Assembly: GCF_963921235.1 (NCBI RefSeq)
Contig: NC_086107.1
Location: 96,350,001-96,414,000, forward strand
Source of the DNA: Mobula hypostoma
Lineage: Eukaryota
Direction of reading: 5' to 3'
DNA: 64,000 nucleotides
Of this stretch, positions 1-64,000 are shown piece by piece. The translations under genes and the position numbers were made by a program. The notes beneath the pieces are model-generated. The model did not search any database. It was not told the origin of the DNA and saw only the letters and a list, made by a program, of their open reading frames with translations. How positions within the stretch are numbered: the first letter of the stretch is position 1; the number at the start of each line of letters is the position of its first letter.

Positions 1-1128
1 GTGGAGCTGAGAAACAGGAAAGGTATGGCCACATTAGTTGTATTATAGACCACCCAATAGTCAGCGAGAATTGGAGGAGCAAATCTGTAGAGAGATAGCG
101 GGCAACTGCAGAAAACATAAAGTTGTGGTGGTAGGGGATTTTAATTTTCCACATATTGATTGAGACTCCCGTACTGTAAGGAGTCTAGATGGGTTAGAGT
201 TTGTAAAATGTGTTCAGGAAAGTTTTCTAAATCAATATATAGAGGTACCAACTAGAGAGGATGCAATATTAGATCTCCTATTAGGGAACGAGTTAGGACA
301 AGTGACGGAAGTGTGTGTAGGGGAACACTTTGGTTCCGGTGATCATAATGCCATTCGTTTCAACTTGAACATGGATAAAGATAGATCTAGTCCTAGGGTT
401 GAGGTTCTAAACTGGAAGAAGGCCAAATTTGAAGAAATGAGAAAGGATCTAAAAAGCGTAGATTGGGACAGGTTGTTCTCTGGCAAAGATGTGATCGGTA
501 AGTGGGAAGCCTTCAAAGGCGAAATTTTGAGAGTGCAGAGCTTGTATGTTCTTGTCAGGATTAAAGGCAAAGTGAATAGGAATAAGGAACCTTGGTTCTC
601 AAGGGATATTGCAACTCTGATAAAGAAGAAGAGAGAGTTGTATGACATGTATAGGAAACAGGGAGTAAATAAGGTGCTTGAGGAGTATAAAAAGTGCAAG
701 AAAATACTTAAGAAGGAAATCAGGAGGGCTAAAAGAAGACATGAGGTTGCCTTGGCAGTCGAAGTGAAGGATAATCCAAAGAGCTTTTACAGGTAAATTT
801 TGAGTAAAAGGATTGTAAGGGATAAAATTGGTCCTCTTGAAGATCAGAGTAGTCGGCTATGTGCGGAACCAAAAGAAATGGGGGAGATCTTAAATTTTTT
901 TTTTTTGCGTCTGTATTTACTCAGGAAACTGGCATGAAGTCTATGGAATTAAGGGAAACAAGTAGTGAGATCATGGAAACTGTACAGATTGAAAAGGAGG
1001 AGGTGCTTGCTATCTTTAGGCAAATTAAAGTGGATAAATCCCCAGGACCCGACAGGGTATTCCCTTGGACCTTGAAGGAGACTAGTGTTGAAATTGCAGG
1101 GGCCCTGGCAGATATATTTAAAATGTCA
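1..1128 (+). mobile_element. CR1-type LINE ORF2 fragment (endonuclease C-terminus to pre-RT region), decayed
   Basis: Motifs YYRPPNS, VVVGDFNFP, SGDHNAIRF and KSPGPD (ORFs 302..796, 859..1128) with stops and frameshifts; ends abruptly against hAT sequence. Confidence 0.9.
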
Positions 1129-2791
1129 GTCCGGAAAAGGGCAGGTGCTGTTGCGAAACTCAGAGAGAAAGTTCAGACAGAGAATCCGGAGCAGGAATTC
1201 TGGAATTTTCATTGTATTATACAGCAAGAGGCGTTATGTAGCAGGAGCCTGAAAATGGACAATGTCATGCATGTAGTGATCAAAACGGTTAATTTTATTA
1301 GAGCCAAAGGACTCAACCATCGGTAATTTGACACTCTTTTGTCCGAAAGTAATACTGGACACGGCCTACCCTACCACACTGAAGTCCACTGGTTGAGCAG
1401 AGGGGTTGTGCTCAAACGTTTTTTTCAATTACGTGCGGAAATTGGACTATTCATGAATGAGAAAGGGAAGCCAGTGGCAGAATTGGATGACCCAGACTGG
1501 CTTCATGATCTTGCATTTTTGGTGGCTATAACAGAGCACTTAAATGTGCTTAATGATAACGTGCAAGGCCGCAACAAACTTGTTACAGAATACTATGACA
1601 GCATTCGTGCCTTTCAAGTTAAATTAGGCCTGTGGGAGATGCAACTATCCCGGAGCAACCCAACTGATTTCCCCTCTTTGCAGTCTGTGCGTGTCGCTCA
1701 TGGGAATAATGACAACATGGACAGGTACAAGGACAAAATATCACAGCTGAAAAGTGAGTTTCAGAATAGTTTCCAAGTCTTCACTCAGCTCGAGAAGGAA
1801 TTCTCACTACTTTATTCGCCGTTTGCCGTCATCGCAGCATCAGATGTGCCAGAGGAACTCCAAATGGAACTATTTGAAAATCAGTATAACTTGGCTTTGA
1901 AATATAAATTTGAGACTGTGGGTCTGGACTCATTCTATCAATACCTGGGACCGACGTACCCCAAGATGACAGACTTTGCCTCAAAGATCCTTTGCATGTT
2001 CGTGATAACATATCTCTGTGAGCAGGCGTTCTCCATAATGAACATTAACAAATCCAAACTGTGCTCGCAGCTGACACACAGACATCTAAATGACATTATG
2101 AAAATCACAACTGCCCAGAAACTGGTCCCTGACGTTGACAGGCTGGTTAAAGCCAAGAGTTGTCAGGTGTCTGGAAGCAGCAAGTGAAAAATGAGTGACA
2201 CTGTTTGAAGCGCTGCGACATGTAAGCAAAATGCATTATGAAATATTGAGTGTCATAATATTGTGATTCATTCATTCTGACTTCTATTATTGTATATGTG
2301 ATCACTTCAATAAAAATTAGAGGCGAACTGTGTTCATTGTCTGAGTTTGATTGCTGGAAGCAGGCTAATAAAAATTAGGTGCAGTTGTGTAGCCTACATT
2401 TACAATTTGTTTCGTTAGGTCTACATTTGTGTCTGCTAATGTTCGATTTCAAATGGTTTATTAATGGAAAGGGTGTGGCTCCCAAAACAATCTTAGCCAA
2501 AATAGCATCGTTTTTTTTCTCTCTCTCATCACAACTTTCTTGTAGCCTCCAACTGTAAGTTAATACTAATCATAAAAATAATGCTTGCTAAGCAATCTTC
2601 TTCATAAGAAATGAAATTTGTAAAGTGAAACACTTTGTAGTTACAGCAGAGACTGAGACACATGGGAGCAGGTTGAAAAAACGAAGGCAACGAAAGCTGT
2701 GGGAACACGGGCGTGCACAACTGATCCAGCCCGCATGAAGTCACATTTTGCCCGATCCGGCCCATGACCTAAAATGAGTTTGACACCCCTG
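1129..2791 (+). mobile_element. hAT DNA transposon, 3' part (Charlie/SPIN-type, GTF2IRD2-like transposase)
   Basis: HCIIQQEALC, HTEVHWLSRG and TYLCEQAFS motifs in ORFs 859..1326 and 1339..2187, one internal stop at 1324; right TIR TGAGTTTGACACCCCTG at 2775..2791 (reverse complement CAGGGGTGTCAAACTCA). Confidence 0.88.
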
Positions 2792-2799
2792 ACATAGCA

Positions 2800-4070
2800 C
2801 AGTTAAAAACCTACATTGACCAAAGTGTTGTACAGATCAAAGCAGATAGCTAAAATCACAAATACAAGAAACACAGACATAACCAACAAGGCAAACAGCT
2901 TATAGGCATGAAAGAAACAACACAAGGGCCTAGGCACAAGCCAAAAATTATCCATATCAGGAGGATTCAAAGTCTAGTGAATAAAAGTAAGTTTTCAGCC
3001 TGAATTTAAAAGTCAGTGGAGGTGATAAAAGTCTTAAGGGGATTCTCAGATTGCTGTAAATAACGGTTAAGGTTGAGTCTGTGTATTCTGGTTTGAGAAT
3101 GGCTGCAGTGTGTTTCAGCAGCTGCTCTTTGGAGTGAGATAAGGTTAAAAAGCTCACAAAACCCACAAAAGTATGTCTCCTGACTTTTCACACCTTTTGG
3201 TTTCGACAAAAGGCGGTTGCTGATGGAGATTAGACAGGACGTTCCTTTCTTAATTAAAGCATAAAAGTTTGTGGATGTTCTTATCTTTGTAATTAAGTTT
3301 TGGCTCTAATAAACCAGGTAGGGCATTCCTTTCTTAATTAAAGTGGCTAGAGTGTCTATTAAACTGGTTGTTCTTTTGGATCAATAATCCACTTACTTGA
3401 CTGGAATATCTATTTTGTTTGAGGTGATTAAGTGGTCTTTTTCTCCGACTATCACTGTTGCTGAACATGTGTCTGTGGGGATTAGCTAGAAATTGTTTTC
3501 TGCATACGTGATAAAGATGGTATAAAAACTCTGTATCTCTGTGCTTCGACAGAGAGAACTCCATGACTGACTCTGTGAGAGTGCAGAAGGAGGGTTCTCC
3601 CTCGTAGCTTGCGACTAATAAAGATGGAAAAGAATCAACTGGGGTACTTGTTTCATTACATCGGGTTGATCACCATTGACAGAGGGGGCAGATTTGATAG
3701 GGAGGGGAATGCTGTTTCACAGTCTAGGGGCTACAATAGCAAAGCTGCGGTCACCCCTGAGCTTAAGTTTAGATCGTGGGACAGCCAGGAGCCCAAGTCA
3801 GCCGACCTGAGGGACCTGGAAGAAGAATAAGGGGTTAGAAGGTCTGTGATATAAGGGGGGCAGCCCATTTAGGGCTTTATAAACAAACAGGAGAATTTTT
3901 AAATCAATTCTGAACTGTACTGGCAGCCAGTGGAAGGAGGCCAGGATAGGAGTAATATGGTCCCTCTTCCAGGCACCTGTCAGGAGCTGGCTGCGACAAT
4001 CTGGACCAGTTGCAGACAGGACAGGGACCACTGACTAATCCCAGTATAGAGCGAGTTGGAGTAGTCCAAG
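2800..4070 (-). mobile_element. L2-type LINE 3' fragment, split by an LTR-like insert
   Basis: Minus-strand RDHITPILASFHWLPVQFRIDLKILL (3798..4031), then GDRSFAIVAPRL and TFKFRLKTYFYS, the typical L2 ORF2 C-terminus. Confidence 0.8.
3036..3660 (+). mobile_element. LTR-like fragment (3' part)
   Basis: Non-coding; AATAAA near 3617; ends in TTCATTACA; clearly similar to 5410..5780. Confidence 0.6.
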
Positions 4071-5318
4071 TACAGTGGACATGATCTTCTCACTGCTTCA
4101 GCTGCAGGAGAGATGTCGCAAGCTGCAGAAGCCACTGTACACAGCCTTTAGTGATCTGACAAAGGCGCTCGACCTAGTCGGCAGAACTGGGTTCTTCAAA
4201 CTCCTGCTAAAGACTGGCTGCCCCTGAAGACTGAGCAGCATTATTCCATCCTTCCACAAGGACATGCACAGCACTGTCTGCTTCAATGGAGCAACTTCTG
4301 ATGCCTTTCCAGTGAGCAGCAGAGTGAAACAAGGTTATATCCTGACACCGAACCTCTTCGGCATCTTCTTCTCCGTGCTTCTTCACTATGCTCTCGCAGA
4401 CTGCACTGAAGGCACCTACCTTCGCAGCACAAGAGATGATGACAAGCTCTTCAACATCGCTCGCTTGTGCTCCAAGACCAAAGTTAGGACAGCCCTCATC
4501 CACCAGATGCAGTTTGCAGGTGATGCAGCATTGATGTCACACACTAAAGGTGGACTCCAACAACTGATTAACCGCTTCGCTCACGCTGCAATGAGTTTGG
4601 GTATTAACCATCAGACTGAAGATAACCAATGTCGTGGCCTAGGGTGCACAATCTCCAAACGTCACCATTGATGGTTGTTCTCTTGTAATTGATTTCTTCA
4701 CTCATCTTAGGTCGACCATCACCAGCTCCGTCCCTCAAAGCAGAGGTGAACAGCAGGATTGATTGCCAAAGCTTCAGCTGTCTGGCCAGGCTGAACAAGA
4801 GAGTGTGGAACAACAGACAGCTGACCAAGAACACCAAGCTGCGTGTGTACCACAGATGCCTCAGATGGCTGTCCATGTCAAATGGATGGACCAGGGATGC
4901 ATTCCCAAGGACATATTGCATGGCCAGCTGAGTGAAGGTTACCGCCAACAAGGAAGACCATGTCTCCACTACAGGGACGTCTGCAATTGTGACATGAAGC
5001 TGGCAGGCATTGACCTCAAACACATGGGAGGAAGCAGTTGAAGACCAGCCAGCATGGATGGCCACAGTCAAAAGCGTGTGCAACGTGCTGAGACAGCATG
5101 GACCTAAGATGCTCATCGACAAGACAGCCAGAAGAAAACCCAGAGCACCTTCCTCCTTCACCTGCAGCCACTATGAAAGAGACTGTCACTCTAGAGCGGG
5201 GCTGTACAGCAACTCAAGAAAGTGCAAATAGCCCCAAGTCTATAACCCCAAGAACCATCGGAAAAAACGTCACACCTTCGTCTCAGCCAGACGTACGCAT
5301 GCCGCCGCTGCTGACGGT
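4071..5318 (+). mobile_element. RTE-clade LINE, RT to 3' end, internally deleted (copy 1)
   Basis: DMIFSLLQLQE..KPLYTAF.DLTKA, SRVKQG.IL.PNLF and QGRPCLHYRDVC motifs, C-terminal Cys/His motif; many frameshifts. Confidence 0.85.
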
Positions 5319-5320
5319 GT

Positions 5321-6290
5321 TGTCACGAAATGATAAAGGAGGGAATGTGGAAATATCTGTAACCCTGAAGTCTTAATGAATTTGTAATTTTGATAAAGTT
5401 TAAGGGAATGGGGGATTCTCAAGATTCCTGTAAACAATAGATTCAGTACTGACTATGCCTGTGACTGCAGTCTGTTTGAATAATGTCTCACAGCTGCTTT
5501 CTTTGGAGAAGATAAGGGTTAAAGTTCGCCCAGATCTACATATATGTCTCTGGGCTTGTCACACCTTTTGATTTTGACAAAAAGCAATACCTGATGGAAA
5601 TTAGACAGAACATTCCTTTCTTAATTAAAGCATAAATTTGACGGATGTTCTTATCTTTGTAATTAAGTTGTGGCTCCAGCAAACCAGGTAGGACATTCTT
5701 TTCTTTAATTAAGATGGCTGGAGTGTCTAACAAATTGACTGTACTTTTGTATCAATACTCCATTGACTTGACTGGAATAGTTATCAAACTGATTGTTCTC
5801 TGTATCAATAGTCCAGTAACTTGATCAGAATGGTTATCAAACTGATTGTTCTTTTGTATCGGTGGCCTTATAACTTCTGACAATTCTGACATCAGGCAGT
5901 GAACTTATAGAACCGCCGGGGAGATGAGAAATGTTCTTTCCCTGATGTCGGGTCCAAGTTCACTTGCCGGCTCAGCTCGAAGAAATAAACGGGTGGAAAG
6001 ATAAGAAACTATCTTTTTGTGCTGTCATTATTTGATATAGCAAAATTATGTTTACAACTTCTGTAAAATGTAATGAAAATGGGTCTATGAAATTCAAATG
6101 ATCTTTGCTGGTTTGGGTTAGCTAACTTTGTGTTATTTGGGAACAAACTTGATGACAGGCAATGGTTTTATGGCTAGAGGGGGTGTTTGATAACAGGGGA
6201 AACAAGATGGATCTTCTAAAGATCAAATGTGTGAATGACATAAGAATGAAGATAACAAATAGGAATGTAATGTTATGGAATGGAGCAATC
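5321..6290 (+). mobile_element. LTR-like sequence following the RTE
   Basis: Starts TGTCACG; short internal tandem repeats (TATCAAACTGATTGTTCT) at about 5780-5860; parts match 3036..3420 and 57781..58080. Confidence 0.55.
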
Positions 6291-6379
6291 CAATCACTGT
6301 TCTTTGTTTTAAAAAAGGTGTAGAAGTACTTTGGTTTAAACAGAAGATTGGAGCTATATTTCCAGACGAAACTTGGCTG

Positions 6380-6856
6380 GAAGTATATCTCCTCCGGCAA
6401 CATCCACGGTATGTACGACGGCAATTAGGAAGACCCTCAGACCATCTCAAAGACTACTCCAAGCAAGTCATCCACAGGCGATGTCATCACTGAGTGCAGA
6501 AAATAGTTGGAAAGATGGACCGAACACGACCAGGGAGTCAAGGCCAGCCCTGCATTAGAAGATGTCTGAAAGCAGGGGACATAGACCAAACAACCTGGGA
6601 AGTTGCGGCAGCTGCTGACAGACCATCAAGGCAGGCATAGAGCGAGCAGAAGGAAGAAGAGCAACAGGAAGCAAAGCGAGAGTGCAAACAAAGGGAAGCA
6701 TTGACATCAGCACCTCCATAGCCTGGTAAAACATTCACTTGCAGAAACTGCAGCAGGACCTGCTGCTCCAAACTTGAACACTGCAACCCTATAATGGACT
6801 GACCCATAGTGCACACTCCATTGTTCTTTAAGACAGGCAGATGCAATCATCATCAA
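6380..6856 (+). mobile_element. RTE-like LINE 3' end, heavily decayed
   Basis: Decayed terminal Cys-rich motif (F-T-C-R-N-C-S-R-T-C) and tail GGCAGATGCAATCATCATCAA. Confidence 0.5.
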
Positions 6857-6982
6857 TTGAATTAATAAGTTTTTAGCAAGACTGAATCTGTACTTTCACT
6901 ACGATAAAACTTGTATTTTCAACATGTATTTTTCACAATATTTGTTAAGACACCCCCTCCCATTGGGCACAATACGATATAG

Positions 6983-7353
6983 CAGTTACATGCTGATAAA
7001 AGGTATCCTCCCCCAACCCCTTTTGGAAGCTGTCAGGTTTTATTGTTTTACACCATTGAATCACAGTGGATTTAATTGGGCTTATTTTGACACTAATCAA
7101 CAGAAAAAGACTTTAGTGTTAAAGTGAAAACAGATCTCTACAAAGTGATCAAAATTAATTATAAATATAAAACATAAAATAATTGATCGCTTAAGTTTTA
7201 ACCCCTTTAATATGACACACCAAATCATCACTGGTGCAGCCAATTGGTTTCAGAAGTCACATAATTCATTAAATGCAGATGACCTATGCGCAGTCAAGGT
7301 GGTTCAATTGACTGTAGTAAAAATACACCTATATCTGGAAGGTCCAACTGCTG
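6983..7353 (+). mobile_element. Tc1-like transposon left end, no transposase
   Basis: Resembles fish Tc1 IR/DR left arms (CCCCTTTTGGAAG..TTTTATTGTTTTAC..TTGAATCACAGTGGATTTAAT..AAAGTGAAAACAGAT) and ends at GAAGGTCCAACTGCTG. Confidence 0.6.
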
Positions 7354-7354
7354 A

Positions 7355-7690
7355 GGGGTCTTGCTGGACAGGACTGGGGTGCGAGCAGGATATCACTATT
7401 AAATATTTATCAAGCTCTAATGAGGGCTACGTTGGATTATGGATGAGTAGCATACATGTCAGCTGTAGAAAGTAATTTAAAAATGCTGGATGTTGAGGAA
7501 GCTCAGGCCCTCAGGATATGTAGTGGTGCATTCAGAACATCACCTTTATCAGCTCTTCAAGTCGAGATCAGGGAAATGTCATTAAGACTTAGAAGAATAA
7601 AGCTAATGTTACATTACTGGATAAACATCATGGGGCATAACTACTCACATCCAGCTGAAGCTATATTAAAAGACTGCTGGGAGCATAACA
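7355..7690 (+). mobile_element. I/Nimb-like LINE fragment (post-RT region)
   Basis: LLNIYQALMRATLDYG and QALRICSGAFRTSPLSALQVE motifs. Confidence 0.7.
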
Positions 7691-10642
7691 TAGCCCAAGC
7701 GGAGCAGCCAGTGGAAAGCGGCCAGTGAGTGAGTGGGCCAGTGAAGGAGTGGAGCTTAGAGGCTTTGACTCGAGAGGCTTCGACAAGGAGGGGCGGAGGA
7801 CGAGCTTGCTCCCAGTTAGGCTTTAGAATGCCTCCTGAGATGGTGATGTGCTTCTCATCACCATCTCAGATGTGAGATGTGGCAGTCTTGGGGGAATTCC
7901 CCACTCCTGCAGAGTCACATCTGCCAGAAGTGCATGCCGCTGGGCGATATGGAAGACCGTATACAGAATCTAGAGCAGCAGCTGCATGACTTTCGACTAA
8001 TAAGGGAGAATGAGACAGTCATAGATGAGAGCTACAGGGAGGAAGTCACACCTAGGCTTTCGGAAGCAGGTCGTTGGGTGACAGTTAGAGGGGGGAAAGC
8101 GAAGGTGAGTAGACAGGTAGTGCAGAGCACCCCTGTAGCCATTCCCCTGAATAATAAGTATACCGTCCTGGAGACTGTTGGTGGGGACGACCAACCAGGG
8201 GTAATCCACGATGGCAGGGCCTCCAGCACTGAGTCTGACCCTGTGGTGCAGAAGGGTGCAACGGAGAAGAGGACAGCTGTCATCATTGGGGACTCTATAG
8301 TCAGGAGAGCAGACAGGAGATTTTGTGGACGTGAGAAGGACACCCGCATGGTTTGTTGCCTCCCACATGCCAGGGTCCGGGATCTCTCTGACCGGGTGCG
8401 CAACATCCTGGTACGAAAGGGAAAGCAACCAGAAATTGTGATACATGTTGGTACCAACGACAAAGGCAGGAAGAGGGATGAGGTCCTGAAGTGTGAGTTT
8501 TGGGAACTAGGCAGAAGGCTGAAGAACAGGAATTCAAGGGTGGCGATCTCAGGATTGCTGCCAGTGCTACATGATAGAGCTGGTAAGAATTGGAGGAGAT
8601 GGCAGTTGAATGTGTGGCTGAGGAGTTGGTGCAGGGGGCAGGGTTTTAGATTTTTGGATCATTTGGATCTCTACTGGGAAAGGTGAGACCTGTACAGATT
8701 GGATGGGTTGCACCTGAACTGGAGGAGGAGCAACATCCTTGCAGGTAGGTTTGCTAGCATGGTTCAGAAGGGTTTAAACTAATTTGCAAGGGGGATGGGA
8801 CCCAGAGAGATAGAACAGTGGAAGAAGTGCATGGAGTAAAGCCATATCTAACATATAAACAGGATTTGAGAAAAGAGAAGCAGAATAAAGGATGTTAAGG
8901 TAGAAGGGCTAAATTGCATGTACTTCAACGCAAGAAGCATCAGGAACAAAGTTGATGAAATGAGAGCTTGGATACATACATGGAATCATGATTTAGTGGC
9001 CATTACAGAGACTTGACTTGCACTAGGGCAGGAATGGATTAGAGATAAAGGTGGGAAGATGTGCCTGGAGGCTGTGGAAGTGAGCGAGGTCCTCAATGAA
9101 TACTTCTCTTCGGTATTCACCAATGAGAGGGAACTTGATGACGGTGAGGACAATATGAGTGAGGTTGATGTTCTGGAGCATGTTGATATTAAGGGAGAGA
9201 AGGTGTTGGGAGTTGTTAACATACATTAGGACGGGTAAGTCCCCCGGGCCTGATGGAATATTCCCCAGGCTGCTCCATGAGGTGAGGAAAGAGATTGCTG
9301 AGCCTCTGGCTAGGATCTTTATCTTTATCTATATTCCTGTCATCCACGGGAATGGTACCAGAGGATTGGAGGGAGGCAACTGTTGTCCCCTTGTTCAAAA
9401 AAGGTAGTAGGGATAGTACAGGTAATCATGTTTGCTGTTGTGTGCTGGGGCAGCAGGCTGAGGGTAGCAGACACCAACAGAATCAACAAACTCATTCGTA
9501 AGGCCAGTGATGTTGTGGGGATGGAACTGGACTCTCTGACGGTGGTGTCTGAAAAGAGGATGCTGTCCAAGTTGCATGCCATCTTGGACAATGTCTCCCA
9601 TCCACTACATAATGTACTGGTTGGGCACAGGAGTACATTCAGCCAGAGACTCATTCCACCGAGATGCAACACTGAGCGTCACAGGAAGTCATTCCTGCCT
9701 GTGGCTATCAAACTTTATAACTCCTCCCTTGGAGGGTCAGACACCCTGAGCCAATAGGCTGGTCCTGTACTTATTTCCTTCTGGCATAATTTACATATTA
9801 TTAATTATTTATGGTTTGTATTGCTATATTATACTCTATTCTTGGTTGATGCAACTATAACGAAACCCAATTTCCTTCGGGATCAATAAAGTATGTCTGT
9901 CTATCTATCTATAGACCAGTGAGCCTTACGTCTGTGGTGGGAAAGCTGTTGGAAAAGATCCTTAGAGATAGGATCTATGGGCATTTAGAGAATCATGGTC
10001 TGATCAGGGACAGTCAGCATGGCTTTGTGAAGGGCAGATCATGTCTAACAAGTCTGATAGAGTTCTTTGAGGAGGTGACCAGGCATTTAGATGAGGGTAG
10101 TGCAGTGGATGTGATCTACATGTATTTTAGTAAGGCATTTGACAAGGTTTCATACGGTAGGCTTATTCAGTAAATCAGAAGGCATGGGATCCAGGGAAGT
10201 TTGGCCAGGTGGATTCAGAATTGGCTTGCCTGCAGAACTGCAGAGGGTCGTGGTGGAGGGAGTACATTCGGATTGGAGGGTTGTGACTAGTGATGTCCCA
10301 CAAGGATCAGTTCTGGGACCTCTACTTTTCTTGATTTTTATTAACGACCTGGATGTGGGGGTAGAAGGGTGGGTTGGTAAGTCTGCAGACAACACAAAGG
10401 TTGGTGGTGTTGTGGATAGTGTAGAGGATTGTTGAAGATTGCAGAGAGACAATGATAGGATGCAGAAGTGGGCTGAGAATTGGCAGATGGAGTTCAACAT
10501 GGAGAAGTGTGAGGCGGTACACTTGGAAGGACAAACTCCAAGGCAGAGTACAAAGTAAATGACAGGATACTTGGCAATGTGGAGGAGCAGAGGGATCTGG
10601 GGGTACAGGTCCACAGATCCCTGAAAATTGCCTCACAGGTAG
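7690..10642 (+). mobile_element. CR1 LINE: 5'UTR, ORF1 (Zn finger + SGNH esterase), EN start fused to RT; interrupted by Rex and Gypsy insertions
   Basis: ORF 7877..8686 GDSIVR..HVGTND (SGNH); YFNARSI EN start at about 8920; KSPGPDGI, QHGFVKGRSCLT and [11 protein letters not shown] motifs; resumes at 17136. Confidence 0.9.
9427..9909 (+). mobile_element. Rex1/Babar-like LINE 3' end inserted in the CR1 RT
   Basis: FAVVCWG..RINKLIRKAS..SHPLH..RCNTERHRKSFLPVAIKLYN; tail GATCAATAAAGTATGTCTGTCTATCTAT; the CR1 motif GN|YRPVSLTS is split exactly here. Confidence 0.85.
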
Positions 10643-10752
10643 TGTCACGCAGGTGAGAAACTGCTAGAAAATTCAGGAGTCTAATGAACAAGGAGGCAAT
10701 TAAAAGAGAGATAGGACTCAGACTTTGTTTTGATAACACTTTTAATTGTGAC

Positions 10753-10787
<35 letters not shown>

Positions 10788-11308
10788 GGCGCCAGCTGAG
10801 ACACCAGCTGGGAAGTCGCTATGGTAACAGCTCAGAGAGGATGAGCTAACCGACAGCTGGAATTTCGGATGGATTATAAAAGGTGATCCTTTTGTCTGAT
10901 AACGAGGAGGGGTAACGACACGGGAGAACTGCGGAAGCTATCCGAGAAACCACTGGTGGAGTTTAAGACCACCAAGAGGGTGGAGGCCACGGACCAATTA
11001 ATTTCCACCCGTGATTACCAATGCGGGTAAGAGCTTGCCTGTGGGGGTCTGCTGGTGGTGAACCCGTGCCGTGGGTTAGTAGACCGTTCTCTAGAAGGGG
11101 CTCTGTCTATCTGTGTCTGTGTGGGGGTCACACCAAGTGACTCTGAAGACTTCGGAAGCAAGAACAACTAAAGCTGCCAACTTGAACATCAACTCAATTA
11201 ACCCTCTCTTTCTCCATCAATTCAACTCGACGCAACACAAACTGAACTAAACTCCATGTGTGTTTCATTTCTGCTGGTCCTTTTCAACCCGTCACGGGGT
11301 TCGTGACA
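10643..11308 (+). repeat. 5' LTR, family A
   Basis: TGTCACGC..CGTGACA termini; (GA)n tract; TATAAAA; matches 16445 and 29715 copies. Confidence 0.92.
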
Positions 11309-11312
11309 AAAT

Positions 11313-11331
11313 TGGGGGCTGCGTCTGGGAT
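11313..11331 (+). promoter_or_regulatory. Primer-binding site, tRNA-Pro-like
   Basis: TGGGGGCTGCGTCTGGGAT, 4 nt after the LTR, compared with canonical tRNA-Pro PBS TGGGGGCTCGTCCGGGAT. Confidence 0.75.
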
Positions 11332-12909
11332 CAGAACAAATTTGGTTGAAGCCAATTTTCGAAATTGTGTGGGGGCTTGTCCTCATTGGGGAAATCCCTT
11401 GTAATTAATCTTTGTGTGGAAAAACAGCAGAAATGGATGTTGCGAAATTTCTGGCAAAGCCAAACCCTGTGGTTTTGCAGAGAGCTAAAAAGGATGATGT
11501 GCGGGACATTGCTAAAGAATTGAGAATTGAGATAAAGAATTGTATGACTAAGATAGAAATTCAAAGAGAAATAGTTGAATATTATGTTTCGGCGAAACAA
11601 TTTACTGAGGATGTGTTGAAAATGTTCGCTGGAGGTACACTTACTGAGACTGAGATTCAGCTTCAGGTGGAGCAATGCAGGCTGGAGGCTGTGGATAGGA
11701 AAAGACAGCATAAGTTGCAACTGAAACATCTCGAGGCGGAAGAGGCAGAAAAACAGAGAAGCAGAAAGACAGAGGGAGTTTGAGAGGGAGATGCGGCGTC
11801 AAAAGGGTCAAGTGTCAAGCCGTGGTAGCGAGAGGGGTGTATCAATTAATGTCAATCAGGAAATTAAGTTGGTACCTCCGTTTGCTGAAGGAGACATTGA
11901 TAGGTACTTCCACATTTTGAGGAAGTGGCTCAGAACAGGAAGTGGCCGAGGGAGGACTGGGCAGTATTGCTGCAAACTGTGTTAAAAGGGAAAGCACAAC
12001 AAGCATATTCTGCCTTGTCTGTGACTGAGTCGACTAATTATAATGCTGTGAAGGAGGCTGTGCTTAAGGTCTATGAAATGGTGCCAGAAGCGTACCGACA
12101 GAAGTTTCGGAGTTTGAGGAAGTCTTGGAACCATTCATATATAGAGTTTACCTGTGAAAAGGAGAGGTACTTTGATTGGTTGTGTGACTCAAAAGAGGCA
12201 GACGAGGACTACCACAAAGTGAGACAGCTGATGCTGATCGAGGAATTTAAAGAGTGTGTCCCTAGTGACATACGGACATACTTAGAAGAGAAAGCGGTTG
12301 ATACTCTTTCCGCGGCTGCTAGGTTAGCGGATGAGTTTGCCCTGACTCACAAGATTAAGTTTTTCCTGAGCAAGGATTATCAGAAGAGTTACCGGGATAA
12401 TCCGCCGAGTAAAACAGAAAACAAGGCAGGAGTAGTGACAGAGGTAAAGAGGAGAGGAAACCAACCAAAGATAAGTTTTCCAGTTTTACCTGTTACTACT
12501 GCAGGAAGCCTGGCCATATGGTGTCTAACTGTCTACTTCGGAAGAAAGAAATGGGAAAGGAGAAGGGGAAAACCCCCGACATGTGTGCCATGGCGGCTGA
12601 GACCACACGAAGGAAGGTGGGGTCTGGCCGAGTTCAGGAAGGGATTGAGTGGTTTATTTTCAAGGGTGTTGTGTCTGTGAAGGAGGGGTCACCCCTAGTT
12701 CCAGTGAGAATCTGGCGTGATACTGGAGCCTTTCAGTCACCAATATTAAGTGATATCTTAGAATTTGGTGACGAGACAAAAACGGACCAAGTGAATATTC
12801 TGGAAGGTATTGGCAAGGGAACAGAGGTTGTGCCTTTGCACAAAATAATTTTGAAATGTGACTTCGTGTCTGGACCAGTTGAGATAGGGATACGACCTAA
12901 ATTACCGAT

Positions 12910-13573
12910 AGCTAACAATTTAAGACAAAGATCCCGCAGCCAAGCTCCAAGAACCCTAGCCTTGAGGATTCTGCAGCCAAGCTCCAAGAACCCAACCTTC
13001 AAGGCTCCCAAGCCAAGCTCCAAGAACCTAAGCCTTGAGGATCCCAAGCCAAGCTCCAAGCACCCAACCCTTGAGGATCCCAAGCCAAGCTCAAGACCCA
13101 AGACCCCAAGCCTAGAGGATCCCAAGCCAAGCTCAAGACCCAAGACATGAGCTCAAGCCATATCATGTCCTTGCCTGGTTCTGGGGTCCAAGCCCAAGGC
13201 AAGACCCAGGTTCTGGGTCCGTATCCAGTCTCGGGCTCGGAGTCCGAGCCTTGTCTTGTCTCCAAGCTCAGGCCTCTAGACCCCAGCCACGTCCTGTCCT
13301 GAAGCCATGTCATGTCCTTGCCTGGTTCCGGGGTCCTAGCCCGAGGCAAGACCCAGGTTCTGGGTATTTGTCCAGGCTCGGGCTCAGAGTCCAAGCCTTG
13401 TCTCCTAGTCCATGGTTCCTAGTCCTGGTCCTGCTTTCCCGAGCCCAACTCTGCCTGCTTGTCCCTGCTCCTTGCCTGAATCCTGTCACGTCCCTTCTCC
13501 AGTCAAGTCCTGTTCCTTGTACTTCAGTGTCTGTGTCTTGCAATTGGGTCCGTTCCCAGCACCCCATGTGACA
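12910..13573 (+). repeat. Tandem-repeat-rich LTR-like insert replacing part of the Gypsy pol
   Basis: About 36-39-bp CCAAGCCAAGCTCCAAG units at 12935-13150, a second unit (CATGTCCTTGCCTGGTTC..) twice, and end TTGGGTCC..ATGTGACA. Confidence 0.65.
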
Positions 13574-16444
13574 CAGGCGGAAGCCTAGGGAAGAGCAGGA
13601 TAGGGATCCTGAGATTACAGTTTTAAAAGAGACAACTCTTTCTGAGAATGAAATTCAGAGGGAGTCAATGCGGGGTATTAATGAGCAAGTGGGGACCACC
13701 GACAGTACCTGCCGATGAGGATTGGGCCATGGTGCACCATGGTGGTTACGAAGGGTTACCGTACAGAAATTTTAAAGATGGATCATACAATGCCTTTAGG
13801 GGGACATCTTGGAGTTAAAAAGACAGGGCCAAGATTATGAAAGAATTTCATTGGCCGGGTATAAGAAAGGATATGTGGTCTTTTGTAAAACTTGTCACAC
13901 ATGTCAAGTGGTAGGGAAACTGAATCAGACTATCCCAAAAGTGCCACTTCGCCCCATACCAGCTTTTGGTGAACCTTTCTCCAGGGTCATTGTGGATTGT
14001 GTTGGCCCACTGCCAAAGACTGCAGGTGGCCACCAATACCTGTTAACTATTATGTGCCCTAGGTTCCCAGAAGCAATACCCTCAGGAACTTAAAGGCTAA
14101 AACAGTGGTGAAGGCACTTATTAAGTTCTTCACTTTAGTGGGTCTGCCCAAGGAGATACAATCGGATCAGGGCAGTAATTTTACATCGGGTGTATTTCAA
14201 CAGATCGTTACAGAACTGGGAGCGAAACAAATTTTGTTCACGGCAAACCATCCCCAATCCCAGGGAGTGACAGAGAGGTTTCACTCTCCCTCAAAACCAT
14301 GATTAAAATGTGCTGTATGGAAAACGAAAAACATTGGGATGATTGTATACCTTTACTCCTATTTGCAATAAGAGATTTGATCCAGGAATCGTTGGGGTTC
14401 AGTCCGTTTGACTCGGGTTCGGTCACAGGCCTCGAGGACCTTTGACCTCACTGGGAGAGCAATGGTCTGATAAGGAAGTGCGAATTGGTGTATTGGATTA
14501 CGTCGTAGAGTTCCAGACAGGCTGAGCAGGGCTTGTGACCTTGCGAAACAAAATCTACAAGACTCCCAGGCTGATATGAAGCACTGGTAAGACAGACAGG
14601 TGAGGGATTGAAGCTACGAGATTGGAGATAAGGTCTTAGTTTTGTTTCCCTTGGAGAATAACCCTCTCCAGGCTCAAATTAGTGAAGCTTACGAAATAAC
14701 GAGGAAAATTGATGAGCTGAACTATGTTATCAGGACACCTGATAGAAGGCCACTCAATTAGTGCATGTGAACCTAATCAAACCTTATTTTGACTCTAGAT
14801 CTGTATCAGTTGGGGTCACGACCAAACAAGACCCAGCTGCAAAGACTGCCCAGAGATAACGGGGGAGTGTAATGAGCAGTGTCTGGTTTCAACTCGACTC
14901 AAGAATGCTAGTGTTTTGGAGAACATAGACAGTAAAATTAACCACCTGGAACCAAAGCAGCAGCAACAGATAAAGGAGCTAATTGGCAAACATTCCGATC
15001 TATTCCCAGATACACCAAGGCAGTGTAGTATAGCTACACATGATGTCATTGTAGGGCAGGCTGATCCAGTGAAACAGCACCCCTACAGGATGAACTTAGA
15101 ACGTAGTAAGGTAGTGGAAGAGGAAATCGAATAGATGTTGGCCAATGGTATTGTCAGGCCACCCACCTCTGCGTGGGCTTCCCCGTGCATGATAGTTCCC
15201 AAGCCCGATAGTACAATGAAATTTTGCACAGATTATAGAAAGGTCAACGCAATAACCAAAACAGATGCTTACCCTATTCCCAGAATAGATGACTGCATCG
15301 ATAGGGTGGGAAAGGCTAAGTACCTAACAAAAATTGACATGCTAAAAGGGTACTGGTGCGTTCCCTTAACTGATAGGGCTCGAGAGATATCGGCATTCGT
15401 CACCCCATCGGGGTTGTACGAGTATAATGTGATGCCCTTCCTGATGAAAAATGCCCCTGGGACATCCCAACGTATGATAAATTCTGTGATTCAAGGCTTG
15501 AAGAATACTGGGGCATACATTGACGATTTACTAGTATGGAACGACACGTGGGAGGAACACATTGTAACAGCAGAGAAATTACTTGATCAGCTCTCTAAAG
15601 CTAAACTAACAGTGAACCTTGCCAAGAGTGAGTTTGGTCACGCCAGGGTCACATATCTTGGTTACGCGGTGGGCCAGGGTCAACTGGTTCCTGTGAAAGG
15701 GAAAGTTCAGGCTATCGTTGATGTACCTATTCCAACGGGTAAGAGAGCCTTGAGAAGGTTTTTAGGTTTGGTGGGGTATTATTGAAAATTTTGCAAGAAC
15801 TTTGCAGATATTGCCTTTCCACTGACAAAACTGTTGAGAAAGAATGAACGATTTGTGTGGGATGAGCGTTGCCAAGAGGCGATCAAACGGTTAAAGGGTA
15901 TCCTGTGTCACCATCCAGTGCTAAAGGCACCGGACTTCACTAAGCCGTTCTCCCTAGTGACGGACGCTAGCGATGAAGCTGCAGGGGCGGTGCTATTACA
16001 GAGAGGAGATGATGGTATTGAACATCCAGTGGCATACTTTTCCAAAAAGTTTAATGTGCACCAGAAAAATTACTCGACAATAGAAAAAGAATTGCTGTCC
16101 CTCATTTTTGCATTACAACATTTCGAATTTTATGTCAGTCCCGCACAAAAGCCGTTAGTGGTGTTCACTGACCACAACCCTTTGGTGTTTTTAGAGAAGA
16201 TTAAAGATCGAGATCGGCGTTTATTAAATTGGAGCCTGTGTTTACAACAGTTTGATATCGAGATAAGACACTTAAGGGGTACGGGCAATGTCACTGCGGA
16301 TTGCCTATCCTGCTGTTAAAAATGCTGATGAACTGTGTAAATACATAATGTACACTTTGTGAAGTAGAATGTAACGCTTGGTGTGTAGAATCTGTGAATA
16401 AGCAGTTTTGCCCGAAGATCAAAATTACCCTAAAAGGGGAAAGG

Positions 16445-17131
16445 TGCCACACAGGTGAGAAACTGCTAGAAAATTCAGCAGTCTAATGAACAAGGAGGCA
16501 ATTAAAAGAGAGAGAGGACTCAGACTTTGTTTTGATAACACTTTTAATTGTAACCTTGAGAGAGAGAGAGTACGGCGCTAGCTGAGACACGAGCTGGGAA
16601 GTCACCATGGTAACAGCTCAGAGCAGTTGAGCTAACAGACAGTTGGAATTTCGGATGGATTATAAAAGGTGATCCTTTTGTCTGATAACGGGGAGGAGAC
16701 ACGACATGGGAGAACTGTGGAAGCTACATGAGAAACCATTGGTGGAGTTAAGACCACCACGAGGGTGCAGGCCACGGACCGATTAATTTCCACCTGTGAT
16801 TACCAGTGCGGGTAAGAGCTTGCCTGTGGGGGTCTGCTGGTGGTGAACCTGTGCCGTGGGTTAATAGCCATTCCCTAGAAGGGGCTCTGCCCATCTGTGT
16901 CTATGTGGGGGTCACACCAAGTGACTCTGAGGACTTCATACACACACACACACACACACAAACACACACATATATATAATAGTTTATAACCTATATGATA
17001 TTATACGGTTATAGGGTTTAATAATATTAATTCCTAATAGTAATAAATATAGTCTTAATTTATAGTAAACCAGACTCCAGGTGTGTTCTATTTCTGCTGG
17101 TCCATTTCAACCTGTCACAGGGTTCGTGACA
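16445..17131 (+). repeat. 3' LTR, family A
   Basis: Follows the polypurine tract; homologous to the 5' LTR; contains (CA)n/(TA)n. Confidence 0.92.
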
Positions 17132-17135
17132 AAAT

Positions 17136-17425
17136 ATAGGGTAGTTAAAAAAGCTTAGGGGGTGTTACCTCTTAGCTCTCCTAAGTCGAGGGATAGAGTT
17201 GAAGAGTCACGAGGTAATGATGCAGCTCTATAAAACTCTGGTTAGGCCACACTTGGAGTACTGTGTCCAGTTCTGGTCGCCTCACTATAGGAAGGATGTG
17301 GAAGCATTGGAAAGGGTACAGAGATTTAACAGGATGCTATCTGGTTTAGAGAGTATGCATTATGATCAGAGATTAAGGGAGCTAGTGCTTTACTCTTTGG
17401 AGAGATGGAGGTTGAGAGGAGACAT
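17136..17425 (+). mobile_element. Continuation of the CR1 RT interrupted at 10642
   Basis: ATAGGGTAGTTAA resumes CACAGGTAG; LYKTLVRPHLEYCVQFWSP. Confidence 0.88.
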
Positions 17426-20400
17426 TCTTTTGAACGGCCAGCCAGTTAGGAGCCGAGGAGTAGGAGACAGTCGGTCAGCTAGCGCACTATAAAAAAAGTT
17501 TCGTCTAGTGAAGTGGCCATCGTCGGAGTGGACAGTCAGAGTGGGATGGCTTTGGCTCAACAGGCTTCGGCGTAAACAAACAGAGGCAAGAGTGAGTTCC
17601 GGAGCAGTTGATTTAAAAACCGGTCGGGACTAGCCTGCAAAACATGCCTTCAAGTTTGGCAGAGGTGCAAGTGGAACAAATTAGTCAATTTATCAGCCAA
17701 TATAAACAAGGTTTGCTCTAGGGGATGCGGCCTTGTCGAGGGAAGTGCCTTGTGAGAAAGGTGCGAGTCTTTGGTTCCAGAGTCTTCGGCGAGGAGGCTA
17801 AGGAGACTACACCACAGTTGGTGAGGGTGAGAAGTGGTGAAGAAATAACAGGTAAACTGATTCAGTGTGCTGCTTGCATGATGTGGGAGGTCAGGGACAC
17901 TGATGGTGCCTCTGGCTGCTACAACTGTGGAAAGTGTGTCCAATTTCAGTTCCTGAAGGACCATGTTGGGGCACTGGAGAAGCAACTGGATGACCTCAGG
18001 TTCATCCGGGAAAACGAGAGTTTTCTAGACAGCACCTATGGCAAGATCGTTACACTGAAGATACCAGAAGAGAGAAGGGAGCAGGCGATAAGGAAGGGAT
18101 GGATGCTTAGAGTACAGGAGACCACGGGGGATGTACCTCTAGATAACAGGTTCACCCTCTTGGAAACTGTCGGGACAGATACTGCCAGTCCGAGCAGCAG
18201 TCAGGACTGCGAGTCAAACATTGACGCTGAAGCAAAGCCGAGGAGACAGACAGCAGGCAGAGCCGTGGTACTAGGGGACTCGGTAGTGAGAGGTACACAA
18301 AGGGTTTTCTGCGGCAACAGGCAGGATTTAAGGATGGTGTGTTGCCTCTCTGGTGCCAGGATCCAGGACATCACGGACCGATTGCAGGGCATCCTCAAGG
18401 GCGAAGGTGAACAGCCGGAAGTGGTAGTGCATATTGGCACAAATGACGTCGGGAAGAAGAGGAGAGACATTCTGCAGCATGACTTCAGAGAACTCAGGAG
18501 AAGGTTGAAAAGCAGGACCTCCAGAGTGGTTATCTCCGGTTTGCTTCCAGTTCCTCGTGCTGGTGAGGGCAGGGACAGGGAGATGTGGGATCTGAATGTG
18601 TAGCTGAGGAGCTGGTGCGGGACGCGGGGATTTGGATTCTTGGACCACTGACATCTGTTTTGGGGTAGGGATGGGTTGCACCTTAACAGGCGGGGGACTG
18701 GCATTCTGGCAGGCAGGTTTGCCACTGCTACATGGGTGTGTTTAAACTAAGTAATGGGGGGGTGGCGACGAAATAGAAATATACAATGGAGTTAAAGGGA
18801 ATAGTAGAATAAGAAAAGTTAAGAAAGACAACAGAATTAACGGGGCAGAAAGCTCAGCAAGGGATCGGAGAGTATGGCCAAGTTTAACAGCAATCGATGT
18901 AAAAGATGAGGGGAGTAATGGATTAAAAATATTATATATGAATGCATGAAGTATAAGAAATAAAGTGGAAGAGCTTGAGGCTCAGTTGGAAATTGGCAAG
19001 TATGATGTTGTGGGAATAACAGCGACATGGCTACAAGAGGACCAGGGCTGGGAAACGAATATTCAAGGGTATACGTACTATCAAAAGGACAGAGAAGTTG
19101 GCAGAGGGGGTTGGGTGGCTCTGCTGGTGAGGAATGAAATTCAGTCCCTTGTGAGGGGTGACAAAGAATCAGGAGATGTAGAGTCAGTATGGATAGAACT
19201 GAGAAATTGTAAGGGCAAAAAGACCCTGACGGGAGTTATCTACAGGCCCCCAAACAGTAGCCTTGATATATGGTACAAGTTGAATCAAGAGTTAAAATTG
19301 GCTTGTCGCAAAGGTAATGCTACAGTTGTTATGGGGGATTTCAACATGCAGGTAGACTGGGAAAACCAGGTTGGTACTGGACCCCAAGAAAGGGAGTTTG
19401 TGGAGTGCCTCCGAGATGGATTCTTAGAGCAGCTTGTAGTGGAGCCTACCAGGGAGAAGGCAATTCTGGATTTAGTGTTGTGTAATGAACCGGATTTGAT
19501 AAGGGGACTCGAGGTAAAGAAGCTATGAGAGGGTAGTGACCATAATATGATAAGTTTTAATCTACAATTTGAGAAGGAGAAGGGAAAATTGGCAGTGACA
19601 GTATTACAGTTGAACAAAGGGGACTATGGAGCCATGAGGGAGGAGCTGGCCTAAGCTGACTGGAAAGATACCCTAGCAGAGATGACAGTGGAATAACAAT
19701 GGCAGGTATTTCTGGGAATAATACAGCTTTGTGAAGGAAAGATTGTGTCTAACAAGCCTGATAGAGTTCTTTGAGGAGGTGACCAGGCAAATAGATGAGG
19801 GTAGTGCAGTGGATGTGATCTACATGGATTTTAGTAAAGCATTTGACAAGGTTCCACATGGTAGGCTTATTCAGAAAGTCAGAAGGCATGGGATCCAGGG
19901 AAGTTTGGCCAGGTGGATTCAGAATTGGCTTACCTGCAGGAAGCAGAGGGTCCTGGTGGAGGGAGTACATTTGGATTGGAGGGTTGTGACTACTGGTGTC
20001 CCACAAGGATCAGTTCTGGAACCTCTACTTTTCGTGATTTTTATTAACTACCTGGATGGGGGGTAGAAGGGTGAGTTGGCAAGTCTGCAGACGACAGAAA
20101 GGTTGGTGGTGGTGTGGATAGTGTAGAGGATTGTCGAAGATTGCAGAAAGACATTGATAGGATGCAGAAGTGGGCTGAGAAATGGCAGATAGAATTCAAC
20201 CCAGAGAAGTGAGAGGTGGTACACTTTGGAAGGACAAACTCCGAGGCAGAGTACAAAGTAAATGGCAGGATACTTGGTAGTGTGGTGGAGCAGAGGGATC
20301 TGGGAGTACATGTTCACAGATCCCTGAAAGTTGCCTCACAGGTAGATAGGGTAGTTAAGAAAACTTATGGGGTGTTAGCTTTCATAAGTCGAGGGATAGA

Positions 20401-20961
20401 GTTTAAGAGTCGCGAGGAAATGATGCAGCTCTATAAAACTCTGGTTAGGCCACACTTGGAGTACTGTGTCCAGTTCTGGTCGCCTCACTATAGGAAGGAT
20501 GTGGAAGCATTGGAAAGGGTACAGAGAAGATTTACCAGGATGCTGCCTGGCTCAAAGAGTATGCATTATGATCAGAGATTAAGAGAGCGAGGGCTTTACT
20601 CTTTGGAGAGGAGGAGGATGAGAGGAGACATGATAGAGGTATACAAGATATTAAGAGGAATAGATAGAGTGGACAGCTAGCGCCTCTTCCCCAGGGCACC
20701 ACTGCTCAATACAAGAGGACATGGCTTTAAGGTAAGGGGTGGGAAGTTCAAGGGAGATATTAGAGGATGGTGTTTCACTCAGAGACTAGTTGGTACGTGG
20801 AATGCACTGCCTGAGTCAGTGGTGGAGGCAGATACACTAGTGAAATTTAAGAGACTACTAGACAGGTATATGGAGGAATTTAAGGTGGGGGTGGGGTTAT
20901 ATGGGAGGCAGGGTTTAAGGGTCGGCACAGCATTGTAAGCCAAAGGGCTTGTATTGTGCTG
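17426..20961 (+). mobile_element. CR1 LINE: 5'UTR, ORF1 esterase, EN, deletion, RT to 3' end
   Basis: ORF 17725..18603 (CAAC..CGKC, GDSVVR, HIGTND); EN 18965..19528 (YRPPNS, GDFN); RT 19726-20680; tail TACTATTCTATGTTCTA displaced to 29583-29599 by an LTR element. Confidence 0.9.
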
Positions 20962-22746
20962 TGTTACGTTCTTCATGGATATCTTGTGATTGTCTTATGA
21001 GGATGATGTAATGGTCTTTTGGAGGTCACCTGATGTAATTTTCCCGCCGATGTGAGGTGACGTGGTGACATGTTCACCACGGGTATAAAAGGAGACCCCT
21101 GGGGTGACACAATTTGGTTTACAGTTAGATCGTCAGTGAAATACTCTTGCTACGCTGCTTATTAATCCCATGACGCCGCTTAGTTTTAAAATGGAGTTTT
21201 ACTTTCTATTGTATGGTACAGAAGTGTTGGGCCAGCAGTTTAACCATTAGCTGCCAGATTTGTTGATGTACCTTTTCAGTAATGTAGGAGAGTGAAGAGA
21301 GGAACCTGAAGGAGTCGTTCGACGGTTTTGGAGTGGATCGACCATTATTGAATTTGTTCAAGAAAGAGTGATCTGCATGAGATAGCCTCTGCTAAAAGCA
21401 GCAGAAAAGGCTGTGCAGTATCTAGTATCCAGAGGGAAAGGTCAGTGCTTTTAAACAGTTTTATTTCCGTCGTCGTGAATCCTATGGACAAGGCAGGATC
21501 CGGCTGGGATTGGCAGTGACGTCGTGTCTTCGAGGGATTCTTTACTTCAGGAAAGTCTCTCCTAATTGACTGTATAAATCTCTCGGACTTTCGAACTTAC
21601 CATTCTAAGAACTGTGTTTGAATTTACCACGTTAAGAACTGTTTTCCCATTTATCGCTTTAAGGAATAGTACTGAGTGGCAGTTTGTTAAATGGCCGCAT
21701 AGCAGTTTGCTTCCGGTTAAGGTTTTGGTTTGTTTCTTTTTACTAATTTTGAGCAGAGTTTAATAAATGTTTATTTGTTCATAAAACCTGACTCACTTCT
21801 ATATTCATTGTTGCTGGTCACGTGACATAAATTTGGGGGCTCGTCTGGGATCTGTTCCGATTTTTGAGCTTATTTGCTAGTTTAAGTATCAACCTGATTT
21901 GGAAAAGGGAAACACTCAATTCTTCTGTTTGGTGTGTGGGTGGTATTTGACAGCAATGACTATCGATGACTTTATGGAATCGCCAAACCCAGAGTTTTTA
22001 GCGAAGGCGAATAAGGGTGATGTTTCTGAAATTGCTAGAAGGTTGGACCTTAAAAGAGTTACGAAGGTTACAACAAAGCCCACAATTCAGAGAAAAATCG
22101 TGGAGCATTATATACATTTGGGTGTTTTTGATGAAGTGGAGTTAGATAGGTTCCCTGTAAGTAAAGTAGCAATCCAGTTACACCTGGAATAGGTAGCATT
22201 GGAAAAGCTTAGATTAGAAGCTGACTTAAAACAGAAACAATCAGAAGCTGACCTGGAACAATGTCGGTTAGAAGCTGCAAATAAACAGAGGAAATTTGAA
22301 GAAAGAGAAGCAGATAAAAGGAGGGAGTTTGAGCTACAGATGGAGAAATTGAAATCCGAGAATCAGGCTTCTGGTTCTAAGAAACAGTTTATTGCTAGTC
22401 GTGAGGTTATTTTGGATCCTCCATTTAGTGAAGCAGAAGTGGACAAATATTTCCAACATTTCAAAACTATTGCTCTGAGTTTAAAGTGGCTGAAAGAGCG
22501 ATGGCCAGTAATGTTACAAAGTGTACAAGGCACAACAAGTTTATACAGCTTTAAACGCTGAGCAAGCACTGGATTATGATATTGTGAAACAGCATATATT
22601 GAAGGCGTATGAGCTGTTCCAGAAGCGTATAGAGAAAGATTCAGAAATTTGAAGAAATCTGTGGAAAAAACTTACGTGGAATTTGCCTACGAGAAATCTG
22701 GGTGTTTTGAGAGATGGGTTTCCTCTAAAAATGTGAATGGGGAGTA

Positions 22747-25476
22747 CAGGTGTCCCCCGCTTTTCGAACGTTCGCTTTACGAAACCTCACTGTTACGAAA
22801 GACCTACATTTGTACCCTGTTTTCGCTAAAAGATTTTTTCACTGTTATGAAAATAGCAGCACGCAAAAAATGGCGGTGTGCGAAAAAAAAATCAGTGCTT
22901 GTCCGGAGCAGCCAAGCTCCTCCCCCGGAACTGCATTCTAGCCACCATTGCTTGAATACGTGCTTTATCTCAATTTATTTTGTGCGTCCATTAGCAAGAT
23001 GAGTTCTAAGGTATCGGAAAAGCCTAAAAGAGCTCGTAAGGGTGTTACACTTAACTTAAAACTAAATATAATCAAGCATTTCAATCGTGGTGAACGAAGC
23101 AAGGACACTGTCCGCGCGTTGAACTTGCCTGCATCCACCATTCGCACTATTTCTACGCAGAGAGAAAAAATCTTGAAAGCTGCCGATGTTACTGTTGGTT
23201 CTGCTTGTAGCAAAGTGGTCTCTCTTAGTCGACATCCAGTAATGGATAAAATGGAAAGTCTACTGCTTGAGTGGATTGATGGGTGTACAAAACATGGTGT
23301 TCCTTTAAGTTATCTTATACTTAAGGAGAAATCAGTCAGTCTTTTTAATAAGCTGAAACAGAAGCCACTGGCCGATGGTGATGAAAGTGTTGCGAAAGTG
23401 GAATTTAAAGGTAGTCACAGGTGGTTTGATCGGTTTCTGAGGCGAGGGCAGTTTCATAGTTTAACGTTTACCGGAGAGAGGGCTTCGGCTGACACTGAAG
23501 CTGCCAAAAGGTTTCCAGCACAACTGAAGAAAATAATTACAGACGGTGGTTATTCTTACAAGCAAGTGTTTAACTGTGACGAAACTGCAATTTATTGGAA
23601 AAAATTGCCGAGTAAGAAATTTATTTCGAAAGAAGAAAAACAGGCTAAGGGACACAAGGCATCAAAGGACAGGTTTACCCTAATGCCTATTATTAACACC
23701 ACTGGTGATGCTGTCCTTAAGCCTCTACTAGTGTACCATTCAGAAAATCCGAGGGCACTTAAAGGCGTTGATAAGAAAACACTTCCCGTTGTGTTCCGTT
23801 CACATCCAAGCAGTTGGAACACCCAAGTGCTTTTTTCTGAGTACATGAGCAGATACGTTAGTCCTTTTGTTGAAAAATACTGCAGAGAAAATAACCTCGA
23901 TAATAGGTGTCTTGTGATTGTCGATAATTGTGCTGCTCATCCGCCTGCCATTACCGAGTATGGCAGTAACATTCGTGTTGCGTTCTTACCGCCGAATACG
24001 ACATCGTTGCTGCAGCCGTGTGACCAAGGCCTAATAGCCACAATTAAGGCTTACTATACGCAAAATGTGATGCATTTTATTGTAAGTGCTATTGACAGAG
24101 AGGGCAACTCCGAAGCATCTTTGCAAGAGATCTGGAAAGACTACAATATAAAACTGGCAATCGCCAACATTGGAGATGCTCTCGATAGGCTAACAGTCTC
24201 GATGAGAAATGGCGTTTGGAGGAAACTATGTCCCAAAGCAGTGAACGATTTTAAAGGCTTCGAACCATCAACAATAAATACGACAATAGTGAGCTTGGCT
24301 AAAGAGACTGGGTTTGTGGAAGTTGACAAAGATGATGTTGAAGAGGTTTTGGCATCCCATGACCAAGAATTGACAGATGAAGAGCTGATGCAATTGCAAG
24401 AGGAAAGATCAACAATCGAGACTGAATGCAGTAGCGAAAATGAAGTCGTCCAGGGACTGAACGTGAAGCAGTTGCGTGAGATTTTCGCTGCGATTGACAG
24501 CGCTGCAATGATTGCAGAAAAGTATGACTTTAATTTTGAAAGGATACGTAGGTTTAGGGCAGGTTTGCAGGATGTTTTGAGTGCTTACAAAGAACTGTAT
24601 GATAGAAAAATGCGCGAGGCTCAGCAGTCAAGTATACAGTCGTTTTTCAAGCCTTGCACATCGGCCACAGCAGACGACAAACCCCGACCTTCGACATCGA
24701 GGCAGGCAGACATAGAAGATGACCTGGCTACCCTATTGGAAACAGACTACGATGAAATGACACCCCAGTCTCCTCTACCTCCCACCACTCCAATTTCCGA
24801 CAACTCAGCCTAACACACCATCCCGATTCCTGTAAGTGAAACTACACTGCACATACATTATTTCTACTTTATATAGGTTGAGTATTTTTGTGTTATTTAG
24901 TATGATTTGTTATTATGTATTATTTGGCAGCCTCGTTGCTTAAAGGTTACTGGAGAGTGCTTCCGACAGCGCCTGCGCCGACAATGCCTTCAGCCGACAG
25001 TGCTTCTGCCAAGAGCGCATGCGTGAGATTTTCGCTGCGCTAGTCTGTGCTTCAATGATTGCAAAAAGTATTTCTCCTTTATATGGGCTGTGCATTTTTG
25101 TGTTATTTAGTATGATTTGTTATTTGGTACAATTTGGCAGCCTCATAGCTTAAAGGTTACTGGAGAGAGTGCTTCTGCCGAGAGCGCATGCATGAGATTT
25201 TCGCTGGGCTAGGTAGTGGTTCAATGATTGCAAAAAGTATTTCTACTTTATATATGCTGTGTATTTATCATATCATTCCTGCTTTTACTATACGTTACTG
25301 TTATTTTAGGTTTTATGTGTTATTTGGCATGATTTGGTAGGTTATTTTTTGGGTCTGGAACGCTCAAAAATTTTTTCCCATATTAATAAATGGTAATTGC
25401 TTCTTCACTTTACGACATTTCGGCTTATGAACCGTTTCATTGGAACGCTCTACCTTCGGATGGTGAGGGAAACCTG
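22747..25476 (+). mobile_element. Full-length Tigger/pogo DNA transposon inserted in Gypsy gag
   Basis: TA TSDs at 22745-46 and 25477-78; imperfect TIRs CAGGTGTCCCCCGC.. and ..GAGGGAAACCTG; gag reads GEY|NKLKELILLEEFK across the insert. Confidence 0.93.
22999..24813 (+). CDS. Tigger/pogo transposase, intact, 604 aa (CENP-B-type HTHs, DDE_1 domain, acidic tail)
   Basis: Uninterrupted ORF from ATG 22999; FKGSHRWF, VFNCDET, VDNCAAH and LLQPCDQG; DD32D spacing. Confidence 0.92.
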   Translation: MSSKVSEKPKRARKGVTLNLKLNIIKHFNRGERSKDTVRALNLPASTIRTISTQREKILKAADVTVGSACSKVVSLSRHPVMDKMESLLLEWIDGCTKHGVPLSYLILKEKSVSLFNKLKQKPLADGDESVAKVEFKGSHRWFDRFLRRGQFHSLTFTGERASADTEAAKRFPAQLKKIITDGGYSYKQVFNCDETAIYWKKLPSKKFISKEEKQAKGHKASKDRFTLMPIINTTGDAVLKPLLVYHSENPRALKGVDKKTLPVVFRSHPSSWNTQVLFSEYMSRYVSPFVEKYCRENNLDNRCLVIVDNCAAHPPAITEYGSNIRVAFLPPNTTSLLQPCDQGLIATIKAYYTQNVMHFIVSAIDREGNSEASLQEIWKDYNIKLAIANIGDALDRLTVSMRNGVWRKLCPKAVNDFKGFEPSTINTTIVSLAKETGFVEVDKDDVEEVLASHDQELTDEELMQLQEERSTIETECSSENEVVQGLNVKQLREIFAAIDSAAMIAEKYDFNFERIRRFRAGLQDVLSAYKELYDRKMREAQQSSIQSFFKPCTSATADDKPRPSTSRQADIEDDLATLLETDYDEMTPQSPLPPTTPISDNSA

Positions 25477-27122
25477 TATAATAAATTAAAAGAGTTGATT
25501 TTACTGGAGGAATTTAAAAGTGAGGACATACTTAAATGAAAGGGACACTGTTACATTGCAGAAGACTGCTAAATTAGCTGATGAGTATGCTTTAATTCAT
25601 AAAAATAAATTTTCTCCAGGTAGGACTTTTAAAAGGAAAAACAGCACAGAGAATCAAGGTACACCAGAAATTAATTCTGAAGTTAGTGAGAAAGTGGCAG
25701 TACGATATTATTTTGTAAAGGGAGTATTAATGAGAAAGTGGAGATCACCTACAATTCCTGCAAGTGAGGAATGGGAAGTTAATCACCAGGTAGTAATTCT
25801 TAAAGTTTATTGAAATGAGATTTTAACTATGGCTCATAATATACCTTTGGGTGGTCAACTAGGTGTAAAGAAAACTATGAACAAGGCCTTTAAACATTTT
25901 TACTGGCCTAGTTTAAGAAAAGATGTGGCAACATTTTGCAGAACATGTCATACGTGTCAAATTCTGGGTAAACCTATCAAGTTACTCCAGTGGCCCCACT
26001 GCAACCGATTCCAGCATTTGGTGAGCCATTCTCAATGATCAATGTAGACTGTGTAGGCCCATTGCCAAAAACTAAAACTGGAGATCAATATTTGTTGACC
26101 ATTATGTGCACAGCGTCTAGGTTTCCAGAGGCAATACCTCTTAGGAAAATAAACTGTAACAAAGCCTCTTATAAAATTCTTTACTTGTTTTGGGTTGCCT
26201 AAGGAGATACAATCTGATCAAGGTAGTAATTTTATGTCTGGATTGTTTCAGCAGATAGTTAATAAACTGGGAGCAAAACAGATTACCTCATCTGCATATC
26301 ATCCAGAATCGCAAGGAGACTTGGAGAGATTCCATTCTACCCTCAAAACTCTGATTAGAACGTATTGTGCGGAAAAATAAAAAGGACTGGGATGAATGAG
26401 TACATTTACTACTTTTTGCAGTACAAGAGGCAGTACAGGAATCATTAAGTTTTAGTCCTTTTGAACTTGTGATTGGGCATAGAGTTCGAGAACCTTCGGG
26501 CCTTGTTGAAAGAACAGTGGGTTAATAAAGAGGTACATACTAATTTGCTGGATTATGTTCTGAAATTCAAAGGAAGATTACATAAAGCTTGTAGCTTGGC
26601 CAAGGAAAACTTAAAATTGGCTCAGGAGAAGATATAAACTTGGTATGATAAGGAGGCTAGGATAAGGTCATTTAAGCCTGGAGATAAGGTGTTGATTCTT
26701 TTCCCGGTGCAAATGAACCCATTACAAGCTAATTTCATGTTCTTTATGAGATTAGATCTAAAGTAAGTGATGTGGATTACGTGATAAAAACTCCAGATCG
26801 AAGAAAGCCAACTCAGCTGTGTCATATAAATATGATAAAACCATATTATGAGAGAGAGGCTGCTACTATAACTGTTGTGGTCAATAATGAGTCTGATCTT
26901 TCTACAAACGTTTATAAAAACTTAATGGATGATTCATCTGAAACTCATTTTAAATCTAACATTATTTCAGCCAGGTTACCAAATTCAACAATTCTGGAAA
27001 ATTTTGATGAAAAATTAACTCATTTACAGCCAGAGCAGAGAGAGCACATGAAACAGTTAGTTTTTAAATACAGGGATTTATTTCCAGATGTTCCTAGAAG
27101 AACTACCGTAGCTTCACATGAT

Positions 27123-27278
27123 AGAAACATAGAAACATAGAAAATAGGTGCAGGAGTAGGCCATTCGGCCCTTCGAGCCTGCACCGCCATTTATTATGAT
27201 CATGGCTGATCATCCAACTCAGAACCCCGCCCCAGCCTTCCCTCCATACCCCCTGACCCCTGTAGCCACAAGGGCCAT
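27123..27278 (-). mobile_element. Short CR1 3' end inserted antisense in the Gypsy B pol
   Basis: Reverse complement of the (TTTCTATG)n tail and 3'UTR; matches 48895-49045; probable ATGAT duplication. Confidence 0.85.
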
Positions 27279-29714
27279 ATGATGTAGATGTTGGAGATGC
27301 AAAACCCATAAAACAACATCCATATCGGATGAACAGGGAAAAACGTGAACTTGCTGGACAAGAAGTTAAGTATATGTTAGAGAATAATATTATTAGACTT
27401 TCTAATTCGAATTGGAGTTCACCATGTGTTATGGTGCCTAAGCCAGACAATAGTATTAGGTTTTGTACAGATTACAGGAAGGTGAATGCTGTGACAAAAA
27501 CTGATGCATATCTAATCCCTAGGGTAGATGATTGTGTGGATAAAGCTGGACAAGCAAAGTTCCTTACAAAGATTGATTTGTTAAAAGGTTATTGGTGTGT
27601 TCCATTGACGGATAGAGGTAGAGAGATTTCTGCACTTGTAACTCCATCTGGGTTATATGAATATAATGTTCTTCCATTCGGAATGAAAAATGCACCAGGT
27701 ACTTTCCAGAGGATGATTAATAGTGTGATTTATGGGTTAAAAGATACAGATGCCTATATTGATGATTTAGTTACAAGAAATAATACTTGGAAAGCACATA
27801 TTACTGCAGTGGAGAAACTATTTGAGAGACTTTCAAAAGCTAACTTAACTATTAACTTAGCTAAAAGTGAATTTGATCATGCCACAGTAACCTAGATTGG
27901 TTATGTTGTGGGTCAAGGAAAATTAGCTCCTGTTCAGGCAAAAGTTCAGGCAATTTTAGAAGTACCCACTCCAATTGGTAAGAAAACTCTCAGAAGATTC
28001 TTTGGTAAAGTAGGATTATTACCATAAATTTTGTAAGAATTTTGCAAACATTGCCCTTCCATTAACTAACCTCTTGAAGAAAAATGAAAAGTTTGTTTGG
28101 ACACAGCTTTGTCAAGAAGCCTTTGATAAATTGAAAACTATAATATGTAGTCAACCTGTGCTCAAAACCGGACCACTTTCATTAGCTCTAGATGCTAGTG
28201 ATGAAGCTGCAGGAGCAGTGTTACTTCAAAGAGATGAGGGTGGTGAAGTTGATCATCCGGTAGCTTACTTTTCTAAGAAATTTAATACCCATCAAAGAAA
28301 TTATTCAACCATAGAAAAGGAATTATTATCTCTTGTTTTGGCTTTACAACATTTTGAAGTGTATGTTGGTACTACTTAGAAACCACTCATAGTTTACACC
28401 GATCATAATCCGTTCGTGTTTTTGAGTAAGATGAAAAACAAAAATAGAAGATTATTAAATTAGAGTTTAATGTTACAGGAGTATAATATTTTGATCATTC
28501 ATGTTAAAGGTAAAGATAATGTGATCGCTGATTGTCTATCTAGATGTTAAATGTACAATGTAAATTTTTTAATGGGGTGGTATTTTAACCTTTGTAACAC
28601 TCCTATTATATATTAGTTTGTAAAAGGCTGTATGATGATACTGTGTATGTTGTAGTAAATTTTATACATTTGTTTTTTTTTGTAAATAGTTAGTTGTTAA
28701 AATCTTGCTCCTAAAAGACCAAATTTTTTTTGGAGGGAGGTGTTACATACTTCATGGATATCTTGTGATGGTCTTATGAGGATGATGTAATGGTCTTTTG
28801 GAGGTCACCTGATGTAATTTTCATGCACCAATGTGAGGTGACGTGATGACATGTTCACCATAGGTATAAAAGGAGACCCCTGGGGTGACGCAGTTTAGTT
28901 TACAATGAGATCGTCAGTAAAATACTCCCTACGCTGCTTATTAATCTCATGAAGCAGTTCTATTGTAAGGCACAGAAGTGTTGGGCCGGCAGTTTAACCA
29001 ATAGCCGCCAGATTTGTTGATGTACCTTTTCAATAATACAGGAGACAGAAGACAGGAACCTGAAGGAGTCGTTCGACGGTTTTGGAGTGGATCGACCATT
29101 ACTGAATGTGTTCAAGAAAGAGTGATCTGCATGAGATAGCCTCTGCTAAAAGCAGCAGAAAAGGTTGTGCAGTATCTAGTATCCAGAGGGAAAGGTCAGT
29201 GCCTTTAGACCGTTGTATTTCCGTCGTCGTGAATCCTGCGGACAAGGCAGGATCCAGCTGGGACTGGCAGTGACATTGTGTCTTCGAGGAATTTTTTACT
29301 TCAGGAAAGTCTCTCCTAATTGACTGTCTAAATCTCTTGGACTTTCGAACTTACCATTCTAAGAACTGTGTTTGAATTTACCATTTTAAGAACTGTTCTT
29401 GCATTTATCGGTTTAAGAAATAGCACAGAGTGGCGGTTTGTTAAATGGCCGCATAGCAGTTTGCTTCCGGTTAAGGTATTGGTTTGTTTCTTTTTAGTAA
29501 TTTTGAGCAGAGTTTAATAAATGTTTTGTTTATAAAACCTGACTCATTTCTATATTCATTGTTGCCGGTCACGTGACAGCTGTACTATTCTATGTTCTAC
29601 GACTTAGACACACTGTTAAAGGTAAGGCTTTTTCCTTGTTTTTAAAGCAGCATAAACATGTGGACTTTTTTTTAATCCAAGAGTCACATTCTGTGACTGA
29701 AGACATTAAACTAT

Positions 29715-30683
29715 TGTCACGCAGGTGAGAAACTGCTAGAAAATTCAGCAGTCTAATGAACAAGGAGGCAATTAAAAGAGAGAGAGGACTCTGACTTTGT
29801 TTTGATAACACTTTTAATTGTGACCTTGAGAGAGCGAGAGTTCGACACCAGCTCAGACACAAGCTGGGAAGTCACCATGGTAACAGCTCAGAGCGGGTGA
29901 GCTAATGGACAGTTGGAATTTCGGATGGATTATTAAAGGTGATGCTTTTGTCTGATAACGGGGAGGAGACATGACACGGGAGAACTGCGGAAGCTACCTG
30001 AGAAACCACCGGTGGAGCTTAAGACCACCAAGAGGGTGGAGGCCACGGACTGATTAATTTCAACCCATGATTACCAGTGGGGGTAAGAGCTTGCCTGTGG
30101 GGGTCTGCTGGTGGTGAACCTGTGCCGTGGGTTAGTAGACCGTTCCCTAGAAGGGGCTCTGTCTATCTGTGTCTGTGTGGGGGTCACACCAAGTGATTCT
30201 GAAGACTTCGGAAACAAGAACGACTAAAGCTGCCAACTTGAACATCAACTCAATTAACACTCTCTCTCTCTCCATCAATTCAACTCGATGCAACACAAAG
30301 TGAACTGAGCTGCTTAAACTTAGCTGACACCGTAAGACTGATATCTACCTCCTGGACTATTAGACTATCTTTAAATGTGTGGGGATACAAAACTAAATAA
30401 TAGTCCACGAGGTAGATATCAGTCTTACGGTGTCAGCTAAGTTTAAGCAACTCAGTTCACTTTGTGTTGCATCAAGTTGAATTGATGGAGAGAGAGAGAG
30501 AGAGTGTTAATTGAGTTGATGTTCAAGTTATATATATAATAGTTTATAACCTGTATTGTATTATCCGGTTTAATGATATTAATTTGTAGTAGTAATAAAT
30601 ATAGTCTTAATTTATAGTAAACCAGACTCCAGTTGTGTTCCATTTCTGCTGGTCCTTTTCAACCCGTCACAGGGTTCGTGACA
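29715..30683 (+). mobile_element. Solo LTR of family A with internal inverted duplication
   Basis: TG..CA termini, 4-bp TSD CTAT, homologous to 10643..11308. Confidence 0.92.
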
Positions 30684-32781
30684 CTATGGAAATCCCAGTG
30701 GGGGAACGATGTTTGGTTTTCACATGGTTCTGAACATTCTGCAGGTGTTCTTATTCTGATGTTTAACGGTGTGTCCACCAGTCTGTAAATGGAGTAGCAG
30801 CAGTTTTTGTGTTGCTCCCAATTTTGTTCCTCTCCCCCAGTTTAAACTTTGAAATAAAAATCTTTATTTGCTGATTATTGAAGGGGAACTACATGTCTTT
30901 GTCTTTGAGGAGCAGGAAAAACTTGCCTGAACCTAGTGATAAAAGTAATGAGAAAGGAAAGATGCCAAAGGAAGGATCTGATGAAATGCCATCATGGGCT
31001 GAAGATATGGCCCAGACATTGAATTTAATTAAAGACCAACTGGAAAAGAATACTAATGAAATGATGTCATTTCTGGGAAAACTTAAAAACCTAGAAATTC
31101 AAGTTATTACACATGAAGAGGAATTGAAGGTAACTAAGCAAAACTTGCTTGAAACTACAACTCGTTTGGAAAGATGTCAAAATAAGATTATAGACCTGGA
31201 AACTAGGTCTCGTCGAAGGAATACATGAATTGTCAGGCTGCAGGAAGGAGCCGAGAATGGAGATTTAACTGCTTACTTTGGTAAGCTTTTTCATACTTTG
31301 TTTCCTACTGTATTATCACAGCCTCCTGCTATAGAAAGAGCACACAGAGCTCTTACTTTGAAATCTCAATGCTCAAATAAACCAAGGTCTGTTTTGGTTT
31401 GCTTTCATCCCTTTAAAATTAAAGACCAAATTATGAGACAGGCAAGGAAACAGAATTTTCAGATTCAAGGATTCTGAGCTCCGTTTTTATGAGGATTACC
31501 CGAAGGAGGTAATGGAACAAAGATCAAAATTTGATTTGGTAATGAAACAGGCGTACAATAAGAAACTGTTTCCCTCCTTGCGTTACCCAACCAGAGTTAA
31601 AGTTTTTCCCCCTAATTCTTATGCTCGTACATTTTTTGATCCTAAAGATGTACTGGCGTTTGTTCAAACTATACCTGCTGTGACTGACGATTGAACTATG
31701 TGGAAGACTGCTTGGTTATCTACATATCATTGGCATTTCGGAAAAAAGATTTATGAAGGTTACTTGGACATTTCATTGAGAAATTATTCAAAAGCAGATA
31801 AAGGGACTTGTTCATTATTGCATATCATTGGTATTTTGGAAAGAAGATTTATAGTTTAAGTATGTTCAAATGGTTATTCAGACATTTGTCTGAGAAAAAG
31901 AAGATAAAGGGACTTGCTCCTTTGACCTATTATCTGGTTTGATGTTTTTTTTGTTCCTTTCTTAATTAATTAATTAATTGGTAGTTTTTTCCTATTAATG
32001 GATTTTTTTTAAATATATAGCTAGGGGAGGGTTCAATTACTTATATATTACTAGTTAGTATTTTTGAAAATTTATTTGGGTTAATTATGCTATTATTCTT
32101 TTTTTCTTACTTTTTTTAAAAAAACTGCTGATTTGTTATTAAAAGCTATGCTTAGGGTTTTCTAGGTAATATATTTTAGATCTTAGTAATTGCTTATTTT
32201 TTCTTTTTTTGGTTTAATTTCAATATATCAGAATGTTATAGCATCTTATAACCGAATTTAAAGCTTTTTTTAGGGATTTAATGTTAAATTTAAGATGGCG
32301 CCAGTTTTTCTTTTTAAGAGATAACATAGCCATCTTTATTTTATTGCTTTGCTGCTGTCGGGTTCTTTCTTCATTTAAAAAAGACTAAATATAAACATGG
32401 GATAGTTTGTAGATGTTGGAAATGTAACCATTTTCCTTTGTTGAGATTTTGCTGTTCCTCTTACAAAGTCAGTGAGTTTCATTTTTTTTAACTAGAGGGA
32501 GGAATAGAAAATCTTTTTGAACTTTCTATTTTTTTTACAGACAGAGCAGTCCATCGCTTGGTATCTATTTATGGGGTGCCTGCTATCCTTTGGGCTGTGG
32601 GGTGGGGGGAGGGAGGTGGAGTTAAAGTCAGGGGGCTTTTCCCATTGAGTGGTTCCGGAGCATACGTGTTTTCTATATGGTTGTATTCTTCATTGTCGCC
32701 ATTTTTGATTATCCCGTATTGGTATGTGCTCTGCGCATGTGTAAAGTAGAATAAAACTCTATTATGGTATTTAAACGGATT

Positions 32782-34574
32782 TGTTGTAATGTGAGCATTA
32801 TTAAAAGTAAGTTAATACTAATCAGGATAATGGGGGATTTTTATTTCCATTCTGCTGTACATAGTGTTCCTGCCATGCCGTACAGGTTGTGAAAGCCTCT
32901 GTATATACACATCGGTTTTGACGTTCAAGATAAAGTTGTTTCTTTGGGCATGAAGTTGTCGAGTGTGCCTTTTCAAAGTAGAAGTTACCACATATTTTTG
33001 GCGACGAAGTGAACTGGTTTTGTGGACATGTCGGCACATTTCAAATGGGAGCAACAGTGCCGATAAGGAGCTTCACGTTCTTTGTTTGGGACTATAGGTG
33101 AATTTGTGGAGGTAACGGAGGACTGGCCAGAGTATGAGGAAAGTTTGGGACACTTTTTGTGCTAATGGAATTACTAAGGAGGCTAAGAAGCACTCTATTC
33201 TCCTGAGTGTATGTGGGGCGAAGACTTGCAAGCTAATAAGGAATTCAGCCGCACCACGGAAACCAGGGGACGTTCCATATGACGAACTGGTCAAGCTCGT
33301 GGGGAACCACTACAATCCAAAACCTTCTGTGATAGTCCAATGGTGTAAGTTTCACAGCCGTTTCAGGAAGCCAGGTCAGTTTGTGGCCGAGCTTTGGCAG
33401 CTGTCGAAGCATTGTGATTTTGGAGCGGTGTTGGATGACATGCTCAGTGATAGATTGGTATGCAGCATTAATAGTGACGGCATACAATGCCGCCTGTTAG
33501 GGGAAACCCCACCAGTTACTTTCAAGAAAGCCTTAGAGATGGCTGCTAATAATGTCAAGGATATCCAGAAAGGACATGGGGGGGTCGCAGTCAGCAGCAG
33601 TACACCAAGTCAGGAGGGAGACTGGTAAACAGGCAAAGCGGGTGGAATGTTTCTGGTGTGGAGGGACGCACTGTGCAAATAATTGCAAATTCAAAGACCC
33701 TATCTGCCATGTTTGTAGCAAAAAGGGACATTTAGCTATAAAATGCAGAAGTTCAAAGGGTAAGATTAAGCCTGGACAGGGGAAAGCTCAACAGGCTCAG
33801 GCAGCCACACACCATCTAGAAGAAGCAGATGAAGAGGCAGCGTGTGCCTACAACATGTTTACAGTGGAAACAGATGAGGAACCACCTGAACCATATTATG
33901 CCACAGTCACTGTCAGGGGAAAGGACATTAAGTTTGATATTGATTCAGGGGCTTCTGCATCCGTCATTAGTGAGGAGACCTACAGGAGGACATGGGGGTC
34001 CAACCTGCCTCCCATTAGACCATCAAAGCTCAAACTTAGGATCTATACGGGGCAGCCCATACCTCATTTAGGGGTGTTATATGTGGACATTTCAGCCGGG
34101 GGTCAGAAGGCTGAAGCCAGGCTAGTGATAGCTAAGGGCAGGGGGCCCAGTCTTTTGGGTTGCGTTTGGCTTCGCAAAATCCAGCTAAACTGGCATGAAA
34201 TTAAGTATGTTTACACAACGGAGGACATTCTGCAGCGGTACAGTGTCGTTTTCAGGGATGAGCTAGGAACACTGAAGGGCGTGACAGTGAAACTCCATGT
34301 CGACCCTGAGGCTACACCACATTTTTTTTAAGCCCAGGTCGGTGCCCTATGCCATGAAAGGCAAAGTCGAGGAGGAGCTGAAACATTTACAGAGGCTAGG
34401 CATTATTGAGCACACCCAGCTTTCAAGGTGGGCAGCTCCCATTGTTCCAGTTCTGAAGGCAGACAAAACGGTGAAGATATGTGGGGATTATAAGCTTACG
34501 GTGAATCAGGTCTCTTGGCTGGAGGAGTACCCATTGCCATGGGTGGATGACCTGTTTGCTATCCTGTCAGGGTA
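32782..34574 (+). mobile_element. Gypsy element with conventional order (5' LTR, gag, PR, RT start), truncated
   Basis: Short LTR TGTTGTAA..TTACCACA 32782..32992; PBS TGGCGACGA (tRNA-Ser-like); two Zn knuckles; IDSGA protease; WAAPIVPV..CGDYKLTVN. Confidence 0.85.
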
Positions 34575-36220
34575 TCTATTTAAGAAAGGATGTGCTGACG
34601 TTGCAGAGGGTACAGAGAAGATTCACTAGAATGAGTCCAGGAATGAGAGGGTAACATATGAGGAACATTTGTCCACTCTTGGACTGTATTCCTTGGAGTT
34701 TAGAAGAATGAGGGGAGACCTCATAGAAACATTTCAAATGTTCAAAGGCATGGACAGAGTGGATGTGGCAAAGTTGTTTCCCATGATGGGGGAGTCTGGT
34801 ACAGTGGTCCCCAACCACCGGGCCACAAGGAAACAATAGGATTTGGCAATATGAGTCAGCTACACCTTTCCTCATCCCTGTCACGCCCACTGTTGAGCCA
34901 TTACGCATACGAGGTCATTACCCATGTGTCATCCATGCCAGCGCGGGAAGGAGATCAACTCCTCAAGCTTGCAAATGACGGCGGGCTGAAAAGTATGTTT
35001 GACATATCATCTCTGCCGGTACTCCGGATCAAAGTCAAGGCTAAATATCCTGAGATAGTCAGGAAAGCACTGAAAACGTTGCTTCCATTTCCAACATATC
35101 TCTGCAATGAATGCTACGAAAACTAAATTGTGGAATAGACTGGACATAAGGAACCCCCTTCGAGTATCGCTGTCTCCCATCACCGTCTTGTTGCAGGGAA
35201 ATAAGCCCAGGGCTCCCACTGATTCAGCGATATTGGTGCATTGCAATGATTTTATATGTTCATAGGAGGAAAATATGTGCTGTGTTTAATATCCAAACGT
35301 AACTTAAAATGTTATGATGCTGTTATAAGTGACTTATATAACCATATAACAATTACGGTATGGAAAGAGGCCATCTCTGCCCTTCTAGACCGTGCCGAAC
35401 GCTACTCTCACCTCGTCCCACCGACCTGCACTCAGCCCATAACCCTCCATTCCTTTCCTGTCCATATAGCTGTCCACTTTAACTTTAAGTGATAATATCA
35501 AACCTGCCTCTACCACTTCTACTGGAAATTCGTTCAACACTTACTTCAAGCTCCCCTGTCCTCCCCTGATAATTGACTAATCACTATATTCATGTGAGGA
35601 AAATATGTGCTGTGTGTTTAATAATAAATTTGTTAGATAAACCCTTTTAGAAACGAGATTGAGTGTATTAGCCACTTATCACCTATATTCCAGTTGTGAT
35701 TAACACCCCCGCCATCCGGAACAGAATTGCCAAAAACGATTTTTAGAAGTACACGCATGCGCACTGGTACCCGTTCAAGGCTTCATGGTCATTGTAGTCT
35801 TTCTCGGGGAAAACACAACATATTTGACTACTACTCTTGTATGTTGGCAACCCTAACCCCCCACCCCACCCCCCGGTCGGCCGGTCCGCAGTGTAAAAAA
35901 GGTTGGGGACTCCTGGTCCAGTACAAGAGGGCATGACTTAAGGATTGAAGGGCACCCATTCAGAACAGAAATGTGAAGAAATTTTTTTTAGTCAGAGGGT
36001 GGTGAATCTATGGAATTTGTTGCCACGGGCAGCAGTGGAGGCCAAGTCATTGGGTGTATTTAAGGCAGAGACTGATAGGTATCTGAGCAGCCAGGGCATC
36101 AAAGGTTATGGTGAGAAGGCGGGGGAGTGGGACTAAATGGGAGAATGGATCAGCTCATGATAAAATGGCGGAGCAGACTCGATGGGCCGAATGGCCGACT
36201 TCTGCTCCTTTGTCTTATAG
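34575..36220 (+). mobile_element. CR1 3' fragment split by a hAT element
   Basis: RKDVLTLQRVQRRF..SLEFRRMRGDLIE, FFSQRVVNLWN and 3'UTR GGGCCGAATGGCC. Confidence 0.85.
34802..35915 (+). mobile_element. Non-autonomous hAT (Charlie/Buster-like) element
   Basis: TIRs CAGTGGTCCCCAACC and GGTTGGGGACTCCTG; degenerate 8-bp TSD GTCTGGTA/GTCCAGTA; transposase C-terminal remnant YPEIVRKALKTLLPFPTYLC. Confidence 0.85.
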
Positions 36221-36221
36221 T

Positions 36222-37069
36222 CTATGCAGAAACGTCGGCGAGTTCTCTGGGCCCGAGCTCATCTCAGGTGGACCGAAAGATTGTGGAACCATGTGCTGCA
36301 GTCAGATGAGTCCACATTTCAGCTGGGTTTCGGAAAAAACGGGCGTCAAGTTCTCCGTGCCAAAGATGAAAACGACCATCCAGATTGTTATCAGTGAAAG
36401 GTGCAAAAGCCAGCATCTGTGATGGTATGGGGGTGCATCAGTACCCACGGCATAGGTGAGTTGCATGTATGTGAAGGTACCATTGACTCTGAGGCGTATA
36501 TTAGGATTTTAGAGAGACATATGTTGCCATCAAGGCGACGTCTCTTCCCAGGACGTCCATGCTTATTTCAGCAGGACAATGCCAGACCACATTCTGCACG
36601 GGCTACAACAGTGTCGCTTTGTAGACACAGAGTGTGTGTGCTTGACTGGCCTGCTGCCAGTCCAAATCTATCTCCTATTGAAAATGTATGGCGTATCATG
36701 AAGAGGAGAATCAGACAACGGAGACCACGGACTGTTAAGCAGATGAAGTCTTATATTAAGCAAGACAAATCTACTACAATTAGTATCCTCAGTTCCAAAA
36801 TGATTGAAAAGTGTTATTAAAAGTAAAGGTGATGTAACACAATGGTAAACATACCTCTGTCCCAACTTTTGTTGAGTGTGTTGCAGCCATCAAATTCTAA
36901 ATTTGTGTATGTTTACAAAATACAATGAAGTTGGTCAGTAAAACTATTGAAAAATCTTTTCTTTGTACATTTGTCAGTTAAATAAAGGTTCACGTGAATT
37001 AACATATCACAGATTTTTGCTTTTATTGCATTTTGGAAAATATCCCAACTTTTCTGGAAATGGGGTTTG
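36222..37069 (+). mobile_element. Tc1 transposon 3' half
   Basis: VMVWGC, QQDNARPH and SPNLSPIENVW (D34E spacing); right TIR CCCAACTTTTCTGGAAATGGGGTTTG followed by TA. Confidence 0.9.
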
Positions 37070-40000
37070 TAGATTTTTTGGATGGTGGAGGCGTTTGCAA
37101 TTCCATTCTACTTAGAGTAAAACCAAGGGAGTGTCTATCTTTATTAAATCTAATATTTCATTTATTCAAGAGGATATCAAGTTAGATTTTAATGATAGAT
37201 TTTTAATTGTTAAAGGAGTAATTTGTAATTGTAAAGTTGATTTGGTTAACCTGTACGGTCCTAACTCAGATGAATCTTTTTTTAAAGATGTATCTGTTTT
37301 ACTGCCTGATTTAAATAAATACATGCTGATAATGGGCGGGGATGGGTGGGGATTTTAACTGTTAATTCCTTTGATTGACGAGAGTTCCACCAATCAGCAA
37401 CTTCCAAATCACTCCGCGTCACTTATTAATTCTATCTTGGTTGATTTTGGATTGATCGAACTATGGAGATATTTAAATCCTGATGACGGAGAATATTCTT
37501 TCTTTTCCCCATGTTTATAAAAAATATTCGAGGATCGATTATATTTTAGTCGATCCTCACTTCTTGCCTAGTGTTAAGAATCATGAGTATGATGCTATTG
37601 TTATATCTGATCATGAGTTTGCCTTTTGAACTCGATGATGTCTTTCTTGTCCGCCTGCCATGGCGTCTGTCTCAGACACTATTGCAAAACTCTGACTTTG
37701 ACGGCTTCATTGAAACCCAAATAAAAGAATTTTTTTCTTTTAAATGGTACAGGGGGTATATCTCAATGAATCGTGTGGGATACAATTAAAGAATTTTTAC
37801 GTGGTCAGATCATTTCTTATTCAGGTAAGCTTAAAAAACAGACTAAAGTAAAATTAGATAGGATTTCAAAACAAATTAAAGGCTTAGATAACACACATAA
37901 AAGTTGCTGGTGAACCCTAATATTGATTTATTTAAAAAAAGGGTGGAACTCCAATCACAATATAATTTACTATTAACCTATCCTATTGAAGGTTATTTGC
38001 TTAAGTTAAAGAGTGAATTTTATATTTTTGGAGATAAAAATAACAAACTGCTTGCATCTCAACTAAAAACGCCCAGAGCCAAAAGGCAAATTTTGAAAAT
38101 ACGTAGGAAAGATTCTAGCCCGGTTTGGGAATATGAGGAAATTACTAAGATTTTTATACTGAACTTTATAAATCTCAATTTCCAGTAGATTCTTCCAAAC
38201 TGAATGTTGTTTTTTTTTTACAAAAGATTGCTTTTCCTCAAATTTCTGTTGAGCATCAACAAACTCTTGCTGCCCCAATCACTGAAGCCGAAATTCATAA
38301 AGCTGCTTTTTAAATGCAATCTGGTAAGGCCCCTGGACTTGATGGTTACGCTGTAGAATTTTATTCAAAATTTGGAAAATTGCTTTCTCCGTATATGTTG
38401 GAAATGTTTAGGGATTCTTTTGTGAAAGGTGATTTACCCTCTACGTTTTATGAGGCTTCCAGTTCTTTAATTAACAAGGATAAACATCCTACTGATTGTG
38501 CCTCATATAGGCCTATTTCATTATTGAATGTCGATGCTAAGATTCTGTCAATGATAATGGCCAATCGGTTGGAACATATTCTGGATAAAATTATTTTTAA
38601 AGATCAAACAGGCTTTATAAAACATCGTTATTCTTTCTCAAACATTCGGAGATTATTTAACGTCATATCTTCTTTTAAAACTCCACAATGCGTTGTTTCT
38701 TTGGATGCTGAAAAAGCATTTGATCGGGCTGAATGGAAATATTTATTTAATGTTTTAGAGAAATTTGGTTTTGGTGTTAATTTTAATAATTGAATTAGAA
38801 TGATATATAAAACTCCTATTGCTACTTTTATTACCAATAACTGTAGATCCCCTTTTTTTCAGCTTTCACGGGGGACAAGACAAGGTTGTCCATTGAGCCC
38901 TTTGTTATTTAACTTAGTATTAGAACCCTTTGCTATCGCTCTCTGTGAAGCTAAAGATATTCATGGGATTCTTGGGAATGACACCACTCATAAAATTTCT
39001 CTGTACACTGACGACTTACTGGTTTATATTTCTAATCCCGAGGAATCTATCCCTGCCTTGCTAAAATTATTTAATGAATTTGGAGATTTTTCGGAATACA
39101 AACTAAATTTTCACAAAAGTGAACTGTTCCCTTTAAATGAATCTGTTTCTATATATGATAACATTCCTTTCAGAGTCACGGATTCCTTTAGATACTTAGG
39201 TGTTACAAATACTGAAAAATGTAAAGATCTTTATAAAGCTATTTTTGTTCCCTTGGTAGATTCTATGAAATATTTATTTAGCAGATGGAATCAACTTACA
39301 TTTTCACTCACTGGTCGCATCCATGCAGTCAAAATGATGATTTTACAAAAATTTTATATTTATTTCAGAATATCCCCGTTTTTTTGACTAAGAAGTTTTT
39401 TTGATCGGATTGATTCTATTATTTCATCTTCTATTTGGAATAATAAAAAACCAAGAATTAATAAATATCCTTACAAAAATTAAAAATGGACGGAGGTCTT
39501 GCATTGCTAATTTAAGAATGTATTACTGGGCTGTTAATGTGCGATATATGTCCCTTTGGTTACACTGGGTTGATAAGAACAATCAGCCAATTTGGGTAGA
39601 CTTGGAGATGAAAGCTGTGAAACAGTTTTATTTAACCTCGTTATTGGGAGCTGCTTTACCTGTACAATTAGCTAAAGTTGCTAATTTAAATTTATATCCT
39701 GTGATTAAACATTCTTTGCAAATTTGGCTCCAGTTTTGTAACTTTTTTTAACCTTAAAAAATTAAAACTTTTTAGTTTAATTTATCAAAATTACTTTTTT
39801 AAGCCTTCATTGAGTAATCCAATTGTTTTATTTTGGAAGAATAAAGGCATTAATTCTTTTTTGGATTTATTTAAAGAAGATAGACTGATGACTTCTGAGC
39901 AATTAGTTGATAAATATTCTCTTTCATACTCACACTTTTTACAATACCTTCAAATTAGACATTTCCTACAAAAATATTTAAGTAATTTTCCTTACATATC

Positions 40001-40418
40001 TGATGCCGACCTTTTAGATATTATTACCAGTATGAACTCTTTGAAGGGTTCCATTGGAAGAATTTATAATTTACTATTACAATGGGATAAGCGTCCTTTA
40101 TTTAAAATTAAACAAGATCGGGGAAAAGGAACCTAATTTGATTTTTGTGACAGAGGACAGGACGCGGATTCTGAAGTTGGTTAACTCTTCTTCGCTCTGT
40201 GCTAGTCATTCACTGATTCAATTCAAAATTGTACACTGTTACTACTTGACGAAGGAGAGATTGTCTAAAATATTTCCTAATGTTGATAGTTATTGTGATA
40301 GATGTAAAACTGAGACAGCTATATTGACACATATGTTTTGGTCTTGTTCTCTATTGGAACAATTCTGGAAGTCAGTTTTTTCTACAATTTCTAACGCACT
40401 AAAAAATAATTTACAACC

Positions 40419-41008
40419 TGATAGAATGAAGGGATAGGTAAATGGGGGGAAAAACAGAGGGCGATGATTAACTTGTAATCAATCACCTTCTAAGCACCTT
40501 AGCTAACTGCTTTGGAGAAGTTTGGACAAGTCAGAAAGAAGCTTTACCCAGCAACCGGTGATGCACTAGTCACTGTTCTCTAAATTTGGGCAAAGGCCCA
40601 AATAAGGAACTATCTGATCTTGCAGAAACAGCTCAAGGGATAGCTAAATATGGTAAGAATAGTGTAGGGGCTAGAATGTTTGAGAAAAGGGGAAGGGTCC
40701 GAATGAGGAACTGATGAGGTAGCTTTGGCTTAAAATAATTATAACTAACCGACCAATGATTATCTTACATCTAATTGTATCTTAGCATGTGATTGAAATG
40801 ATTCTAATATTGTTTAAACTTGTTATAAATTTTGGAGACTTGTGTTATTCAGGGGCAGTTTCTGTACTGGCTCTTTTGGGAGATCAGTCTGTAATTTCCC
40901 CCATAGCAAGCTACGAGTAGAGAATAAAGGTTTGAAAAGAATTGTGTGTGTCAGTGTATTTGTGGTACAATTGCTATTGCATCGGGTCCGATCCAGTACA
41001 GCATAACA
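40419..41008 (+). mobile_element. Solo LTR (possibly ERV-like) in the L1 3' region
   Basis: TG..CA termini, CCAAT at about 40752, TATAAA at about 40824, AATAAA at about 40923; ACC on both flanks; L1 resumes after it. Confidence 0.65.
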
Positions 41009-44000
41009 ACCTGTGCTTTTTGGAATAATTCGTCAAAATATCAGCAGTATCTCTGTCTGATCAACACGTTATTACAATTGTCACACTGATCGCTAGGAGG
41101 GCCATTCTGTTGATGCGTCGGCTCCCACTTTGTCACAGTGATTCTCTCTAGTGATGCAATGTCTCAGTTTGAAGAAAATCAGAAGTCAAAACTTTGAACC
41201 TATGTTTGATTTCGAAAAAAGATGGGGTTCATTTGCTTGCTATTATCATTTGAGTTAATTGATAGATTTCCTTCACCATCTAATTGTAAATTTTCGTATA
41301 TTTTTTTGCTGGCGGTTTGATGTTTATCTTTTTTTTTAAGAAGCTTTTTGTATAATGCATGGCTCCGGGGTTGAACACTCAATGGTTTATTTTCCTCTCA
41401 CTTCCCCCCCCCCCCTTTAGTAGGGTTTTTTCCCTTTTTTTCTTTTTGTCACAAAAATGTTTTCAATCTTTTAATATGAATGTCTTTTTTTCCTCTTCTC
41501 TTTCAGGCACTGTAAGTGATGTCTACTTCGATGTACTCTTGTTAATTTTGGATTGATAATAAAAAGATTTGAAAGATGTTTAACTTTAAAGGAGATGTTT
41601 TGCACTCTGAGGCAGATACGAAAGGACTTTTTTGGTTCTTATTGTTCAATATTGTGGTAAAACATTTTTTATTGCTAATATATTACTATAATATATAATA
41701 TTGTAATATTAGAAATGAAAATGATAGATTACTTGAGATCTTGCAAAACGTTTGGATTATTGGCTCTTTAAATTTCCTGATCTGTTTATTGTTATGGGAG
41801 GAGACTTTAATATGGCTTTAGATGAAAATATTGATTGATGGCCACCAAGGCAACACTCCACTTACAATAAATTTACTAGCTTTATTCAGAAGTTTAATAT
41901 CATAGATATTTGGAGAGAGCACTTTCCTGAAGTTAGAAATTATACCTGGACCAATAAATCTATTACATGCATGTCTAGATTAGATTACTGGTTACTATCC
42001 GATACCTTAAGAAATAATAATCTCACTTTTAATTTTTCTCCCTCACCTTTAACGGATCATAAAGCTATCCCTATACAAGTTGCATGATCTTAAGCTGAAT
42101 CCAACTTTAAATCTTATTGGAAACTAAATAATTCCATTTTGGGGCATGAAGTCGTCTCTTTGCACATTAAAAAGTTGGCAACCTACTTCTTACATAAAGT
42201 GATGGTACAGAATAATTTCTCTACAAATTGGGAACTGTTTAAATTTGAATCTGCCAAATTTTTTAGGAAATACAGTAGTGATTTAGTAAAGAAAAGAAAA
42301 TTGGAAGAACAATTATTGATCTCAAAGATTGCAAATTTATCTGAATTGTTTCCAGATAACCTTTCAGGGAGAGAGAAAGAGGATCTGGCTTTGTTAAAGG
42401 ATTAGTTAAACCATTTTTATCTTATAAAGGCAGAAAAGTGCATATGTGAGATCTAAAAAACAATGGCTGGAAGAGGGTGAACAAAGTACAGCTTATTTCT
42501 TTTGTTTAGAAAAGCAGCGTGCCCAATTCACTTCCATTCATCAGATTAATATTGATGGTGTGACCACAGAGGACTCTAAAAAGCAATAGCAAAATATTGT
42601 TCTGCTTTTTATAATAAACTCTATAGCTCAAAATATTGTGAAGCACCTACACTACATTTCAGGAATGATATTAATATTATTAGGAACCTGTCCAATGATC
42701 AGAAAGACCTGTGTGATTCTCTTATTACCTTGGGAGAGGTTAAGGCTGCCATTTCAAATTTAAAAAGCAATAAGTCGCCAGGTGTGGGCGGTCTGACTGC
42801 AGAATTTTATAAGATGTTTTCTGACACCATAGCTCCCTTTTTACTAAAATTGTCTTTAGAATGTATTGATAAATAATTTTTTCCCACTTCTTTTAACACG
42901 GGGCCTTATTATTTTAATTCCTAAACCAAGAAAAGATAAATTATTTATTGATAATTGGCATCCTATTTGCCTTCTCAATAGCGATTATAAAATTCTGGCC
43001 CAAATCTTTGCTAACAGAATGAAAGCAGTTTTACCATTTATTATTGATGAAACACAGTCAGGTTTCATGAAGGGTCATCATTTCTCTAATAATGTCAGAT
43101 TAGTTTTAGATCTTATTTATTATTCTCATCTTGTTCAAAATGATAGTTTTATACTGTCTTTAGATTTCTACAAAGCTTTTGATACTATTGAGCATCAGTT
43201 TATCTTCTCTGCTCTTGGTAAATTTGGATTTGGACCATTATTTTGTAAGCTGGTTAAGACTTTGTACACAAACACTAATAGTTCGATAAAGTTGAAGTTG
43301 GGGACTTCACCGAGGTTTGATCTGAATGGGGGGGGGGGGCGGTGAGACAAGGTTGTCGTATCTCACCTTATCTATTCCTTTTATGTGCTCAGCTGCTCAC
43401 CTATTCTATCAAGTCTAGTCCTCTAACAGGCATTTCCTGCACAAATTCCAATTTTCTGATTAGTCAGGTTGTAGCTGATACAACTCTTTTTTTAAATGGT
43501 GTTTCTAAAATTTCATTAGCTTTAACTTGTAATTTCTGTTTTTTCCAAAGCCTCAGGTCTGTTTAAATATTCACAAATGTGAATTGTTTCCTCTTAAAGG
43601 TTGCACTCAATGTATAATTAATAATATTCCAGTAAAAGATAAAATCACATATTTGGGGATAACTATTGTTAAAAATGAATACATAAGGTGTTGATAATTT
43701 TCAACCACTTGTAGACAAAACAAAAAAAATTAAACCAGTGGCTTCAAAGGGACTTAACTTTGTAAGGCTGGGTTTTGCTTTGTAAAGCAGAAGATCTTTC
43801 CAGGCTTATATATAACTTTCCCCTTATACGTTGATTTTTTTAAAAAATCTGTAAATTGATAGACACCATGTTGTTTAATTTTTTATGGAAAAACAAAGTT
43901 CATTATATTAAAAAATATGCTGTCATGAATAGTTATGATAAGGGGGGTCTAAATTTTCTTAATTTTGACTGTTTTAATAACACTTACAATTAATTGGATT

Positions 44001-44156
44001 AAACAGTTTTTACATAATCCTACTTCTATATGAAGTTGTATTTTTTTTGTCTTTTCCCAGGTTAGTGGACTGAATTTTTTCTTTTATGTAATTACAAAAT
44101 AGACAAAGTTCCTTCGTGTTTATCTCAGTTTCATAAACTGATGCTTTTATCTTGGT

Positions 44157-44995
44157 AAACGCAAACAACAATCGCTCCCCACTGATCTCCCTCCTGGCAC
44201 TTATCCGTGTAAGTGGAACAAGGGCTACACATGCCCTTACACTTCCTCCCTTACCACCATTCAGGGCCCCAAACAGTCCTTCCAGGTGAGGCAACACTTC
44301 ACCTGTGAGTCGGCTGGGGTGATATACTGCGTCCGGTGCTCCCGATGTGGCCTTTTATATATTGGTGAGACCCGACGCAGACTGGGAGACCGCTTTGCTG
44401 AACACCTACGCTCTGTCCGCCAGAGAAAGCAGGATCTCCCAGTGGCCACACATTTTAATGCCACATCCCATTCCCATTCTGACATGTCTATCCACGGCCT
44501 CCTCTACTGTAAAGATGAAGCCACACTCAGGTTGGAGGAACAACACCTTATATTCCGTCTGGGTAGCCTCCAACCTGATGGCATGAACATTGACTTCTCT
44601 AACTTCCGCTAATGCCCCACCTCCCCCTCGTACCCCATCTGTTACTTATTTTTATACACACATTCTTTCTCTCACTCTCCTTTTTCTCCCTCTGTCCCTC
44701 TGAATATACCCCTTACCCATCCTCTGGGTCGTCCCCCCCTTGTCTTTCTTCCCGGACCTCCTGTCCCACGATCCTCTTGTATCCCTTTTGCCTATCACCT
44801 GTCCAGCTCTTGGCTCCATCCCTCCCCATCCTGTCTTCTCCTATCATTTTGGATCTCCCCCTCCAACTTTCAAATCCCTTACTCACTCTTCCTTCAGTTA
44901 GTCCTGACGAAGGGTCTCGGCCTGAAACGTCGACTGCACCTCTTCCTAGAGATGCTGCCTGGCCTGCTGCGTTCACCAGCAACTTTTATGTGTGT
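44157..44995 (+). mobile_element. Penelope-like element 3' part (GIY-YIG endonuclease + pLTR)
   Basis: ORF 44286..44612 GVIYCVRCSRCGLLYIGETRRRLGDRFAEH; flanked by duplicated TGCTTTTATCTTGGT (44142..44156, 44996..45010). Confidence 0.9.
44900..44935 (+). ncRNA. Minimal type I hammerhead ribozyme in the Penelope pLTR
   Basis: AGTC-CTGACGA-AGG GTCTCGG CCT-GAAA-CGTC-GACT: intact CUGANGA and GAAA cores, stem I AGTC/GACT, stem II AGG/CCT, GUC cleavage triplet. Confidence 0.75.
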
Positions 44996-45476
44996 TGCTT
45001 TTATCTTGGTCTTTGATTTACGAACATAATTTTTCTCCTCATAATTATTTTATCTGGAATAACCACCACATAACTTATAAGAATAGATCTTTGTTTTATA
45101 AAGGTTGGCTTGATAATAATATTTTGTTAGTTCAACAGTTATTTAATTCATTCAGCAATTTATACAGTTATACTGAGTTTCTTATCCACCTTTGAATTTC
45201 CTGTGACTTCAAAAGAATTTGCTGTTGTTATGGATGCAATTCCCTCTGGTGTAATTATATTGTTTAGAAATACATCACATTTGGTAGTTGAATTACCCAG
45301 CTTGGATCCACCCAGTACAGCTGTACTTGTTTTCCTCCGTTTTTAAAAAAAAAAGAGGTATTAGAAGTTTATTTCAAAATGACATTACTTCTATTCCTAC
45401 GGCTATTCATTTTTGGAATTGTTGCTTGGGGAATCTGAGGTGGAGGAGTATTTGGGGCTTATTCAATAAATTTTTT

Positions 45477-47462
45477 GGGGGGGGCATCACGTGATGACGT
45501 GGGATTGAGACGTGTAATTCCAGCTCTCCCGTAAAAAATCAGCAAAGTACCGTTTAAACAAAGTCAATAAATACTTTCCGAAAACTACTTACAAACTTCG
45601 TAAGAATACTCTACGATATGCCTCATAAACTGCAACAGAAGAAGTCTGTTCTTGCGAAGTTGCCGCGAGATGGGAAGAAAAAAGGGCCTACTGCAGCGAT
45701 GGAGCCTCGGAGGAGACTCATTTTACCTCTGGCGTAGAAGAACAGGGAGCAATGGCGGCAGTAGCGGTCGCTCGGAAGAAGATGCCGGAAATGCGCAGGC
45801 GCAAAGAAGTACGCATACGCAAATCGACACAACTTAAACTACAAGAACCGACGGCCACTGCAACGGAAAGTGACTCGGAGTCAGAATTGGATTCCGCAGA
45901 GAATACAGATGAAGGGGAGGAGGAAGAACTGCAAGAGACTGGAAGTAAAGGAGATGACTGAGACATAAGAGAGGCTTTATTGCAATTAACGGCTGAACTA
46001 AGAAAATTAAGAACAGAGCTTAGAGACGTGAAGATGTGCTATGAAAAGACAGGATAAAATGGATAAGAAACGTCAGAAGATGGAAAGAACAATGGAGCAT
46101 AGTAACGCTAGACTGGAGAAAACAGAAAATGATGTGATTGTCTGGAACACGTGAAGAAATCGACTCTTGGAGAAAGTGGATGTGTTGGAAAATTTTAGTA
46201 GACGTAATAATATTAAAATTGTTGGTCTTAAAGAAGGTATAGAAGGAGATAATCCAATAGAATTTTTTCAAAACTGGATCCCGAAAACCTTGCAAATGAA
46301 AGAGGAAGACCGATCAATTGAAATTGAGACGGTACATAGAGCTCTAAGACCAAAACCACAAGATGACCAATATCCACGATCAATTTTAATAGAATTCTTA
46401 TGATTTCAAGACAAAGAAAGGATTCTACAGGTGGCTGCCCAAGCTGCCAAGAAGAGAAAAGGGCCACTGATGATAGAAGGGAAGAAAATTTTTTTCTACC
46501 CTGATATAAGTTATGAACTTTTGAAGAGAAGGAAGAAATTTAATCCAGTGAAAAAAGCCCTATGGGATCACGGTTATCAATTTATATTGCGTTATCCTGC
46601 AACCTTGAAGATTTTTTTGGCTGGTGGAGAAAAAAGATTTTTTGACGATTACCGGAAAGCGGAGGAGTTTGTGCGAGATTCTTTGAATATTCACCAGACA
46701 CAAGAACAAACCTAGGGGAGCGAGATGGATTGAAGATGAAGACTGGATCGAAGATGAAGACTGGATCAAGGATTAGGCCTGTTGGATTTTTAGGCAGATG
46801 ACTAAATAAATAGATTATTAATTATATGAGGGAGGGGAAGAAAGGTTAAAATTTGAGGAATATTAGCTGGGAATAATGATATTAATTTTTCTTACATATA
46901 TACCATTTTTTGTCACGGGGGAGCTGGAAGAAACACTGACCAATCACTACGTTATTCATGTGTGCAAATGTGGCAATAGCCACGACCCGCACAATGGAGT
47001 GGGGTAGTGTTGTGTACCTTTTCATTCACAACATTAGTGGGGGGGTATTTTGTTTTTTCTTTTTTTGTATCTTATCTTTCTTTTTCTTCTTTTTGCCTGG
47101 ATGATTGGGAGGGAAACACATAGCAACATGGTGAAGTTCAGAGAGATTCCCCAGGGAACTATGAGAGTTGAGAAGCTAAGTAATGTTTTAGATTTTAAGA
47201 GATAAATATGAAACATTTTTGAATACTTGGAGCCCTTATTTACAGCTCCGATGATAAAGATCTTGGTTCCTTGGGGAAAGTAACAAATATATATTAAATT
47301 TATTTTTAATCCCATGGAGCATGTGCAAACCTTCCAATATTCAGGCGGTTCCTTTTTTCTTCTTTTCTTTTTAGGTAGTAGTATATATCGGGGGGGAGGG
47401 TAGATATTATTTTCCCATGTATTTACTTTGAAAACTCAATAAAAATTACATATATATAAATA
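45477..47462 (+). mobile_element. L1 element with ORF1 but almost no ORF2
   Basis: G-run/CpG 5'UTR; ORF1 ENFSRRNNIKIVGLKE..ETVHRALRP..FFYPDIS (45619-46715, with stops); only the ORF2 C-terminal tip; AATAAA; TSD AATAAATTTTT 45465..45475 and 47463..47473. Confidence 0.8.
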
Positions 47463-47477
47463 AATAAATTTTTATTG

Positions 47478-47913
47478 TGTTACATGCCTCAAGATCTGTG
47501 ATTTTTTTTGTCAGAATGATGTAATAGTCTTTTGCAGGTCACCTCGTAATTTTTCCACCGATGTGAGGTCACATGATGACATGTGCATCACGGGTATACA
47601 AGGGAAGACCCCAGATGATGCAGTTAGTTTTTAGTTTTTAGATTTCCAGCTAGAACGTTCTGTGTCTCCATTTCTGTTGCGTATTTGTTTTTATGACTCT
47701 GTTTCATTTTTAAAATGGTTGTTACATTCTGTTGCAAGGTACAGTAGTGCTGGATTGGCAATTTTTGCTAGATGTGTTGATGTACCTTATTCTAGCAGTA
47801 GTACGGGGGAGTGAAGACTTTATCGAAGTACAGGACCCGAAGGATTGAGAGGAATCGGCATCGTTCGGTAGTTTAACAAAGGATCGACCTTATTGAGTCT
47901 TCGTTGAAGGAGT
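47478..47913 (+). mobile_element. Truncated LTR related to family B
   Basis: TGTTACA start; GATGTAAT.GTCTTTTG.AGGTCACCT and GATGTGAGGT..CGGGTATA shared with the 20962 LTR. Confidence 0.75.
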
Positions 47914-49045
47914 AGGTCCCACACAGGAGATTAGTGTGCAAACTTAAAACACATGGTATTGGGGGTACGGTATTGATGTGGATAGAGAATTGGTTGGCAG
48001 ACAGGAAGCAAAGAGTGGGAATAAACGGGACCTTTTCAGAATGGCAGGCAGTGACTAGTGGGGTACCGCAAGGCTCAGCGCTGGGACCCCAGTTGTTTAC
48101 AATATATATTAATGACTTAGACAAGGGAATTAAATGCAGCATCTCCAAGTTTGCGGATGACACGAAGCTAGGCGGCAGTGTTAGCTGTGAGGAGGATGTC
48201 AAGGGGATGCAGGGTGACTTGGATAGGTTAGGTGAGTGGGCAAATTCATGGCAGATGCAATTTAATGTGGATAAATGTGAGGTTATCCACTTTTGTGGCA
48301 AGATCAGGAAAACAGATTATCTGAAGGGTAACAGATTATCTGAAGGGTGGCCGATTAGGAAAAGGGGAGGTGCAACAAGACCTGGGCGTCATTGTACACC
48401 AGTCATTGAAAGTGGGCATGCAGGTACAGCAGGCAGTGAAAAAGGCGAATGGTATGCTGGCATTCATAGCAAGAGGATTCAAGTACAGGAGCAGGGAGGT
48501 ACTACTGCAATTGTACAAGGCCTTGGTGAGACCACACTTGGGGTATTGTGTGCAGTTTTGGTCCCCTAATCTGAGGAAAGACATCCTTGCCATAGAGGGA
48601 GTACAAAGAAGGTTCACCAGATTGATTCCTGAGATGGCAGGACTTTCATATGATGAAAGACTGGATCGACTAGGCTTATATTCTCTAGAATTTAGAAGAC
48701 TGAGGGGGGATCTTATTGAAACGTATAAAATTGCGAAGGGATAGTCCTGATGTTGGGGAAGTCCAGAACCAGGGGTCACAGTTTGAGGATAAAGGGGACG
48801 CCTTTTAGGACAGAGAGCGGTGAATCTGTGGAATTCTCTGCCACAGGAAACAGTTGAGGCCAGTTCATCGGCTATATTTAAGAGAGAGTTAGTTATGGCC
48901 CTTATGGCTAAAGGGATCGGGGGGTATGGAGAGAAGGCAGGTACAGGGTTCTGAGTTGGATGATCAGCCATGATCGTACTGAATGGCGGTGCAGGCTTGA
49001 AGGGCCAAATGGCCTACTCCTGTACCTATTTTCTATGTTTTCTAT
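47914..49045 (+). mobile_element. CR1 RT to 3' tail
   Basis: SGVPQGSALGP, FADDTK and LVRPHLGYCVQFWSP; tail TTCTATGTTTTCTAT. Confidence 0.9.
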
Positions 49046-49574
49046 CTGTTTTGGAATTGTGAATATGTTGAAATTTATTGGGTTGATGTTTGTCAATTTA
49101 TAGATCAATATATTAATGTGGATTTTACTTTTTGTTTTGAAAATATTTTATTTGGGTTTACTAATAATACCAAATTTCATAGGGATCATGTCTTTATCAT
49201 AAATCTTTTGTTAATTTACAGTAAATTATATCTCCATAAATGCAAATACAGCATTAAGAAACCTTCATTTATTTTTTTTATGTTAGACTTAAAATTATAC
49301 ATTAGTACTCTGAAAACTTCCGATAACCAGAAAGCTGTAAAGACCGTACAAATTTGTCAATGTTTCAGGTTATTTCTATAAGTGTTTTCATTTTGTGACT
49401 CCCTTCAGATATAGTTCCTTCTGTTCAGCAGTATTTAGAGTGGATTTTCTTATTTGTTTGTATATTTAAAGTTAATAGATATATATTTTTTGCTGCTTAT
49501 GTATGATTCCCTGGCTTTGTTAGCATATGTTCAGTGATTTTGTTTTTATTTAATAAAAATTAACAAAATATTTT

Positions 49575-51287
49575 TTAAAAAGACCACCGTATCCAGTGGG
49601 AAGCGAAGTGAGAGGCAGCAGAGTGATGGGGCTTTGGCTCAACAGGCTTAATCGGTAACGGGATGAGGCGAGGTAGGTTTACCCGTGTTAGTTGCAGAAA
49701 GGAGGTAGCATGAGTGTGAGGCCAGTTTTCTGTGCTCAGTGCCAAATGTGGGGGGTTCCGGGAGTCTCCCAGCCTCCTGGACAGCCATATCTGCACCAGG
49801 TGTGTCGAGCTGCATCTCCTAAGGGACCAAGTTAGGGAACTGGAGATGCAGCTCAATGGCCTTCTCCTGGTCGGGGAGAGCGAGGAGGTGATAGAAAGGA
49901 GTTATAGGCAGGTGGTCACACCAGGGCCACAGGAGACAGACAGGTGGGTCACAGTCTGGGTGAGGGGGGGGAAGAGTTAGATACTAGAGAGTACACCTGT
50001 GGCTGTACCCCTTGACAACAGGTACTCCTGTTTGAGTACTGTTGGGGGTTGGTGGGGGACAGTCTACCTGGGGGAAGAGGCAGTGGCTGTCTCTCTGGCA
50101 CAAAGTCTGGCCCTGTCACTCAGAAGGGTAGGGAAGGGGAGAGGAAGGCAGTAGTGATAGAGGACTCTATAGTTAGGGGGACAGACAGGCGATTCTGTGG
50201 ACACAGGAAAAACTCGGATGGTAGTTTGCCTCCCAGTTGCCAGGGTCCAGGGTGTTTCGAATCGCATCCAAGATATCCTGCGGTGGGAGGGTGAACAGCC
50301 AGAGGTCATGGTACATACTGGTAGCAATGACATAGGTAGGAAAAGGAAAGAGGTCCTTAAAAAAGACTACAGGGAGTTAGGAAGGAAGTTTAGAAGCAGG
50401 ACTGCAAAGGTAATAATCTCGGCATTACTGCCTGTGCCACACCACAGTGAGTATAGGAATAGAATGAGTTGGAGGATAAATGCGTGGCTGAGGGATTGCA
50501 GCAGGAGGCAGGGATTCAGATTTCTGGATCATTGGGACCTCTTTGGGGGCAGGTGTGATCTGTACAAAAAGAACAGGTTGCACTTGAATCCCAGGGGGAT
50601 CAATATCCTGGCGGGGAGGTCTGCTAAGGCTACTGGGGAGAGTTTAAACCAGAATTGTTTGGGTGGGGGGGGGGCTGGGAACTGAACTGAAGAGACTGGG
50701 GAAGAGGTGGTTGGCTCACAAATAGAGAAAGCTTGTAGACAGTGCGACAGGGAGGATAGGGAGGATAGGGAGGTGATAGAGAAGGAACATGCTCAGACCG
50801 AAGGTTTGAAATGTGTCTATTTTAATGCAAGGAATGTTGTGAACAAAGCGGATGAGCTTAGAACGTGGATCAGTACTTGGAGATATGATATGGTGGCCAT
50901 TACAGAGACTTGGATGGCTCAGGGACAGGAATGGTTACTTCAAGTGCCAGGTTTTAGATGTTTCAGAAAGGACAGAGGGAGGCAAAAGAGGTGGGGCGTG
51001 GCACTGTTGATCGGAGATAGTGTCTCGGCTGCAGACAAGGTGGACGCCATGGAGGCATTTTCTACTGAGTCTCTGTGGGTGGAGGTTAGGAACAGGAAGG
51101 GGTCAATAACTTTACTGGGTATTTTTTATAGGCCACCCAATAGTAACAGGGATATCGAGGAACAGATAGGGAAACAGATTCTGGAAAGGTGTAATAATAA
51201 GAGTTGTCGTGATGGGAGATTTTAATCTCCCAAATATCAATTGGCATCTCCCTAGAGCGAGGGGTTTAGATGGGGTGGAGTTTGTCC
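49575..51287 (+). mobile_element. CR1 5' part (ORF1 esterase + EN), decayed
   Basis: HICTRC, EDSIVRG, HTGSND; YFNARNV, AITETW, FYRPPNS. Confidence 0.88.
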
Positions 51288-51469
51288 CGGTGAGAGAGCA
51301 AAAGTGCTTAGAGTGTAACATGTCCCCAATGTCCATTCTTGTGAAGGGTTCTCAGTAATGCTAACTGTAATGTTAACTGTTAAGGCTAACGAAATGGCTT
51401 CTCTGTTGTGTTATAATGAAATGGCTTCTCTGTAATGTTACCTCATGATGTAATGGGTCTCTGTAGCTT

Positions 51470-51853
51470 AGTGGTCACCAACCGGTCGATCTTTGAGACT
51501 TTCCCAGTAGATCCCAAAAAAAAAGAAAAAGAAATACACAAATACATTATCCCTGATAAACCTTTTCATGCAAATACATAGTGACTTCTACTTTGAAAAA
51601 GGACCACTCGCAACTTCATGCCCAAAAGGAACAACTTTATCTAGGACAGTTAAACGAAATTCATATACATGCATGCGCACCAGGCAGAAAAGGACGGAAC
51701 TAAAACCCGCAACCTCGGAAACAATCTCGCCTTGCAAACAGCTTTCCGTAGCGGGAATATTGCTATATTACCATTATCCTGGGCTGGGAAGGTCGTGGAC
51801 TTTTCTCATGTAATGACACTGGTGGTCAAACTGATAAACTTGATTCGAGCTTA
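51470..51853 (+). mobile_element. hAT non-autonomous fragment
   Basis: AGTGGTCACCAACCGGTCGATC TIR-like start; HVMTLVVKLINLIRA resembles the hAT transposase segment at about 1265-1310. Confidence 0.55.
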
Positions 51854-52001
51854 GTTAAAGGTTTTGATTCAGAGCAAGAAGGCTGCGAGTGAATGGCTGA
51901 TTTTTCGGACCGAAGGGAGTTTTTTTTTAACTACTTGAGGTAGAGAGGCGAGACTGCGCAGGCGCGCGACGTCAGCCAGTAGCGCACGAAAGGTTTAAAA
52001 A

Positions 52002-53065
52002 GATGGCACCCAGTGAAGTCGCAAGTTTTTATGCTTAAGATAATTTGTTGATTTTCATCTCAAATGTTTAATAATATGTCACAATCCCGGTCCGGCGTCG
52101 TCCAACACTTGATCGTTTACCAGTTTTTGAAGTTTTCTTTGGCTTTGGAAGACATATTTTGTGTTTTTTATTGTTGCATGGTGGATGATACCACATGTTC
52201 CTAGAAGTTTTAATGCCTTCAAGAAGGTGCAGTCCTCCCCTGAAAATATGGAGTTTGGAGTGCCTTTGGAAAAGTCTCGTGCTGCTGCTTCGGAACAGGA
52301 GCAGTTATTCCCAGCTTCAAAACCCAGAGGACGACCCCAGCCTGGAGCCTTTACTTGAGTCAGACCTAGACACTCCGGTGAAGATTACTGTTAAAAAGAA
52401 GAAAGGTCACTTTACAAACTATACTGCAGTTTGTAAAGTTAATTAAGCGCAGTTAGTTAACGATAGATCCGATGATCTGGCACTGAGAATTGGCAACAAT
52501 AGAAGTAGCATCAAATCCCTCGACTTTATTTTTGAAGAGGTGATCACCCCGAAGTCTGATGGTGTGCAGATCAAAGGGACTTGCACGGACCACGGGAAGA
52601 GAATTGAGACTTTGAAGCTGAGGCTGAATGAGGCCGAGTGTTATCAGAGAAGGTGGAATCTGAGAACCCACGGCATTCCAGAGCAAACGGATGAAGATAT
52701 TGAAACTAAAGTAAATCAAATATGCCAAGCAGTAGCTCCGGAGGCCAAGGAGGAGATTCTACTATATGTGGATGTTGTATATCCGCTCGGTTGGATAAGA
52801 GGATAAGAAACTTCAGGTGACCATTATTCGATTTTCAAACAAAACTACGAGGTATCTGGTATGGAAACAAGCCAGATAACATTTATACCTGCTCTCACAG
52901 AGCCTGAAGATCGCCGTGGATCTGACTGTAGCTGATAAGTTGGCCCCACAGAAGCTGTCGCCGAAGGTGGAGGCTGCTAGAAAAGATGGGAAGCGTGCTT
53001 TCTTTGCTGGGACCTGAGCTTTCATTGATGGAAAAGAGATACAAGCAGAACGGTAACATGCTGGT
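52002..53065 (+). mobile_element. LINE 5' part with L1-type ORF1 remnant
   Basis: LNEAECYQRRWNLRTHGIPE..EDIETKV ORF1-like motif (52540..52806). Confidence 0.6.
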
Positions 53066-53067
53066 GT

Positions 53068-53365
53068 TGATTGCAGAGAGACATTGATAGGATGGAGAAG
53101 TGGGCTGAGAAATGGCAGATGGAGTTCAACCCAGAGAAGTGTGAGGTGGTACACTTTGGAAGGACAAACTCCAAGGCAGAGTACAAAGTAAATGGCACGA
53201 TACTTGGTAGTGTGGAGGAGCAGAGGGATCTGGGGGTACATGTCCACAGATCCCTGAAAGTTGCCTCACAGGTAGATAGGGTAGTTAAGAAAGCTTATGG
53301 GGTGTTAGCTTTCTTAAGTCGAGGGATAGAGTTTAAGAGTCCCGAGGTAATGATGCAGCTCTATA
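53068..53365 (+). mobile_element. CR1 RT fragment, same subfamily as 20140-20435
   Basis: QRDIDRMEKWAEKWQMEFNPEKCEVVHFG; nucleotide sequence nearly identical to the 20140-20435 region. Confidence 0.88.
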
Positions 53366-53629
53366 TTAGAAAATTATTTCTTTCAACAAACGAACGAAAA
53401 GAAACTGCACATCCACAAAAACCACAACCATAGCAAAATCAAATTAAATATTGAGCAGCAAGAGAGAGAAAAATATAAAGGCATAAGTAAACATATACAG
53501 CAGATCTGCACCGCACCAAAAAACCTCAGTCCTCACCCCATAAGAAAGCAAATACAAGGCCCCATATCCTTTCAAAAATATGCCCTATGTCCTCATTACA
53601 TAGTCTAGTCTCTCCAAATGTAAATGTAA

Positions 53630-54410
53630 TTCTCCAAAGGACTACAATACCCTTCAACAAGACATTAACTCGCTGTATAAGTGGAAGACTCCTCCTGGCA
53701 GATGAAATTTAACATCTCAAAAGTGCTACATTATGAGAATGACCCACAAGAAAAATTTTCACCACCATCAGTACTTCATGGAAAACGTTGCACTCCAGGA
53801 TGTAAAACATCACCCCTACTTGGGCAGTGAACTGTCAGATAACCTTAACTGGGTAAAACACATCAACCAAACCATTTCAAGTTCCAATAAAATCCTTAGC
53901 CTTCTGCGGCGTAGCTTCTGGAATTGCTCAAAAACCACAAAAGAAATTGTTTATAAAACTCTCGTCCATCCAAGACTTGAATACAGTCGTGCCATTTGGG
54001 ATCCCTACCAAACCATTCACATCAATAACCTTAGGAAAGTCCAGAGAAGAGCTGCCAGGTTTATAACCAGTGATTGCAGAAAGACCAGTAGTGTTACAGA
54101 TAGGCTCCTTGACCTCAAATGGGATACCCTCCAAAGAGGCCGCACAATAGCCAGGCTTACTACAGTTTACAAGGAAACTCATTCATTAACTCCATCCAAC
54201 ATTAGTCACCTTTTGTGCACCTGGAATAACAGACCAGTAACCCAACAAAACCAATCCCTGAAGTACAAGACCATTCAGACCAACAAGGACTGCTACTGCT
54301 ACTCACTCTACCCTAGGACCATTCCAGTTTGGAACTCCCTGCCACCACACATTAAATCTGCCGCTGACAGTAAAACTTTCAAGTCGCTGCTCTTAAACAG
54401 TGCAATTTAA
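53630..54410 (+). mobile_element. CR1/Crack/L2-superfamily LINE, RT C-terminal part
   Basis: ORF 53733..54410 YLGSELSDNLNW, YKTLVHPRLEY, VQRRAARF and SLYPRTIPVWNSLP. Confidence 0.75.
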
Positions 54411-54414
54411 ATTA

Positions 54415-54988
54415 CAACTGCATGCATGAGGGACTGCACGTTCATAGCCCAGCAGCGGCAGCTGGTGCAGTAGGGACAAGGCAAGACAAGACACCAGTGG
54501 TACTCTGCCGACGACGAATGCCCAACATATGAGCACCTGACAGACGCTGAGATCGTCCGTAACATAACTATAGCACCGGTGGAGGTAAGTGTACCAGTTC
54601 TCGAGCCACAAGAAGATGATAATGAAGAGCCTCCAATCCCACCCCCGAAAGTGTCTGAAGCCATTGAACACCTTGAGGCTAGCCTCCGTTGGCTGGAGAC
54701 CCAGGAGGTAGACCACATAAAAAACCTCTAACTCAGAAGCATTCTAGATTTCGCCTGCAGCCAGCGACATGCTACGTTCAAGCAAGAAACACGATCAATT
54801 TTTTAATAAACTGTAAATGATGATTTAATATTCTTGAATGTTTTTATTTGTGTATTAAATAGCTTTACTAAAAATTAATCTGTGCTTCAATTTCTACAGT
54901 AACAAGAACCCTGATTTAGCGCAACCCCACTTTTTTTGCAATGACATTTTATGGACCCAAATGATCGCATTTTAACGGGGTTTCACTG
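54415..54988 (+). mobile_element. pogo/Tigger-like 3' end
   Basis: Acidic-tail remnant DDECPTYEHLTDAEIV; terminus TTAACGGGGTTTCACTG followed by TA. Confidence 0.6.
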
Positions 54989-54989
54989 T

Positions 54990-55090
54990 ATATGTCACAC
55001 CCAATCTGTGTACCTGCTCATTCCATGAATGGGGCAAGGAAGTTGCTCAGTACATGAAATAAGCAGGTACACAAATTGGGTGTGACATAT
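54990..55090. repeat. Short fold-back (MITE-like), about 38-bp arms
   Basis: ATATGTCACACCCAATCTGTGTACCTGCT..CATG and CATG..AGCAGGTACACAAATTGGGTGTGACATAT. Confidence 0.8.
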
Positions 55091-55159
55091 AAATAGAGAG
55101 GACATAGGAAATGGCAAGCTTTTAGTCAGCTCTGGCACCTAAAAAATTAGCACTGCACC

Positions 55160-55627
55160 CCTGCTAGGAAGGGGTAGCACCTCTGGTAGGGGGGGGCCTG
55201 CCGTGGCCTTTTCAGGACAGCTCGTCCACCTTTGGTCCCCACCTGTGGCTCTGCTCTCACCTGTGTGGCCACACCCCGGTAAACCGCCTCAGCAGACGGG
55301 CCAAACCAGGTGAGGGTAGCCGATGGGTCTTCGACCCTCGGTGAGGTGGGGGATCGGTCTATCCCAGCGTGTGAAGTCTGGCCCTCGCAGACTGAGCGGA
55401 GGAGACCGATTAATGGACCAACGGTCAAGAAGGCAGGCCCAGCAGGTGTTGTGGAGCGCTAAGAGCAGGAGAAGACACTTAGATGTCCTGGTCATCCACT
55501 GTAGCAGGAGAGGTCTCCAGCCATTATGGTTGTCTGTGCCACTGGATCAAGGTCTCTTCAGCCGAGAGAGCCGGATTGCCCTGCGCAATGGCTGTTCCAC
55601 TTAAAACTCCATCACGCACAGGTTTCT
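55160..55627 (+). mobile_element. Probable RTE-type LINE 5'UTR
   Basis: GC-rich, structured (CTCTCACCTG/CAGGTGAGGG); resembles RTE 5' regions by recall only. Confidence 0.4.
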
Positions 55628-55712
55628 GTTACTCAACTCGTAACTGCACAACAGCGCATCTTCTTCAAATTCAAACAACTACCAACATGTTATATTCTAC
55701 TCCTTCAGTTCC

Positions 55713-56370
55713 ATATGGTTAATAATAACATTTCATCTCGGAGACAAACTGTTGCTCTGTTAAATTAGTGAGTTGGAATGTTAAATCTCCTAATCACCCT
55801 GTAAAATGAAAAAAGGTATTTACTCATTTGAAATGCCTTAAAACTAATATAGCATCCCTACAGGAGACCCACTTGCGTATCTCTGATCATTGTTGACTAA
55901 GAGGGGGATGGGTTGGTCAAATATTTCACTCTAATTTTAATTCAAAGGCCAGAGGAGCAGCTATAACAACTAGTAAAAATACACAGTTCGTGGCAACGAG
56001 TGTTGAACCTGATCCAGCAGGACGGTTTTTAATTGTAACTGGGCGGCTATATGGGCTGCCCGTTATTCTTGCCAATGTTTATGCACCGAACTGGGATGAC
56101 CATATGTTCTTTTAGTGATTTCTTCACCAAGTGGCCAAACATGGTCACACATAAGCTCATCCTCGGAGGCAATTTTAATTGCCCTCTCTTCAATTTTGGA
56201 CTGAAGTGCTGCAAGGATTGTCCCTATCTCTAGGTCAGCACAGTTTATCAGACATTTTCTTAAAACGTATGGAGTGGCTGATGTAAGGCGGTTTCATAAC
56301 CCTACATCTCGGAGTTACTCTTTTTTTTCTCCTCAGTACACGGTTCCTATTCACGTATAGATTTTTTTTT
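55713..56370 (+). mobile_element. L1 ORF2 endonuclease fragment
   Basis: SWNV, LQETHL, SKARG, DPAGRF, NVYAPN, GGNFN and SRID motifs, frameshifted. Confidence 0.8.
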
Positions 56371-56384
56371 TATGCACACATCCC

Positions 56385-57780
56385 CCAAGATATATGAGCC
56401 AACATTGTCACACTGTACAAAAACAAGGGCAACTGTAGTGATTGTAACAACTACTGTGGCATCTCTCTCCTTGGTATTGCAGGGCAAGTGTTCGCCCATG
56501 TCGTCTTGGCACGACTTCAGAACCTTGCATCCAGAGTCTACCCAGAGTCCCAGTGCGGCTTCAGAGGTGGCTGGTCTACAGTGGACATGATCTTCTCACT
56601 GCTCCAGCTGCAGAAGTGTCGCGAGCTGCAGAAGCCGCTGTACACAGCCTTCTTTGATCTGACAAAAGCACTTGACCTTGTCAGAAGTGGACTCCTGAAA
56701 CTCCTGCTAAAGACTGGCTGCCCCTGAAGACGGAGCAGCATTATATTATTCTACAAGGACACGCACAGCACTGTCTGCTTCAATGGAGAAGTTTCTGATG
56801 CCTTTCCAGTGAGCAGCAGGGTGAAACAAGGTTGTGTCCTGGCACCAAACCTCTCCAGAATCTTCTTCTGCATGCTCTCGCAGACTGCACTGAAGGCACC
56901 TACCTTCGCAGCACAAGAGATGATGACAAGCTCTTCAACATCGCTCACTTGTGCTCCAAATCCAAAGTTAGGACAGCCCTCATCCACCAGATGCGGTTTG
57001 TAAATGCTGCAGCATTGATGTCACACACTAAAGGTGGACTCCAACTGATTAACCGCTTCGCCACGCCTGCAAGGAGTTTGGGTGGTAACCATCAGACTCA
57101 AGATGACAAATGTCATGGCCCAGGGCGCAGAATCTCCTCCAAACATCACCATTGATGGTTGTTCTCTTGTAGTTGATTTCTTCACCCATCTTAGGTCGAC
57201 CATCACCAGCTCCCTGTCCCTCAAAGCAGAGCTGAACAGCGGGATTGATTGCCAAAGCTTCAGCTGTCTGGCCAGGCTGAACAAGAGAGTGTGGAACAGA
57301 CAGCTGACCAAGAACACCAAGCTGCGTGTGTACCACAGATGCCTCAGATGGCTGTCCATGTCAAATGGATGGACCAGGGATGCATTCCCAAGGACGTGTT
57401 GCATGGCCAGCTGAGTGAAGGTTACCGCCAACAAGGAAGACCATGTCTCCGCTACAGGGACGTCTGCAATTGTGACATGAAGCTGGCAGGCATCGACCTC
57501 AAACACATGGGAGGAAGCAGCTGAAGACCAGCCAGCATGGCTGGCCACAGTCAAAAGCCGTGTACAACGAGCTGAAATAGCATGGACCAAGACGTTCATC
57601 AAAGAGCCAGAAGAAAAGCCAGAGCTTCATCACCCAGAGCACCTTCCTCCTCCACCTGCAGCCACTATGAAAGAGACCGTCACTTTAGAGTGGGGCTGTA
57701 CAGCAACTCAAGAAAGTGCAAGCAACCATCAGAAAAAGTGCCACACCATCGTCTCTCGGATGCCGCCGCTGCTGACAGTG
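56385..57780 (+). mobile_element. RTE LINE RT to 3' end (copy 2)
   Basis: YPESQCGFRGGWSTVDMIFSLLQLQ; shares deletions and lesions with 4071..5318. Confidence 0.88.
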
Positions 57781-58080
57781 TTCTCATGAAATGATAAAGG
57801 CGGGAATGTGGAAATATCTGTAACCCTTAAGTCTTTATTAATTTGTAACTTTTGTAAAATGTAATGAAAATGGGTCTATGAAATTCAAATGATCTTTGCT
57901 GGTTTGGGTTAGCTAACTTGCAACTGTTTGTGTTATTTGGGAACAAACTTGATGACAGGCAATTGTTTTATGACTAGAGAGGATGTTTGATAACAATGGA
58001 AATAAGATGAATCTTCTAAAGATCAAATGTGTGAACGAGGTAAGGATGAAGATAACGAAAGGAATGTAATGTTATGGAAT
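57781..58080 (+). repeat. LTR-like segment duplicated from 5321-5390 plus 6055-6282
   Basis: Direct sequence match, e.g. GTAAAATGTAATGAAAATGGGTCTATGAAATTCAAATGATC. Confidence 0.8.
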
Positions 58081-58535
58081 GAGGCAACACCTCACATACC
58101 GCAACACACATAAAAGTTGCTGGTGAACGCAGCAGGCCAGGCAGCATCTCTAGGAAGAGGTACAGTCGACGCTTTGGGCCGAGACCCTTTGCCGGGACGA
58201 AGCGTCGACTGTACCTCTTCCTCGAGATGCTGCCTGGCCTGCTGCGTTCACCAGTAACTTTTCTGTGTGTTGCTTGAAATTCCAGCATCTGCAGATTTCC
58301 TCGTATTTGCAACCTCATATACCGTCTGGGATGTCTCCAGACCCTTGGTATGAACACTGAATTCTCCAACTTCCAGTAATTCCCTCCCCCTCTCTTCTCC
58401 CATCCCAGTTTCACTCTTCCCCCTCCTCTAGCTGCCTATCACCTCCCTCATGGTTCTGCCTCCTTCCATTACCCATTGTGCTTTCCTCTATTCCTTCTTC
58501 ACCTTTCCTGCCTATCAGCTCCCTGCATCCCCACT
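58081..58535 (+). mobile_element. Penelope-like 3' fragment containing a second, inverted-head Penelope pLTR insertion (58101..58311)
   Basis: QHLIYRLG..GMNTEFSNF matches the GIY-YIG C-terminus at about 44540; insert flanked by ACCTCACATACC/ACCTCATATACC; arms 58101..58174 and 58200..58273. Confidence 0.8.
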
Positions 58536-58550
58536 GTGGTAAACCATGTA

Positions 58551-60055
58551 CAGGTGTCCCCCGCTTTTCGAACGTTCGCTTTACGAAACCTCATTGTTAC
58601 GAAAGACCTACATTAGTACCGTTTTCACTGTTACGAAAAAAATTCAGCGCGCGATAAAAAGCAGCGCGAGCCCCGAGCAGCCACTCTCCCCGGATTCGGA
58701 ACGGTATTCTCGCCGGCATTGCTTTAACATGAGCCTGTGAGCAGTCGTTTGCAAGATGAGTTCTATGATGTTGGAAAAGCCTGAAAGAGCTTGTAAGGGT
58801 GTTACACTTAGTGTAAAACTAGACATAATTGTTTCGATCATGGTGAATGAAGTCAGGACAGAGTGAGTTTGGCTTGTGGAAGCTGACGAAGATGATGTTG
58901 AAGAGGTTTTGCATCCCATGACCAAGAACTGATAGATGAAGAGCTGATGCAATTAGAAGAGGAAAGGATAACAATCGAAATCGAATAAGTAATGATAAAG
59001 TACGACTTTAATTTTAAAAGGGTATGTAGGTTTAGGGGATATTTGCAAGATTCTTTGAGTCCTTACAAAGAACTGTATCACAGAAAAATGCACGAGGCTC
59101 AGCAGCCAAGCAAGCCTTCCACATCAGCCACAGCAGACGACGAACCTCGACCTTCAACATCGAGGCGGGCAGTCATAGGAGAAGATGAGCTGCCTGCTCT
59201 AATGGAAACAGACCACGAGATGACACCCCAGTGTCCCACCACCCCAACACCCAGGCCACGGACAGATACTGTACCGATTCGCGGAGAATGCAGCGATAGC
59301 CGGGAGGCACACAGCACATCTTTAAGAAAAAAGCCAAAATAAACATGCTAATTAGGTGCCGACCCACACGTAACTGTCGGCCCAGATCAGAGGCGATGCA
59401 ATCGGCAATGGGCACTGATCTGGGCCAACAATTACGTGTCAGGTAGCACGTAATTAACTAGCATGTTTATTTCGGCTTTTTTCTTAAAGATGTGCTGTGT
59501 GCCTCCCGGCTACCACTGGACCCCTGCATGCTTCGCGGCAATGTATCGGTTGGTGGCCCGGAGGGTGGGGGCCACTGCACCACCCAACCTGAGACGACTC
59601 AGTCTAACACAGCATCATCAGTGTGCTCTGCGCTGTCCTGATTCCGCTAAGTGATACTACACTGTACATATATTATTTCTACTTTATATCGGCTGTGTAT
59701 TTTTACGTGTTTTTGGTATGATTTGGCAGCTTCATAATTTAAAGGTTACCGTACAGCATGTTCTCGCCAACAACGCTTGCGTGAGATTTTCTGCCGACGG
59801 TGCTTGCGTGAGATTTTTGCGACGGAGAGCAGTGCAGTAATGATTGTGGAAAAGTATCTCTACTTTATATAGCCTGTGTATTTATCATATCATTCCTGCT
59901 TTTATTATATGTTACTGTTATTTTAGATTTTGTGTGTTATTTGGCATGATTTGGTAGGTTATTTTTGGGTCTGCGAACGCTCACAAAGTTTTCCCATATA
60001 AATAAATGGTAATTGCTTCTTTGCTTTACGACATTTCGGCTTACGAACCGTTTCA
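58551..60055 (+). mobile_element. Internally deleted Tigger of the same family as 22747..25476
   Basis: TA followed by identical left end CAGGTGTCCCCCGCTTTTCGAACGTTCGC; DDE domain deleted; matching C-terminus and 3'UTR; right TIR lost. Confidence 0.9.
59245..59577. mobile_element. Palindromic hAT-type MITE inside the Tigger derivative
   Basis: 8-bp TSD CACCACCC; right end GGGGGCCACTG; long inverted repeat spanning 59297..59512. Confidence 0.7.
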
Positions 60056-63000
60056 AGACCTAAAGTCCGAGACACTAAACTTGCAAAAGATAATGATGGC
60101 GACGGAAAAAAGAAACCCAATCCTAAACAACCTGAGTTAACTTATGACTTGATGTTGAATTTGCTTTGTGAACAAGCTGATGAAATACATCGAGGCTTTA
60201 AAGATGAAATTAAGGCAATTACGGATTCTTTTTATGTGCTCGACCATCATGTTCAACAGCAACAAAACAAAATCACTGAATTGAAGAAGGATGCACGAAA
60301 GAAGATGAAAAAAATTGAGAGTTTGGAACTAGAAGTTTCTTTGACAGATAAACAGCTGGAGAGTCTTAAGATCTAAGATTACTGATCTGGAAAACCCATC
60401 CAGAAGAAAGACATTTAATTGGTCTCCCCCGAGGGAGTTGAGACAGGAGACCCTTCAGTAATCTTTTCTGAACTTTTAAAGACTGCATTTAGCTCTGAAT
60501 TCCTGGATGATCCTCCATTACTCGATCACGTGCATCGTATTTTTCGGCATAAATCAGATTCCCAATCTAAACCGAGACTAGTAATTATCTGATTTCATTA
60601 TGTTTATGTCAAAGAGCAACTCATACAAGTAGCCCAAAAGCAGGGAATGATTAAATTTCAAGACCATCAGTTCCGCTTGTAGAGCGCGCGATTGGCTTTC
60701 AAACCTCTGATGATGGTATGTTACCAAAAAAATCTCGAACCAGCGTTACTGTATCCTGCTCGTTTAAGAATTTCTCCTCCAAACAGCCAGCGACGTTTCT
60801 TCAACTCTACAAGTGCAGCTCAATGCTTTCTGGAAGAACTTGAATCAGCTGCCACAGTCCAATTAATATACGAATCTTGTGATATTGGCTTTGACTTTTT
60901 CTTTTTTCTCAAATTCTATTAATCATACGATTTATTTTTGAAGATTGACTTTTATAAGTTTAAGATTTCTAGTTTTGATCGGTAGCGCTGGTATTCTTTA
61001 TACTTTATGTTGTTATTGGTTAGTTTTTATTTTTTTTATTGTATGTGGGGGAATATCATTTTTTTTCTCCCTGGGGTATAACTATGATGGCGTTTTATCT
61101 TCTTCTTCCCATAATACTTTTCTTTCTGGATGTGCCTTTTTTTTTCATTCAATTGTTCTCCCTTACAAATATTTAATATTGAATAATATGTATTGGTATC
61201 TCTTTTCTCTTTTTATTTTATTATAATCAGTAATTATAATACTAAGGTATTTTATTTTACTGTATCTGTTAAGTTTATTGTCTTTTTCACTGTTATAGTG
61301 TAGTCTTTTTTAGGTGGTCTTTTTACCAACATATATGTAGGAGCCGCCTTCTGAAGAAATGGGGGTAGATTTAGTCTTAGCTAGCTTTCTGGCCTTTTCT
61401 TGGCTTAGTTTTAGGGTTTCTTGGGTGGTGGGTGGGGGGGGCATATACTTTTTTTTTCAAATGGGCTGAATTTGAACTACAATGTCTGCAATGTCGCAAC
61501 TTCTGTCTCCTTTCCTAATGCTGGTTCCTCTTCTGGTTACGAGTTTATACTCTGGTTAACTCTTAAAATTAATTTTGTTTCTTGGAATACAAATGGTTAA
61601 GTCATCCAATTAAAAGGAAAAAGATTTTTAAAATATTCCACAGAATGAATGCCCATATTATTTTTGCCCAAGAAACTCATGAAGAAAGAGGATAATCAGC
61701 GGTTTCTTTAAGTTTTGGAAGGCCTAAGAGTATCACTCAAACTCCAAAGCTAAAGTGAAAGGAGTTTCAATTTTTATAGATTCTTCAATTGCATTTGTAC
61801 ATCAGAATACCTTCTCTGACCCGAATGGTAGATTCTTGTTAATTACCGGTCTACTTTTTAATAAGAAAGTTGTTATGGTTAATGTTTATGCCCCAAATAT
61901 GGACTACCCTTAATTTTTTAAACAATTATTTACCTCCTTTCCTGATTTAAGTGATTACATGTTGATAATGGGGGGGGGGTGACTTTAATTGCTGCTTAAA
62001 TCCTTCGATGGATAAATCTGTACCTACTCGGGCATTACCGAATAAGTCGGCTACTCTTATCAATTAGTTTTTGATTGATTCTGTAATCTCCGAAATCTGG
62101 AGATCCCAAGGATAAAGAATTATCTTTCTTTTCAAATGTACATCACACTTATTCTAGGATTGACTATTTTTTATAGACTCTTGTTTAATCCCATCTGTAA
62201 TTGAGTGTAACTATGATATCATTGCCATATCTCATCATGCACCATTGAATCTCAATCAAGCTATGGGATATACCTTTTAATACTAGACAATGGCGTTTTA
62301 AATCCAACTTACTTCAAGATTCAGATCTCATCAAATTTATTAAGGATCAGATTGACCTTTTTTTTAAACTAATACTATGGATGAAATTCCCAGTGGGGTT
62401 ATATGGGACACTTTTAAAGCTTATATCCGTGGTCAGATCATTGCCTACTTGGCTGGATTGAAAAAACGCACTAAGAATGAAATACTTGTGTTGACTGATA
62501 AGATTAAAGACAGTGATAAACAATATGCCACTGCTCCTAATGAGGAGCTTTACAAACAGAGAGTTGAACTTCAAATGGAGCATAGTTTACTCTTAACATA
62601 GTCAATAGAAAATTAACTAATGAAAACAAGTGAGTTTTATATACAGTGATAAATCTGGTAAATTATCAGCCAAACAATTAAAAACAGCTTCGGTTAAACT
62701 TCAAATTACTAAGATTCCTAAACCTAATGATACTTTAACAGTTGATCATGATGAGATTAATAAATCTTTCCAAGAATTTTATACATCTTTATATCAGTCA
62801 GAATTTCCTCATGATCCTAGGGGGATGCATGACTTTTTAAGGAAATTGAACTTCCCGAAATTAACGCCCGAAGAACGTTTAAAGTTAGAAACACCTATTA
62901 CAGATGAAGAAATAGTGGGTGCTATTTCTTCAATGAATTCTGGCAAATCACCCGACCCAGATGGCTATACAGCAGAATTTTTGAAGTTTTTTTCTTCTGT

Positions 63001-64000
63001 TCTTTCTCCCCAGTTGTGCAGCTTTTAGAGATGCAATTATTATAGGTAAACTACCACAATCATTTTATGCAGCCTCTATTTCCTTAATTAAAAAAAAATA
63101 AGGATCCTACTGAATGTGCATCATATAGACTGATACCCTTATTGAATGTTGATTCAATATTTTTTCCTAAAATATTAGCATCTAGGTTAGAAAATGTATT
63201 ACCTCAAACTATTTCTGCGGATCAAACTGGATTTATTAAAAATCATTATTCATCTTTTAATATTAGAAGATTAATAAATATTATTTATACTCCTTCACCG
63301 AGAACTCCAGAATGTGTTATTTCATTAGATGCTGAGAAACTTCTGACAGAGTTGAATGGCCAAATTTATTTACTACGCTTGAGAAGTTTAACTTTAGCCT
63401 GATATTTATATCCTGGATTAAACTGATCTATCATACTCCCTTAGCTTCGGTTTTAACTAGTAATCAAAGATCTCCCTTTTTTCGATTATTTCGTGGCACT
63501 AGGCAGAGTTATCCTTTAAGTCCTTTATTATCTGATACTGCTTTAGAACCTTTAGCAATTGCTATTCGAAATTCACCAAATATTTTTGGTATTACTCATG
63601 GGAAAGAGATACATAAGTTATCATTATATGCAGATGATTTACTATTATATATTTCTGACCCAGAAAAATCCATTCCTGCAACTTTATCCTTGTTGGATAA
63701 GTTTAGTAAGTTTTCTGGTTACAAACTGAATCTTAATAAGAGTGAACTTTTTCCGTTAAATATGATGGTTCCAAACTATAAATGTTTACCATTTAGATTA
63801 GTTACTGATCACATTACTTATTTGGGAGTTAAAATTACTAAGAAGCATAAGGATTTATTAAAGGTTAATTTTTTTTAGCCTTATGTGATCAGATTAAAGG
63901 TTTGATTACAAAATGGTCACCAATGTTTTTGTCATTAATTGGTTTGATCAATGCTGTTAAGATGATTATTTCACCTAAGTTTCTATATTTATTTCAAGCA
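60056..64000 (+). mobile_element. L1 LINE (ORF1, spacer, ORF2 EN-RT), decayed, runs off the window end
   Basis: LLYPARLRI ORF1; SWNTNG, AQETH, NVYAPN, GKSPDPDG, DAEK, YADD and SGYKLN ORF2 motifs. Confidence 0.9.

Follow-up and report, generated by a model that had tools for sequence, protein, structure and literature searches.

Near-total strand polarity of transposable elements over 64 kb of the Mobula hypostoma genome

Transposable elements in the window

The window, i.e. the whole stretch of 64,000 nucleotides analysed here (Mobula hypostoma, NC_086107.1, positions 96,350,001 to 96,414,000), is free of N characters and is rich in nested remnants of transposable elements (TEs). With the methods used here, TE evidence covers 61% of its bases, and the other 39% carry no orientation evidence, which we count against the transcription-unit reading given below. 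Many of the gaps separate collinear portions of a single element, and the true TE share hence exceeds 61%. LINEs dominate, with 21 of the 30 curated events, and the LINE-type and Penelope-type features on the plus strand are as follows.

38..1121, plus: CR1-type LINE fragment (endonuclease and linker region), by tblastn to the CR1 endonuclease ORFs of the window
4071..6288, plus: LINE reverse transcriptase (RT) fragment with an insert at ~5413-6055, of the same family as 56329-58087
7847..10641, plus: CR1 no. 1 (ORF1 esterase, RT), resuming at 17136-17427 past a nested LTR element; OSK/GDSL and RVT_1 matches
17428..20900 (boundaries approximate), plus: CR1 no. 2 (ORF1 esterase, endonuclease, RT, C-terminal region); OSK, Exo_endo_phos and RVT_1 matches, tblastn
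30875..31691, plus: L1-type ORF1 remnant; tblastn of ORF 46404-46712 to 31443-31667 (E=4e-5) and weak coiled-coil-type Pfam matches
34577..36218, plus: CR1 3' part (34577-34782 and 35917-36218) split by a ~1.1-kb insert; direct translated matches to 20486-20914 and 48571-49028
38314..40434, plus: L1/Tx1-like LINE (RT, zf-RVT); RVT_1 and zf-RVT matches, homology to 62933-64000
41400..43664 (start approximate), plus: second L1-like LINE (RT); RVT_1 6e-17 at 42860-43342, tblastn at 42760-43664
44142..44609, plus: GIY-YIG endonuclease fragment, Penelope-type; PF01541, E=4.8e-5
46404..46712, plus: L1 ORF1 fragment; weak Tnp_22_dsRBD match, E=7e-4
47916..49063, plus: CR1-like LINE RT and C-terminal region; RVT_1 2e-16, tblastn
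49759..53430, plus: CR1 no. 3 (ORF1 esterase, endonuclease, RT); GDSL/OSK, Exo_endo_phos and RVT_1 matches, tblastn
53592..54407, plus: jockey/I-like LINE C-terminal region; 41 relatives in the database, among them several that carry PF00078 and are named as jockey-like RT, tblastn
56329..58087, plus: second LINE RT fragment of the family found at 4071-6288; blastn, tblastn, weak RVT_1
60611..60838, plus: L1 ORF1 fragment; tblastn, E=2.4e-5
62933..64000, plus: L1/Tx1-like RT, cut by the window end; RVT_1, tblastn

The leftmost CR1 fragment has direct translated matches from 197-526 to 19394-19723 and from 1024-1119 to 9225-9320. CR1 no. 1 is collinear with CR1 no. 2 across the point of LTR insertion. 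The two copies of the 4071-6288 family match directly from 4071-5412 to 56577-57874 (86%) and from 6056-6288 to 57847-58087, and their RVT_1 matches are weak but concordant (E=0.057 and 0.044).

The LTR retrotransposons comprise three Gypsy-type internal regions and two solo LTRs.

10642..17135, plus: LTR retrotransposon no. 1, nested in CR1 no. 1; Pfam, an LTR pair, and homology to element no. 2 (blastn, tblastn)
20961..29578, plus: LTR retrotransposon no. 2, inserted in a CR1 tail; LTRs and Integrase_H2C2, rve, RVT_1 and RNase H matches
29712..30683, plus: solo LTR of the same family as the LTRs of element no. 1, both of which it matches directly at 90-92%
33537..34551, plus: Gypsy-type protease and RT fragment; gag-asp_proteas match, RT by tblastn at 34345-34551
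47476..47817, plus: part of a solo LTR from the element no. 2 family, matching 20960-21298 and 28740-28901 directly

Element no. 1 encodes a gag with a SCAN-like domain, integrase, RT, and RNase H between LTRs at 10642-~11312 and 16444-~17135. The LTRs of element no. 2 (20961-21827 and 28740-29578) have TG..CA ends; a purine tract precedes the 3' LTR, and GCTG repeats lie at the flanks. Within each pair the two LTRs are 89% identical. The longer solo LTR carries a hairpin at 30235-30529. No envelope-type domain was matched by Pfam in the 344 ORFs of at least 60 aa of the window.

Four features derive from DNA transposons.

1327..2184, plus: C-terminal part of a hAT transposase; Dimer_Tnp_hAT, E=3.4e-4, just under the Pfam cut-off
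22700..25440 (outer boundaries approximate), plus: pogo/Tigger element with an intact 623-aa ORF (22942-24810), within the gag of LTR element no. 2; Pfam
36200..36817, plus: Tc1-type transposase fragment; DDE_3, 1.3e-13
58548..60055, plus: second Tigger copy, internally deleted; direct DNA matches to 22744-25439, transposase tblastn at 58741-59219

The hAT part has its first Atlas match (0.97) to hAT/FAM200-GTF2IRD2-like clusters. The Tigger with the intact ORF matches DDE_1 (1.4e-29), CENP-B_N, and HTH_Tnp_Tc5, has Tigger1-like relatives, and is flanked on both sides by gag pieces (22457-22747 and 25477-25636, tblastn). A search for its terminal inverted repeats gave no convincing pair, so its boundaries are approximate.

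On the minus strand, we identified four features.

~2933-3043 and 3603-4117 (span 2933..4117), minus: 3' part of an L2-type LINE (ORF2 C-terminus), the largest exception; ORF homology, tblastn
27113..27285, minus: CR1 tail piece within LTR element no. 2; matches 48894-49045 at 89% in inverted orientation, with translated matches also inverted
32866..32997, minus: CR1 internal piece; inverted matches to 51572-51700 within CR1 no. 3 (blastn, translated)
35415..35540, minus: CR1 piece within the ~1.1-kb insert; inverted translated match to 36008-36133

The L2-type element is interrupted by an insert of ~560 bp. Its ORF 3801-4034 on the minus strand matches 24 proteins, eight of them with PF00078, and the top named match is from Leucoraja erinacea (79% identity); by tblastn these relatives locate to 3603-4228 and 2933-3043, both on the minus strand. 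All the minus-strand pieces are short LINE 3' fragments of 126-626 bp, whereas elements on the plus strand reach 6.5 kb (Mann-Whitney p=0.007). The sequence-only reading that preceded this analysis had listed the L2 element, the CR1 tail, and the CR1 piece in the insert as exceptions, and these three hold. Its list was incomplete, lacking the piece at 32866-32997, and its doubtful fourth entry (53366-53625) has no evidence for either strand.

Polarity of the insertions

We tested the orientation of the curated events against 50:50 with a two-sided binomial test. Twenty-six insertions (~44.9 kb) are on the plus strand and four (~1.06 kb) on the minus strand, giving p=5.9e-5. The bias is found in LINEs (plus in 17 of 21, p=0.007) as well as in LTR and DNA elements (nine of nine, p=0.004), and when six weakly supported plus-strand events are left out, 20 of 24 are still on the plus strand (p=0.0015). 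The automatic union of oriented bases amounts to 33.8 kb on the plus strand and 1.17 kb on the minus strand. Overall, ~98% of oriented bases lie on the plus strand.

The coding evidence is of one sign. The Pfam scan took in all stop-to-stop ORFs of at least 60 aa (165 on the plus and 179 on the minus strand), and every transposon-type domain found in these 344 ORFs lies on the plus strand. The domains are RVT_1, Exo_endo_phos, the OSK/GDSL esterase of CR1 ORF1, rve, Integrase_H2C2, RT_RNaseH, aspartyl protease, SCAN/zf-CCHC gag, DDE_1/CENP-B_N, DDE_3, Dimer_Tnp_hAT, GIY-YIG, and the L1 ORF1 dsRBD. When the 32 Pfam-positive plus-strand ORFs were compared with the window by tblastn (E<=1e-3), 70 non-self HSPs fell on the plus strand and none on the minus strand. 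A relaxed tblastn for hidden coding remnants on the minus strand gave none below E=0.045, where the first minus-strand match appears, and 13 long minus-strand ORFs showed no TE domain in Pfam at E<=10.

Comparison of the window with itself by blastn gave 33 direct HSPs (12,568 nt), which include two LTR pairs, necessarily in direct orientation, and nine inverted HSPs (1,355 nt), four of which are self-palindromes. Translated self-comparison of 959 ORFs of at least 35 aa gave 568 direct and 31 inverted HSPs. Duplication of a block is rejected: the longest self-match by blastn covers 1,365 bp at 86%, and the copies, which diverge by 5-35%, have different neighbours.

From base 38 to base 64000, Pfam and tblastn reveal no switch of polarity, and the polar domain extends past both window ends. 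The polarity is thus confirmed as real and far above the 50:50 expectation. The near-total plus orientation across TE classes, which the sequence-only reading had put forward, is borne out by the Pfam domains (all plus), the tblastn HSPs (70 versus 0), and the curated events (26 versus 4).

Host signals and composition

In the 344 ORFs of at least 60 aa, Pfam gave no host-type domain for either strand. A further 108 ORFs of 40-59 aa in unannotated gaps gave no Pfam match, which is weak evidence against host exons. Rfam and ARAGORN gave no match over the window, which accordingly lacks known ncRNAs as well as intact tRNA-type SINE heads. CpG-island-like windows at 58.2-59.7 kb fall in the Tigger/hairpin repeat.

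A crude hexamer count was made against Markov expectation. AATAAA occurs 70 times on the minus strand (40-63 expected) and 52 times on the plus strand, and ATTAAA 63 and 51 times, respectively, the minus-strand count being at or above expectation; depletion of poly(A) hexamers on the minus strand was therefore not found at this crude level. The 5' splice-site hexamer GGTGAG is mildly low on the minus strand (six versus 9.5-11.4 expected). The plus strand is purine-rich, with a GC skew of up to +0.35.

A possible minus-strand transcription unit

The polarity suggests that the opposite, minus strand is read by the cell, and its reach over all classes fits long-term transcription of that strand with loss of sense-oriented insertions. 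We favour, at a probability of about 0.5, a passive footprint in which the minus strand is a long intron of a host gene, or a read-through or non-coding unit. RNA polymerase II would long have traversed the minus strand as part of one long transcription unit, most probably an ordinary host gene's long intron, or else an untranslated read-through or non-coding transcript. TEs on the minus strand, whose own promoters, splice sites, and terminators would be co-directional with the transcript, would disrupt it and be lost, while those on the plus strand, antisense to the transcript, would be tolerated and accumulate. A mechanical effect is probably added, as LINEs favour insertion into older LINEs in the same orientation. 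The polarity would then passively record purifying selection rather than serve as a dedicated means of defence. We observe the polarity, its independence of class, and the nesting directly, and infer from them the transcript and the selection.

Several observations agree with this transcription-unit reading. The nine of nine LTR and DNA elements on the plus strand are not predicted by an insertion bias specific to LINEs, the uniformly short minus-strand pieces are as expected if long sense-oriented elements were purged, the lack of a polarity switch over 64 kb fits one transcription unit exceeding the window, and the absence of host-type domains agrees with an intron or non-coding DNA. Antisense bias of TEs within genes (LTR elements, LINEs, and the DNA elements of some species) is documented in human, mouse, chicken, zebrafish, and Drosophila (PMC3517506, PMC3088655, PMC2911107). 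Elasmobranch genomes grew as their introns lengthened with repeats, long repeat-filled introns are typical of them, and the repeat make-up of their introns is similar to that of intergenic DNA (bioRxiv 10.1101/2025.06.08.657570). The window resembles the introns of human, mouse, chicken, zebrafish, and Drosophila genes with antisense bias in that several classes are co-oriented, the exon-free stretch is long, long elements are most affected, and the exceptions are short.

The bias is stronger than typical genic bias, which counts against an intron. Whole-class biases in genes are ~2:1 at most, human LTR elements reaching 2:1 (PMC3517506), in contrast to 26 of 30 events and ~98% of oriented bases here. 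At least 26 of 30 events on one strand has a probability of 0.013 under a 2:1 bias and of 0.10 under 3:1. The undepleted poly(A) hexamers on the minus strand also argue against an intron, since selection against termination signals has left no visible trace at the crude level. The sequence-only reading had held that an intron explains the bias of DNA transposons less well. That holds only in part, as intronic DNA transposons are reported to show antisense bias in chicken and Drosophila (PMC2911107).

Alternative explanations

The layout of the window matches, as judged from sequence, that of a uni-strand piRNA cluster antisense to TEs. Under this alternative, a dedicated cluster, resembling flamenco or else the read-through clusters ('downstream-of-gene') of mammals and mosquitoes, would be transcribed as a long minus-strand precursor begun beyond the right window end; gonadal piRNAs would be antisense to the local CR1, L1-like, Penelope, Gypsy-type, hAT, Tigger, and Tc1 families, and antisense insertions would be kept because of the silencing that they confer. 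We consider a dedicated cluster unlikely, yet it accounts for a polarity (26 of 30 events, ~98% of oriented bases) that exceeds ordinary genic bias, reaches the DNA transposons, and includes a Tigger that may be young and whose transposase ORF is intact, in a locus that is a nested catalogue of many unrelated families. A scan of Drosophila genomes for TE-rich, strand-biased windows recovered flam-like loci, and in the two candidate species with public sRNA-seq the piRNAs come from one strand only (PMC10643416). Like flamenco and these loci, the window has tens of kb of TE-rich, nested, strongly biased sequence free of a polarity switch, and in spirit the sequence-only part of the published scan (PMC10643416) would pick it up, as TE-rich tens of kb with 26 plus against four minus events. 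The second flamenco-type mark, a bias borne by env-bearing Gypsy/ERV elements, is absent: only env-bearing Gypsy elements carry the flam-like bias (PMC10643416), while LINEs, LTR, and DNA elements are biased alike here, LINEs dominate, and Pfam detects no env. The host, moreover, is a vertebrate.

A vertebrate analogue is known, since mammalian pre-pachytene clusters capture antisense TE fragments by read-through (PMC11615739). These clusters, and the core clusters of mosquitoes, capture antisense TE or virus fragments in one-strand precursors (PMC11615739; bioRxiv 10.1101/2022.08.22.504762), as the window would under this alternative, but they are defined by small-RNA data and an upstream gene, and 64 kb free of boundaries is long for such a unit. 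In the one fish examined, a cichlid, most piRNA clusters are dual-stranded (PMC11615739). Our literature search found no piRNA clusters of cartilaginous fishes, and the one listed paper that mentions both piRNA clusters and elasmobranchs deals with Argonaute proteins of lungfish and coelacanth. The 89% identity of the LTRs in both LTR elements indicates that much of the content is old and not a record of recent invaders. Also against a cluster, piRNA clusters make up a tiny share of a genome and long introns a large one.

Somewhat less probable still is that the window is an untranscribed nest, in which target sites of LINE endonucleases are commoner on one strand of older LINEs and orientation is thereby copied, with deletions and drift added. 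CR1 copies seeded a nest that takes up at least the first 30 kb. Three guests share the sense of their hosts (CR1 no. 1 hosts LTR element no. 1, and the CR1 tail hosts LTR element no. 2, which in turn hosts Tigger), and one CR1 tail piece (27113-27285) in LTR element no. 2 has the opposite sense. The purine-rich plus strand implies a strand-asymmetric content of target sites, and the undepleted poly(A) hexamers on the minus strand likewise favour an untranscribed nest. However, all nine LTR and DNA events lie on the plus strand even though LTR integrases and Tc1, pogo, and hAT transposases have no known orientation preference, and pure insertion bias does not predict that minus-strand pieces are selectively short. 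In human intergenic DNA, sense insertions outnumber antisense ones 2.2-fold where either L1 or Alu is nested in L1, and 2.0-fold where ERVL is nested in ERVL (PMC2836564, Table 3). Such same-orientation nesting (~2.2:1 for L1 into L1) can add to the LINE bias here, but at 0.67-0.69 per event, at least 26 of 30 remains improbable (0.013). The nested clusters described by Levy et al. (2010, PMC2836564) are like the window in having younger TEs within older ones in the same orientation, and differ from it in that the preference is ~2:1 with a mechanism explained only for L1 and Alu, leaving the nine of nine LTR and DNA elements unaccounted for.

Finally, it is very improbable that segmental or tandem duplication of a TE block, an assembly artefact, or chance produced the polarity. 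Several families do recur, with CR1 in three to six pieces, Tigger in two copies, and two LTR elements whose families are related, but chance alone has p=5.9e-5 and the window is free of N.

Significance

The polarity predicts a minus-strand transcript, whether as an intron or as a piRNA precursor, and this prediction is testable. If the minus strand is an intron, the window strongly illustrates how thoroughly transposons in giant elasmobranch introns can be oriented by selection, and is nothing new in kind. We see only a small chance that it is instead part of a uni-strand, TE-antisense piRNA precursor locus of at least 64 kb, the equivalent of flamenco in a vertebrate, with LINEs, LTR, and DNA elements archived alike. 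In that event it would be a rare vertebrate case of a class-independent, one-strand transposon archive, from a lineage, the cartilaginous fishes, whose piRNA loci appear undescribed. Sequence-only scans for strand bias would then work for such loci beyond insects, and the 'one-strand transposon trap' architecture would be placed at the base of jawed vertebrates.

Polarity of the transposon remnants

All 344 stop-to-stop ORFs of at least 60 aa (165 on the plus strand and 179 on the minus strand) were translated and scanned against Pfam. Every transposon-type match is on the plus strand and none is on the minus strand.

Transposon-type domains matched in Pfam
plus, hAT dimerisation domain
plus, three CR1 ORF1 esterases
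plus, apurinic-type endonucleases
plus, more than 12 RVT_1 pieces
plus, RNase H, integrase zinc and core domains
plus, aspartyl protease
plus, SCAN-like gag with zinc knuckle
plus, pogo/Tigger transposase, intact, 623 aa
plus, Tc1 DDE_3
plus, GIY-YIG nuclease
plus, L1 ORF1 domain

When the 32 Pfam-positive plus-strand ORFs were used as tblastn queries against the window, 70 further plus-strand matches and no minus-strand match were obtained at E ≤ 1e-3; with the threshold relaxed, these queries gave no minus-strand match before E = 0.045. Two tests independent of a transposon library agree with the coding-remnant result. The blastn comparison of the window with itself gave 33 direct HSPs (12,568 nt) versus nine inverted ones (1,355 nt), the direct set including two LTR pairs that are direct by construction and the inverted set including four hairpins. 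The translated self-comparison of 959 ORFs of at least 35 aa gave 568 direct versus 31 inverted HSPs.

Collinear pieces were then merged by hand into insertion events with approximate boundaries. There are 26 events on the plus strand (44.9 kb) and four on the minus strand (1.06 kb; two-sided binomial p = 5.9e-5), and no polarity switch occurs from base 38 to base 64000. The plus strand holds 17 of 21 LINE events (p = 0.007) and all nine events of LTR and DNA elements (p = 0.004). Removal of six weakly supported plus-strand events leaves 20 of 24 (p = 0.0015). The minus-strand pieces are shorter than the plus-strand events (Mann-Whitney p = 0.007). Hence, the near-total plus polarity claimed by the sequence-only reading holds in the Pfam scan, tblastn, the self-comparisons, and the event count; it is confirmed and statistically strong.

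Minus-strand exceptions

The sequence-only reading had also listed minus-strand exceptions, among them an L2, a 156-bp CR1 tail, and a CR1 piece inside a MITE. All three were recovered, the CR1 pieces by inverted self-matches. The list was incomplete, as one more CR1-derived piece was found in the same way. For 53366-53625, listed as a possible further exception, the searches gave evidence of neither orientation.

CR1-derived pieces identified by inverted self-matches
27113-27285, minus, the CR1 tail
35415-35540, minus, the CR1 piece inside a MITE
32866-32997, minus, CR1-derived piece absent from the list

A database search with the minus-strand ORF 3801-4034 returned 24 relatives, eight of which carry PF00078, and the best named relative of this L2-type fragment is from little skate (79% identity). 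Aligned to the window, these relatives match 3603-4228 and 2933-3043, both on the minus strand, and the L2 is therefore real. Roughly 560 bp of inserted DNA divide it in two. As the Pfam-based queries missed this L2, the methods used here can overlook remnants that carry no domain. A direct repeat of about 300 bp (81%) is shared by 3111-3408 within the L2 and 5484-5779 within the plus-strand LINE at 4071-6288, and is probably a short non-autonomous element.

Anatomy and composition of the window

The first 30 kb form a nest.

Elements of the nested first 30 kb
7847-10641, resuming at 17136-17427, plus, CR1 no. 1, interrupted by LTR element no. 1
10642-17135, plus, LTR element no. 1, inside CR1 no. 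1, its two LTRs 89% identical
about 17428-20900, plus, CR1 no. 2
20961-29578, plus, LTR element no. 2, inside a CR1 tail, LTRs 89% identical
22942-24810, plus, intact ORF of a Tigger copy, inside the gag of the older LTR element no. 2

LTR element no. 2 has TG..CA ends, a purine tract 5' of its 3' LTR, and GCTG on both flanks. In both LTR elements the integrase precedes RT-RNase H (11904-16316 and 25814-28547, plus strand), which we take to be a Gmr1-like order. One of the two, no. 1, has a SCAN-like gag domain (within 11904-16316), and its gag region contains a 36/72-bp tandem repeat at 12926-13143. The top database relatives of the 623-aa Tigger ORF are unnamed and only 73-77% identical. Among named relatives, Trichuris suis proteins rank first (62-68%), whereas those from vertebrates reach at most 47%; horizontal transfer, or host DNA within the parasite assembly, may lie behind this likeness.

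Elements of the right half
plus, L1-type ORF1 pieces
plus, Gypsy-type protease-RT piece
plus, split CR1 tail
plus, Tc1
plus, two or three L1/Tx1-like RTs
plus, GIY-YIG piece
plus, CR1-like element and third CR1
53706-54407, plus, jockey/I-like C-terminal region
plus, second copy of the LINE at 4071
plus, deleted Tigger

The best named relatives of the jockey/I-like region are from a hemichordate and echinoderms, and their identity of about 59-61% is high for hosts so distant. Hairpin or palindromic MITE-like units lie at 30235-30529, 54989-55091, 58101-58273, and 59291-59518, and also at 44894-45040; one such family is present at 44.9 kb and 58.1 kb, with copies in direct as well as inverted relative orientation.

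The 64,000 bases contain no N, have a G+C content of 31-49% per 2-kb bin, and show a CpG observed/expected ratio of 0.47. By the methods used here, 39% of bases lack transposon evidence, and many of these gaps fall between collinear parts of single elements. The clusters closest to a CR1 ORF1 of the window are mostly chordate. Together with the skate relative of the L2 fragment, this points tentatively to a vertebrate source, probably a cartilaginous fish; a prokaryotic one is ruled out. GC skew is strongly positive on the plus strand (0.2-0.35 per 2-kb bin) at 8001-12000, 16001-22000, and 46001-52000, overlapping CR1-rich parts; the skew gives rise to long spurious ORFs on the minus strand and probably reflects CR1 sense-strand composition. 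Self-matches reach at most 1,365 bp (86% identity), so the copies are separate insertions and a duplicated block as their source is ruled out.

What may orient the elements

We give a probability of about 0.5 to an ordinary minus-strand transcription unit, a long intron or a non-coding one, as the source of the polarity. Within it, sense elements would be purged for the promoters, splice sites, and terminators they carry. Intronic antisense bias is described for LTR elements and LINEs in human, mouse, chicken, zebrafish, and Drosophila, and in some species for DNA transposons too (PMC3088655, PMC3517506, PMC2911107). The bias of the window exceeds the published class-wide figures, which speaks against a plain intron, and so does a crude count of bare hexamers, in which poly(A) signals are not depleted on the minus strand (70 AATAAA versus 52 on the plus strand). 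The probability of at least 26 of 30 events is 0.013 at a 2:1 bias per event and 0.10 at 3:1, and thus strong selection in an intron, together with nesting bias, could still produce the layout. Dedicated piRNA clusters occupy a tiny share of a genome. A large share of elasmobranch genomes is reported to be long, repeat-filled introns (bioRxiv 10.1101/2025.06.08.657570).

A dedicated one-strand piRNA precursor, in which the same layout would be kept for a purpose, is possible but, by our estimate, less likely than the long minus-strand intron or non-coding unit; we consider it rather unlikely. Flam-like Drosophila clusters were located by just such strand-bias scanning, and single-strand piRNAs are reported in both candidate species having public sRNA-seq, but the bias described there is borne by env-bearing Gypsy only (PMC10643416), whereas that of the window is class-independent and LINE-dominated. 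Mammalian pre-pachytene clusters are described as taking up antisense elements via read-through downstream of genes, but cichlid clusters as mostly dual-stranded (PMC11615739). Both LTR elements are also old, with an LTR divergence of 11%.

An untranscribed nest shaped by insertion bias and drift appears improbable. According to PMC2836564, sense insertions of L1 into L1 in human intergenic DNA outnumber antisense ones by 2.2 to 1, and such mechanics could account for part of the LINE bias. They leave unexplained the nine of nine LTR and DNA elements and the shortness of the minus-strand pieces, which favours a minus-strand transcript, be it a plain transcription unit or a piRNA precursor. Artefact or chance is very improbable, and the remainder of the odds falls to some cause outside these readings.

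The window is a new instance of an already known kind of pattern, and its polarity yields a clear prediction: a minus-strand transcript, with piRNAs or not.
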